Source: Chiloscyllium plagiosum
Lineage: Eukaryota
DNA: 64,000 nucleotides
Assembly (NCBI RefSeq): GCF_004010195.1
Contig: NC_057758.1
Location: 9,562,850-9,626,849 of the forward strand
Direction of reading: 5' to 3'
Shown: positions 1 to 64,000 of the stretch, piece by piece
Position numbering within the stretch: position 1 is the stretch's first letter
Layout of the letters: the number at the start of each line of letters is the position of its first letter
The notes under the pieces: model-generated
The model's database searches: none
What the model saw: only the letters and a program-made list of their open reading frames with translations
Told to the model about the DNA's origin: nothing
Translations under genes and position numbers: made by a program

Positions 1-248
1 GGACTCCCTCCCTCCTGCACCATCCCTGTTGCCACGCATTTAAGTGTTCTCTTTCCCTATTCCTCGAATCTCTATCACGTGGCACGGGTAACAAACCAGA
101 GCCAACAACTCTGTTCGTTCTAACTCTGAGCTTCCAACCTAGCTCCCTGAAAGCCTGTTCTACATCCTCGGCACTCCTCCTACCTATGTCATTGGTGCCA
201 ATATGGACCACGACTTCGGGCTGCTCCCCCTCCCCCTCCAGGACCCGG
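1..248 (-). mobile_element. CR1 LINE ORF1 fragment (SGNH/GDSL esterase-like)
   Basis: Reads EGEGEQPEVVVHIGTNDIG...SGLLPVPR...LNAWQQGWCRREG. Confidence 0.8.
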
Positions 249-809
249 GATGGGATATTTATGGGATGGGATAGTTATGGGATATTTGTTTCTCAAATAT
301 ATAGCCGTTTAAATGGAGTTTATCTGTATTACAATAATATCAAGCGTCTACCAAAACCTTATAAGCTTGATTGCTATAACATTTGATTTTGTCAGAATTG
401 TTAAAAACATCTATGAGACGTTGGTGCAGGTTGGATGGGCCATATTTGACACAGAAATGCGGTAGACAGCATAAATTTGTCAAGCCTAGCAAAATAAATT
501 AAAATATTCCCACTTTATGCAAATTGTGGGTGCTTCTGTGTTGTCTCTTTTGTTTATGAAACGAACATTCTGCTTTGTAAGTAGTCTTATCCATTTTCCA
601 AACCCTTTTAACAAAGACTTGTCCGTGCTTATCGAATTTTGGTCCTATACTATTACAAAGTTGTAACCTATATTTTGCAGTGCTTTTCCTTAATCACTTT
701 ACAAATGCATCCTCCACAGAGTTTTGCAGTAAACTGTCTTTCCAATTGTCTCGCCTGTCTGTAACTCATCTATAGGCTCCTGAATCCGTATACTATCTTA
801 GAATTATTG

Positions 810-1100
810 GATCAGATAATCCAAACAGGGTGGAAGCAGGCCGTTTGAACAAACAAGTCCACACGGACTCTCCAAAGAGTATTCCACACAGACTCATTCT
901 TCTCCATTAATACCGAGCATTTCGCCTGTCTAATGCACTTAACCTCCACATCCTTGATCACTATGGGCAATTTAGCGTGGCCAATTCACCTAAGCTGCAC
1001 ATCTTTGAACAGTGAGAGGAAACCGAAGCACCAGAGAAAACCCACATAGAAATCCACATAGAAAGTCGTCAGAAATCGAACTCGAGTCCCTGATGCCGTG
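810..1100 (-). mobile_element. HE1-type SINE, decayed
   Basis: Reverse complement of the V-SINE core (gggcaatttagcgtggccaattcacctaa..gcacatctttg). Confidence 0.75.
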
Positions 1101-1584
1101 AGACTTATTATTAATTTTTGGACTCCTGCAGAAATGGAACTTTGCTGTTATCAATTGGTTCATCAGATGTTCGATTTTCTCACTCCTGATCTAATTTGTA
1201 TTAATGATGTCACTCTCCAGTTTCTGCTGTTTTAGCATTCTAATATTTCTCAGCTTTATCAACAATCTGACCTTGTTGGCGGGTCTTTTTTTTAGGATTA
1301 CTGTGATCCATGCAAATGAATAAACCCTGCATTGGATAGCTGAAGTCGTTTACTCATAATGCCACCTTTAATAAATGCCATCTCTGTTGGTCCTGTTTTT
1401 ATTATTGGATCGTCCCCGTGTTCTGTTAATCAGGGACTGCGGTCAATGCATTATTGGTTCTAGCAGCAGCACAACCCCAACAGGAAGAACAAGCAACTGC
1501 TGCAGAATCAGCGTTGAAGAAATTAGATCCACCAGCAATGGATGCAAAGGGTTTGAGCATTCAATTTTACTCAGAGAATGATAA

Positions 1585-1790
1585 ATTGGATCAAGGCTGG
1601 CAACCGAGAGTTGAGGTGAACCATGACTAACCTCTCGATGTACTTCAAAATTATGGAGGTCTGAGCCACAATGGAAGTAGACACTGAGGCTCTCTGCATC
1701 AGTTTTCTTTGGCACTGGGATGGTGATGGTCTTCTTGAAGCGTGTGTCGGGGAGGGTGGGAGTGTTCTTCAGATTATAGTATCCTTGCCC
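1585..1790 (-). mobile_element. Rex1/Babar-type LINE RT fragment
   Basis: RFKKTITIPVPKK followed by frameshifted similarity to the DYRPVALT..MKCFERLVM..LDP segment. Confidence 0.6.
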
Positions 1791-2199
1791 TGGTCCAAAT
1801 GTCTTTGAAATTTTGCAATTGTGTTCGACTCTACCTCTTCCTCTGGCAGCTCGTTTCAGATATGTACCGCCCTTTTTATAAAAAAAAGTTAATCCCCAAG
1901 TCACTTTTAATTCTATCCTCTCATCTTATAACTATGCCTTCCAGTTTTGGACTCCACTACTCTCAGAAAAGACCTTAGCTTTTCACTTTACGAATACCCC
2001 TCATGACTTCACTAACATCTATAAGGTCACACATCAGCTTCGTACACTCGCAGGGAAAAACCTGCATCAGCCCATCTATCAATTCATTGTAACACAAACC
2101 TTATAGTCTCAGTAACATGCTTGAAATGTTTTTTTTTCAAAAAGGCAAGTAATGTTGGTGTCCGTGCTGACTTCATCTGAGGGAAGTGCACCCACCTTC

Positions 2200-4925
2200 A
2201 GCTCCTCGAAAACTACGTTATGGAAGTGGAGCTGGAGCTGAATAGACTCCGGATCATTCAGGGGCAGAGGGTGTTATTGAGAGCAGTTACAAGGAGGTAC
2301 TCACAAGTTAAGTGCAAAACAAAGGCACAGAAAAAAACAAACGGTTATGATCGGGGAAAGAAAGGGACACAGCAGGTAATGCAAGGAATAACAAGTACAT
2401 CATTTTGGACACTGTTGGAGGGACGATGTATCAGGTGTCAGACATGGAGTACAGGTCTATGGCACAGAGTCTGTCATTGTTGCTTAGAATGGAAGGAGGG
2501 AGATGAGCGGTGCATTAGTCATTGGGTACTCTATAGTTAGCGGGACAGATTGGAGGTTCTTTATATACCTAAGCCTTTCCATGTCTCATCCTAGTATCAG
2601 CCTTCTTCTCGCGGTTGGTATGTTGCCTCACGAGGGTTCGTGATGTCCCCGATCACGTCCTAGCAAGGTGAGGAATAGGGAGAGCGAAGAGTTGCAGACC
2701 TGACTGCAGGGATGGTGCCAGAAGGACTATTTCAGATACCTGCAAAATTGGGGGTCATTCTGGGTTAGATGGGAAATCTACAAACAAGACAGTCTGCGGG
2801 AGGCGGGCGGGGGGGGCGGGGGAATTTGTTAATGCTCTCTCTTCGGGAGGGTTGAAAATCATTCAGCAGGGGGACAGGAACCTAAATTGTAACTCCAGTG
2901 TCCAGGAGATTGAGAGTTGTGAGGTCGGAAATGTGGTTTCAAGGTCACAAGAGTTCTTCGGCAAGCATAAAAGTGGATTAAGCATGTGTACTTAAACGCC
3001 AGAATCATCTGGAATCAGGTGGGTGAATTTACAGCATGGCTTCGTACCTGGGACTTCGATGCAGAGGACAGGATAGCAAAGATAGTTCTGAATAGGAACG
3101 AGAGCAGTAGGATAGTTGTTACGGGGTCTTTAAACTTTCCAATAATTCACTGTTAATCTGATAGTTCGGGTACTTAGATGGGTCAGTTGTTGTCTGATTT
3201 GTGCAGGATCGTTCCTGACGCAGGCCAATAAGGGGCTAGGCCACATTAGATTTGACACTGGGCAACAACATGGCCACATATTAGATTTGGAGGTAGGTGA
3301 GCACTTTAGTAATAATGACCGCAGGTTGCTTATGCTTACTTTAGCGATGGAAAGGCTTAGGTATACAAAGCAGGGCAAGACGTATTGCTCGGGGAAAGGC
3401 CGATGTCATTACGTTAGACTTAGAACGCATAGGATGAGGCAGGAAATTGCAGGGGCTGGGCACAACTGAAACGCCGGGCTTATTCAAGAAATAGCGACAG
3501 TGTATCCTTCATGAGTATGTACCTGCCAGGCTGGGAGGAAGTGATTGAACGATGAAGCGGTGGTTTATTAAAGAAGTTGAACTCTTGTCAAGAGGAAGAA
3601 GAAGGCTGATACTAGGATGAGACATGAAGGTTTAGTTAGGGCACTTGAGAGTTGCAAGTTACAGGCAAGTCTGAAAAAGAGAGCTAAGAAGAACCAAAAG
3701 GGGACATGAGAACTCATTGGCAGAGAGGATTAAGGAAAACCGTAAAGCATTCTATGGGTATATCAAGATTAAAAGAATGACAAGACAAAGTTTTGGCCCA
3801 ATCAGATATTGTCGTGGGAAGTTGTGTGTGGAGTCCGAAGAGATAGGCGAAGTGCTAAGTGAAAAATTTTCGTTAGTATTCACATTGGATAAAGGTAATA
3901 TTATCGAGGAGGAATATTGAGATACAGGGTATTAGACGAGACGGGAATAAGGTTCATAACAAAGAGGTGTTAGCAATTCTGGAAAATGCGTAAATAGATC
4001 AGTCCACTGGGACGGAGGGGATTTCTCCTTTGATTCTCTGAGAAGCCGGGGAGGAGATTGCAGAGCCTTTAGTTTTGATCATTATGTCGTCGTTATTTAC
4101 AGCAATACTGCCAGAAGACTGAATGATAGCAAATATTGTCCCCTTTTTCAAGAAGGGAAATATCGACAATCCTGGCAATCATATACCGATGAGATTTACT
4201 TTGGTTGTGGGTCAAGTGCTGGAAAATGATGTAATAGTCAGGATTTATAATCATTTACATGGGAATAAGTTGATTAGGGATAGTCAACAAGGCTATTTAA
4301 ATGGATGTGGTGCCTCTGAAACCTTCTTAAGTTCCTTGAGTTGGTGACCAAGCAGGTGGATGAAGGTAAATCGGTTGATGTGATGTATATGGATTTCGGT
4401 AAGTTGTTGGATAAGGTTCCCCAGGTAGTCTATTGCAAAAAACAAGGAGGCATGAGGAAGATTTAGCGGTTTGGATCAGAAATTGACTAGCTGAAATAGA
4501 CAGAGGGTTTTGGTTGATGGGAAACGTTCGTCCTGGAATACAGTTACTAGTGGTGTACTGCCAGGATCTATTTTGAGGCCACTGATGTTTGCCATTTTCA
4601 TAAATGACCTAGAGGAGGAAGTAGAATTATGGGTGAGTAAATTGGCAGATGACACTATGGTCTGTGGATTTATGGACAGTGCAGAAGAATGCTGCAGGTT
4701 ATAATGGGAAATAGATGAGTTCAGACCTGGGCTCGGAGGTGGCAAATGGAGTTTAATGCGGAAAAGTATGAGGTGATTCACTTTGAAAGAAGTAACAGGA
4801 ATCAAGAATACTGGGCTAATGGTAATATTCTTGGTAGTTAGATGAGCAGAGAGATCTCGGTGTCCGTGGACATAGATCTGTGAAAGTTGTCAGTTGGGGT
4901 GATATGGTTGTTAAGAAGGCATTCG
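2200..4925 (+). mobile_element. CR1 LINE, long decayed copy (ORF1 remnant, EN, RT)
   Basis: ORF pieces RIKENRKAFYGYIK, IANIVPFFKKG and VTSGVLPGSILRPLMFAIFINDL..LADDT. Confidence 0.85.
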
Positions 4926-5749
4926 GAAACAGGTCGGTGTTGTGGATGGAGGGAAAAAAACCCGTAGGCACTCCAATGGCCCCAGTTCCCAAGGTTTGCG
5001 GAGTTGAATGTTTTGCTAGTCAGGGTTTGTTTTTGTGCAATCTCTCTTCTTCAGATTGAACACATTTCTTTGTTGGAGGAACAGGGCAACTGGTATTCAA
5101 GTTGCAAGTTTTCCAAGTTACAATTTAAAACCACAATCAAAGCCGCTGTTGTGGGGAAATAAATCTCGCTTTCATCACGGCTTTTGGTAAATTATTGGAG
5201 ACAACAAAACACTGTGCAGAGGTCTATGTCAACTACCAATACGCCCCCCTCTCCCACGATATCTTTTCAGCTGCACAGGAGCACGTCAGATAATCGCCTG
5301 TGTCTCGTCAACACTCATTTTCTATAGTGGCCCTGGTGCTGGTGAATCTATAAACAGCCTTGCAGTTGGAGCGCCCTGTAGCCGTCATGATTCAACATTG
5401 AGTTCAATTATTGCGCAGCACGAACACCTGTTTAATTTTGAATTAGCAAAAAATGTATCTCTCTTCGATTTTAAATTAACAACCAATTCAACATCCAGTG
5501 CCGTTTGTGGAAGGCAATTTGAAATATCTACCACCCTTTGTGTGCAGAAGTAAGTGTTAACATCAATTCTGAACACTGCAGCCATATTTTTCAAGCAGTG
5601 CCTGCTAATTCTTGAATAAAATGATTAATATTCATCTGTCTATCTTTTTCAATGAATGCCTGAGAGATACCCTTCAGATCACATCATTGTCTTCAAAATT
5701 ATTGAGACAAGTGGCCTCGTTGTATAATCTCTCCTCAGAACTTTTAAAA

Positions 5750-8011
5750 TAGTTCTGGACAGAGAGAAAACTTGTCCAAAAGTTCCAGTTCTAAATTGGA
5801 GAAAGGCAAAATTTGATGGAAATAGATCAGAGATTGGATAGTTTGATTGGACTGGTTTGTTTTCAGGCAAAGGGGCATCCGGCAAGAGAGGAGTCTTTAA
5901 ACGTGAGAGAGATAGAGGTCAAGATCGAAATGATCATGTGGGTGTGAAAAGCAAAAATGACAGGAACAGGGAGCCCAGATTGGTAAAATAAAATACTGAA
6001 GCTTTGACCAGAAAAGGAGAAGGGAGAGCTCAGTTTCAGGCGGCTGGAATCAAGGGAATCGCTTGAACTATTCTGGGGATGCAATAATTTGCTGGAGAAG
6101 CAAATCAGAAGGGAGGAAGGGGTCACGGGATAGCTTTGACTGAAAAGATTAGGGTGAATCGAAATAGAATCTTCAAGTATATTAAGGAGAAATAATAACT
6201 CGAGAGAGAATAAGACCGCTCAAGGACAAAAGTGGACACAAATGTGTAGAACCGCAGGAGATGAAGGAGGTCTTCAACGGATAGCTGTCCTCTGTGTTTA
6301 CCATGGAGTAAGACAACATAGAACATAGAACATAGAAGAATACAGCGCAGTACAGGCCCTTCGGCCCTCGATGTTGCGCCGATCCAAGCCCACCTAACCT
6401 ACACTAGCCCACTATCCTCCATATGCCTATCCAATGCCCGCTTAAATACCCATAATGAGGGAGAGTCCACCACTGCTACTGGCAGGGCATTCCATGAACT
6501 CACGACTCGCTGAGTAAAGAACCTACCCCTAACATCTGTCCTATACCTACCCCCCCTTAATTTAAAGCAATGCCCCCTTGTAATAGCTGACTCCATACGT
6601 GGAAAAAGATTCTCACTGTCGACCCTATCTAAACCCCTAATCATCTTGTACACCTCTATCAAGTCACCCCTAAACCTTCTTTTCTCCAATGAAAACAGCC
6701 CCAAGTGCCTCAGCCTTTCCTCATACGATCTTCAAAGACACTTGAGAACTTGGGGAAGTTAGTGGCCATACATTGGAGTCAGTCCATATGACTGTGGAGG
6801 AGAAGTTAGATCTATTTGAATGTCCAAAAGTGTATGAATGTCCTCGTCCCACAAGAACACTGCAAGAGGCCGTGGAAGAAATTGTGTTCACCCTGGTTGA
6901 AAGTTCTGCATCATCATTATCCACGCGTGAGGCCCGTGAAAACTGAGGTGTGGAGAATGTCGTGCAATTAGTCGAGAAGGAAAACCCAAGGACTCTACAC
7001 CAATAAGGTCAACATCTGTGTTAAGTCGGTTACTTGAGAAGATTCTAAGATATAAGACCTAACTGCATTTGGAAAAAATGGTTTTGTGTGTGGGAGACCA
7101 TGACTCACAACTTTGTTAGAATTCTTTGATGAAGTGAACAGGGAGGTTGACGAGGGCAGGGCGACAGACGTCATCTGGATGGATTTCACTGAGCCCTTGA
7201 TAAGGTTCCAGATGGGAGGCTGCTCTGGAAGGTGAGATCACATGGAATCCACAGGGATCTGGCAAACTAGGTACACATTAGCTTAATGGTAGGAAGAAGA
7301 AATTAATAGTGGAAGGATGCTTGTTGGACTGAAGGCCTATGACTAGGGTCATTGCTCGTTGTAATTTATATCAATGATTTGAGTGAGAATGTACAAGGCA
7401 TGATTAGCAGGTTTGTAGATGACACAAAAATAGAAGATATCCAGCACATTAACAAGGTTATCAGAAATTGCAGCAGAAACCCAGTCATCTGGGGAAGTGG
7501 GCCGAGGAACAGCAAATGGTGTTTAATCTAGATAAGTGTGAGGTCTTGCACTTTTGAAAGTCAAACCAAGGTAGGACATTCATGGTGAATTGTAGGGCCT
7601 TAAGGAGTGAAGTGGAACAGAGGAACCTTGGAGATCAGGTGCACAGTCCTCTGCACATGGAGCCACAGGTAGTCAGGGAAGTGAAGAAGGCTTTTGGCAC
7701 ATTGATCAGTTAAGGCATTGGATATCGAAGTTGCGAAGCCTTATTGCACTTGTGCAGGACTTTAGTGAGTCCACACTTGGTGTATTATGTTCAGTGTTGG
7801 TCAACATTTTCAGGAAGGATGTTATTAAACTGGAAATAGTGCAGAAGAATTCTGCAAGGATGTTTCCAGGACTCAATGGACTGAGTTGTAGGCAAAGTTT
7901 CGACAAGCTTGGACTCCTTTCGTTAGAGCTTCAGAGACTGAGAGGGGAAATCATAGAAGTTTCTCCAGTGATGAGAAGTATGGAGTAACTCAGTCTTTTT
8001 TCCCAGGATTG
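5750..8011 (+). mobile_element. CR1 LINE, decayed; interrupted at 6316-6733 and resuming at about 9945-10110
   Basis: Degenerate ORF2 similarity, e.g. ctaaattggagaaaggcaaaatttgatgg and RKDVIKLEIVQK..RMFPGL. Confidence 0.75.
6316..6733 (-). mobile_element. Young 5'-truncated CR1 3' end
   Basis: Open GLFSLEKRR.RGDLIEVYKM..FFTQRVV ORF, a (TTCTATG)n tail and aagaca direct repeats at the flanks. Confidence 0.9.
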
Positions 8012-8384
8012 AAGTGAAGGGTTTTTTTTTTCTGTTGAGATGGCAGTTGCACCGCCCTGTGCCCCTTCATTACTGCTCATAAGCGAGTGAATGTAGTTGT
8101 TTGTTTGACCAGCTAAGTGTGTTTTTCAAAGCACTGTGGAATCCCAGCAGACCCTGCTTGCTATAGTTTCAGTTTGCAAATTCTTCCCTCCCCCTGCCAC
8201 GTTTCCCTCCTTCAGCAGTGAACTGCTGCAGAACCCTGCCCGGTGATTGTCTGAGTTTGGTTTCTTACTGCGTTCCCTGTTCAGCGATTCCCCCTCAATT
8301 GCTGCCTCGCAGTCATGTGCTTTCTGTTCTTCGTTCAAGCTACAACATCTTTTGGAGAGATTTTAAAATTTTAAGCAAAAGGAA

Positions 8385-8530
8385 CAGCAAACAATGCTTA
8401 TGCAGTATATTAAAGCCAGTGTAGTACTTTTGAGATGTAATCACTATTGTAATGGAGGAAAGCCAACATGTGCACAGCAAGCTCACAGAAAGAGTGATGT
8501 GGCAGCGACCAGTTTTTTTTTGGTAATTCA
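8385..8530 (-). mobile_element. Deu-domain SINE fragment (AmnSINE1/SacSINE1-like)
   Basis: gtacttttgagatgtaatcactattgtaatg..gcacagcaagctc resembles the reverse complement of the Deu domain as recalled. Confidence 0.55.
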
Positions 8531-8549
8531 GTCTAATGTTGGATTCTCT

Positions 8550-8880
8550 CCCAGCTGTAAGATGCTCTGCAGAAATTCACTGGAGATCCTTGGACAGCAC
8601 CTTCCAACTCTCCAAAGAGTGAGAGAGTTTTGGGCCACCACTCCCTGCAAGTTCTCCTCAAAGCCACTTACTATCCTGATTTGGAGTTATTTCGCCGTTC
8701 CTTCATTGTTGCTGGGTCAAAATCCTGTGTCTCTCTTCTTAACAACACCGTAGATGTCCATACACCACAGTGACTGCAGTGGTATCAGAGGGCTGCTTAC
8801 CACCACCTACTTCAATTAGCGATAGGGAATAAATGCTGATCTAGCCAATGACACCCTCATTCTCTGAATAAATTTTACAA
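8550..8880 (+). mobile_element. Old LINE 3' end (L2-clade-like)
   Basis: accactccctgcaagttc..actatcctgatttgga..gctgggtcaaaatcctg..aataaatgctg; related pieces at about 14000-14630, 44790-45330 and 52860-53170. Confidence 0.55.
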
Positions 8881-8974
8881 ACATGCCCAATTACAATGTA
8901 TGAGGTTAAAGCATAAGAGAGAGGAACAGAGGCTGGCCATTTGTCCCCGTGAGCCAGCTTAACCATTCAATTGT

Positions 8975-9944
8975 CATTTATATAAATGATTTGGATGTGA
9001 GCATAAGAGGTACAGTTAGTAAGATTGCAGATGACAGCAAAATTGGAGGTGTAGTGGACAGCGAAGAGGGTTACCTCAGATTACAACAGGATCTGGACCA
9101 GATGGACCAATGAGCTGAGAGGTGGTAGATGGAGTTTAATTCAGATAAATGTGAGGTGCTGCATTTTGGAAAAGCAGGACTTATACACTTAATGGTAAGG
9201 TCCTAGGGAGTGTTGCTGAACAAAGAGACCTTGGAGTGCAGGTTCATAGCTCCTTGAAAGTGGAGTCGCAGGTAGATAGGATAGTGAAGAAGGCGTTTGG
9301 TTTGCTTTCCTTTATTGGTCAGAGTATTGAGTACAGGAGTAGGGAGGTCATGTTGAGGCTGTACAGGACATTGGTGAGGCCACTGTTGGAATATTGCGTG
9401 CAATTCTGTTCTCTGCCCTATTGGAAAGATGTTGTGAAACTTGAAAGGGTTCAGAAAAGATTTACAAGGATGTTGCCAGTGGTGGAGGATCTGAGGTACA
9501 GGGAGAGGCTGAACAGGCTGGGGCTGTTTTCCCTGGAGCGTCGGAGGCTGAGGGGTGACCTTATAGGGGTTTACAAAATTATGAGGGGCATGGATAGGAT
9601 AAATAGGCAAAGTCTTTTCCCTGGGGTCGGGGAGTCCAGAACAAGAGGGCATAGGTTTAGGGGTGAGAGGGGAAAGATATAAAAGAGACCTAAGGGGCAA
9701 CTTTTTCATGCAGAGGGTGGTACGTGTATGGAATGAGCTGCCAGAGGAAGTGGAGGAGGCTGGTAAAATTGCAACATTTAAGAGATATTTGGATGGGGGA
9801 ATATGAATAGGAAGGCTTTCGAGGGATATGGGCCGAGTGCTGGCAGTTGGGATTAGATTGGGTTTGGATGTCAGGTCGGCATGGACAGGTTGGACAGTAG
9901 GGTCTGTTTCCATGCTATACATCTCTATGAATCTGTGACTCTAT
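8975..9944 (+). mobile_element. Young CR1 (HER1-like) 3' portion
   Basis: YINDLD..IADD RT segment, ORF 9236..9682 and a (ct)ctatga tail. Confidence 0.9.
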
Positions 9945-10117
9945 GATTGGGGAATCGAGGAATAGAGGACATCAGTTTAAGATTAGTGGGAAATAATAAG
10001 AGGGAACCTGAGGGGCATTTTTTTTAATTCTTGCTCAGGGGTTAGTAAACATATTGAATGATTTGCCAGAGAACGTGGTTTAGGCGAGTACATTAAAAAC
10101 ATTTAAAAGTCATTCGT

Positions 10118-10260
<143 letters not shown>

Positions 10261-11197
10261 TGGATAGAAAAGGTTAAAAGGAGAGACTTTCGAAAGATGT
10301 AATCAGTCATGAACCTTCCAAAAGTCATTCTAACAATAAAACACCAACTCATTAATAAATCTCCCCAAACACACATACAGACATGGTTAAAAGTAGCGAT
10401 GTTACGGGGGAGGGAAGGATCGAAAAATTATTAACTGATTCCTCTCCACAAATATTACTGGCAAGGTCATCTTGTTCCTTATTGTATTGTTTCTTGATCT
10501 TCATTTTCCCCGTTCTGACACAGAGTGCGAAGTTCACAACTGGAAAGGCCTTCCTCATTAAAATCCTTGTAGCAAATGATAAGGGGAAATGAAGTGTCTT
10601 TCTTCATGTTTTATACATTCATCAACTGCAGAAAAGTTTGGAACTTGCAGACATGTAATGCCTTCGGCCCAACAGCCCTTGGCCCAAGCTATGTATTGAC
10701 TTAAGAGCCAAACATATCATTGTTGGCAGGCAATCACATACCGAGACCAATAATTTCACAGATATTACAGAGAAAGTGCTGTGGTGATAAACAGTGAGGA
10801 GGATAATCTTAGCTTGCAGGAAGATGCATATTGAATGATCATTGGCTAAATGCATTCAACCTGGAGATATAACAGGTAGTGTGCTTTGTCAGGAGAGACA
10901 AGAATTCTGAATGTGTGGTGAACAATCAAACTCTGACAGGCATGGAGGAACAGAGGAACCTTAGTGCGTGTGTCCGCCATGGAATCCCGACAGTGTGGAA
11001 ACAGGCCATTCGGCCGAACAAGCCCATACCAACACTACTAAGAGCATCCCACCCAGACCCACCCCTTATCTCTGTAATCCTTCATTTACCTGGTGACTAC
11101 ACCAAAACTACACATCCTTGAAAACTATGGGGAATCCATCATAATCTGCACATCTTTGACGGGATAGAATCAGAACCACCAGGCAGAAACCCATCGT

Positions 11198-11516
11198 GGG
11201 CGGCACGGTGGCACAGTGGTTAGCACTGCTGCCTCACAGCGCCAGAGACCCGGGTTCAATTCCCGACTCAGGCGACTGACTGTGTGGAGTTTGCACATTC
11301 TCCCGGTGTCTGTGTGGGTTTCCTCCGGGTGCTCCGGTTTCCTCCCACAGTCCAAAGATGTGCAGGTCAGGTGAATTGGCCATGCTAAATTGCCCATAGT
11401 GTTAGGTAAAGGGGTAAATGTAGGGGTCTGGGTGGGTTGCGCTTCGGCGGGTCGGTGTGGACTTGTTGGGCCGAAGGGCCTGTTTCCACACTGTAAATAA
11501 TCTAATCTAATCTAAT
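11198..11516 (+). mobile_element. Young full-length HE1-type tRNA-derived V-SINE
   Basis: A-box (tggcacagtgg), B-box (ggttcaattccc), V-domain and (aatct)n tail. It is nested in an older antisense HE1 (10978-11197 plus 11517-11630). Confidence 0.92.
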
Positions 11517-12516
11517 ATAATCGACGATAGCGTGCAAGCTCCAGTCAGACAGCCGCCTGAGGTTGGAATCAAGCCCAGGTCCCTGAGGATGCATGGCAAC
11601 AGTGCTAACCACTGAGCCATCATGCCACCAGTCCTACAGTACGTCAGGATTCGTGGATAAAATGGTTACGAAGGCATAGAGTTTCAGAGCAGGGTTTGGG
11701 TCCTGGAACTGTTTTCAGAGCCGGTTAGGCCACAACTAGAGTGCAATATATGCACTGGAATTCACATCACACAGTGGCGTCATTCCACTACCAAGGGTGA
11801 AGTAATGATTTGGAGGGTGAAGTGTAGATTTATCAGGAAAGGTTTAGTTATGCAGAGAGATTACACAGACTGAGCATGCTTGCATGACAGTAGAGGAGAC
11901 AGAAAAAGGGATGTGATTGAGATTAAAAAGTTATCAGTGGCATTGATAGAGTGGACAGGAAGAAATGTTACTTGCTGACGGAGGGAACAATGAACAGGTG
12001 GCATGGATTTAAGGTCCGGGTCAAGAGGTTTCAGGACCTGAAGCAATTTTGCTTCTCACTTCAATTTTGTTTTTCACTTGGAACTCACAACCTGAAATGT
12101 TGCTCAAAGTAGAACCCTTCATAGCATGAAAGAAGCATTTAGATGAGTACTTGTGCTGCCAACGCAGGCACAGTCAAGTGCCGCGTGCTGGAAAATTAGA
12201 TTCAAAAAGTTCATTTGATGGATTACTGGTGCTGAAAGGATGGGCTTACACATCCATTTCAAAAAGGAAATACTCTTATTGTGAGCCTTTGTGGCTGGCA
12301 GAAGAGGGAAACCTTGAAAAACAAAACATCTATTTCACACGTGGCTGTCATCAATGTACATCACTGGGTTAATCTTGGATTGTTCTCTCATTGGGGTGAA
12401 TTAACAAGTTTTGGCATCGCGATGATATACATTCCAGAATTGCTGAGCTACAGTTTCACACTGTTACGTGTGGATTTACTGAACTGTTGGAGTCACATCA
12501 AGGTATTCAGCTGGAC

Positions 12517-13427
12517 TCACTGTTTATGACATTTTGTAATAAGCTTGGAGACATGCTTAAGAGCTTCTTTCAACTGACCTCTGAATTTTGTCTGTGTCAC
12601 TGCATAAATGCACGTATTCGTGTATGAACTTAAAAGTTGTAACATGTACGCACTTTCCTGCAGAATAAATTTTGGGTCATTGGGATTGGAACTGATCGAA
12701 TAGGTATTGCCTGAAATTTGTACAAGTAGAAAATGTACAACGTACGTTGTCCACAACAAGAGGAAACTGCCCGAGATTGTAAAGAGTAAAATGATGGACT
12801 TTCTCCTGCTCTCCATTTCTGTGTCGCCTTTATTAATTTCATTGCTGTGGGATCTGAGTCTCCTTCGGGCTCGATTAGCAACTATAATGTGTTTGACAGT
12901 CAGTCCATTAAACAGCAAAATAAGGAGGAACGGGAGACATGGGGTTTGAATGCTGTCAAAAGTGTCAAACAATCTCCAGGCAACCGATGTGTGATAGGTC
13001 TCTTTTATGTTGCAGTACCAGCCGACGTTATTAATGAAATATAAGGTCTCATAAACGAAGTAAAATGGAATGTTTGTCAAACAGCATAGCACACAGACTA
13101 TTATGATAACTACAGCTGCTACTTTTTCTGTGTAGAACTTATTTTTGTGCTTTTGGTGACAAATGGTTAGGAACCGATCAAAGGTAAAAGCGACAGTCAA
13201 CCAGACAGAGCTGTTTCGAGAAACGTAGGTAAGTAGAATTATCAGGCGACATCCCTGTGTGGTGTTTAGTAAACTAGCTGGAAAACAAATTGCCAGAAGT
13301 CGACTTAAAATCACTGCAATGGAAATAACAAGGAGATCCATTGTCGCCATAGATACAAGGTATCGAATGACACATCCTGAGAGACCACATCTTCCTCGGG
13401 AAAGTATCACTATGGTCACCAGGTTGG
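12517..13427 (-). CDS. Probable G-protein coupled receptor 139-like (GPR139/GPR142 family), coding exon 2 of intact copy 1
   Basis: The 911-nt exon follows a ttacAG acceptor and a long CT tract. It reads (A)NLVTIVILSRGRCGL...DLLV...SVWLTVAFTFDRFLTICH...TPCLPF...RRKSIILLF...NTCIYAVTQTKFR. It has a 7TM pattern, a DRF motif and the TM3/ECL2 cysteines. Spliced to exon 1 it gives 326 aa. Confidence 0.9.
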
Positions 13428-13434
13428 CTGTAAG

Positions 13435-13545
13435 AGACAGAGTGCGAGAGTAAGTGAGTGAGTGTTAGAGTGAGAGAGAGAGAGAGACAGTCAGGCAGAC
13501 ATTCTGAGACATAGAGAGACACAGAAAAATAGACAGATAGAGAAA
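13435..13545 (-). repeat. CT-rich low-complexity polypyrimidine tract at the intron acceptor
   Basis: GA/GACA-rich run on the plus strand next to the splice acceptor; a counterpart lies at 43994-44085. Confidence 0.75.
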
Positions 13546-14987
13546 GTGGGAAAACAACATTGACTGTTTGGCAAATAGATGGCATGGCATTGTGTCAGTT
13601 ATGTTGGATTCAACTAAGAAAATTAATGTTTATATTTTTGAATCCGATGGTTTATTAACAAGAATGTCGATCGCAAATAGTAATTGAACCCACAAGATAA
13701 AATATTTGAGAAAAATTATACTTGGATCTTTCCTATAATATATAAAAGTTAGGAAATTAACTGTTTTTCATAATCAAACAGGCGGAGAAACGATGCTAAA
13801 ATGGTAATAGGAAGGACGTTTGGTCATATCTGAACATGGTAAGTAATGACAAACCACACATGGAGTAAACAATCCTCTTCAGCTCATGATCTGATACTTT
13901 CTCCAAGTTCAAGCCAGAATTGTTTGCATTCACTTACCATTGCATAAAGTTCAATATCATTCGCATCTCATCAGATTCTTAAACAGATGACATTGAATTG
14001 CACTACCAGTGCTAAGTTGCCAATAATCGTGCCTCTCAAGTGCCAGACATTTGCCATTTCCAAAAAGATAGCAGAGAACGTGTTTGAATGTCTCACTTGA
14101 TGAATCCCCAATTCCGCATAAATTCTCCAAGGAAGAAGGCATGCAATGCAATGCTTGCTGGATGTAAACAGTTCCAACACAACCTTGACTGCATTTCAGT
14201 GTAAAGATATAGCTCATTTGACCTCACCATTTCATTGAACATGCACTCCCTCCAACAGTAATAGAAATTAGCCGTTGTCAGTATCATCGACAAGATGCAC
14301 TCCAGAAATTCACAAAGAACCGTGAGACAGAAGCGTCTGAACACATGGCCTCTACCGGAGGAAGAGCAAAGACCGCAGAGTACTAGGAATAGCAGTATAT
14401 CGTCACCTTCAAGCTTCTCATCACCCTGACTTGGAAAGGTATTGCCCGTCCTTCCGTGCAGCAGTGTCACTATCCTGTAACTACTTGCTTCACTACATTT
14501 CGGTATAGTTGCATAAAATGAACTGCAGTGGATCAAAACGACAACTTAACCAACACCTTCTGAAGTCAATCTAGAGTTGGACAATACGTGCTGAACCAGC
14601 CAATTGTGCACATATTCCAGGAAAGTATAGAAAACAACGTTTAGAAAAGAGAAATGGTCATAAAGGAATCAAGTAAATTACATAAAATGGACATGAGTGC
14701 TAAGACGTCTGTAATAAATATCTGAGGGGAAGCAGGTTGTGAATGTTAAAAAAAACCTCGAAACTAGAACTAAAACTATTGATTGGCATTGTTAACTGTC
14801 TCGGTGATTATTTAACTTTTGATTTGATTGCACAAACAACAAAAAAACGTATTGTGTTATTACGATGTGTCACTGATTAAATTAGAAGTTTATGGACCCG
14901 CTCAGAATATAATAAATGCACAGCTATGGTCAAAACATTTCATTAAGCATCAGTTTTCCAAGAATATATTGTATTACCATAATTTAC

Positions 14988-15057
14988 CTGGAACTCCGAA
15001 AGCTGCAAGGGCAAAGTAATAAAGTAGAAATATCAACGCTTTTGCAGGAGCATGCAT
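14988..15057 (-). CDS. GPR139-like copy 1, coding exon 1 (MHAPAKALIFLLYYFALAAFGVP+G)
   Basis: ATG at 15057, 70 nt long, ending CCAG|gtaaat. The phase-1 donor joins the acceptor at 13427 in frame (G|CC = Ala, giving GVPANL of TM1). The same layout recurs at 45688-45757. Confidence 0.88.
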
Positions 15058-15117
15058 CGTTAACAAGAATAATGAATTGGTACCCTCTGACTTCTTTAGT
15101 AAGGATTGTGATGTACC

Positions 15118-15125
15118 TATTTATA
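15118..15125 (-). promoter_or_regulatory. TATA box candidate of GPR139-like copy 1
   Basis: TATAAATA on the minus strand about 60 nt upstream of the ATG. The paralogous position (45818-45825) reads CATAAATA. Confidence 0.5.
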
Positions 15126-15406
15126 CATGATGTACACCACTAGAGACACAATAACTTTGAATCATTGTTTGTATCTGGTGCAGTCTTTATTAAAAATAAA
15201 CAAACTAATGCAGCCATTTTCACGCTAATAGCAACTAATGTAATATACCGTGATCCAACAGAAAAAATGGCCAATATGCGTGAAAAAGTACTTTCAGTGA
15301 TTAAACAGGAAACTTAAACAGGAAATTATGCGATGTCAATAAATTGGAACCTTTGAAATTTTTATGACCATAGGTAATAGTAACAGAAGACAAATTCCAG
15401 AATGAA

Positions 15407-15621
15407 GGTTGAAACTTTATTGCTGGAACAGCACAGCAGGTCAGGCAGCATCCAGGGAACAGGAGATTCGACGTTTCGGGCACAGGCCCTTCTTCAGGAA
15501 GGGCCTGTGCCCGAAACGTCGAATCTCCTGTTCCCTGGATGCTGCCTGACCTGCTGTGCTGTTCCAGCAATAAAGTTTCAACTTTGATCTCCAGCATCTG
15601 CAGACCTCACTTTCTCCTCGA
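15407..15621 (+). mobile_element. Fold-back Penelope-derived insertion with hammerhead core
   Basis: Perfect 85-bp inverted arms (15408-15492 and 15498-15582) plus a 3' tail. TSD aaattccagaatgaa at 15392-15406 and 15622-15636. Confidence 0.85.
15470..15497 (-). ncRNA. Minimal type-I hammerhead ribozyme core (Penelope-type)
   Basis: CUGAAGA-A-GGGC(CUGU)GCCC-GAAAC-GUC; helix I is disrupted by the inversion junction. Confidence 0.55.
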
Positions 15622-15997
15622 AAATTCCAGAATGAATCCTAGTTTGATAGATCAAATGTTTAACTTTGAATTTGGTTACTGTGTTAGTTTTTAAATAAAT
15701 GCAAACGAGACTTCGGGGCGTCCTAAAACGGGCAGGCAGACAGACAGAGGCAATTGACCACATTGGCCAGAATGACATTGGTATGAAGACCTGCAACAAA
15801 AATTCCGGTAGTTACGTTTGAAAAGCCAGAACTCTCGGGTAATAATCTCAGGATTACTCTCCGAACTACGTGCAAATGAGGGTAGGAACTGAGACAAAGT
15901 ATATTGAATACCTTATAATGTGGTGGCATGTGTGTGTGGTATGGGGCTGTCTTAAGGAATGAGGATGATTGTGATGTATTCCAGAGACGGTGGGACC

Positions 15998-17490
15998 TAG
16001 AATGACAGAGGCATGGAAACAGATCCTTCCGTCCAACTCATCCATGCCAAACAGATATTCTAAATTAATGTTGTCCCATTTGCCAGCACTTGGTCCACAT
16101 CCCTCTTAACTCTTTCGATTCAGGCACCTATCCAGATGCATTTTAAATGCTGTCATTGTATCAGCCGCCACCATTTCGTCTGGAAGCTCATTCCATACAC
16201 ACAGCAACGTTTGCATCAAAAGGTTGACCCTTGGGTCCTTTTCAAACAGAACATTGAACATGGAACAGTCCATGGAATAGGCCATTCGGTCCTCGATGTT
16301 ACGCCAACCTGCGCAACCAGTGTGAAGCCATATGTTTATCCAATGATCATTTAAATGCCCTTAAATTGTGCGAGTCTGCTACTGTCGCAGGCCCCTTACT
16401 ACTCTCTGAGTAAATAAAATAGCTCTAACATCTATCCCATATTTATCACCTCTAAATTAAAAGCTATGTCCCTTCGTATTCGCCATCACCATCTGAGGGA
16501 AAAGGGTGTCAATGTCCGAACTATTTGACCCTCTGATTGTCTTGTATGTCTCGATTAAATCCCCCTCAACCTTATTTGCTCTAAAGAAAACAGCTTCAGA
16601 TCCCTCAGCCATTTCCTCGGAAGACCTTCCCTCCATAACAGGCAACATCTTCGTAAATCTCCTTCCAAAGCTTCCACATCCTTCCTATAATGCGGTGACT
16701 AGAACTATACATTATATTTCAAGTGCGGCCAGACTAGAACTTTTGTACAATTGCAGTACGATCTGGTAGCTCCGAAATTCAATCCCTCAGCCAATAAAAG
16801 CTGAACACCCTCTAAATCTGTGTGGTAATCTATGTACATAGACATCGACGCCTCTGTGCACATCTGCATTGCCAAGAATCTTACCATTAACCCAGCTCTC
16901 TTTATTCCTATGATGCCTTCCAAAGTGTATCACCTTACACAATTCCGCTTAATATTTCCCCTCTCACACTAAACCTGTGTCCTCTGTATCTGAGCTCTCC
17001 AAAACCACCCAAAAGACGATGTCTATTTACAATATCCATGCCCCTTATGATGTTAAAAACCTCTATAAGGACACGTCTCAGCCTCCGAAACGTCGAGAAA
17101 AAACAGTACGGGCCCTTTCAGCCTCTCCCTGTAGCTGAAACCCTCCAACCCTGGCAGCATCCTTGTAAATCTTTTCTGAACCCTTTCACGTTTCACAACA
17201 TCCTTCTGATAGGAGGGACACCCGAACTGTACACAAAAGTAGTCTAACCAATGTCCTGTACAAGCGCAACACAACCTTCCAACTCCTGTGCATGAACAAT
17301 AAAAGATAGCATACTAAATGCCTTCTGCATTATCCAATCGAGCTGAAACTTTTCTTTCAAGGAATTCAGAACGTGCACTCTAAGTTGTCTTTGTTCAGCA
17401 ACACTCCTCAGGACCTTACTATTAAGTTTATATGTCCTGCCCTGATTTGTGTTTCCAAAATGTGGCATTTCACAATTATGTAATTTAAAC
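15998..17490 (-). mobile_element. Nested CR1 3' portions (outer copy split by an inner copy at about 16245-16950)
   Basis: Two CR1 3' tails and ORF pieces such as YQKDVVKRERVQKRFTRMLPGL. Confidence 0.75.
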
Positions 17491-18377
17491 TGCACCTTTA
17501 CATGTAAGACTTGCTGCACGTAAGTTAGATGGGCATGAAAATCCTGGGAGGGAAGTTTGATACTTGTACTGGTAGTGGTAAAATTACAGTGGTGGGGAGG
17601 ATTTGGCCAGAGCCAGAGCAGCAGTTCAGTAAATATGGCCAGCATTACTTGTTCAAGAGCATATTGAAGGAAGATCCCATTGAATGATTTTGCTGGGAGT
17701 CAATGTCATCAAAGTTTCAGCGAGGATCATTGTGGGAATAGTGACCATAATTCCATAAGTTTTTGGATTCTTGTGGAGAAGGACAAGACGACTTCAGATG
17801 AAATTATTGAATTAGGAGCAAGTCTAAGTATAATTGAATGAGACAAGAATCAGATTATGTAGGTTGAGAATGGCTGCTTGAGAGTAAATCTGGGAGTCTT
17901 TCACGGACCAACTGCTTAGAGCGCTCTACAGGCATGTTCCTGTGAAAACGGAGGACAGGAATGGCAGGAATCGGGAAAATTGGATGTCAGGTTTTCGAAT
18001 TAGTGAAAAAAAGCATACCTAGTATCTGGGCAACCAAAATAAAAGGACCAGGTTTTGAAGAATAGAGCAAAACTAAAAAGGAAGTCAAGCCGAGAGGTAG
18101 GAGAGCAAAAAAGTTCGATGAAATATCCTTGGCCAACAGTTTTCAGGGGATTCCCAAGGCATTTCACATATATATGTAATGTGTAGGAGCAAGAGAGAAG
18201 CTAGGGGAAGACTAAACCCACTCATGAATAAAGTTAAGAGGTTATGTGCAGAACCACAAAAAATGGGTGAGATCCTTAATGACTACTTTGCATCGGTGTT
18301 CTCCAAAGAGATGGACATGAGGAATATTAAGTTTCGGAAAAAATGTGTGAATGCTCCCAGGCAGTTCAACATATTCA

Positions 18378-18580
18378 AGGAGATAGTGAGGACTGCAGAT
18401 GCTGGGAAGTCAGCCTTGATAAAAATGTGGAAGTGGAATAAATACAGCAGGTCAAGCAGCATCAGAGAAGCAGATGAGTCGACGTTCTGTCAAGATACTG
18501 CATCAGGTCTGGGAGGGGAAAGCGGGCTCAGAAATAAATAGAGCACGTGGTGTGGGGATGGGGGAAAATTAGGAGGAATG
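18378..18580 (-). mobile_element. Decayed Penelope pLTR fragment
   Basis: agtgaggactgcagatgctgg..cagcaggtcaagcagcatc..tcgacgtt; same family as the fold-back inserts. Confidence 0.65.
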
Positions 18581-18583
18581 GCG

Positions 18584-18865
18584 GTAGAAAATGTGCAATA
18601 TATGTCAGCCAAAACAGGACGAAACTGCCTGAGATGGCAATATCTAAAACAATGGAGTTCCTGATGCTCTTCAGTTCTGTGTCACCATTATTAATTTCAT
18701 TGCTGTGTCATCGGATTCTCCTGCGAGATTCTGCGGCAAACATAATGTGTCTAACAGTCACTTCATTAAGCAGCAAAACAACGAAGAACTGGAGACATGG
18801 GGTTTGAAAGTGGCCAAAAAGATAAAGCAATCTTCATGCAACTGATTTCTAAAAGATTTCTTTTA
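18584..18865 (-). pseudogene. GPR139-like fragment (ECL2-TM5-ICL3-TM6), decayed
   Basis: Minus strand reads ..SVA*RLLYLFGHFQTPCLQFFVVLLLNEVTVRHIMFAAESRRRIR*HSNEINNGDTELKSIRNSIVLDIAISGSFVLFWLTYIAHFL. It aligns to copy 1 at 12727-13005 and has several stops. Confidence 0.85.
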
Positions 18866-18867
18866 AC

Positions 18868-19316
18868 AGGTTCTCGGTTTGCTCGCTGAGCTGGTGGCTA
18901 AGTTTTAGAAGAGTCGTCACCATTCTCGGCAATATCATCAGTGAGCCACCAATGAAGGGTTGGTGTTCTCCCTCGCTTGCTATTTGTGTGTCTTGGTTTG
19001 TTGTGGTAGTTGACATCATTTCCTGTTTTGTTTCAAAAAGGTAGATAAATGGCTACAAGCTCTATATGTTTGTTAAAGGATCTCTAGTTAGAATGCCAGG
19101 CTTGTAGGAATATCCGGGCATGTCTTTGTTTTGTCTGTCCCAGGATGAATGTATTCTCCCAGTCAAACCAATATCCGTCTTCGTCCATGTGTGTGGATAC
19201 CTGTGGCACTTGCTCATGTTTTGTTGGCTGGTTGTTGCTCATGTATCCTGGTGGCTAGTGCCCAGCCCGTTTTTCCAAAGTAGTTTTTCTTGCAGTCCTT
19301 GCAGGGTATTTTCGTG
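18868..19316 (-). mobile_element. Penelope-like element 3' end (GIY-YIG endonuclease remnant)
   Basis: KIPCKDCKKNYFGKTGWALATRIHE followed by a pLTR-like tail (ccagctcagcgagcaaacc). Confidence 0.8.
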
Positions 19317-22199
19317 TAGACAATAGACAATAGACAATAGACAATAGGTGCAGGAGTAGGCCATTCTGCCCTTCGAGCCTGCACCACCATTCAATATGAT
19401 CATGGCTGATCATCCTCAATCAATATCCTGTTCCTGCCTTACCTCCATAACCCTTGATTCCACTATCCTTGACAGCTCAATCCAACTCTTTCTTAAACGA
19501 ATCCAGAGACTGGGCCTCCACTGCCTTCTGTGGCAGAGCATTCCCCACACCCACCACTCTCTGGGTGAAGGCGTTTCTCCTCGTCTCTGTCCTAAATAGC
19601 CTACCCCTTATTTTTAAGCTGTGTCCTCTGGTACGGGACTCACCCATCAGCGGAGACATATTTTCTGCCTCCAGAGTGTCCAATTCTTTAATAATCTTAT
19701 ACGTCTCAATCAGATCCCCTCTCAGCCTTCTAAACTCAAGCGTTTCCAAGCCCAGTCGCTCCAATCTTTCAACATAAAATAGTCCCACCATTCCAGGAAT
19801 TGACCTCGTGAACCTACGCTGCACTCCCTCAATAGCCAGAATGTCTTTCCTCAAATTTGGAGACCAGAACTGCCCAAAATATTCCAGGTGTGGTCTCACC
19901 ATGGCCCTGTACAGCTGCAGAAGAACCTCTTTGCTTCTAAACTCAATCCCTCTTGTTAGGAAGGCCAGCATACTATTATCTTTCTTCACTTCCTGCTGTA
20001 CCTGCATGCTTGCCTTCATTGACTGGTGTACAAGAACACCCAGATCTCTTTGTACTACCCCTTTATCTAACTTGACTCCATTTAAGTAGTAATCTGCCTT
20101 CCTGTTCTTGCTACCAAAGTGGATAACCATACATTTATCCACATTAAACTGCATCTGCCATGCATCTGTCCACTCACCTAACCTGTCCAGGTCACCCTGT
20201 AATCTCCTAACATCCTCCTCACATTTCACTCTGCCACCAAGCTTTGCATCATCAGCAACTTTGCTAATGTTACTATTAATGCCATCTTCTATATCAGTAA
20301 TATATATTGTAAAAAGCTGCGATCCCAGCACTGATCCCTGCAGTACCCCACTGGTCATCGCCTGCCATTCCGAAAGGGAGCCATTCATCACTACTCATTG
20401 TTTCCTGTCAGCCAACCAATTTTCAATCCAAGTCAGTACTTTGCCCCCAATACCATGTGCTCTAATTTTGCTCACTAACCTCCTATGTGGGACTTTATCA
20501 AGTGCTGTCTGAAAGTCCAGGTACACTACATCCACTGGATCTCCCTTGTCCATCTTCAGAGTTACATCCTCAAAACATTCCAGAAGATTAGTTAAGCATG
20601 ATTTCCCCTTTATAAATCCATGCTGACTCTGACCTATTCTGTTATTGCTATCCAGATGTGTCGTAATTTCATCCTTTATAATTGACTCCAGTATCTTTCC
20701 CACCATTGAGTTTAGACTAACTGGTCTAGAATTTCCTGCTTTCTCTCTCGCTCCTTTCTTAAAGAGTGATACAACATTCGCCACTCTCCAATCCACAGGA
20801 ACTGATCCTGAATCTATCGAACTCTGGAAAATAATCACCAACACATCCACAATTTCTCGAGCCACCTCCTTCAGTACCGTGGGATGTAGACCATCAGGCC
20901 CCGGGGACTTATCAGCCTTCAGACCTAACAGTCTCTCCAACACCAATTCCTGGCAAATATAAATTCCCTTCAGTTCAGGTCCTTCAGCCACTGTTACCTC
21001 TGGGAGATTGCTTGTGTCTTCCCCAGTGAACACAGATCTGAAGTACCAATTCAACTCTTCTGCTATTTTTTTGTTCCCCGAAATATATTCCCCTGTTTCT
21101 GTCTTCAAGGGCCCAATTTTAGTCTTAACCATTTTTTTCTGCCTTTCACATACCTAAAAAAGCTTTTATTATCCTCCTTTATATTTTTGGCCATTTTACC
21201 TTTGTGTCTCATGTTTTCTCTCTGCGTATTTCCTACTTAGTAATCCTCTGTTGTTCTTTAAAAGCTTCCCAGTCCTCCGTTTTCCCACTCATCTTTGCTT
21301 TGTTATACTTTTTTACTTTTGACATTATATATTTCTTAACTTCCCTCGTCAGCCACGGCCACCTGCCTCCTCCTAGGATCTTTCTTCCTTTTTGGAATGA
21401 ACTGATCCTGCATCTTCTGCATTACACCCAGAAATATTTGTTATTGTTCCTCCATTGTCATCCCTGCTAAGGTATTGCACCATTGAAGTTTGGCTAGCTC
21501 CTCCCTCATAGCTCCATAGTTCTCTTTATTCAACTGAAATATTGTCACTACCTGTACCCTCTCCCTTTCAAATTGCAGATTGAAACTTATTGTATTGTGG
21601 TGACTACCTCCTTCACTTCGAGGTCCCTGATCAATTCTAGTTCGTTGCACAATACCAGATCCAGAATTGCCTTCTCCCTGTTAGGCTCCAGCACCAGCTG
21701 TTCTAAGAATCCATCTCAGAGGCACTCCACAAAGTCTCTTTCTTGAGGTCCAATACCATCCTGATTCTCCCAGTCTACCTGCATGTTGAAACGCCCCTGA
21801 ACAACTGTAGTAACATCTTTGCGACAGGCCGATTTCTGCTCTGTATTCAACATTTACCTTACATCCATACTACTGTTTGGGGGCCTGTAGATAACTCCCA
21901 AGAGGGTCTTTCTACCCTTAGAATTTCTCAGCTCTATCCATACAGACTCTACATCCCCTGATTCTTTGTCCACCCGCACAAGGGACTGAATATCATCCCT
22001 TACCAACATGGCCACCCCACCCCCTCTGCCCGTCTGTCTGTCCTTACAATAGCACGTATAGCCTTGAATATTCATTTCCCAGGCCCTGTCCACTTGAAGC
22101 CATGTCTCAGTTATCTCCACAATATCGTAGCTGCCAATTTCCAAAAGAGCCTCAAGCTCATCCATCTTATTTCTAATACTTCGTACATTCATATATAAT
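19317..22199 (-). mobile_element. Young CR1 LINE with near-complete ORF2 (EN+RT) and few lesions
   Basis: LYMNVRSIRNK..ITETWL (EN domain). ORFs 20395..21132 and 19477..20391 are in frame across one stop. Motifs QHGFIKGKSCLTNL, GVLQGSVLG and VADD, with a (ctattgt)n tail. Confidence 0.95.
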
Positions 22200-22365
22200 G
22201 TTTGTGAGAAGATTTGTAGCTCGGGTGCTCGTTGCTGTGGTTCTGTTCGCCGAGCTGGAAGTTTTTGTTGCAAACATTTCGTCCCCTGTCTAGGTGACAT
22301 CCTCAGTGCTTGGGAACCTCCCGTGAAGCGCTTCTGTGGTGTTTCCTCCGGCATTTATAGTGGCA
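22200..22365 (-). mobile_element. Penelope pLTR 3' end with hammerhead motif
   Basis: gca-CTGAGGA-TGTCACCTAGACAGGGGAC-GAAA-TGTT-tgc followed by gagctacaaatcttctcacaaac. Confidence 0.8.
22269..22309 (-). ncRNA. Minimal hammerhead ribozyme, near intact
   Basis: Helix I GCA/UGC, CUGAGGA core, helix II GUC.CCU/AGG.GAC, GAAA and a GUU cleavage triplet. Helix III has C>U relative to GAAACGUU. Confidence 0.6.
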
Positions 22366-22719
22366 TTTATAATCCCCACTCATCTTTCTATATTCCATGA
22401 GTATTGTCCCAGAACCCTCCAGTGATCGTCATATGTTAAGCCTTTCATTCCTGGAATTATTCTCGTGAACCTACTCTGAAGCAGCTCCAGGGTGAATACA
22501 TGTTTCCTGACCTATGCACCCAGAATTGCGCACAATACTCCAAATGTGGTATGTCCATAGCTTTATGAAACCTCAGATGTACATCTCTATTTTTACATTC
22601 TGCTCCTGGCGAGATGAATGAAAGCATTGTAGTTTCCTTCCTCGCTACTAACTCAACCTGTAAATTTACCTTAAGAGAAACCTGGACTAGAACTTACAAT
22701 TCCCAGTTAAAAGGGACTT

Positions 22720-25700
22720 GCTGAGCAAAGTTTCACAGAGGTGGTGATACGTATGTGGAATCAGCCTCTGGAAGAAGCTGTAGAAGCGATAAGAAGTACA
22801 CTAATTTAAGAAATTAAAAACGTACATGAATAGGAAATGCTTGGCGTGATGTGGACAAACGCAAGCTAATGGAACTAATTCATTTAAACACACCTGTTCA
22901 GCATGGGCCATTTGAACGAAAAGGGTCTGTCTTAAATTCTGTATGACTATCAACAAATTCACATTAAATCCCCAGGAGGATGTGAGTGATCTTATGAATA
23001 ACTCAGACTGCCTTCATATCATGTCACTAGAACGACTCGAATATTAGATAGCAAAATCATACATAATGGGCAACTGATCCACCACAATAAGCTTGACTAA
23101 TTTTTCTGCTGTGACCATCAATGATCTGTTTTGAAGTCAAAAATAAACACAACGGCATGTTTCACTACCATATCCAAAAATAAAACATACTATAATTGGT
23201 TAACATGGCAGAGATCTATTCAACTGGTAAAATAAATCACATAACCCTGGAAAATATACATGCATGCCTCTTTTTAAATTACTTTTGGACCATCTCATTT
23301 AAAGAAGAATACAACCCCATTCACGGAAATAGCCACAATGAATTTGATATTAACTGCAAAAATCTGAGCAAAACGAAACCAATATACATTTACCACAAGT
23401 TGGAAACTGTCTGTCGTGAGAAGTGATCTTGAACTGACGAATGAATATTATATCCACTTTCACAGCCTTGAGGAATGGCAATAGACAGGCAGTTGACCAG
23501 TTTAAAACGGGATTATAGTCATACATTTAACTTAGCTAAGGCAGTAAAAATAGGGAGACTCCGATTTATATGTTCACTGATGATATCAACTCTGCACAAA
23601 TTGTGCTGAGGACGAATTTGTGTAATGTGTCCGAAACGTTTTCGGAGAAACATATTGAAGAGCTACATGGAAAATGCAATAAAGTTGTTCAAGGACTTCT
23701 TATTATTTCTATCTGTTCTACACTCGCATAGTATGTCATCCGAACCGTCCTCGAACAACCAAATTCATCTGATCTCCGCGATGGCTCGGCAGACTCAAGT
23801 AGACCCATGAATGCGAACATGTTTGGGCAGAAAACACTGGAAAAACGCATCAAAAATGTCAGTTTGCTTTTTTTCCCTTCTGGCTGACTTGGCGACAAGC
23901 TATGTTCCATTTGTTGCTTTCCATAACTGAAACTTGGAAAACCGACACTCTCATTTTATAAGCGTTGTATTGAGTTTACTCGATACCATTGGTCGTTGTG
24001 GAGAAAAGGAGAAAAATCCTTCAGAATTGTGGAAATAAAAGTAGTTCCTTGCTGTTTTGTTGAATGGCATCTGAAATTGTTACATCAATTTCATATTCTA
24101 TTTCGGTTTTGTCTGTCTTTGATAAAACAATATGTAATAACAAAATGAATTAATTAACTTGGATGCAGTTAAAGTTTAGGATGTATTTACATTAATGTAT
24201 TACTGTTCCATAGCATGTATTAATTTTTAAGACTCGGTGCCGAAATCTGAATAAGGGTGTGGCATTTAGGTATGTCTGTGAAAATTGATGATGCTGAATT
24301 GCGAAAATGTGCCAACAGACTTGACTGTGAACAGGAAATGGGCGATATTTAAATCAGTTCAACACAATCATCATGAGGCATACATGCCTTGTAGGGAAAA
24401 CAAAAGATCTCAGTCGAAAATATGAATCAACGATGTCTACCAAATTAATTTTAAGATTGTATTATGCCGAAGGAAGTTACCTATAAGGAAGGCAGAAAAT
24501 ATTTCTCAGAATTGAGAGCAATTTCAAAGGCATAAGAAAATGAATGAGTGTCTGTAAAATGGATAGAAAACAGAATATAAACACAAAACAGCGAGGCATA
24601 TCAAGGCAGGCTATCGGAAATCCTACAGAGATAAATAGAAAAGCTAAAACTAGTTTATGCAGATGCTACGGGTGGAGCTGTGACTCAGTGGTTAGCACTG
24701 CTGCCTCGCCGCACGAGAGACATGAGTTTCATTCTAGCACGGGTAGAAGTCTGTGTGGAGTTTGAATATCCTCACTGTTAGTGCTCTGGGTTTCTACCAG
24801 ATATACAACTTGGGTGGATTGGCAATGCTAAGTTGCCTACAGTACCCAGAAATGTGCCAGCTCGACGTGTTAACTATGAGGAAAGCAGGAATGGGATTGC
24901 ATTGGTCTGAATGGGATGCACTTCAGAGAGTCAGTATGGAATCGATTGGCTGAATGCTGTACTTACACCCTGCAGGGATTCCATGAAACTCTCTCCAGCA
25001 GCAGTGAGCATGAAGGACGAAGTAAGATGTCGAGTTACAGGAGGACATAAGCAATTATATTGGCGTGGCATCAATTACTTAATTTGTCTTTTTTAAATGC
25101 ATGTCATTAACAAGAAATGCAATTATGATAAGCTAGTAACTTTATGTATATAAAATAAAAACACATGGCTCGCTAAACCTTTGGAAAGAAGGAATCTCGT
25201 CACATTATCAACTCTGGTACACAAGTGACTTCATTTCCAAGTGATGCACATCTCAATTAAGTGCCTTTGGGATTGCTGAATACACATTTGACTTATACCG
25301 AAGCTACAAAAGTAACTGAGACATGAATCTAAATTGACCGAGGAAAAACATAAGTTTCAAAGAAGTGCTTGATATCATTCTTTTTCTGGATAGTCAATTA
25401 ATGGTGCACTGGTTAGCAACACTCACACGACAATAATAATTCAAAAGGGCATAGAATTTGGTAGATTCGGGATATTATAATGCAACGAATTAAAACAATC
25501 CTAGAAAGAATTGCTGATGCTGGAAATCGGAAACATCAACAGAAATTGCTGGAAAAAATCACCAGGTCTAGCAGAAACTGTGGCGAGAAATCAGTTAACG
25601 TTTTGTGTCCAGTGACCCTTCTAAAGAACTGATGGTAGCTCGGAATTTTTTTTGTGTAGAAGGTAGAGAAGCGGGAGGCAGTTAGGAGAAAAAGATAGTT

Positions 25701-26100
25701 GGAGAGATCGAGTCCAGATAGAAAACAAACCTGTTGAACCAACAAAAAAGTGATAACAATCACCTTAATAAAGCATACAGCTTCTAATTGGGACTATTCG
25801 TGTCTAAAAAGGGGTTGTGCGTACTTTTAGACTATGTGACAGCAAGGTCAGATGTTTTGGGGCGGAGGAAAACTTGGGGAAGGTGTTCAGCCTAAAATTG
25901 TTGAACTCGATATTGAACCCAGAAGGCTGTAGACGTCACAAGCAGGAAATGAGGTGCTGTTCTTCAAGCTTGTGTTGATCTTCGCTGAAGCACTGCAGCA
26001 AGCCTGTAACAGAAATGTTGACCAGGGTAGTATGTCATATACTTGAAGTGGCAGACAAAGGGAAACTATGGGATTTAGCTGTGTGGAAGAAATGTTTGGG
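22720..26100. repeat. Segmental duplication block B, copy 1 (paralogue of about 35460-40870)
   Basis: Shared anchors in the same order: ccaggaggatg, ttgaagtcaaaaata, tgtatta(t/c)gcc(g/a)aaggaagt, an old HE1 SINE and a decayed Penelope. Confidence 0.72.
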
Positions 26101-26470
26101 TTTTTATGAAGCAGTCCCTCAGTCTAAGCTTAGTTTCCGCAATATAGAGCATACTACACTGATCAACAAATGCAGTAGATTATACGAGTACACTGAGTGC
26201 AATGCAGATAAATCCGTGCTTCATCTGGAAATTGTGTTCAGGCCCATAGATACTGAGCAGAGAGGAAGTTATCGGGCAGGTATTATAACCTCTGTGGTTA
26301 CAGGGGAATGTGCCGTGATTCTGTAAAGTGTCAGGACGGCGGTGGATGGGGAGTGGACGAGGTATACTAGAGGGAATAGTTCTCTGCAGAAGGCTGACAA
26401 GAGAAAACAAAGCGTGTGTCTGTTGCTAGCATCTCACTGAAGATGGCGGGAATGGTGTCTAATGATCCTG
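25500..26470 (-). mobile_element. Decayed Penelope-like element (Cys-rich linker + GIY-YIG + pLTR)
   Basis: GTFPCNHRGYNTCPITSSLLSIYGP..CSMLYIAETKLRL; degenerate hammerhead near 25590-25630. Confidence 0.78.
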
Positions 26471-27594
26471 AAATATTATGTAAGTCATACTCAACAGATG
26501 GGTCAGTATTTGCCGGGAAAAGATCCGATGCATTTTCTTTTTGATCAGTGAATGGACAAGATTCTTCCAATGATCATGTGCTGGAAAAAAAGTCAGTTCT
26601 TTCCAGTCCTTAAGTATTTATTCATTAATCAAAATAATAGTCTTATCTAATAAGTTGTCATAGCTGGTTGTCGAACCTTGCTTGTGCACTTTTCCTGGTG
26701 CATCTCTGACTTTCGTGCAGGTCTATAGAATGCAACGAAGGCACGTGTTTTCGACGAGGTCAAACCCCATCAAAATATTTTTTAAAAATAGCCCCGACCT
26801 TAACCTCCTAGTTCTGTGAAGCAGATGGGTAGTGGATATTTCAGGAGTGATTCAATTGGCTCAACCGTTAAGTTTTAAACAAAACAGAATTTATTTGCAA
26901 GGTTACCGAATGGAACACAAACAATAGAGAACATAATACAGAATAATTTAACTATTCAAAAACCTAACGGATTATCCCTACTGAATGATGCATTTCTCGA
27001 TACTTGCAACAATCTCCATAAACACCCCTTAGCAAAACAGTAAACTCAAACACAGGGCCTGCCAGAGAGAGGGAGGATCAGAATGGACCTGCTTCTTTAT
27101 ATCCAGCAGCTGCCCAATTGAATGCTTGTTAAAATCAACCCAAACAAACCAGAGTACATTCAAACCAGAGTAAGGCTGAGCTGCTTCTAACGTACCCTTG
27201 CAATTACTCGATGACTTGATCTTAAGTTGTAATCAGTATATTGATGCTCGAGGGCAATGGAGATAAGACTGGATATTGGGATTAGTTGGATAGGTAATTT
27301 GGTATTTAACCTGCTCCCATGCTTGTCTAATTCTGTGCAGTTTGTCAATTTTTTTTTCAGTTCTGAACAAGCGCCAGGATTTTTTGATGGAACAGTGACA
27401 ACATTGTTTTACACTGCACGCAAAAAAGTTCTGCACCTGTGTTTGGAGAACTTTGTTTTTGGACAGATTGTAGGAAAGTTTTCTTCATACGACATGCTGA
27501 ACTATGCCAGCTCTGAAGTTCTAATGGGAAGAAGAAAGAGGAAAGTTTTCTGTGAGTTTAATTTGTGTCGTTAAGTTCTGGGTGTTTGGATTGG

Positions 27595-28435
27595 ATCAAT
27601 GCTTTCCTTTATTAGTCAGTATATTGAGGATAGGAGTTGGGAGCTGAAAATGTGTTGCTGGAAAAGCGCAGCAGGTCAGGCAGCATCCAGGGAACAGGAG
27701 AATCGACGTTTCGGGCTTATGCCTGAAATGTCGATTCTCCTGTTCCCTGGATGCTGCCTGACCTGCTGCGCTTTTCCAGCAACACATTTTCAGCTCTGAT
27801 CTCCAGCATCTGCAGACCTCACTTTCTCCACAGGAGTTGGGAGATCATGTTGCGGCTGTAAAGGACATTGGTTAGGCAACTGTTGGAATATTGTGTGCAA
27901 TTTTGGTGTCCTTCCTAATGGAGAGATGCTGTGAAACTTCAAAGAGTTCCGAAACATTTACAATGATGTTGCCAGGATTGGAGGATTTGAGCTACAGGGA
28001 GAAGCTGGACAGGCTGGGGATGTTTTACCTGGAGCGTCGGAGGCTGAGGGTCACCTTATAGAGGTTTACAAAATTATTATGAGAGGCATGGGTAGACTAA
28101 ATAGACAAAGTATTTTCCCTGGGGTGGGAGGGTCCAGATCTAGAGGGCATATGTTTAGAGGTGAGTGGGGAAAGATATAAAAGAGACCTAAGGGGCAACT
28201 ATTTCACGCAGAGGATGGTACGTGTATGGAATGAGTTGCCAAAGAAAATGGTGGAGGCGGGGACAATTGCAACATTTGAAAGGCATTTGGATGGGTAGAT
28301 GAATAGGAAGGGTTTAGATGGATATGGGCTGGGTGCTGGTAGGTGGTATTAGATTGAGTTAGGATATCTGGGCTGCCATGCACGCATTGGGGTAAAGGGT
28401 CTGTTTCTATGCTGTACATCTTTATGACTCTATGA
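27595..28435 (+). mobile_element. CR1 3' portion (host of a fold-back insertion)
   Basis: Same subfamily as 8975-9944, with a tatgactc tail. Confidence 0.85.
27644..27831 (+). mobile_element. Fold-back Penelope-derived insertion
   Basis: About 75-bp inverted arms centred on gggcttatgcc. TSD aggagttgggag at 27632-27643 and 27832-27843. Confidence 0.85.
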
Positions 28436-28459
28436 CTGCAGTCCAACACCGGCACCTCC

Positions 28460-28760
28460 AAATCATGCAGTGTTTAAAGCTGAAAATATAACACATGAAG
28501 GGAATTGACATCTGGGTAATACATTCTGACCCAGACAACGGTGCCCATATCCATTAAGGTACACAAACCAAAGTCTAGAAATGAAAAAATAGTCATAAAT
28601 GAATCAAGTAAAATACATAAATGGACATGAGTGTTAACACGTCTCTAATAAATATCTGAGAAAACAAGATTGTGACTTGTTGATTGTCATTATTCTCTGT
28701 ATTGGAGAGTCAGCTAACTTTCCATTTGAACGCATGAACAATAAAAACAAGTTATTTAAA
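28460..28760 (-). other. Orphan remnant of the GPR139-like intron 1
   Basis: gaatcaagta..atggacatgagtg..taataaatatctgag..cagctaactt matches 14660-14850 and 45370-45530. Confidence 0.7.
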
Positions 28761-28849
28761 CATTACATTCAAAATCGGAATAAAAGGAAGCAGAATTTAG
28801 AACAGTGTAACGACTTGAAAAGTCAACCAAGTTGATACAGCAGCTTATT

Positions 28850-29192
28850 CATAGAATCAGTAAAATGCCGTACAGTAACAGGCCCTTCAGCCCAGAAAGT
28901 TCACACTGACCATCCGCAGAGTATCACACTCAGACCAATTCATCTTTATATTCACCCCTGACTCAGGCAACGACCCTATAAATCCCCGAAAACTATAGGC
29001 AATTTAGCATGACCAATTCAACTAACCTGCACATCTTTGGATGTGGAGGAAACGGGAGCAACCGGAGAAAACCCATGCAGAAACGGCGAGAATGTGCAGT
29101 GTCCACACAGAGATGCGCAAGGCTGAATTCCAACCTGTGTTCCTGGTGCTGTGTGGCATCAATGTTAACCATTGAGGCACTACGTCCACCCT
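28850..29192 (-). mobile_element. HE1-type SINE, decayed
   Basis: ggcaatttagcatgaccaattc..ctgcacatctttgga; related copies at 24670-24985(+), 35145-35450(-) and 36835-37165(+). Confidence 0.75.
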
Positions 29193-29424
29193 GAACAATG
29201 GAGGTGTTCAAATTTCTGTAACAACCGTAAAGACAAGACTTGACAAATGGTAAATACAGACACAGGTTCTCACAGACAACAGGAAACAACTTCCAAAGAG
29301 ACTTCATACAAAAAAAACAGTCAGCAACCATGTGCTGCAGCTTGGAACGTTTCTACACTGCAGTAGCTTCTACTCCTGCCTCCAGCTGCTTTTCTGCTAC
29401 AAATTTACTAATCAAGAAGAGACC

Positions 29425-31545
29425 TAGAACATAGAACATAGAACAGTACAGCACAGAAGAGGCCCTTCAGCCCACGATGTTGTGCCAACCATTGATCCTC
29501 ATGGAAGGTAAACCTAATGTACAAACCCTCAAATTTCTGTGACCATATGCATGTCCAGCAGTCTCTTAAATAGCCACAATGACCTCTCTTCCACAACTGC
29601 TGCTGGCAATGCATTCCATGCTCTCACAACTCTCTGCATAAAGAACCCGCCTCTGACATCCCCTCTATACTTTCCGCCAAACAGCTTAAAACTATGACCC
29701 CTCGTGTTAACAATTACTGCCCTGGAAAAAAGTTTCTGGCTATCAACTCTATCTATGCCTCTCATTATCTTGTACACTTAAATTAGGTCCCCTCTCTTCC
29801 TTCTTTTTTCCAATGAAAAAAGTCCGAGCTCAGTCAACCTCTCTTCGTAAGATAAGCCCTCCAGTCCAGGCAGCATCCTGGTAAACCTCCTCTGAACCCT
29901 CTCCAAAGCATCCACATCTTTCCTATAATAGGGCGACCAGAACTGGAAAAAGCATTCCAAGTGCGGTCTAACCAAAGTTTTATAGAGCTGCAATAAGATC
30001 TCACGGCTCTTAAAATCAATCCCCCTGTTAGTGAAAGCCAAAACATATGCTTTCTTAACAACCCTGTCCACTTGGGTGGCAATTTTAAGCATCTATGCAC
30101 CTGCACCCCAAGATCCCTCTGTTCCTCCACACTGCCAAGAATCCTATCCTTAATCCTGTACTCAGCTTTCAAACTCGACCTTCCAAAATGCATCACTTCG
30201 CATTTATCCAGGTTTACCTCCATCTTCCACCTCTCAGCTCATCTCTGCATCCTGTCAATGCCACGCTGCAGCCTACAACAGCCCTCTATACTGTCAACGA
30301 TACCTTCAACCTTTGTGTCATCTGAAAACTTGCTGCCCCATCCTTCAATCTCCTCATCCAACTCATTAATGAAAATTACAAAGAGTAGAGGCCCAGGAAC
30401 AAAGCCCTGTGGAACACCACTCGCCACTGACTTCCGGGCAGAATATTTTCCTTCTACTACCACTCGCTGTCTTCTGTCGACCAGCCAATTCTGTATCCAG
30501 ATATCTAAACTTCCCTGTATCCCATTCCTCCTGACTTTCTGAACGAGTCTACCATGGGGACCCTCATCAAATGCCTTACTGCAATCCATATACACAACAT
30601 CCACCGCTCGACCCTCATCAACTTGTCTAGTAACATCCTCAAATAACTCAATAAAATTTGTGAGGCATGACCTGCCCCCCACAAAGCCGTGCTGACTGCC
30701 TTTAATCAAGCCATACTCTTCCAGATTGTCATAAAGCCTATAACTCAGAATCCTTTCTAACACCTTGCAGATGACAGATGTGAGACTGACTGGTCTGTAA
30801 TTGCCAGGGATTTCCCTATTTCCTTTCTTGAAGAGAGGAATTACATTTGCCTCTCTCCAGTCCTCAGGTATGACTCTGGTGGAGAGTGAGGATGTAAAGA
30901 TCTTCGCAAGCGGCGAAGCAATCACATTTCTCGCTTCCCAAAGCAGCCGAGGACAAATCTGGTCTGGCCCTGGCGACTTGTCAATCTTAATGTTTGTCAA
31001 AATTTTCAACATATGAGCTTCCTCAATCTCTATCCGTTCCAGCATGCTTACCTGCTCTTCAATGGTTTCATTCACTACAAGGTCCTTTTCTTTAGCAAAG
31101 ACAGAAGCAAAAAACTCATTTAGGGCTTCCCCACCTCCTCAGACGCGATACACAAGTGACCTATGCTATCCCTGATCGGCCCTACTCTTTCTTTGATCAT
31201 TCTCTTATTCCTCAAATACGTGTAAAATGCCTTTGGATTCTCCCTAATCCTTCCTGCCAAGCCTTTTTCGTGCCCCCTCCTGGCTCTCCTCAGACCATTT
31301 TTGAGCTCCTTCCTCGCTCGCCTGTAATCCTGTAGAGCTGAGCAAGACCCTTGCTTCCTCCACCTTACGTAAGCTGCCTTATTTCTTTTGATGAGAAGCT
31401 CCTCCGCTCTCATCATCCAAGGTTCCTTTATCTTGCCCCTTCTTGCCTGTCTCAAAGGAACACATTTGTGCATCACTCGCAACAACTGTTCCTTAAACAG
31501 TCTCTACATGTCTATAGTGCCTTTTCCATGGAACAATTGCTCCTA
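29425..31545 (-). mobile_element. Young CR1 LINE, 5'-truncated RT region
   Basis: ORFs 31120..31485, 30239..31075 (YRPVSLTS, QHGF, GVPQG, FSDDTK), 29778..30092 and 29529..29777, with a (ttctatg)n tail. Confidence 0.95.
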
Positions 31546-31829
31546 GACTTGAACTGAAGAACTGACCACTCCCTTGCCTCAATGCAACACATTTATGTGC
31601 CTCTGCTTTTACGATCTATCTTAAAAGAAAAACCTCAGGACAAAATGACATTTCAAACATGACACCAAAAGATAATCATCAATATACAAAAATGGCTTCA
31701 TTTTTAAAGCTATCAATTTTACTCTGCTGGTACACGGCAATGCATGAAAATTATATTTACTGTAACCATGCAAACATTCACTAATTACAATCTGTTTATA
31801 CCTGTCACCAAATATATTTGTTGTTTTTT

Positions 31830-34250
31830 TTTCACGCAAGCCTGGACAAAATGCTAGCAATTATATTTTATTGTCTGTCAACATGCACAATTCTGAAACT
31901 GAATGCCTGCAATAATAAGCTCTATCTGAAAAGTCTGGATTTTGGTCCATAAATTTATCCAAAAACTTCAATGAATATGATCAGCCACATTACTGTCTCC
32001 GACACATTACTGTTTTCATAAATGTTCAAATGTTACAACGACAACTCCAAGTTGAAATTCCTGTGAAGTTTCGAATATTTCTGGAGATCAATGTTTAATT
32101 TCATGGATAAATACCAGATAGGCCTCTATATCTTCTCTTTGTCTTAGCACAGCACCAATGCCGACATCACTCACATCGATGACCACCTTGAATGGCTTTG
32201 CATAATGAGGTGTGGTTAATACTGTGGAATAGTTTTCACAGCTTTCAGACGATCAAATGCTTTCTGACAGTCTGCTGTCCACTGAAACTTATTGTTTTTT
32301 AAATAATTCAGTCAGTGTAGCAGTTGGATTGCTGACGTTTGATGTGAATTTCAGATAGACCAACACTTTCTCAGGAATCGGAATACTGCTCTATTCGTTC
32401 TTGGCATTGAAAACTCCCTAATTATCTTTGTCACCTGTCAATGTCCGATAACATGGCCCAGGAACGTGCCTTGGGCTTTGGAGAGCTCTCTCTTAGTCAG
32501 ATTTATCACCAAGCCTACCTCCCAAACTCTGATAAATGCTGCAAATATTCCTTCCGTGTATGTAAAAAAAAACCCACCAGTTCGTCCATGTACTGTGCAA
32601 CCCAAAAATGGCTTTATTGGTGAGTCATTCAACTGTAGCTGGAATATCCTTCATAACAAATCTATACAGACCATTCAGTTTTATGAAGCCGAAACTGTCT
32701 TCACTCTTTCGGATAAAGGTACCTGTCGGTATCCCCTTAGAAGCATAAGTTGCTTGTCACACGTTTTCAACACAGTCTTCCAAATGTGGAATCGGATATA
32801 AATCATCCTTTTCAACTGCATTGACTTTGCATATAACATACACATAACCTGCGGGTATCATGCTGTTTTGGCACCATTGCTATGAGTGAGTTCCAATCAC
32901 TGCAACTCTCTTCGATTATGATGTCTCGGAGCATGCATTGAAACACTTTCTGAATAATTGCAAACTTCATAGGGTTACGTCGAGAAGGATGTTGCTTAAT
33001 TGGAACAGCATTTCCTTTACCTACATCACACATAATTAGATTAGTACTTCCCAGGTAATTCCCATATATTCCCCATGCGATAGCAATAACTCTTCCACAT
33101 AATTTCGACTTCCCTCTGGAAAGTAACTTTACAATTTCCCTTAATTTATTCCAATTTGTCACAACTTCCTCATTGTTCAATTCAATTTGAAAACTATCTT
33201 ATTCAGAAATCTTTGAAATTGTTTCTTAATTGTGTGTTGCAAATGGAAACACATTCTCCTTTTGTGTTCCTTGCCTGTTAAAATACCTTTGTGAGTATAT
33301 TTCCATGATGCACTCTGTGAGACTTCTTTCTGTTTGCAGTCTTTATCAAATCGCTCACCTCACTTAATTTCCTTTCGGTTTGATAAGGTTAATTTACGCT
33401 TGCATCTAAATGCTCACACGTCACTGGAAATAACTGTAACACTTTATCTCCACAAGCAAAATTGCGAGTTTTGATTTCTTCTCCGCTTCCTGTTCTTGTT
33501 TTGTCCCATCTATTTGATCAGACATGGTCTGTGATAATTCTATTTCAACGTCCTTCTATGTATTCATTGATTTCTCCTTGTATTTCAAATGGTGGTTTTG
33601 TGATCATGTTGCAGTCATTATAAATCACAAGATCTCCTTCTTACAATACACCAATTGCCTGATTTTCATTGACTTTTCCACCACAGTAAGCAGCTCTCAT
33701 ACCTGTGCACCAGCTTTATCATTAACAAGGACACGTTATATTCTTGGAGCCGATAGTATTTCCAGTGCTTCTACCACCACTTTTCCACTTTTCACTGGAC
33801 TCTGTAACCTCACTCTACATAACTGACCCCTTGTCGTCAAAGTACGAATTTCACGGATCAGCACTTTTTCTGGCAATAATCCTGATTTGCATATTGCATT
33901 AATTTTAATAGTAAGATTGACATGATCCAGTATCGCTTAATACTAAAACCTCTTTACAGGCTACTCATAGCCTGTGATTAAAACTTACTATTGCAAGTAA
34001 AATGCTTAAAAAGGTCTGCTATTTCCCCTCGCAAACTGTTGCACATTCTGGTGCAGCATATAGCCTCCACTGTGAGTTCCTTCACAACTTGAAAAAAATT
34101 CACTGTTTTTTCTTGTTTTACTACTTACCTCTTCTGAATGCTGTTTTCCAACCCACCAACACTGTGTTTGACGTGGGAAACTTTATGCAGTGAAAACAAT
34201 GGATCTTGTTTTTAACTGCTCTTTCTCCTTCATGGGTGTCCTTGTTATTT
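31830..34250 (-). mobile_element. Decayed Gypsy LTR retrotransposon internal region, Gmr1-type order (Gag-PR-IN-RT-RH)
   Basis: Knuckle remnant CFHC (about 34190), protease VLSDTGSCQS (about 33930), integrase C-terminus GDKVL..PYQ.ERKLSEV (33300-33480), RT PIKQHP..MVPK..RLCV and TFLGHVIG, and the RNase H end SLLLQAF..NII..LSR (about 31840-31930). Confidence 0.8.
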
Positions 34251-36119
34251 TGGGTTAAGTATACAGAGTTTTAAGGTAGATAGTTTTCTAGACCAAAACA
34301 AACACCCTTAAAAAAATACTAAAAATATAGCTTTGACGTTTTTTTCCAGTAATTTAAAGCGAGGTGTAACAACTTTCCTTGCAGCTGAAATTTGATTAGG
34401 CAAACTATGACGGCTGAAATAATTTTTTTTATTCATACAGTGAAAGGAAAATGCAGAATTTAAAAAAAAAAACTGGCTTAACTGTAACTCTGCCAAATGC
34501 TTTAGATATAATACAGCAACAACTATTAATTAACAGTTCCAATATAGTAATATCCAATAAACACACCTTTGGCAAAGGCATATTCGGCAAATCCGATCGT
34601 CTCTCATGCCATTTTAGAAGCACGAAGAAAATCGAAGCATTTAGAGGGAGAGGAATAAAAAGTTCCAGATTCACCTTAAAGAACCCACCATTGCTACTGA
34701 AGATTGTAATTTCGGGGGAAAAAATGGTTTCGTGGGAGCTCGGCCAAATAGATTCCGGCTGCTTCTTTGGTTCTAGGTTTTTTTTAAATCAGCCTTACAA
34801 GCTGTTTACTTTATTGACTTTTGTGCAGATTACTCTGCACCTCGGTCTTAATGTCTTTGCGTTAATAAAAAGGATAAAATGTACTACTTTAAGCCACACC
34901 ACCATCACAGTTCCATATCCTTTTCTACTGGAGACAGTTTCCAACTTGTAAATGTATATTTCCAGTCATTTTGCTACAGTTTTGCAATAAATGGCAGGTT
35001 CATTCATCTTAGTTTTGTGAATGTGTTTGTATTTTGCTTTAAATGCGATCATCTGAAAGTGATTTAGAAAGAGGCATCAATATACATTTTTATGAATCCT
35101 AGGAGAATCCAAAATCTGAGGGCATAAGCGTTTTTTTATAATATAGGGTCCTTCCAGTTTAGACACAACTCCAGCAAGTCCGCACCAACCATCCACGCAG
35201 ACCCACTTTCTTAACTATTAATGCACATGTACAACTGACTAATACACTAACCTACTCATTCCTGAACACAATGGGCAATTTAACATGACCAATTCATGTA
35301 ACCTACAGATCTTGGGACGGTGAGAGGAAAACCAGAGGATAAAGGTAAAATGTGCAAACTCCACCCAGACAGTCACCCGAAGCTGGAATCGAACACGGAT
35401 CTCTGGCACTTTAAGGCAGCAGCGCTAATCCCTGAGGCACCATCCTACCCCTGTAAGCTTGATATGAGGCGGGAAAGATTTGAAAGAGACCTGAGGGCAA
35501 CCTTTCATGGAAAATGGTTTACACATTTGGAATGGGTCGCCAGAGGAAGCAGCAGAAGCGAGCACAATTAATATATTAAAACGTTTTAATAGGTACATGA
35601 ATGGGAAGGGTTTTGAGTGATATGGGCCAATGACAGACGATTAGGAGTGGTTCAGCAGACATGTTCAGCATAGAGGAGTTGGACTAATGGGTCTGTTAAC
35701 ATGTTGTACGACTCTATGATTATGAACAAAGTCACAATGAATCTCCAGGAGGATGCGAGTTAGCTGCTGAACGGAACAGATGGCTTTAAAATCATGGCTC
35801 GAGAAATGCTGGAATATTACGTATTAAATCCAAGCATAAAGCACACTGTTTGATTATAATGCTTGGACATAACTTTGTGCTTAGACATTCAAATACTTGC
35901 TTTGAAGTCAAAAATACATGCATTGGCAAATTTCACTATCGCCTTCGATAATAACACAGCAGTCTAAAAAGTTATTTGCTTTATACGACAGAGATCTATT
36001 CCCTTAATAAGTTAAGCGACTTACCTCTCTGGAAAATATATATTTATGTTTATTTCTAAATCACTTTCAGGCGATATCAAATGAAAATATAAATACATTC
36101 GCAGAACTGACCAGAATGA

Positions 36120-36510
36120 AATGCCACCAGGTTATAGTCCAACAGATTTATTTGGGAGCACTAGCTTTTGCAGGCAGCTCCTTCATCAGGTAGCTGTGGA
36201 GCAGGACAATAAGTCCCAGAACGTACAGCAAATTATTACAGTGACATGCAACTGAAATGATACATTGAACAAACATAGATTGACTTTAAGTCTTTCATCT
36301 TTTGGAATGATTTCAGGTTGTAGTTCATTAATATGTATATCCCAGAACTTCTTTTAAGTCACAATCTCGAGATAAATTATGTTTTTTTTTTAAAAAAGGT
36401 GACATCTCAGCTCAAAAAATGCATTAAATTTTTGAAGTCAGAGTCTATCCGTATCCCAATCTTGAGTCAAACTGGGTCTATTTTCAAAGTAGAATTTATA
36501 AATGTTACAT
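36120..36510 (-). mobile_element. Penelope pLTR-type fragment (second family)
   Basis: caccaggttatagtccaacag..cactagcttt..ctccttcatcagg carries a degenerate CUGAUGA..GAAAGCUA hammerhead on the minus strand. Related pieces at 28435-28465 and 61405-61503. Confidence 0.6.
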
Positions 36511-37309
36511 TATTAGAATTTACTGTGTAAAGGAAATGATCTGTCTTTCACGTAATTCAACATAGCGTGCATCAGACATATTAACCGTAAAGAAAGAAGT
36601 AACCCTGTCGAAAAAATAAATCATTTTGTATTACGCCAAAGGAAGTGCCTTGCAAGGATGTCAGAAAAAAAATCCTTAAATTGAAAACAATTCAAAACGC
36701 GTCGTGATGAACAAGTATTGGATATAGGAAGACAGAATATGAAAATAGAACATCGAGACTTACCAAGTCAGGCCATCAGACATTTTGCAAGGATAAATTA
36801 AGAGGCTAAAACTAATTAATCCATATTCGTTTGAACGGCACGGTGGCTCAGTGGTTGGCACTGCTACTTCGCAGCATCAGGGACCCGCCTTTGATTCCAG
36901 CCTTGGGTGACTGCCTTTGACGAGCATGTATAATCTCTTTGTGTCTGCGTGGGACTCCTCCGGCTGTTGCTTTTCCCTTCCACAGTCAATACATAATGCT
37001 GTAGATTACGCAAACTGGCCAGGCTACATTGCCCATAATGTTCAAGGATGTGTCGGCTAGGTGAGATAGACATTGGAAATGTAGGGATAGTGTTGGTCTG
37101 GATGGAATGCCCGTTGGACGTGATGGGCCGAATTGTCTGCTTCCACCGTGTAGGGATTCTTTGAAATCTGTCTCCAGCAGCACTATCCAGTGACCATAAA
37201 GAAATACGAAGTCGAATTACAGGAAAATCTAAGGTATTACTGTGGACTGGCTACAATTATTCGATCTGATTTTTTTGAAGCAGCGCACGTGACTTTCATA
37301 AAATATATA

Positions 37310-39058
37310 ACAACAAAGAACAAAGAACATTACAACAAAGGAGCATGCCCTTCAGCCCTCCAAACCCACGCCAATCCAGATCCTCAGTCTAAACCTGCCA
37401 CCTATTTTCTAAGGATCTGTATCCCTTTGCTCCATACCCATTCATGTATCTGTCTAGATACATCTTAAATGGCGCTATCTTTTCCGTCCCTACCACCTCT
37501 GCTTGCAACCCATTCTCGCCACCCACCACCCTCTGCGTGAAGAAATTTCCATATGTATCTGCAGTAAACTTTTCTCCTCTCACTTTGAACTCGTGATCCC
37601 CTAGTAATTGAATGCTCCACTCTGGGGAAAAAAGGTTTCTTGATATCCACCATGTCTCCACCTCTCAGGATCCCCCTCAACTTTCTTCTTTCCAATGACA
37701 ATAATCCTTATTTACTCCAACTCCCCTCATTGCTAGCACCCTCTAAACCAGGTAATATCTTGGCGAATCTCCTCTCCATCCTCTCCAAAACATCTGCGTC
37801 CGTTTGGTAATGTGGCAACCAGAACTGTATGAAGTATTCTAAATGTGGCTGAACCAAAGTCTTACATGACCTGGCAACTCTTGTATTCAAAACCCTGTCC
37901 GAGGAAAGAAAGGATGCCATATGCCTTTTTGACCACTCTACTGACCTGTGTTGACCTGAACACCCAGATCACTCTGTGTATGAATTTTCCCCAGGGCATT
38001 TCCACTTAATGTATCATTCACTCTTCAATTGGATCTTCCAAAATGCATCACCTGGCATTTGCCCGGATTGAACTCCATCTGCCACTTTTCTGCTCAACTC
38101 TCTATCTCTATTTTACTGTATTCCCTAACAGTCCCCATTCACTATTGGCTACTCTACCAATCTTAGCCTCATCTGTAAATTTTCTAATATGTAATCTACA
38201 CCTTCTTCTTTTATATATCAGAAAGAACAGTAGTCCCAGCACGGATCCCTGCAGACCTCCACTGGTCACAGGTCTGCATTTTGCGAAGCACATTTCCTCT
38301 ACTAACCTCTATCTCCTGTTGCCCAACCAGTTCTCTATCCATCTAGCTAGAACACCCTGGACTCCATGTAATTTCAGCCTCTTCATCAGCCTGTCATGGG
38401 AACTTTGTCAAACACCTTACTAAAGTATATGTACATGACATCTACATCCCTTCCTTCATCAAACAACTTTGTCACTTCGTCACAGAATTCTATTAGGTTT
38501 GCAAGTCATGAGCTTCTCTGCACAAAACCATGCTGCTTGTCACTGATAAGCCATTTTTCTTCCAAATTGGTATATATTCTATCCCTCAGTATTGTCTCTG
38601 GTAGCTTCCTTACGACAGACGTCAGTGTTACAGCTCTGTAATTATCTGGATTATCCCTGCTATACGTCTTAAACAAGGGAAAACCATCTATAATGCTTCA
38701 GTCCTCTGGGGTCTCACCCCGTATTCAAGGATGCTGCAAATATTTCTGTTAAAGCTCAGGGTATTTCCTCTCTCGTTTTCCTGATCAATCTGAGGTAGAT
38801 CCTATCCGGACCTGGGGACTTGTCCACCTTAATGCCTTTTGGAATACTCAACACTTTCTCCTTCCTTAAGTCAACATAGACCAATCAAAGATCTATCCCT
38901 AACCTCAACATGTGCTGTGTGCCTCTGCTCGGTGAATACCGATGCAAAGTACTCATTAAGAATCTCACCCATTTTATCTGACTCAAAGCATATATTTCCT
39001 CCTTTTTCCTTGAGTGAGCCAATCTTTTCCCTAGTTACCCTCTTGCTCCTTATATATG
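37310..39058 (-). mobile_element. CR1 LINE, decayed RT region
   Basis: PVTSGGLQGSVLGLL, KTLVQPHLEY and FFTQRVV pieces, with a (ttctttg)n-like tail. Confidence 0.85.
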
Positions 39059-39568
39059 AAAATAATTATGATGAGTTAGTTAAATTATATATAACTAACC
39101 ACATGACTCAATGAGTCTTTTTCAAGAAGAAATCTATTCACGTTATCAAGTCTGGAACGCAAATGACTCGCATTCTAAGTGTTGCAATTCTTCATTAAGC
39201 GCCGTTTGAATTACCCAGGAACTACGACATGAATCAAAATGGAATGAGAAAAAGTTTCAAATAGGTCATTTATATCTTTTCTAAAAAAATGTGGATAGCT
39301 AGTAAATGGCGTCTTGTTTAGGAACACTCACGCAACAGGACTAATTCAAACCCGTAAAGAATTTGGGAGCTGCACGAAATATGGAACAAAAGAAAGTGAA
39401 GAAAAAAATGCAATATATTAAAGAAGAAACTGGAAGATCTATTGATGGTGGAAATCAGAAACAACAATGGAAAGTGTTGGAAAGACTCAACAGGTCTGGC
39501 AGCACCTATTGAGAGAAATTAGGTTTAACATTTCCGGCTCACTAGCCATTCTAAAAACCTGATGTTGC

Positions 39569-40380
39569 TGTTGCAAATTCGGATGAGTGGATGGTAACTT
39601 TAAGAGAGAAGTGTCTTGCCTAAGCCGGGAGATTGTGACAGCGCATGCGTCTGTTATTAGCTGACGTTTGCACAGAGTGCCGAGTATAGATACTATGTAA
39701 CAGTCAGCTTCAGTTGTTTTTGGATGTTAAGGCACCGGGTTTGAACTTTACCAATTAACTTAAAGCATGCCCAGAATATCAAAAGCCGATTGGATTTAAC
39801 TTTTATTGCATTAAATACATGGGACAAATAAGAGGGGACGGGTCTTGGGGCTTCAACAAGGAAATACATTTTGAAAATTAGTCACAGACAACTGCCCATC
39901 GAATCGAAGAGCGGTTGTCATCTGAAAGGGGCTCTCAAAATAAATCTCTGAGAAGTCGTCATCTACCAGAGATACCAAGAAATGTTTTACAAAGACAATC
40001 GCTGGAAAGATTGTGAAGACGGTCCAGGGAGAAGACGGTACAATTGGAATGAAACAGCAGATTCGGATGACGGGAAGGAAGGCAGCCTAAGAGACTGTAT
40101 GGACATTGCGAGACGAAGTTAATAAATGTGTTCTTGGAGCAGCATTTTATTACAGTTGGCGTCAGATGGTATTGAGTAAGGAAAAAGGGAGTTTGGATTT
40201 GGTAATACCTTTTCTTTCGTGTCGACAGTTAGAGTTGTAAAAATAATTAGTTTCCTTTAAACGGAGGAAATCAGGGGTTTTCTTTCACTCACTCACATTT
40301 CGCAGTTTATGAGGCGAGGTAAGCTTTTCTGGTTGTTTTCGATTTAATGAGCAGTGGGGTTCGATTTTCACGTCGCAATA
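39569..40380. mobile_element. Solo LTR
   Basis: TGTTGC...GCAATA termini, 5-bp gttgc/gtagc flanks, and an empty site gatggtagctc in the paralogous block at about 25631. Confidence 0.65.
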
Positions 40381-42274
40381 GTAGCTAAGGAAATCACTGC
40401 GCAGAAGATAGGGAAGTGGGAAAGGGTATAGGAGTAAACAATAGGTGGCAAGATAAAGCTAGGGAGTCTGTAAAATAGTTGGACAGACAAGGAAGTTAAT
40501 AACTATCAAACCCCCCCTTCCCCATGAAACTGTCCAGCAGCTAATGGGGACTATTAGTGGCTAACAATGGGTTGCGCATTAATGTCGACTATGTAATAAA
40601 AAGGCGTGGTGTGTCGGGGTGGAGGGAAACCGAGTGAAGGTTTTCAAGCCCGAAAATTGTTGCACTCGATTTTGAGACCAAAAGGCTGGATAGAGCTCCA
40701 AGAATAAGACGAGGTACTGTTATTCTAACTGGTATTGAACTTCTCTGAAACACTGCATTAAGCTTGTCACAGAGATGTTAACCAGGGAACAATGTGGTGT
40801 GTTCAATTGCTAGGCCACGGGAAACTCAGGGATTTTGTTTCGTGCACAGAATGTTCGTGTTCCTCGAAGTAGTGACCTTGATTCTTTAATAAAAACAAAC
40901 AACTTTTGGAGTGATACAGCTTTGCTATGTTCGTGCTGCACTAATTTTGTGAGCTGTATCACAGTCAAAATGTAAGCCACTGTTTCAATGAAGCATGGTT
41001 ATTTCACATTTACACTTGCAAAGTGATTTCTGTTCTAGTTGGTGCTGAACAGTTGATCATTTTATTTAGATTCCTTTGTCAAGTATGGTCAAGTGTAGAA
41101 GTACAGAAGAACAGTGAATGATATATAATGTTGCCACATATGACCCCATCTGACGTACAAAGGTACCTTGGCACAAGAAACCTTTAGCCTCAATGTAATA
41201 ACAGAAACAAGAGTTAAAAGGTGAAGTTTTACTTCAAACAATATAGAAATCGGTAGTCATTTCCAATAAGGTTTCTCGCAGTTTAAACTACGTTAAGAAA
41301 GGCATACTTTAGCTGTTCATCAGTCATTGATGAGTCCTGTGTTTATCCAGCTGTGGTGCCTGTTCTTGACTCAACCACCATTGATACTTCCTCTCCGGTC
41401 ATGAATATCTGTTGAAGGGTTTATGCCCAAAACGTCGATTCTCCTGCTCCTTGGGTGCTGCCTGAGCTGCTGTGCTTTTGCAGCCTCACAACCTTCAAAT
41501 CTGATCTCCAGCATCGAGAGCCGCCTCAAGACCAGGCTGAGGTCCGCTGCAAAGAGGCCAGACAGAGAGCCGTGGAAACATCAAAGGCGGGGAAAAAACG
41601 AAAAAAAAAGGGAATGCAGAGAAGGAGACGAAAAGATGGGAGGAGCTCCCTTTCCAGCGTCCGACCCCGTCGTTTTTAAATGAGACTCCGTCACATTGTG
41701 GCAACCATCCACAACTTGGTGAAGGGACGATCGTTGATAAGAGCTAAATATGATTGTTCTCATCACACTATACTGAGGATCGGCTGTTTTGATATTTGAG
41801 ACTGAGTTGTTTAATCTCCAGCAACTATATTTATCTGATGTATTTTTCTACTCCCCAGCCTCTTCCCCAACTCCAAACCTCTGCAACCAAAATTGGACAA
41901 ATGGATTGTTGCAGTCTACTGCAGTCCATGAAGTGTAAATGGCACATCTGAACTGAGATCAAATACAGTGTAATACAAACAATTCTGTGTTTTGCCCTAA
42001 TATCCGTAAAGAATAAAATATGCTGAGAGGAGGTTTTCAGTGTATTCGATGCAATACCTCACTTCATGGCATGAAAACAACGAAGGTTTCTACTTCTGCT
42101 GGCCAAAGGTTGACAGTGCAGCAAAGTGAAATATGAATAATCATTTAATGACATTAATGGATCAGATAAAATACACATTTTTATTGTTTTTCTGATTGTG
42201 TCAAAAACGTAAGACATGAATAATCTTACATGGCACAATTGATCAATGCTTACTCGGGAAAACAGTAAGATGTG

Positions 42275-42477
42275 AAAATGTGTTGCTGGAAAAGCGCAGC
42301 AGGTCAGGCAGCATCCAAGGAACAGGAGAATCGACGTTTCGGGCATGAGCCCTTCTTCAGGCTTATACCCGAAACGTCGATTCTCCTGTTCCTTGGATGC
42401 TGCCTGACCTGCTGCGCTTTTCCAGCAACACATTTTCAGCTCTGATCTCCAGCATCTGCAGTCCTCACTTTCTCCTC
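42275..42477 (+). mobile_element. Fold-back Penelope-derived insertion with hammerhead core
   Basis: About 70-bp inverted arms; the minus strand reads CTGAAGAAGGGCTCATGCCCGAAACGTC. TSD gaaaacagtaagatgtg at 42258-42274 and 42478-42494. Confidence 0.85.
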
Positions 42478-43076
42478 GAAAACAGTAAGATGTGTCAATT
42501 TCTGGAATTTTTTTTTTAATTTCTTTTCCGAGAGGATGTTTACGACTGATAGCTATATGAACAGATGCTTCACAGGTAAACATGAAGTGAAATCTGGACC
42601 TTTTCTCCCATATTTCAGAGATAAGAAGCCCCTTTACGTCAAAATACAGTCTTAACTGGCGCTATGTTTGTTTCTTTCTCTCAAGCTTAGCATAAGAGGC
42701 AATCGTTGTGTGCATACTTGCGGAATTTAAATACAAAAAAATCGGCTTATTGTTTGTCATGATTTTAACAGAGGCTATGGGTATCCTCCTTTCCAGATTT
42801 TACACATACATCAATCAAATCCATTTCAAAAGGAAATCTTCTTATGGTAAGCCTTTGTGACTGGCGGAAGAGGCCAAATCTTGAGAAAAAAATTCCTTCA
42901 CAAGTGGCTGGCACGAATTTATAAAGCGGTGTTGTGGGTTGATATGTCTGTCATTGTGAATTAACAAGCCAAGGAATCATGATGATGCATATGTCAGAAT
43001 GCATGAGCTACATATTCATAGTGCTGTGTGCTGGTTTAGTGTAGTGTTAAAGTCACAATAAGTTATTCAGGTGGAC

Positions 43077-43987
43077 TCAGTATTTATGACATTTCATAAT
43101 AAACGTGCAGAAGTAATTGAAAGCGTGTTTCAACTCACCGCTGAATTTTGTCTGTGTCACTGCATAAAGACACATATTAATGCATGAACTTAAGAATTGT
43201 AGTATATACCTGCTTTCTTGCAGAATAAATTTAGGGTCTTTGGGATTGGAACCTATCGAATAGCTTTCACCTGAAATTTGTGCAAGTAGAAAATGTATAA
43301 GGTTTGTCAGCCACAAGAGAAGGAAACTGCTTGAGATGACAAAGAGCAAAACGATGGACTTTCTCCTGCTCTCCATTTCCGTGTCATGATCATTATTTTC
43401 ATTGTTGTGAGATCGGAGTTTCCTGCAAACTCTATTGGCAACTATAATGTGTCTGACAGTCAGTGCATTAAACAGCAAAATAAGGACGAACGGGAGACAT
43501 GGGGTTTGGATGCTTTCTAACGTTTCAAGAAATCTTTGAACAACAGATGTGTAAATGATCTCTTTTATGTTGCAGTACCAGCCTTTACTATCAATGATGT
43601 ATAAGGGTTCGCATATAAAATAAAACGGAATGATTATCAAACAGCACAGCAAGCAAAGTATTCCTATAACAACAAATGCTATTTTTTCTGTGTAGTATTT
43701 CCTTTCCTGCTCCTGGTTACAGATGGTTAAGAAACGATGAAAAGTGAAAGCAATAGTTAACCAGACAGAGCAGTTTCGGGAAACGTAGACCAGAATAATT
43801 ATCAGACGACATCACTGTGTGGTGTTTAGTAAACTAACTGGAAAGTAAATTGCCAGCAGCCGACATAAAATCACTGCATCGATAAGAACAAGGAGATCAG
43901 TTGCCGGCATCGATACAAGGTACCGAGTGACACATCTTGAAAGACCACATCTTCCTCTGCAGAGTATCACTATCGTCACTAGATTAG
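43077..43987 (-). pseudogene. GPR139-like copy 2, exon 2 with premature stop
   Basis: Same 911-nt length and frame as copy 1, with a ttacAG acceptor at 43988-43989. TGA at 43814-43812 replaces GGA (Gly82), and DRF has become HRF. ORFs 43812..44108 and 43077..43652 are in the same frame. Confidence 0.88.
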
Positions 43988-45687
43988 CTGTAATAGACAG
44001 AGTCTGAAAGAAAGTGAGTGTGAGTGGGGGAGAGAGAGACAGACAGAAAATCAGAGACAGAGACATCGACAGACAGAGAGATACAGGACGCGGTAAAAAA
44101 AACAACATTGTTAGTTGGGTGAAAAGATAACATGAAATTTGTGCCAGTTAATTTGAATTCGACAAAGAAAATTATTCTTTTACTCATATATTTCAAACAG
44201 CTATTTAACAAGAATATCTTTACAAATAATAATTGAATCCAGCATGTAAAATATTAGAGAAACGTTGTAGTTAGATATTTCCGTTGAGATATAACTGTAT
44301 AGAAGTGTATTGATTTCAGAACTAAATAGACGAAGTAACGATGTTGAAACAGTAGCAGAAAACATGTTGAGTCATATCTGAACATGGTTATCAATGACAA
44401 TAGACATACACCAAGAAGCAATCCTGTTCAAATAATTCATCCACGTCCTTTTCTCCAAGTTAAAGCCGGAATTTGGGGCATATACGTATGATTGCACAAA
44501 GGTCAATATCATCCACAGATCATCAGATTCTGAAACAGATTGCATTTAGAGTCATAGAGTCATGCAGGATGGAAACAGACTCTTCAGTCCAACGTTCATG
44601 CCGACCAGATATCCCAACCCAATCTAGTCCCACCTGCCAGTACCTGGCCCATTTCTCTCCAAACCCTTCGCATTCATATGTCCATCTAAATGCCTCTTAA
44701 ATGTTACCATTTTACCAGCCTCCACCACTTCCTCTGGCAGATCATTCCATACACGTACCACGCTCTGTGTGAAAGTAGGAAATTCTCGCTCAACTCAAGT
44801 TCCAGGCATTTGCTATCCCAGAGAAATATAGCAGAGAATGTGTTTGAGTAACTCACTTGATGAATCTCCAATGCAATGCTTGCGGGATGTGTACAGTTCC
44901 AACCATAACCTTGACTGCTTCCAGAAAAAAAACCAAGTAGCTCACTTGACTATCACCATATCAATGAGCATTCACTCCCTCCAGCAGTAATATAAATTAG
45001 TGGTTGTCTGTATTATCTGCAAGATGCATTGTATAATTCACACCGAGACCTGAGACAGAACCCTCTAAACCCATTATGACTACGTAAAAGGGCAAAGACA
45101 ACAGAACCTGCAAAGTGACTTTCAAGATTCCCATCACCCTGATTTACAATGCCTCTTTCAGTGTCGCCATGTCACTACTCTCTAACTAATCCCCAAACTT
45201 TATTTCATTGGGCTTGCATAAATGCACTGCAGTGTTTCAAAACGACAACTTAACCAACATCTTCGGAAGGGAATCTAGGATTTGGTAATGCTTGCGGACC
45301 CAGCCAGCAGTGCACATATTCCACAAGCGTAGACAAAAGCAATATCCAGAAATGAAAAGTGGACATGAATTAATCAAGTGAATTATGTAATGTAAGTATG
45401 AGTGCTAACATGTCTGTAATAAATATCAGAAAGAATGAGGTTGTGAATGTAAAGAAAACCTCGAAACTAGAGTGAATACCATTGCTTGCCATTGTCCACT
45501 GTCACAGAATCAGCTAACTTTGTATTTGAATTCATAATGACCAAACAAAAAAATAATATAATCACAATGCTCCACTGAGCAATTTACAAGTTTTTCGAGC
45601 CGCTGAAAATACAACAAATCCCCAACTTTTCCATGAACACACGTTTAAACATCAGTGTTCCAAGTATATTGTATGATCGTAATTTAC

Positions 45688-45757
45688 CTGGAATTCCAAA
45701 CGCAGCAAGTGCAGAGTAATAAAGTACAAACATCAGCGCTTTTGGAGGAGCATGCAT
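45688..45757 (-). pseudogene. GPR139-like copy 2, exon 1 (MHAPPKALMFVLYYSALAAFGIP+G)
   Basis: ATG at 45757 and a CCAG|gtaaat donor; colinear with copy 1 exon 1 at an offset of 30700. Confidence 0.87.
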
Positions 45758-46099
45758 TTTCAGTTAAAATAATGAATTGGTATCCTGTGCCTTTTGAAAT
45801 GAGGATTGTGATGCATCTATTTATGTCTGGTATTCCCCGCTAGAGACACAATTATTTCAGATCATCTTTAGCACCTGGTATAGTCCGCTTCTCGTAACTG
45901 ATGCAATGACCGTGCTTAAACAGAAAAAACGTATATTAGCTTAAGTGATTAACCACGTGACAGAAGGCATTTATGTGATGTCAAAAGATTTAAACACTTA
46001 AAATTGTTATAAAAATAGCTAATGTTTACACAATACAACATTGACCAGGAAACCTTGTTTGCTAAATCAAAAGTTTAACTGTGAACTTGGTTGCTGTGG

Positions 46100-49000
46100 T
46101 CGTTTTTAAATAATGCAAACGAGATTTCAGGATATCCGAAAACGGGAGGTCGGACAGACAAAAGTCATTGTCCACAATGGCACCAAAGACGTTGGCAGGA
46201 AAACCTGCAACGACAATTTAGGGTGTCAGGTAGTAAAATAAAAAAAACAAGAACTCTCGTTCGTAATCTCAGGATTATTCTCCGTACCACGTGTTATCGA
46301 GGTCAGGAACAAAGACACACTACATTGAACACGTGGTTAATGAGATTGTGTGCGTCGGGGATGGGTTAGTTTCAGATATGTGAATCATTGGGATGTCTTC
46401 CAGAGAAAGTAGGAAATGTACATCAAGGTCGAATTGCTTTACTCGTTAAGAAGGATTTCACAGCTGTGATCAGGACGACACTGTGGAATGATCATGCAGC
46501 GAGGTTTTATTGGTAGAGATCAGAAATCGGAAGGATACAATCACAATGCTAGGATTGCACTATAGATTTCCCAGCTACCAACGTGAAATTGAGGAAGAGG
46601 TATGCAGTCAGATTCTGGACAGATGTGAAATTAACAGGATTTCTGTGGTGAATGGTTTATCCTTCCTCCATATTGACTGCGAATCCCTTAGTGCTGGGGA
46701 TTTGGATGGGGAGCAAATTTAGATATGTTCAGTGAATTTGATCTTCGAAAAAGTATATGGCGGATAGTCCACTAAGGGAGGAGGCCAGGTAGGATCTGTA
46801 AAATGAACCTGTCCAAGTGAAAAAAGTTTCAATGGGGAAACGTTGTGGGAATTGCGATCAGAATTCCATGTGTTTTTGAATGCCTGTGCATAAGGACAGA
46901 AGTGGAGGTCGATTGAAGACGTTAAATATTTGGAAGGCCATTTGTAATTGAATGAGGCAAGAATTAGAGTTTGTGGATGTACAACGGCTGATTGAGAATA
47001 CATCTATATTTGACTGGTGGGAATCTTGAAATACTAATTGATTGGATTGCAGTACAGGCATTTTCCAGTGAACACGGGGGACAGGAATGGCAGGAATTGG
47101 GAACATTGGATGACACAAGAAATTATCGGCTCACTGAAAAGTAAAAAAAGCATACCTAATGTCTATACAACGAAAAATAGACAAAGCTGTGGAAGAATAT
47201 GCTGAAACCAGAATGGTGCTCAAACAGGAAGTTAGAAAGGCTAATATGGGCCATGAAATTTATTTGGCTAGCAAGGTTAAGGAGAAGAGAGAGCTGAGAA
47301 AAAATAGGTCCAGAATAAAGGAAGGAGATTATGTGCAGAGCCAGAAGAAATTTGTAAGATTCTCAATTAGTATTCTCCAAAGAGAGTGACATGAGGAATG
47401 GTGAGGTTGCATAAAGGGGTAGGGTGAAGATGGTGTGTGGAGTTGTTGGTGGGCTGTTAGTCCAGAGACAGTGGAAAAAAGATCTCGGCATCTGGGCTGG
47501 AATCCAGCCTCTGTCAATGATAGTATTTGAATTGAATAATTGTTTGAAATTCAGAACCTCGTGATGACCATTAATCCATAGCTGATCGTCTGGAAACAAA
47601 AAAAACCCAATCTGGCTCACTAATGTATAGAAGGGAATCTGCCATCCTTGCATAATCTAATCTGCATGTGTTGCCCGAACCACGGCAATGTTGTTGACTC
47701 TGAAACTGCTTTCTGAGTAATAAATGTTGGCAGAGCCAACCATGTCCTCGTTCTCGAAATGTGTTAAAAACATAACTCTCGGACAAGTCAGCATAATGAA
47801 GCAGGAAAGTTTGGGTGTCTTGAAATGTATTGCAATGGACAAATCACCTAGGCTCGGATGGGACTTTAGACAACATGTGTGGGAGGCAAGAGGGTAAATA
47901 GTTGGAGCCTTAAGTGATATCTTTGGACTCAGGTGATGTTGCCAAGGGTTGAAGATTGGCCAAGGATTTTCCATGTTGAAAAAGAGAAACCGAGATAATC
48001 TGCATTATTAGAGATGGCCAGGCTTATATCAGTAGTCGAGAAGCTTTTGGCGAATAAACTGAGTGACTGGATATATTCACATTTAGAAGCGAATTTTACG
48101 TATTAGTGATAGGCAGCACAGGCTTGTACAGAAGATGCCATGTCTCAACAACTTCTTTTAGGGGGTAGATGAGAAATGTTGATAAGGGAAGGGCAGTGCA
48201 TGTTTTCTACACAGACATTTGGAAGGCATTTGATAATGTACCCCTGGTAGGCTGGTACAAAATGTGGATTCTCGTGGACTCTGGAGATTGTTGGCTAGAT
48301 GAATACACAATTCGCTTTGTCATAGAAGGCACAGTGTCGTAATGGAAGTGTGTTTTCTTCAGAGAAAAGATCGGTTTCAAGTGTTGCTCCACAGATATCA
48401 GTGTTGGGAGCATTGCTGTTTCTATGTTATATAAATGATCAAAGGAAAACGCGATCAGAAATATTGTGGATGACACAAAAGTTGGCTAAGTTGCCGATTG
48501 TGATGAGATTTGTCAGGTGAACCAACGGATTAAAAATTGATTGCAAATTTGCAAACAGGTAAATGGCAGGGTTAAGCCGGAAAATGTAATTTGATACAAT
48601 TTGGACAATCAAATTCAGGCGTGAATTGTAGAATATAGGGCAGAACCCACGGCTGCATTGACATAGAGAGGGATTTGAGCGTGCAGATCTCCAGATACCT
48701 TACAGTGTCAACTCAGGAAGATAAATTGGTCAAGAACAGATACAGCAAGTTTGACTTCAGCGGCCGAGTACAATTTGGTAAGTTATGTTGCTGTTGTATA
48801 AATTTTTTTAAGTCACTTTTAGAATAGAACAGTACAGCACAGAACAGGCCCGTCAGTCCACAATGTTGTGCCGACCATTGATCCTCATGTATGCACCCTC
48901 AAATTTCTGTGACCATATGCATGCCCAGCAGTCTCTTAAATGTCCCCAATGATCTTCCTTCCACAACTGCTGCTGGCAACGCATTCCATGCTCTCACAAC

Positions 49001-50350
49001 TCTCTGTGTAAAGAACCCGCCTCTGACATCCCCTCTATACTTTCTTCCAACCAGCTTAAATGTATGACCCCTCGTGTTAGCCATTTCTGCCCAGGGAAAT
49101 AGTCTCTGGCTATCGACTCTATCTATGCCTCTCATTATCTTGTATAGCCTCTCATTATCTTGTATACCTCAATTAGGTCCCTTCTCCTCCTCCTTTTCTC
49201 CAATTAAAAAAGTCCGAGCTCAGTCAACCTCTCCTCATAAGATAAGCCCTCCAGTCCAGGCAACATCCTGGTAAACCTCCTCTGAACCGTCCCCAAAGCA
49301 TCCACGTCTTTCCTATAATAGGGTGACCAGAACTGGACCTCCATCTGCCACCTCTCAGCCCATCTCTGCATCCTGTCAATGTCCCACTGCAGCCTACAAC
49401 AGCCCTCTATACTGTCAACGACAGCTCCAACCTTTGCGTCGCCCGCAAACTTGCTGACCCATCCTTCAATCCCCTCATACAAGTCATTAATAAAAATTAC
49501 AAACAGTAGAGGGCCAGGGACAGAGCCCTGTGGAACACCACTCATCACTGACTTCCAGGCAGAGTATTTTCCTTCTACTACCACTCGCTGTCTTCTGTTG
49601 GTCAGCCAATTCTGTATCCAGGCAGCTAAGTTCCCCTGTATCCCATTCCCCCTGACCTTCTGAATGAGCCTACTATGGGGAACCTCATGAAATGCCTTGC
49701 TGAAGTCCATATACACCATATCCACAGCTCGACCCTCATCAACGTTTCTAGTCACATCCTCAAAGAACTAGATAAGGTTTGTGAGGCATGACCTGCCCCT
49801 CACAAAGCCGTGTTGACTGCATTTAATCAAGCCATACTCTTCCAGATAGTCATAAATCCTGTCCCTCAGAATCCTTTCTAACTCCTTCTAATACTGTGCA
49901 CATTTCTCGTCATCCAACTCCCAGGAGAATGTGAATGCCTTGGACGAGGTACAGACAAAATGTAGAAACAAAGGAAGATAGAAATGTTTCCTCGTCTGGG
50001 TGGTTTTAGGTGCGAGGAGAGATTAGATAACCTCGAACTGTTTTTAAGGGAATGGTGGAAACAAAGGGGCGACCTGATAGAGATCTGTAAGATTATGACA
50101 GGCATAGATATGGTCGATAGTAGAAGGCATTTTTATGGAGTGAAAGGTCAACTACAAGAGGACACAGATTCATGGTAAAGGGGGAACGTGTAGTGCAAAA
50201 GTGTAGAAAAAGGTTTTCACACAGAGGTTGGTGGGTTCCTTGAAGATGCTGTCAGTGGGTATGGTGGAAGCAGGATTGCTCGCGAAGTTTAAGACTTCTC
50301 TTGATAGACTCATGAATGGGAGGTCAACAGATGGATAGAAACTCCGTTTG
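46100..50350 (+). mobile_element. Old CR1 LINE, interrupted by a SINE (about 47430-47760) and a young CR1 (48820-49880)
   Basis: VEIRNRK.TITMLGLHYRFP (EN), degenerate RT and RGDLIEICKIM. Confidence 0.7.
48820..49880 (-). mobile_element. Young CR1, same subfamily as 29425-31545, with an internal deletion
   Basis: ORF 49204..49755 jumps from ERWQMEV to QFWSPYY; short tandem duplication gcctctcattatcttgtata at about 49127-49166. Confidence 0.9.
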
Positions 50351-51017
50351 GCAAATAAGTTGCTGCTCGAAATAAGAATTGTAATTTGCGCAGAATTGAT
50401 GGATTCTTGTTCAAAGACAATTTGTGTGATAGTTTCTCATCTGCAGATATGAAGAATCGATCGAAAAATAACGCAATTCGAATGTCTAAGTCCAACACAA
50501 GCAAAATAAAAGAACTCTGATTCAATTTTTTCTCCCTCACATGTCAATTCGACAGTATTCCATTCTCTTTCTCAGTTGTAAACCTGTCATAACTGCTTCA
50601 TTCACAGTTCACAGTTGCAATAAAGTAATCATCTTTCACTTGATTAATTGCACAATTCTTTACTTTCAACGAACTCTTTCTTTCTAACCTATAACATCGT
50701 GTCTGGAATATGCAAGAATATTTCATTTCATGAAGCAACATGCGCCTGAACAGTGTAGAACTAATTTATTTCCCCAGAGAAACTATTTTTCCATGTAAAT
50801 TCAGCGGTGGCTTCAGCAAAGTGAGGCACACATTTTATGTTTGTGCATAGTTTCCTCAAACAAACGATCCATTCTTCATAATCCATAAACAAAAATACGT
50901 TATTGATTGTTCATGCTTGCCGCCAATGTACTGAGGAATGGCAAATCGAGTTTAATATAGATAAATCAGAGCTGTTGCCTTTTAGTTGTTTAACAAAGGC
51001 ACGTCTTACACTGTTAA

Positions 51018-51675
51018 TAGTCATAGAGATGTACAGCACGGAAATAGACCCTTCGGTCCATGCCGACCAGATATCCCAACCCAATCTAGTCCCACCTGCC
51101 AGCACTCGGCCCATATCCCTCCGAACCATTCCTATTCATATATCCACCCAAATGTCTTTTAAATGTTGCCCTTGTACCAGCCTCCACCACTTCCTCTGGC
51201 AGCTCATTCCATACACATACCACCCTCTGCGTGAAAACGTTGGTTCGTAGGTCTCTTTTATATCTTTCCCCTCTCACCCTAAACCTATGCCCTCTAGTGC
51301 TGGACTCGCCGACCCCAGGGAAAAGACTTTGCCTATTTACTTTATCCATGGCCCTCATAATTTTGTAAACCTCCAGAAGGTCAGCCTCCGACGCTCCACA
51401 GTAAACAGCCCCAGCCTGTTCAGCCTCTCCCTATATATCTCAAATCCTCCAACCCTGGCAATATCCTTATAAATCTTTTTTGAACCCTTTCAAGTTTCAC
51501 AATATCTTTCTGATAGGAAGAAGACCAGAATTGCTCGCAATATTCAAACAGTGGCCTAACCAATGTCATGTACAGCCGCCACATGACCTCCCAACTCCTG
51601 TACGCAATACTCTGACCAATAAAGGAAAGCATACCAAACGCCTTCTTCACTATCCTATCTACCTGTGACTCCACT
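51018..51675 (-). mobile_element. CR1 (HER1-like) 3' portion inserted in an older plus-strand CR1 (about 50920-52085)
   Basis: ORFs 51420..51674 and 51086..51358. Confidence 0.88.
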
Positions 51676-52602
51676 CGAAGAGTGTTGTTGAGGCGGAGAG
51701 AAGTACGGGTGCAGGTTCATAGTTCCTTGAAAGTGGCATCTCAGGTAGACAGGACGGTGAACTTGGAGGTTGGCACACTTGCCTTTATTAGTCAGGGCCT
51801 TGCGTATAGGATCTGAGGTATCATGTTCGGACTTGCAAGACATTGCTGAGGCCAGTTTTAGAGTACGAAACACAATTCTCGTCTCTCTTCTCTGGAAACA
51901 GTATTGTTAAACCTGAAAGGGTAAAAAGAAACACAAACATAAAATGAATTTAACAGGCCTCGAGGGTTCAGATATAAAGAGAGAGACTGGATAGGCGCCG
52001 ACCCTTTTATCCTGGATCATCAGAGGCTTAAGGCTAGGTTTGTACAGGTTTATGAAACCAGGGAAAGAGCTGATAAGGTAGATAGTGTTATGGAACTGAA
52101 GACACCCCCTTAAAATATATAAAGGAGATAATCTGGGCCGGAACTTAGTTTCACATTATAAAGCTAAGTGTAAGATGTTTTGTTACAGATGAAATTCGAT
52201 TAATCAAACGATCATGTTAGCAACTAAACATATTATTCATACACCGCTGTAAACTATGGAAAAAGCAAAAAAAAAGTAAAACTGACATAACTGTAACTGC
52301 TGAAAGCTTAACAAATCAATATATTGTCGAGACTGATCACAACACCTTGTCATTTACTACAGTTATGGAGAGGGATATGAGCAGACGGCATGGCAAGTAT
52401 TTAATTGGAGGAGGGAGAATTAGGCAGGAACTGTGGGGCATAAATTGGGAACAGATATTCTCAGGTAAATGCATGACAGAAATATGGAGGTTGTTTTAGG
52501 CGCACTTGCTTCGAGTTCCGGATATGTTTACTTCACTGAGGCAAGGAATGGATGTACCATCTCAACACCCAAAGACATTACCATTGCTGTAATCCATTGG
52601 CA

Positions 52603-52775
52603 GAGAAAGTGAGGTCTGCAGATGCTGGAGATCAGAGCTGAAAATGTGTTGCTGGAAAAGCACACAGGGCAGGCAGCATCCAAGGAACAGGAGAATCGAC
52701 GTTTCGGGCATGAGCCCTTCTCCTGTTCCTTGGATGCTGCCTGACCTGCTGTGCTTTTCCACTAACGCATTTTCA
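52603..52775 (-). mobile_element. Fold-back Penelope-derived insertion (opposite orientation)
   Basis: Inverted arms with the junction at gggcatgagcccttc. TSD gctgtaatccattggca at 52586-52602 and 52776-52792. Confidence 0.85.
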
Positions 52776-53919
52776 GCTGTAATCCATTGGCACTAACATT
52801 CTGAGGTTTATCCAAGACAATATAGCTGCTATGGTTAGAACATCATATTAGAAGGTAGGAAACCAGCAGTTAGCAACTTTCTCCATCTTACAAAGGCTTT
52901 CCATTATCTCCGAGGTCCAAATCAAGATGATGATGGAATAATCTCTACTTGTCTGAATGAATGCAACACCAACTGTACTCAAACAGTTTGACCCGATTAA
53001 TGACTAACGAGCCCACGTTATTGGCCCCCATCCACAATCACTCACCTTCTTCACCACCGACACTCAGCAGCAGATGTGAGTACCATTGCACTTCTCAGGT
53101 AGCACCGTCTACACTCATTACCATTGCCACCTGGAAGGAAAACGACAGCATTTAGGGAATAGTAACCATAATTCACTTGATTCAAACATAAGTGTTGTCA
53201 AGGGCAAATATAGACTAACAGTTAGAGTTTTAGTATGACTCAGTCTAACTTTAATAAGTTGAAAAGAGATTTTATTCAAGCAAACAGGAAACAAGAATGG
53301 GAATATAAATCAGAATCACAGCAGTGGCTGGTATTCTGAGGGAAGATAAAAGTAGTACCAAGAACATGTGTTGTCACAAATTAAAAAAAAGGTCATGTGG
53401 CTTTATTAGAGCTCCCTGGAAATCTAGAAACACACATGCAGAACAGGAAAGGTTACATCAGACAGTAGGAAGTCTATAAATTCACACAATAATGGACCTA
53501 TACAGAACGGAAACATACCATTCTGTCCAACGCCACCATGCCACCCAGATATCCTAACCTACTCTAGTCACATTAACCAGCACTGGGCTCATATTCCTCT
53601 TTATTTACCCATCTAGATGACTTTTAAGTACTGTAATTGTACGAACCACCACCATTTCCACTGGCAGCTCACTCGATAGACGGACAATCCTCTGCTGAAA
53701 ATGTTGCACGTTAGTTCCTTTTCATATCTCTCCCCACTCACCCAAAACCTATGCCCTCGAGTTCTGTACTGCCTAGCCCAGGGAAAAGACCTTGTCTGTT
53801 TATCCTGTCCAAGACCCTCATGACTACATTAACCTCTAAAAGGTCACCCCTCAGCCTCCGATGCTCTAGGGAAAACAGCGATCGCCTATTCAGCCTATCC
53901 TGAATACTACAGAATACTA

Positions 53920-54630
53920 CAGAAAGCTGGGCCTTCTGCAACACCTTTGTATGCTGTTCAGTCACAGGAGAGGTTCCAGAGATCTGGAGAATAGCTAATG
54001 CTGTTCTTTGGTTGAAGAAGGACATCACAGATAACCGAAGAAATTTCAGCACAGTGAGCCTTGCGTCACTGGTAGGGAAATTATTGAAGAAGGTTCTTAG
54101 AGATCGGACTGACTCACATTTGTTAAAATACGGACTTATTGGCGACAGGTATCACGGCTTTGTGTGAGGAACATCGTGTTTCACAAACTTGAATAAACAT
54201 TTTAAGAATGTGAAGCAGGTGACTGATGAGGTCATGGGGCTGGATGTTGGCCATATGGACTTTATCAAGAACTTTGATATGGCTCCCTGTGGCAGGCTCA
54301 CTTAGAAGATGAAGTCAAATGGGATCAGCGGTCAGTCAGTCAGATGGATACAGAACTGCTTGGTTATAGCAGACAGAGTAGCGGTGGAAGGGCATTGTTT
54401 GTTTCTGACTGGAGATCTGTGAATAGATTGACGGAGTTGTGGATCGTGCTGATGATTGCCAGAAGAGACAGCAGGATATAAACAGGCTATGGACGGAGAA
54501 AAAGCAGCTGTAATTTTATCTGGGCAATTGTGCTGTGATGCCTTGTACAAGGTCTGCTTCAAGAGAGAAATATACAGAAAGTGGAACAACTCTGTGCCTT
54601 CAACATAAAAAGGGATCTCGGCGTGCAGGT
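53920..54630 (+). mobile_element. Decayed CR1, continuing at 57818-58850
   Basis: Degenerate RT; 54305-54630 is repeated at 57818-58151. Confidence 0.75.
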
Positions 54631-55324
54631 TTGTCACCCTGCCAACCCACAATAGGCTCTCACTAAACGTAGCAAAACAGACTTGGCCAAACTAAACCAA
54701 AACAAAAACTCCTAGAATGCATCAGCATGGACCAAGCAGACTGACAAGCGAAACGAGACAGCACTCGCAGACAAGGGAATACACTTCCCAGCACCCACTA
54801 ACAATGTTTGAGCAACACAGCTATCCCAAAGCCCCGAGGGAAGTTTCACAATCCAGCAATACCAAAGCCACACAAAAACAGGACAGACAGAGACACGACC
54901 AAGAGCATTAATCCCAAGACAATACAATGCAAGCAAATACGGCTTCAGACGAGACATTAGCACCCATCTGCGAAGAGCAATGTAAGGTGCGGGCCCATCG
55001 ATACTGTCAGGATGTTACATTGTACAGAGAAACAGGATATTCATCCGATAACTGTTTTCTGATTAGCATCATTGTAACTAGATTATTCCATTTCCAGATA
55101 CATTTTATTTTCCCCAATTTTAATTAGTCTTATTGTACTGGATTATTATATAAATTAGTTTCTCCTCAGCTCGAGGAAGAGAAATTCTCGGCTACTTACC
55201 TGTGCTGTTTCAACTTAGTCAATTTCTCTTTCTCGATATCACTGCTCTAATAAACTGTTTGTCAATTTCATTTTGAACTGTGCTTTGTGATCTCTAAATT
55301 ATTAGGCAAATGTTTCCGATAGGT

Positions 55325-55342
55325 TGGCATTAGTCGGCAAGT
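55325..55342 (+). promoter_or_regulatory. Primer-binding site, tRNA-Ser-like
   Basis: tggcattagtcggcaagt compared with TGGCGTAGTCGGCAGGAT (complement of the vertebrate tRNA-Ser 3' end), 3 nt after the LTR end. Confidence 0.6.
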
Positions 55343-56949
55343 CATTTTCTTTGTCTCTCAACAGGGAAAGCAAACCTGACATTTTAAATTTAGACCAATT
55401 CAGACCTGGCGGACAGGCCTGCCCAAGGGGGTCAGACCAGAGACAGGCTGGAAAATTGCAGAGGATGGCCACAATTCGGATGTAGTGACTGCAGTGAATT
55501 GGCTTCAGCTGCCACACTTGGCTTGTGGATGTAGTCTGGTGAGCAATAAATTAGTCACCAAAGTTTAACTGTTTGGCAGACACCTGCTGCAGTAATTCAG
55601 AATTTAGCTTAGACTTGGCTCGGGGAGGTAGTCATTTGGGCTCCTAAATTTGTTGACTAAATTTTAAGCTGCCATGGCTGGTCCTGTGGAGGTAGTCTGG
55701 TGAGCAAATAAATTAAAGTTAACTAATTGGCAGCCGGTAATTCAGAATTGAGCAGCCTTAGATTTGGCCTGGGGAGGTAGTCAGGTGTACTGTTAAATTC
55801 ATTCATTAAATTTTATAAGAAACAGCAATTTGGCCCAAGCATAATCCGCCTTAAGCCAGGACTTATGCCATTAACATTATCCAGCAAAGAGGAGACAGTC
55901 GGGCAGACAAAGTAGGGCAATATCAGTGGACAGACCGCTAATCAAGTTTTTGCTTTACTACAGATAGTTCCTCAGCCCGAAGGAAATTGACTGGGCCCCC
56001 AGCTGTGTTGTCCTGCCCTGTGGTTTCTAAGTGTTTATTTTGAGATTGCTTGTTTTTGTGGTTACCTTGTTAATTTCAGGTGTCCCAGCTGGCTATTTTT
56101 GTTCAGCGCTGAAGAGTTTGTTCACTTTAGGGTTAGTGATCACATGATTGATTACCCTTTATTGCTTCAACTGTCAATCACTCATTGCCTGTGTGTTCTG
56201 TGAGCGCTCTGTCTCTGTTTTTCCTCGAAAGCCGAACTAATGTACTTAAAAGTCAACCCAAGACGTCGAGGAGGCCATGACGGCACGGACATCCACGCTC
56301 TGCCGGGAGGTGCCAGCTCTGGGAGTTGGGCAACGCAAACACCTGGTGAGAATGGTCTGGGGCCAAAACTGGAATAAAAGTATCCAGAAAAGGCATGTAA
56401 ATAAGTGAACTTCAATAAAAAGGTAGGCGATGTTCTTGTTACACCTGTGTCACCGGCAGACACTGCTAACAGGGGACAGGCATTACGTTATCTCCTTCAC
56501 AGGGGACCTTTACACGTGGTCCCAAGGGAACTGGCCATATAGGAGTCCATCAAAATTGATATGATTGACTACCAGCCACGGCCATCACGGGGCGGGGGAT
56601 GGAGGGAAACCCTGACGGGACACTGTCTACATGTTGCAGTGTCTCGCAAAACACCACCAGCCCCCTAAAGTAAAAGACCGCATCAATAAAAACCCGACAG
56701 CAGAGACATCTATCACACCGGCACAGCCCCGCTGCCCTACGCCTCACAATATCTGAAACTTCCCCTACCGGCCCCAGAGCCGGACCCACTGCTAAATGAA
56801 GTGGCTGCACAAGTTACCACTCGGCCCACAAGAAGCTTGCAGCAGGACATAGCAGCTGCCGGGAAAGCTGAATCCCAACAACTGCCAACCCAGATGATAA
56901 TCTCAAGTCACACGTAGCGCAGCTGCTGTCCTGAAAAAAAACGGGGCAC

Positions 56950-57765
56950 TTACTGCCAAATTCCACACTTTATGATTGGATCTACTCCCAGGATAAACCC
57001 TGGGCCCACGCAGAGATCCATGCCATGTTGCAAGCCGTCCCAGATCCATTGAAACTACCATTCACATTTTATAATTGGCTGCTACAAATTTCCAACATTT
57101 ACGACTGCCTGCTGCAGGATGTGCAGGCCCTGTTACAACTTGTAAACGGTACCCACTGGGCGACCATAACCCACCCAACCCTGGGACACTGCTGTAGACC
57201 GGGACAGATGGCTGGACAGCACCGTGAAGGAGGCGGTAAAAACTATGAAAACAGCTGTCACCCGATGTCTGCAGAAAGCAGCCGAGCCTCTGCCAGACTT
57301 CATCGACCGCTTTAGGGAGGTCTGGGAAGCCTCAGCAGGCATCCTCTTAAAAGAAAATGAGAAATTGGCTGTACGGAGTCTCGTAAATTGCAACTCCCTA
57401 TATCTGAGCATGTATACAAACCAAATCATTGAACCTGGCAAACGACATCCTGGAGGGACAACTTGACCACACACATTAACCTGGATAGGAATGGACTGTT
57501 CAACCATGCCAAAACCGAAGGGGGCATTCCTCCGAATTGCACATCCAGGCCACCCAGAAACACAACTAGACCAGTCCAGAGACCTATGGGGTTCCCTAAA
57601 GGACAGTGTTGGAACTGTGGCAATAAGGGACTTTGGGCTAAACGCTATTGGTTACCTCCAAATCAGGGTTTGGCATCGTCACTCCATTCCCCCATTCACC
57701 ACAGGCACAGTAGCAGTCCACCACCCTACAGTGGCAGCCTCGCTAGGCTGCCTACGCTATGACTA
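56950..57765 (+). pseudogene. gag: Retroviral gag (CA-NC), frameshifted
   Basis: Three overlapping ORFs (57025..57315, 57224..57466, 57463..57762) carry the CA N-terminus, the major homology region and a degenerate CCHC. Confidence 0.72.
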
Positions 57766-60700
57766 ATCCCTTTCCCCGTTCCCCTGAATCAAACTAAGGC
57801 TGCTGCGACAGCAAGGTGAAGGTGAAGTCAAATGGGATCAGCGGTCAGTCAGTAAGACGGATACACAACTGCTCGGTCATAGCAGACAGAGCAGTGGTGG
57901 AATGGTGATTTTGTTTTCTGACTGGAGATGTGTGAATAGATTGGTGGAGTTGTGGATTGTGATGATGATGGCTAGAGGATACAGCAGAATATAGGCAGGC
58001 GAGAGATTTGGACGGAGGAAAGGCAGATGTAAGTTTATCTGGGCAATTGCGAGCTGATGCCTTGTACAAGGTCTGCTGCAAGAGAGAAATATACAGAAAG
58101 TAGAAGAATTTTAAGTACCTTCAACATCAGAAGGGATCTCGGCGTTCAGGTCCACAATTCACTGGAAGTGGTAACACAGGTGCACAGTGAGTTCAAGAAG
58201 GCATTTTGTGTGCTCACGTACATCAATCAGAGCACCAAGTACAAAAAACGGCATATTGTGTTGAAGCTGTTTGGAGCTGCATTTCGACTACATTTGTAAT
58301 AATGTGTTCTGTACTGGTAGTTGAATCAGCAAAAGCATGTGGAGGTGTTGGAGAGGGTTTGGAAATCGTTTACCAGGATGACGTCTGACTTGGAGGATAT
58401 TAGCCTGAGGAGAAATTGGACAAACCTTTTTTTAAATCGGACATCAGTAGCTGAAGGACTACCTGATAGAAATTTACAAAATTATGAGAGGCATAGACAG
58501 AATAGATAGCCGGAGCCTTTTCCCATGGTAGAAATATCACATACTTGGCGTGGGGTTGGGGGAGGGGGGGAGTTGTGGTGGCGATAAGTTTTAGGCAAAA
58601 GGGGGAACGTTTGAATGAAATATGAGAAGCAAGTGTTTTTTTTTCCAGACAAAGTAAAAAAGTGCATGCAAGTTACTGACAAGGAAAATTGCTGAACAAT
58701 ATACAAAAGCAACGTTTAAGTGGGATCCTAACACGTAGTTGAATAAACAGGGAATAGCATGATATAGAATTTTGTTTTTAACTTTACAAAGGCATCATGT
58801 GTCATTGCAGGCTTAGTGGGCCGAAATGCCTGTTCCTGTGCTTTATTGTTCTTTAAGTCATGATTTCAGGAAAATAGTGGGCAATTGCTGACTGATTACA
58901 TTCACATTAATATAGATTTCTCCTCATCAATTTTCAGCTTCCTATCTGCTTTCCCACTGTGGCGAAACTTAGTATGGAGAATTTGCTATGTAATTCAGAG
59001 CTGGTAACTGGTGGCTTCTTTGTGCCCCTCGCTCCTGCGGACTTCTATCTTAGACACCAACATCTCAGGGAAGGCTGCATAGGGAGAAGCTGCATGTGTT
59101 TCACCTCCACCAATGTTGGCATCCGTCACATGCCAGCCTCACCACACCATCACAGTACATCTCCAACACACTGACTGTGAGCTTCTACACTTCAATTCTG
59201 AAGCGAAGGGTGTCCGATAACTCTCCTTGCAATGCTGCGGCAAGGACACTTTACTCAGCCATACACACGCAGTTCATGGACTACACCGCTGGGCTGCTCA
59301 CTCAGTGTTTGTACACACTTTGAGCTGTCTTGAACAGTCAGAGAATTATTACTTTGCCTTACACGTTCATTAGCAGTGTTTCCCCTCAGCGAGAGCTACC
59401 AGCTTACACGCCCGCTGTATTGTCTTGTTATTTAGCACAGACACTAAACCAGCTTTCTTGCCCGCATGTGTGTCAAGGTGCCCAGCACAGTGGATCAAGA
59501 GAAGTTTGAGATATCAGCCTGGGAACTTGGACACAGTCAGTCAGCCTTTCGTTGTTGTTAGTGTCAGGATCCTTCCACTGTTAGGGGTGAGGAGCTGAAT
59601 GTTGGAGAAACCCCTATCCCTCTTGGCACATTTTGTGCACTATTGTGGGATAGTTCCTTCTCGAATGGGCGAATTGCCAAGAGGAATCAAGGGAGTTGGA
59701 AGTGGTTGTTACAACTGTTAGTGCTGCTACAGATGGGGGAAAGGTGGTGACATGCCCTGAGCTAGTGAGTTGGTTGCACAGACACCAGGCAGAGTTGAGG
59801 AGAGGGCCACAGAAGAGTTTGGGCAGAGACGAAGAGAAGGTGCTGCATTCAATGAGAATGGGAGAACATGATACTTAGTGGGAGGAGGGTGTAGTGACAG
59901 AGATAGAGTGAGTGCGTGGTCACGAAATGCAGATGGTGGCACTTATCCTAGTGAAGTGGAGAAGGACACTGATCTCCTTCCTACACTGCTGGACATTCAC
60001 CCAGATGACTGGCACTTCATTGACGCAGGGGTCAACATCGGACCAAGTTGGCAAAGACTGGAGTAATGGCCTCCCCTGCTAGTCCGAGAGGAAGATAATG
60101 TCCCTCGCCTGTACCATGTCATCCACCAGAGCCTCAGGCGCTTGTCCACAGAGTGAGGTGACAGTATTACGCCCTTTCACATGTCCAGGGCAGTTTTGGA
60201 ATGACAATCCAAGATTTTACCTCTAACAGGGAGGTCGGCCCTTTCTGGCATATCCAGGCAGTGGACAGTTGCTATGACGAAGGGAAAATCATCGGGCTGT
60301 TGCCACATGAGAGAAGACTCTATGGGCAGGGACGATAGTTAATGAGGCAGATTGGGGATGGTATCATGAGAAAATGCACTTAGCGTTGTGGAGAGAAACC
60401 CTCTATGAAACCCAACGAAAATGAGACTTAACCAAATCATGAGATGGTTTCGGTCCCAAAGTAGGGAGGTGTTCCACATGTCGTAGTTTGTAATATTGCG
60501 AGTTATAAACGCACGGAGTGTGGAATTAAAACGGAGATCCACATCTTTAAAAGGGGTTAACGCAATGTTCCAGGCTGTAAAAAGAAGCCAGGGAAAAAAA
60601 ATCTCATGCCTTGTACTGTCCATCATTATTCAATCCTCACTAGGTACACAGAGGTGATGCCACAGGACTGGAGAACTGCTGACATTGCAGCCTGTTTAAC

Positions 60701-62896
60701 GATGACCAATGGAGTGACTCAAGAAGTCGAGCCTCGCATTCTGAGACAGAGGATAAACATTCGTCGAGAAATTACCAGGGATTCCGAGACAGTAAGCCTG
60801 CATTTGTTCAAGTAATTAATCTCAGTGTGTCGGTTTGAGGCAGTTACTTGTAACTTGATGCGACGTACTTGAATTTGACAAGAGATCACATGGCAAATTG
60901 TTTAAAAATAGAAACTATGGGGACTAGGTCACTGGAGTAAGCAAACTAGAGAAGTGCAAGGCAAGGCATTTGGTGGTATCAACAATACAAAGGAATGCAC
61001 AATAAATTAGAGGTTGGTCAGTGTGGGCAGATCTCTGAAGGTTGCTGGACACATCAATAACTTCATTAAGTTAGAGAATGGCATCATTTCCTCTGTCAGC
61101 CATAGTGCAGAATATAAGAGCAGGAAGCTTTTCCTGAAACTGTATAAATAATTAGTTCTGTCACAACTTGTGTACTGAGTGCAGTTCTGGTCACCCCCTC
61201 ACATGGAAGGATGCAGTTGGACTAGAGAGAGTACAGAGAAGATTCGTTAACCTGTGAAAGTGAAAGTGCAGTTTTGAGGAAAGATTGGAATGGAGGATGT
61301 TGAGGGGAGATTTGATTGCTGTGCACACATTTTCAGGGCCTGGGTAGAGAGGGAGGGAACATCTTGTTTCTGTTGGAGAGCTCAATTACCACCGGTGAAT
61401 ATTTAGTGATGTGGAGGTGCTGGTGTCGACTGTGGTGGACAAAGTTAAAAAGTGCACAACCCCAGATTACAGTTCAACAGGTTTGTTCGGAAGCACTAGC
61501 TTTATTTTAACCAATTTTGTATTGAATGTATTGGCTGAAATATTAGAGAAGTGGTGAGGAAAGTTGTTATTTGACCCAGAGTATGGTCGGGGTTTGGAAG
61601 TCACACATGGAAGCAGAACAGAGGCAAAAGCTCTCAAACCATTTCAAAAAGATGCTAGATCTGCACCTGAAGTTCTATAGTTTCCGGGGAGTCAAAACAA
61701 GAGTATCAAAATGCATTTGTTTGTCCAATGCAGACAGTGTAGAGAGTGATCTCTTCTATGTTGTGCTATTTTCTGAGGTTTTCAAAGGTTACCAATCCCT
61801 AATAGGATCAACGTGTAGGGTTGAAGGGAGAGAGCAGGGGGGAGAAATGTGCAAATTGATTCGCGTCACATTAATACGCATCCCATCCTTTATACACAAT
61901 CCTACATCACTGTGTTGGCCTATTTATCCTTCCAAAGAAACACTGTAAGCCGTTGATTATCAAGTTCTCAGTCTTGTCACACTGCAGCCATGTCTCCATT
62001 ATGACAGCTACATCTGACCTGGTCCATACTATTCAAAGCTATCATTTCATTTGCCAAGTTGAAAAGTTAGGAAGGCATTCATGGATGACAGCAAGTGCCA
62101 GAGACCAAGTTGGTTGCAGGGTTCAGAGGAGATTGCAGAGAGAGGTCGACGTGTGATGGCTGGAGTATATTGCAGGAATATAGATTATTCTAGGGGCTGA
62201 AGGAGACTACAAATTTAAGAATAGTTTTAGGTTTTGGTTTAAGTGAAAACAGAGATGGACCAGCAAGATCAATATTTTGGCTAAGACAGCTTTTAAAGAT
62301 AAATCCTTAACGAATCCTGAAAAAAATGATACAAAGACAAACTGCAACAGAAATTAAATTCAGTCGGGTGCAGAGCAGTCAGCACGTGGAGACTGTAGAT
62401 GGAGTCCACATTGTGACAGAGGAAATGAAATGTCTATCGACACAGATTCTGGTCAATGATGCAGATTCAATTCACACCAGCTGAAACAACATTTTTTTAA
62501 AAATTGTAACATTTCAGGAAATGACAATTATTCTGTTCTGAGGCTCTGTTGACCAGACCACTGGTCAAGAATTGATACATGAGAGTTGTTGCTGAATGGA
62601 GTCATTTCTGTTGTAACTGTTTCAGTTAAATATCACATCGAGACATACACATTAAATTAATCAATACAATCAGAACTGAACAAGCCGCAATATATTAAGC
62701 AGTTGTAGATAAAAATATTCATTCTGGAAAACAGTCTCAACGCCGTGAGGAAGATCACAGGCACGCTCACTCGCCTGAACATGATCAGCTGCTTTCACCA
62801 ATCCAGGAAATTGCGAACTCCACAGTCGGTGCCGAGTACAGAGTCCCATAGTCAGAACAGGCAGATCCCAGTCTCGATAACGGACCTATTCATTTG

Positions 62897-63211
62897 CAGC
62901 TCAGTAGCAGGTTAGCACTGCTGCCTCACAGCGCCAGAGACGCGGGTTCAATTCCCGCCTCGGGCAACTCTCTGTGTGGAGTTTGCACGTTCTCCCAGTG
63001 TCTGCGTGGGTTTCCTCCGGGTGCTCCGGTTTCCTCCCACAGTCCAAAGATGTGCAGGTTAGGTGAATTGGCCATGCTAAATTGCCCGTAATGTTAGGTT
63101 TAGGGGTAAATATAGGGGTATGGGTGGGTTGCACTTCGGCGGGGTGGTGTGGAATTGTTGGGCCAAAGGGCCTGTTTCTACACTGTAATGTAATCTAAAA
63201 AAAATCTAATC
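62897..63211 (+). mobile_element. Young HE1-type V-SINE
   Basis: Very similar to 11198-11516, with a B-box and aatct tail. Confidence 0.92.
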
Positions 63212-63304
63212 TTAAATGATCAAGTTGACGATCTCGACAATAGCGGCAGGAGGAAAATATGTTTGCTCTTTCATCAGTCCAGCAGAGGAGATGGAAGTCG
63301 ATGA

Positions 63305-63735
63305 GCCTGTGTTGTCCTCGTCGAAGTGGTGTCCTTCCTCATCCATACATGAAGATACTAGTGAGAGAGGGTCATGTCTTTTTGTGACTAGTTGCTCTAT
63401 CCTAGGTCCAATACATTCATCCTTGGACAAGCCAAACAAGCACCGGAACTCTATCAACAAACAAATCGAGTTTGACCCGATCTATTAACCCCTGAGAAAA
63501 GGAACAGGAAGTGACTTCACCGCAGGAAATAACGTCACCACAGGAAATGACATCACCAACCCAAAGAAACCCAATCAAAAAAATAGAAAGCAGGAATTTT
63601 CAGCATTGCTTCGCTTGAGGTCGACTAAAGATGTTACCTAGTAAGGTAACGAAACGTCTGGAAATGAACCTTTCAGCTCAGCGAGCAAACATACATCCAA
63701 AACCTCAACCTGAGCTACAGATCTTCCCAAAACTC
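63305..63735 (+). mobile_element. Penelope 3' end with an inverted GIY-YIG segment
   Basis: Minus strand EQLVTKRHDPLSLVS..EGHHFD (63305-63400), then plus strand ILGQAKQ and a pLTR with a mutated hammerhead (ctaaaga-tgttacctagtaaggtaac-gaaacgtc). Confidence 0.78.
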
Positions 63736-63737
63736 TC

Positions 63738-64000
63738 CAATCTCTCTTATTCTTAAGAAAGGGAAGACCCCGGAGAACTAAAAGCCAGTCATACTTTTAA
63801 ATGTCGATTACAAAATTCTGTCTGAGTCCCTTGCACTCAGGCTGGAAACTGATTTGCCTTCCATCATCAAAGAGGAGCAGACGGACTTGAGAAATGGCCA
63901 CAGATCTTCCAATACTGTTAGGAGATTGTTCAATATGATTCAAGCGTGTCAACAACAAGCTGTACAGAGAGTCTTCATTGCTTTAGCTGCAGACGAGGCA
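63738..64000 (+). mobile_element. L1/Tx1-clade LINE RT fragment
   Basis: SLILKKGK..LLNVDYKILSESLALRLETDLPSIIKEEQT..NTVRRLFNMIQ; it runs off the end of the window. Confidence 0.8.

Follow-up and report, generated by a model that had tools for sequence, protein, structure and literature searches.

The window, the whole 64-kb stretch of DNA analyzed here, had been described in a sequence-only reading as carrying an intact gene, a paralogue with one stop, a decayed fragment and an orphan intron on one strand, and we recovered all four on the minus strand. The intact copy, hereafter gene A, is a two-exon class A GPCR gene of 981 nt that encodes 326 aa and contains the terminal stop only.

12517..13427, minus strand: gene A exon 2, encoding TM1-TM7, helix 8 and the stop; open frame, PF00001 match at E 4e-21, 7TM model
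13428..14987, minus strand: GT..AG intron of gene A, 1560 nt long and carrying a pyrimidine tract
14988..15057, minus strand: gene A exon 1, with ATG and 23 codons plus 1 nt, encoding a short N-terminus and the start of TM1, followed by a GT donor
15118..15125, minus strand: putative TATA-like box of gene A, ending 61 and starting 68 nt before its ATG (61-68 nt upstream), with equal spacing in gene B
15621..15995, minus strand: upstream block of gene A, 76% identical to 46037-46414 near gene B
18585..18866, minus strand: fragment C, a decayed piece of exon 2 (aa 164-257) with 3 stops and repeats close on both flanks
19480..22354, minus strand: broken LINE with pieces of endonuclease and reverse transcriptase ORFs (Exo_endo_phos, RVT_1), between fragment C and the intron remnant
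28434..28752, minus strand: intron remnant (nhmmer E 1e-24) that matches the gene A and gene B introns in their 5′ part, possibly the 5′ half of copy C
43077..43987, minus strand: exon 2 of the gene B pseudogene, in which codon 82 (43814-43812) is a premature TGA and HRF stands where gene A has DRF
43988..45687, minus strand: GT..AG intron of gene B, 1700 nt long and containing an inserted repeat at about 44548-44774
45688..45757, minus strand: gene B exon 1
45818..45825, minus strand: putative TATA-like box of gene B, its first base unlike that of gene A

Gene A belongs to class A by its 7tm_1 match (PF00001, 76 bits against a cut-off of 30.5), its seven TM helices and DRF as a D/ERY-type motif. 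Its structure model (pLDDT 88.6) consists of seven long helices plus helix 8, with a β-hairpin in ECL2. The motifs DRF, LLWTT and NTCIY that had been singled out are present in gene A as claimed, but such oddities are not diagnostic of the shark family: P7.50 is also missing from human GPR139 (NFFLY in the alignment), P6.50 is also missing in one single-copy relative (T in 107 of 120 sequences), and a short N-terminus is common to all three groups (median 24-26 residues before position 1.50). Across the 120 nearest proteins, 75 columns are at least 95% invariant; gene A is changed at 5 of them, as many as in only 5 of the 120 relatives. One DNA run additionally has a 7-nt insertion in exon 1, with an ambiguous net effect on the frame. 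This excess of changes at conserved sites, greater than in 115 of the 120 relatives, together with the insertion suggests that gene A itself may be decaying.

Gene B is equal in length to gene A and aligns to it without an indel, with 232/326 aa and 791/981 nt identical, matching the roughly 70% aa identity and lack of indels noted earlier. Its description as a single-stop copy holds for the one internal TGA but understates the damage, which includes the HRF motif and 12 changes at the 75 near-invariant columns, among them D3.49H (family median 1, maximum 9, n = 120). The identity between the blocks upstream of genes A and B indicates that the duplicated unit reaches past the gene itself.

Fragment C was recovered by tblastn at E 3e-29, and no exon 1 survives next to the intron remnant at 28.6 kb. 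Both pieces exist as previously described; given their collinear order with LINE sequence in between, however, they may constitute one broken copy, which would make three copies in the window rather than four. Profile searches of the whole 64-kb window returned no further coding copies, and no flanking host gene was found within it. Of 17 tandem-repeat (TRF) rows, none has a period of 26 bp and none forms an array upstream of gene A or gene B. We considered an intron-like match at 8551-8868 as an extra copy and rejected it, as it covers only intron positions 14604-14292, which appear repetitive by depth and presumably resemble shark LINE sequence.

In DNA run X1, the summed contig depth is about 14-20 in unique bins and reaches 1253 over 13138-13261, a figure that is not a copy number and that fits many paralogues. 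A protein search gave 3642 candidates, 2136 of them at E ≤ 1e-20, in a family automatically labelled 'probable GPR139'. Among the best 120 of the 3642, all 118 named matches are from elasmobranchs (18 species, E < 1e-98); 35 of the 120 come from one horn shark, and 25 of those 35 lie on a single 59.5-Mb contig. Deep subfamilies at 35-50% identity persist in sharks, rays and one chimaera, and 15 of the 16 deep representatives that we looked up, from a set of 77, are chondrichthyan. The receptor family is very large and apparently undescribed, and the window is an ordinary sample of it. We found no description of a shark GPR139-like expansion in the literature searched, the family terms are absent from the supplements of the whale shark and catshark cartilage studies, and the available portions of PMC6504862 and PMC5207463 do not mention the expansion.

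We placed the family in two trees, both built without true GPR139 or GPR142 sequences, which did not come up in the protein and representative searches. The shark family groups with an amphibian and sturgeon gene that turned up once in each species (support 99.9/100), and FastTree gives the same clade of shark and amphibian sequences at 0.993. The nodes that bear on whether the amphibian gene is sister to the whole family or nested within it have supports of 57/82 and 67/55. The chordate GPR139-like set separates from five outgroup invertebrate FMRFamide/Srw-like sequences at 100/100. Its chimaera member, and its relative in amphibians and sturgeon that is apparently single-copy, mark the family as an older gene of jawed vertebrates that expanded in chondrichthyans. 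The elasmobranch family proposed earlier is thus multi-copy, with birth and death of genes, but is not confined to elasmobranchs and has that single-copy relative.

The nearest invertebrate clusters to the family are FMRFamide-receptor-like. The available text of PMC11589774 describes FMRFamide-receptor-like/Srw GPCRs of Lymnaea as lineage-expanded and suggests a chemosensory role for them. Such invertebrate expansions belong to a related group, and the Srw profile is above its cut-off here; they are nevertheless independent of the shark expansion, the sampled relatives being 20-25% identical to the shark receptors.

L-Trp and L-Phe activate the class A orphan receptors GPR139 and GPR142. By sequence, GPR139 is the closest solved relative of gene A (E 6e-13) and the top PDB match for three relatives as well; a fold search with the gene A model also ranked it first (E 3e-9), with NTSR1 at E 9e-9 and similar TM-scores. 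Identity between gene A and GPR139 in the structural alignment is 23%, and the E value compares with E < 1e-98 within the family. The orthology comparison covers GPR139, with no solved GPR142 structure among the matches. GPR139 and the shark family have in common N at 5.58, the lack of P7.50, W6x48 and an acidic residue at 7x35. The shark family has C3.25 and an ECL2 hairpin, whereas GPR139 has no cysteine at the aligned position, and most shark members, unlike GPR139, lack P6.50, R6x51 and H5x43. Where GPR139 and GPR142 are single-copy, the window holds three to four copies in 64 kb. By these comparisons, the shark genes are not orthologues of GPR139 or GPR142, as the sequence-only reading had also held of a one-to-one relationship.

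To compare ligand pockets, positions were set by generic numbering, and the 14 GPR139 binding-site positions were contrasted with about 167 other TM positions. The entropy ratio was 1.77 in the 77 deep family representatives (1.65-1.88 in 20-sequence subsamples), against 0.05 in 20 amphibian orthologues and 0.43 in a second single-copy subtype (120 members), a contrast between diverged paralogues and orthologues. A generic 28-position pocket gave 1.57 for the deep shark set, 0.25 for the amphibian gene and 0.72 for the second subtype. In the deep set, entropy was 1.07 at the G-protein face versus 2.6 in the pocket. The 14-site contrast is weak in the 120 nearest relatives (ratio 1.24, p 0.20). 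Hypervariable pocket positions in the shark family (entropy 1.8 times that of other TM sites), alongside conserved ones in the two single-copy relatives, form a chemoreceptor-like signature, in line with the resemblance to chemoreceptor families proposed at the outset. Variability in the pocket could also stem from constraint that relaxed once the genes had duplicated.

Like the OR, TAAR, V1R/ORA, V2R, T2R and FPR families, this one forms tandem clusters subject to birth and death, and its compact genes encode receptors with a variable pocket and a conserved intracellular face. Its origin is separate from the canonical vertebrate chemoreceptor families: gene A has no Pfam match to OR, V1R, T2R or class C, only 7tm_1 and Srw appearing at E ≤ 0.1, and the named matches of the protein and structure searches include no OR, V1R/ORA, T2R, V2R or TAAR.

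On balance, we favor the explanation that the window holds a tandem segment of a family of orphan class A GPCRs that expanded in chondrichthyans and acts as a diversified repertoire of sensors. Sequence and tree show a GPR139-like gene of ancestral jawed vertebrates, apparently kept as a single copy in amphibians and sturgeon, that cartilaginous fishes multiplied through tandem duplication of a cassette of promoter and two exons, with frequent gene death. A repertoire would fit the tandem copies with common introns and promoter, and an A-B dN/dS of 0.40 (bootstrap 0.30-0.56) versus 0.67 and 1.1 in the dead fragment C (94 codons). By the entropy contrast, paralogues hold the G-protein-facing surface constant while varying the ligand pocket, so that ligands most likely differ from member to member but act through one signalling route. 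The best ligand candidates would be small peptides or molecules carrying an amine, instead of free Trp/Phe, given the TM3-ECL2 cysteine pair (C3.25 and the ECL2 Cys occur in 120/120 near relatives), the ECL2 hairpin and the acidic pocket of the subfamily (most members of the near set have D5x40, D5x43 and E7x35). A chemosensory or barrier epithelium would be the likeliest site, with leukocytes a close second. We hypothesize, tentatively, that these genes form an additional, unrecognized vertebrate chemoreceptor family derived from a GPR139-like ancestor. It would run to many dozens or hundreds of genes per cartilaginous-fish genome, more than the roughly 32 V2Rs to which shark olfaction is now attributed, and would be expressed in olfactory, taste or solitary chemosensory cells; in amphibians the ancestral receptor would persist as a single gene.

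FPR, GPR84 and MRGPR act in mammals as immune sensors or sensors of microbial products. A chemoattractant-receptor-like role of this kind in leukocytes, spleen, epigonal organ or gut would be one form of the favored sensor repertoire rather than an addition to it, and we regard it as possible, if rather unlikely. Immune receptors would account just as well for tandem clusters, turnover and pocket variation, and most catshark OR genes peak outside the nose, including in the spleen, according to the available text of bioRxiv 10.1101/2024.05.23.595469; against this, the family has no sequence affinity to chemoattractant receptors, its best solved relative being GPR139. We consider improbable a largely neutral drift in copy number, with a recombination-prone cassette in repeat-rich shark genomes and most copies redundant or dying. 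One of the three to four window copies is intact, B and C are dead and A has its excess of conserved-site changes, as drift would have it, but the A-B dN/dS interval lies below 1, the 75 near-invariant columns hold across 120 proteins from 18 species, deep subfamilies last across sharks, rays and chimaera, and variation is concentrated at pocket sites rather than even.

Sensing of aromatic amino acids in the manner of GPR139/GPR142 draws on the rank of GPR139 as closest solved relative by sequence and fold, although its fold lead over peptide receptors is marginal. The Trp/Phe-binding residues of GPR139 given in the available part of PMC5430874 are F109, H187, W241, R244 and N271 (3x33, 5x43, 6x48, 6x51 and 7x38). 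Near relatives often keep an aromatic residue at 3x33 (Y in 84 and F in 11 of 120), W6x48 (112) and N7x38 (75), and R3x36 (91/120) could stand in for the lost arginine. Gene A, however, has Y, D, W, Y and Y at the five positions and so retains one of them, no more than three are kept in any of 197 members, and R6x51 occurs in 10/191, which argues against the amino-acid sensing suggested earlier and makes this mechanism quite unlikely. We give similarly little credence to receptors for a co-expanded endogenous peptide family in neuroendocrine or reproductive signalling. The FMRFamide-receptor-like invertebrate neighbors and the peptide-receptor architecture of model and fold are in keeping with it, and the invariant amphibian pocket implies a fixed ancestral ligand, but dozens or more pocket variants per genome would require a matching expansion of ligands.

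In two single-cell runs of unspecified tissue, we found three partial reads at 90-95% likeness, none of gene A, in the 2 in 100 of run X21 that were read, and no matching reads in the 6 in 100 of run X22. The catshark olfactory top-50 genes, in the available text of PMC11979771, include no GPCR, a list that is uninformative for sparsely expressed receptors. Existing catshark tissue RNA-seq is suited to a direct check of family expression.

The available portion of PMC8455134 describes a paucity of GPCRs and olfactory receptors in cartilaginous fishes, and the catshark is described as having 2 canonical ORs and 32 V2Rs (bioRxiv 10.1101/2024.05.23.595469, available portion). A large, pocket-variable family concealed by a wrong 'GPR139' label would alter this picture, whichever of smell, taste and immunity it serves. 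The amphibian relative, which is invariant (Xenopus XP_031757816.1), would offer a laboratory handle on ancestral ligand and tissue.

GPR210A/B (PMC6504862) and 'Orphan 139-like' and 'NMOGPR' (PMC5207463, Table 1), as presented in the available portions of these papers, belong to the same wider group as the shark family. The non-mammalian GPR139-like subtypes that we found were seen once per species and have conserved pockets, unlike the multi-copy shark family. Our searches yielded two or three such subtypes, one of them in amphibians and sturgeon and one in sturgeon and anchovy. Another has shark, fish, amphibian and reptile members, and two of its matches are mis-named as TMEM183A isoforms, hinting at possible linkage.

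We searched the whole window for copies by six-frame translation, tblastn and profile searches. One GPCR gene was recovered, as two full-length copies plus two remnants, each lying on the minus strand. The intact gene, single-stop paralogue, decayed fragment and orphan intron of the sequence-only reading were thus all found again.

Receptor gene copies in the window
15057-14988, minus strand, exon 1 of gene A (intact, two exons)
1560 nt, GT..AG, minus strand, gene A intron between exons 1 and 2
13427-12517, minus strand, exon 2 of gene A
45757-45688, minus strand, exon 1 of gene B (one-stop paralogue)
1700 nt, minus strand, gene B intron between exons 1 and 2
43987-43077, minus strand, exon 2 of gene B
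18866-18585, minus strand, fragment C, a decayed exon 2 piece with 3 stops in 94 codons
28752-28434, minus strand, intron remnant, 5′ of fragment C in collinear order

Gene A encodes 326 aa with no internal stop; gene B has a single TGA at codon 82 and no indels. The proteins are identical at 232/326 aa, which matches the roughly 70% estimated earlier by eye. Both genes share a TATA-like box at equal distance from the ATG, an upstream block and their introns (identical at 1074 of 1477 aligned bases), which makes them DNA-level duplicates. LINE pieces separate the intron remnant from fragment C, and one broken copy and two copies are equally likely origins for these remnants. AATAAA and ATTAAA are absent within 900 nt downstream of the gene A stop (11600-12516), and gene B has three such signals downstream. 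The stretch 8551-8868 matches positions 14604-14292 of the gene A intron (72%); it was rejected as a gene remnant and is read as an old repeat that inserted independently.

Between genes A and B, dS is 0.42, dN 0.17 and dN/dS 0.40 (bootstrap 0.30-0.56), pointing to a mostly purifying history; pairs involving fragment C gave 0.67 and 1.1. Among 75 columns at least 95% invariant in the 120 nearest relatives (the best protein-search matches to gene A), gene B departs at 12, including D3.49H, a number reached by 0/120 relatives, and gene A at 5, reached by 5/120. Lineage-specific changes were in excess in B over A with two of three outgroups (chi2 4.6, 4.7 and 1.6). On these grounds gene B is a pseudogene, and gene A may be under relaxed constraint. 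One DNA sequencing run close to the window sequence carries a 7-nt insertion in gene A exon 1 at position 15014, on a contig with 14 gap positions; this may represent a frameshift allele or, alternatively, a compensated micro-rearrangement.

Pfam matched gene A to 7tm_1 and Srw and nothing else, and its AlphaFold model (pLDDT 88.6) shows seven bundled TM helices and a hairpin in ECL2. The closest solved relative was human GPR139, matched weakly (E 6e-13); Foldseek also ranked it first, at 23% identity, barely above NTSR1. Given this weak similarity and the multi-copy family described below, one-to-one orthology, named earlier among the possible refutations, is set aside: judged by sequence, gene A is not a GPR139 or GPR142 orthologue.

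A protein search with gene A returned 2136 of 3642 candidates at E<=1e-20. Taxa are known for the best 120 of these, tallied by hand: all 118 named matches were elasmobranch, from 18 species and mostly labelled "probable" or "putative GPR139". Heterodontus francisci contributed 35, of which 25 lie on one 59.5-Mb contig. A 50%-cluster library gave 98 matches at E<=1e-30, and of the 16 deep representatives looked up, all 15 with a name were chondrichthyan, Callorhinchus milii included. The genes nearest to the window copies are from Chiloscyllium and Stegostoma (support 100/100), pointing to a carpet shark. Automatic annotation has filed some members under different names (GPR15-like, capa receptor-like, vasopressin V2 receptor-like, tachykinin receptor 86C), and a count by name will therefore fall short of the full family.

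Genes A and B belong to a chondrichthyan GPCR expansion that is apparently undescribed and that bears the evolutionary signature of a sensor family. We found no published description of such an expansion in the literature searched, most subscription papers being outside its coverage. Term searches for GPR139 gave no match in the main text of two genome papers, on the catshark (PMC11979771) and the zebra shark (PMC10620051), or in 24 supplements of the whale shark paper PMC8455134, which describes cartilaginous fishes as poor in GPCRs. The terms shark, cartilag- and lamprey do not occur in a GPR139 review (PMC12208981). Non-mammalian GPR139-like subtypes on record, in the accessible portions of the sources, are GPR210A/B (PMC6504862, where a shark genome is not mentioned) and "Orphan 139-like" (PMC5207463).

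The nearest non-chondrichthyan match was a salamander protein. A search with it started from 1675 candidates and kept 25. Amphibians made up 20 clusters (caecilian, salamander and frogs; each named species appearing once; 66-74% identity to the query), and the others were one sturgeon and four elasmobranchs, with no teleost or amniote copy among the 25 matches of this word-limited search. This unnamed GPR139-like gene, present in sturgeon and in each of the three amphibian orders, has a nearly invariant pocket and is a deorphanisation candidate in Xenopus. A second GPR139-like subtype, sought from a coelacanth seed, gave 145 matches. The best 120 span sharks, bony fish, amphibians and reptiles, usually with a single gene per species, and include neither mammals nor birds. 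It retains R6x51 and D7x35 without W6x48. Two of its records are named as TMEM183A isoforms, hinting at linkage. In an IQ-TREE analysis of 38 sequences and 301 columns, with true GPR139 and GPR142 outside the set and supports read by bipartition, 19 shark-family and four amphibian/sturgeon sequences formed a clade (99.9/100). The second subtype lies apart from this clade, and the sharks' copies of that subtype fall outside the expansion. From these matches and the shared clade, the expansion is, on sequence grounds, chondrichthyan and the gene itself older.

GPR139 binding-site residues from the available part of PMC5430874 were placed on gene A by generic numbering. Entropy at these 14 positions, relative to ~167 other TM positions, gave a ratio of 1.77 in 77 deep representatives of the shark family, 1.24 (p 0.20) in the 120 nearest, 0.05 in the 20 amphibian genes and 0.43 in 120 second-subtype genes, a contrast of paralogues with orthologues that is distinct from a positive-selection test. 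A 28-position generic pocket gave 1.57, 1.33, 0.25 and 0.72, respectively. Of the position classes, the G-protein face showed the strongest conservation in the shark sets. The pocket is thus guarded in single-copy relatives, and the shark family varies it in the manner of sensor repertoires.

We consider a diversified sensor repertoire the best reading of the shark family, held with slightly better than even confidence. The variable pocket, conserved G-protein face and dead copies are consistent with the earlier suggestion that turnover resembles chemoreceptor or immune families. Within this reading a chemosensory role is tentative, and an immune role, a part of the same reading rather than an addition to it, is somewhat less probable. 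Copy-number drift, a largely neutral process, is an unlikely alternative. Gene A reads numbered 0 in small shares of two single-cell runs.

Sensing of Trp/Phe, as in GPR139 and GPR142, had been proposed for the cluster and now seems improbable: with the PMC5430874 residues placed by generic numbering, gene A retains one of five key residues of the amino-acid site, and 197 members reach a maximum of three. Gene A is thus probably not a Trp/Phe sensor. A cysteine pair, the hairpin and an acidic pocket would point to peptide or amine ligands; that the family consists of receptors for endogenous peptides is as improbable as Trp/Phe sensing. Three features noted earlier in the cluster's proteins, no P6.50, no P7.50 and a short N-terminus, proved to be traits of the wider group.

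The window also holds repeats and mobile-element pieces.

Repeats and mobile elements in the window
15402-15588, 27633-27829, 42273-42482, 52603-52784, 41414-41515 and 18371-18486, palindromic repeat copies
19480-22354 and 29781-31503, minus strand, broken LINEs that keep parts of RT or endonuclease ORFs
about 9200-9900, 49200-49800 and 51000-51700, further RT-like fragments
54305-54630 and 57818-58151, direct repeats of ~330 nt, 84% identical

The palindromic repeat (~170-190 nt, up to 96% self-complementary, six places) adjoins genes A and B and fragment C. Between the direct repeats lie GC-richer broken ORFs, 0/3 with a Pfam match; in one of them a degenerate zinc-knuckle-like motif was picked out by eye; the region 54305-58151 is probably a decayed LTR element.
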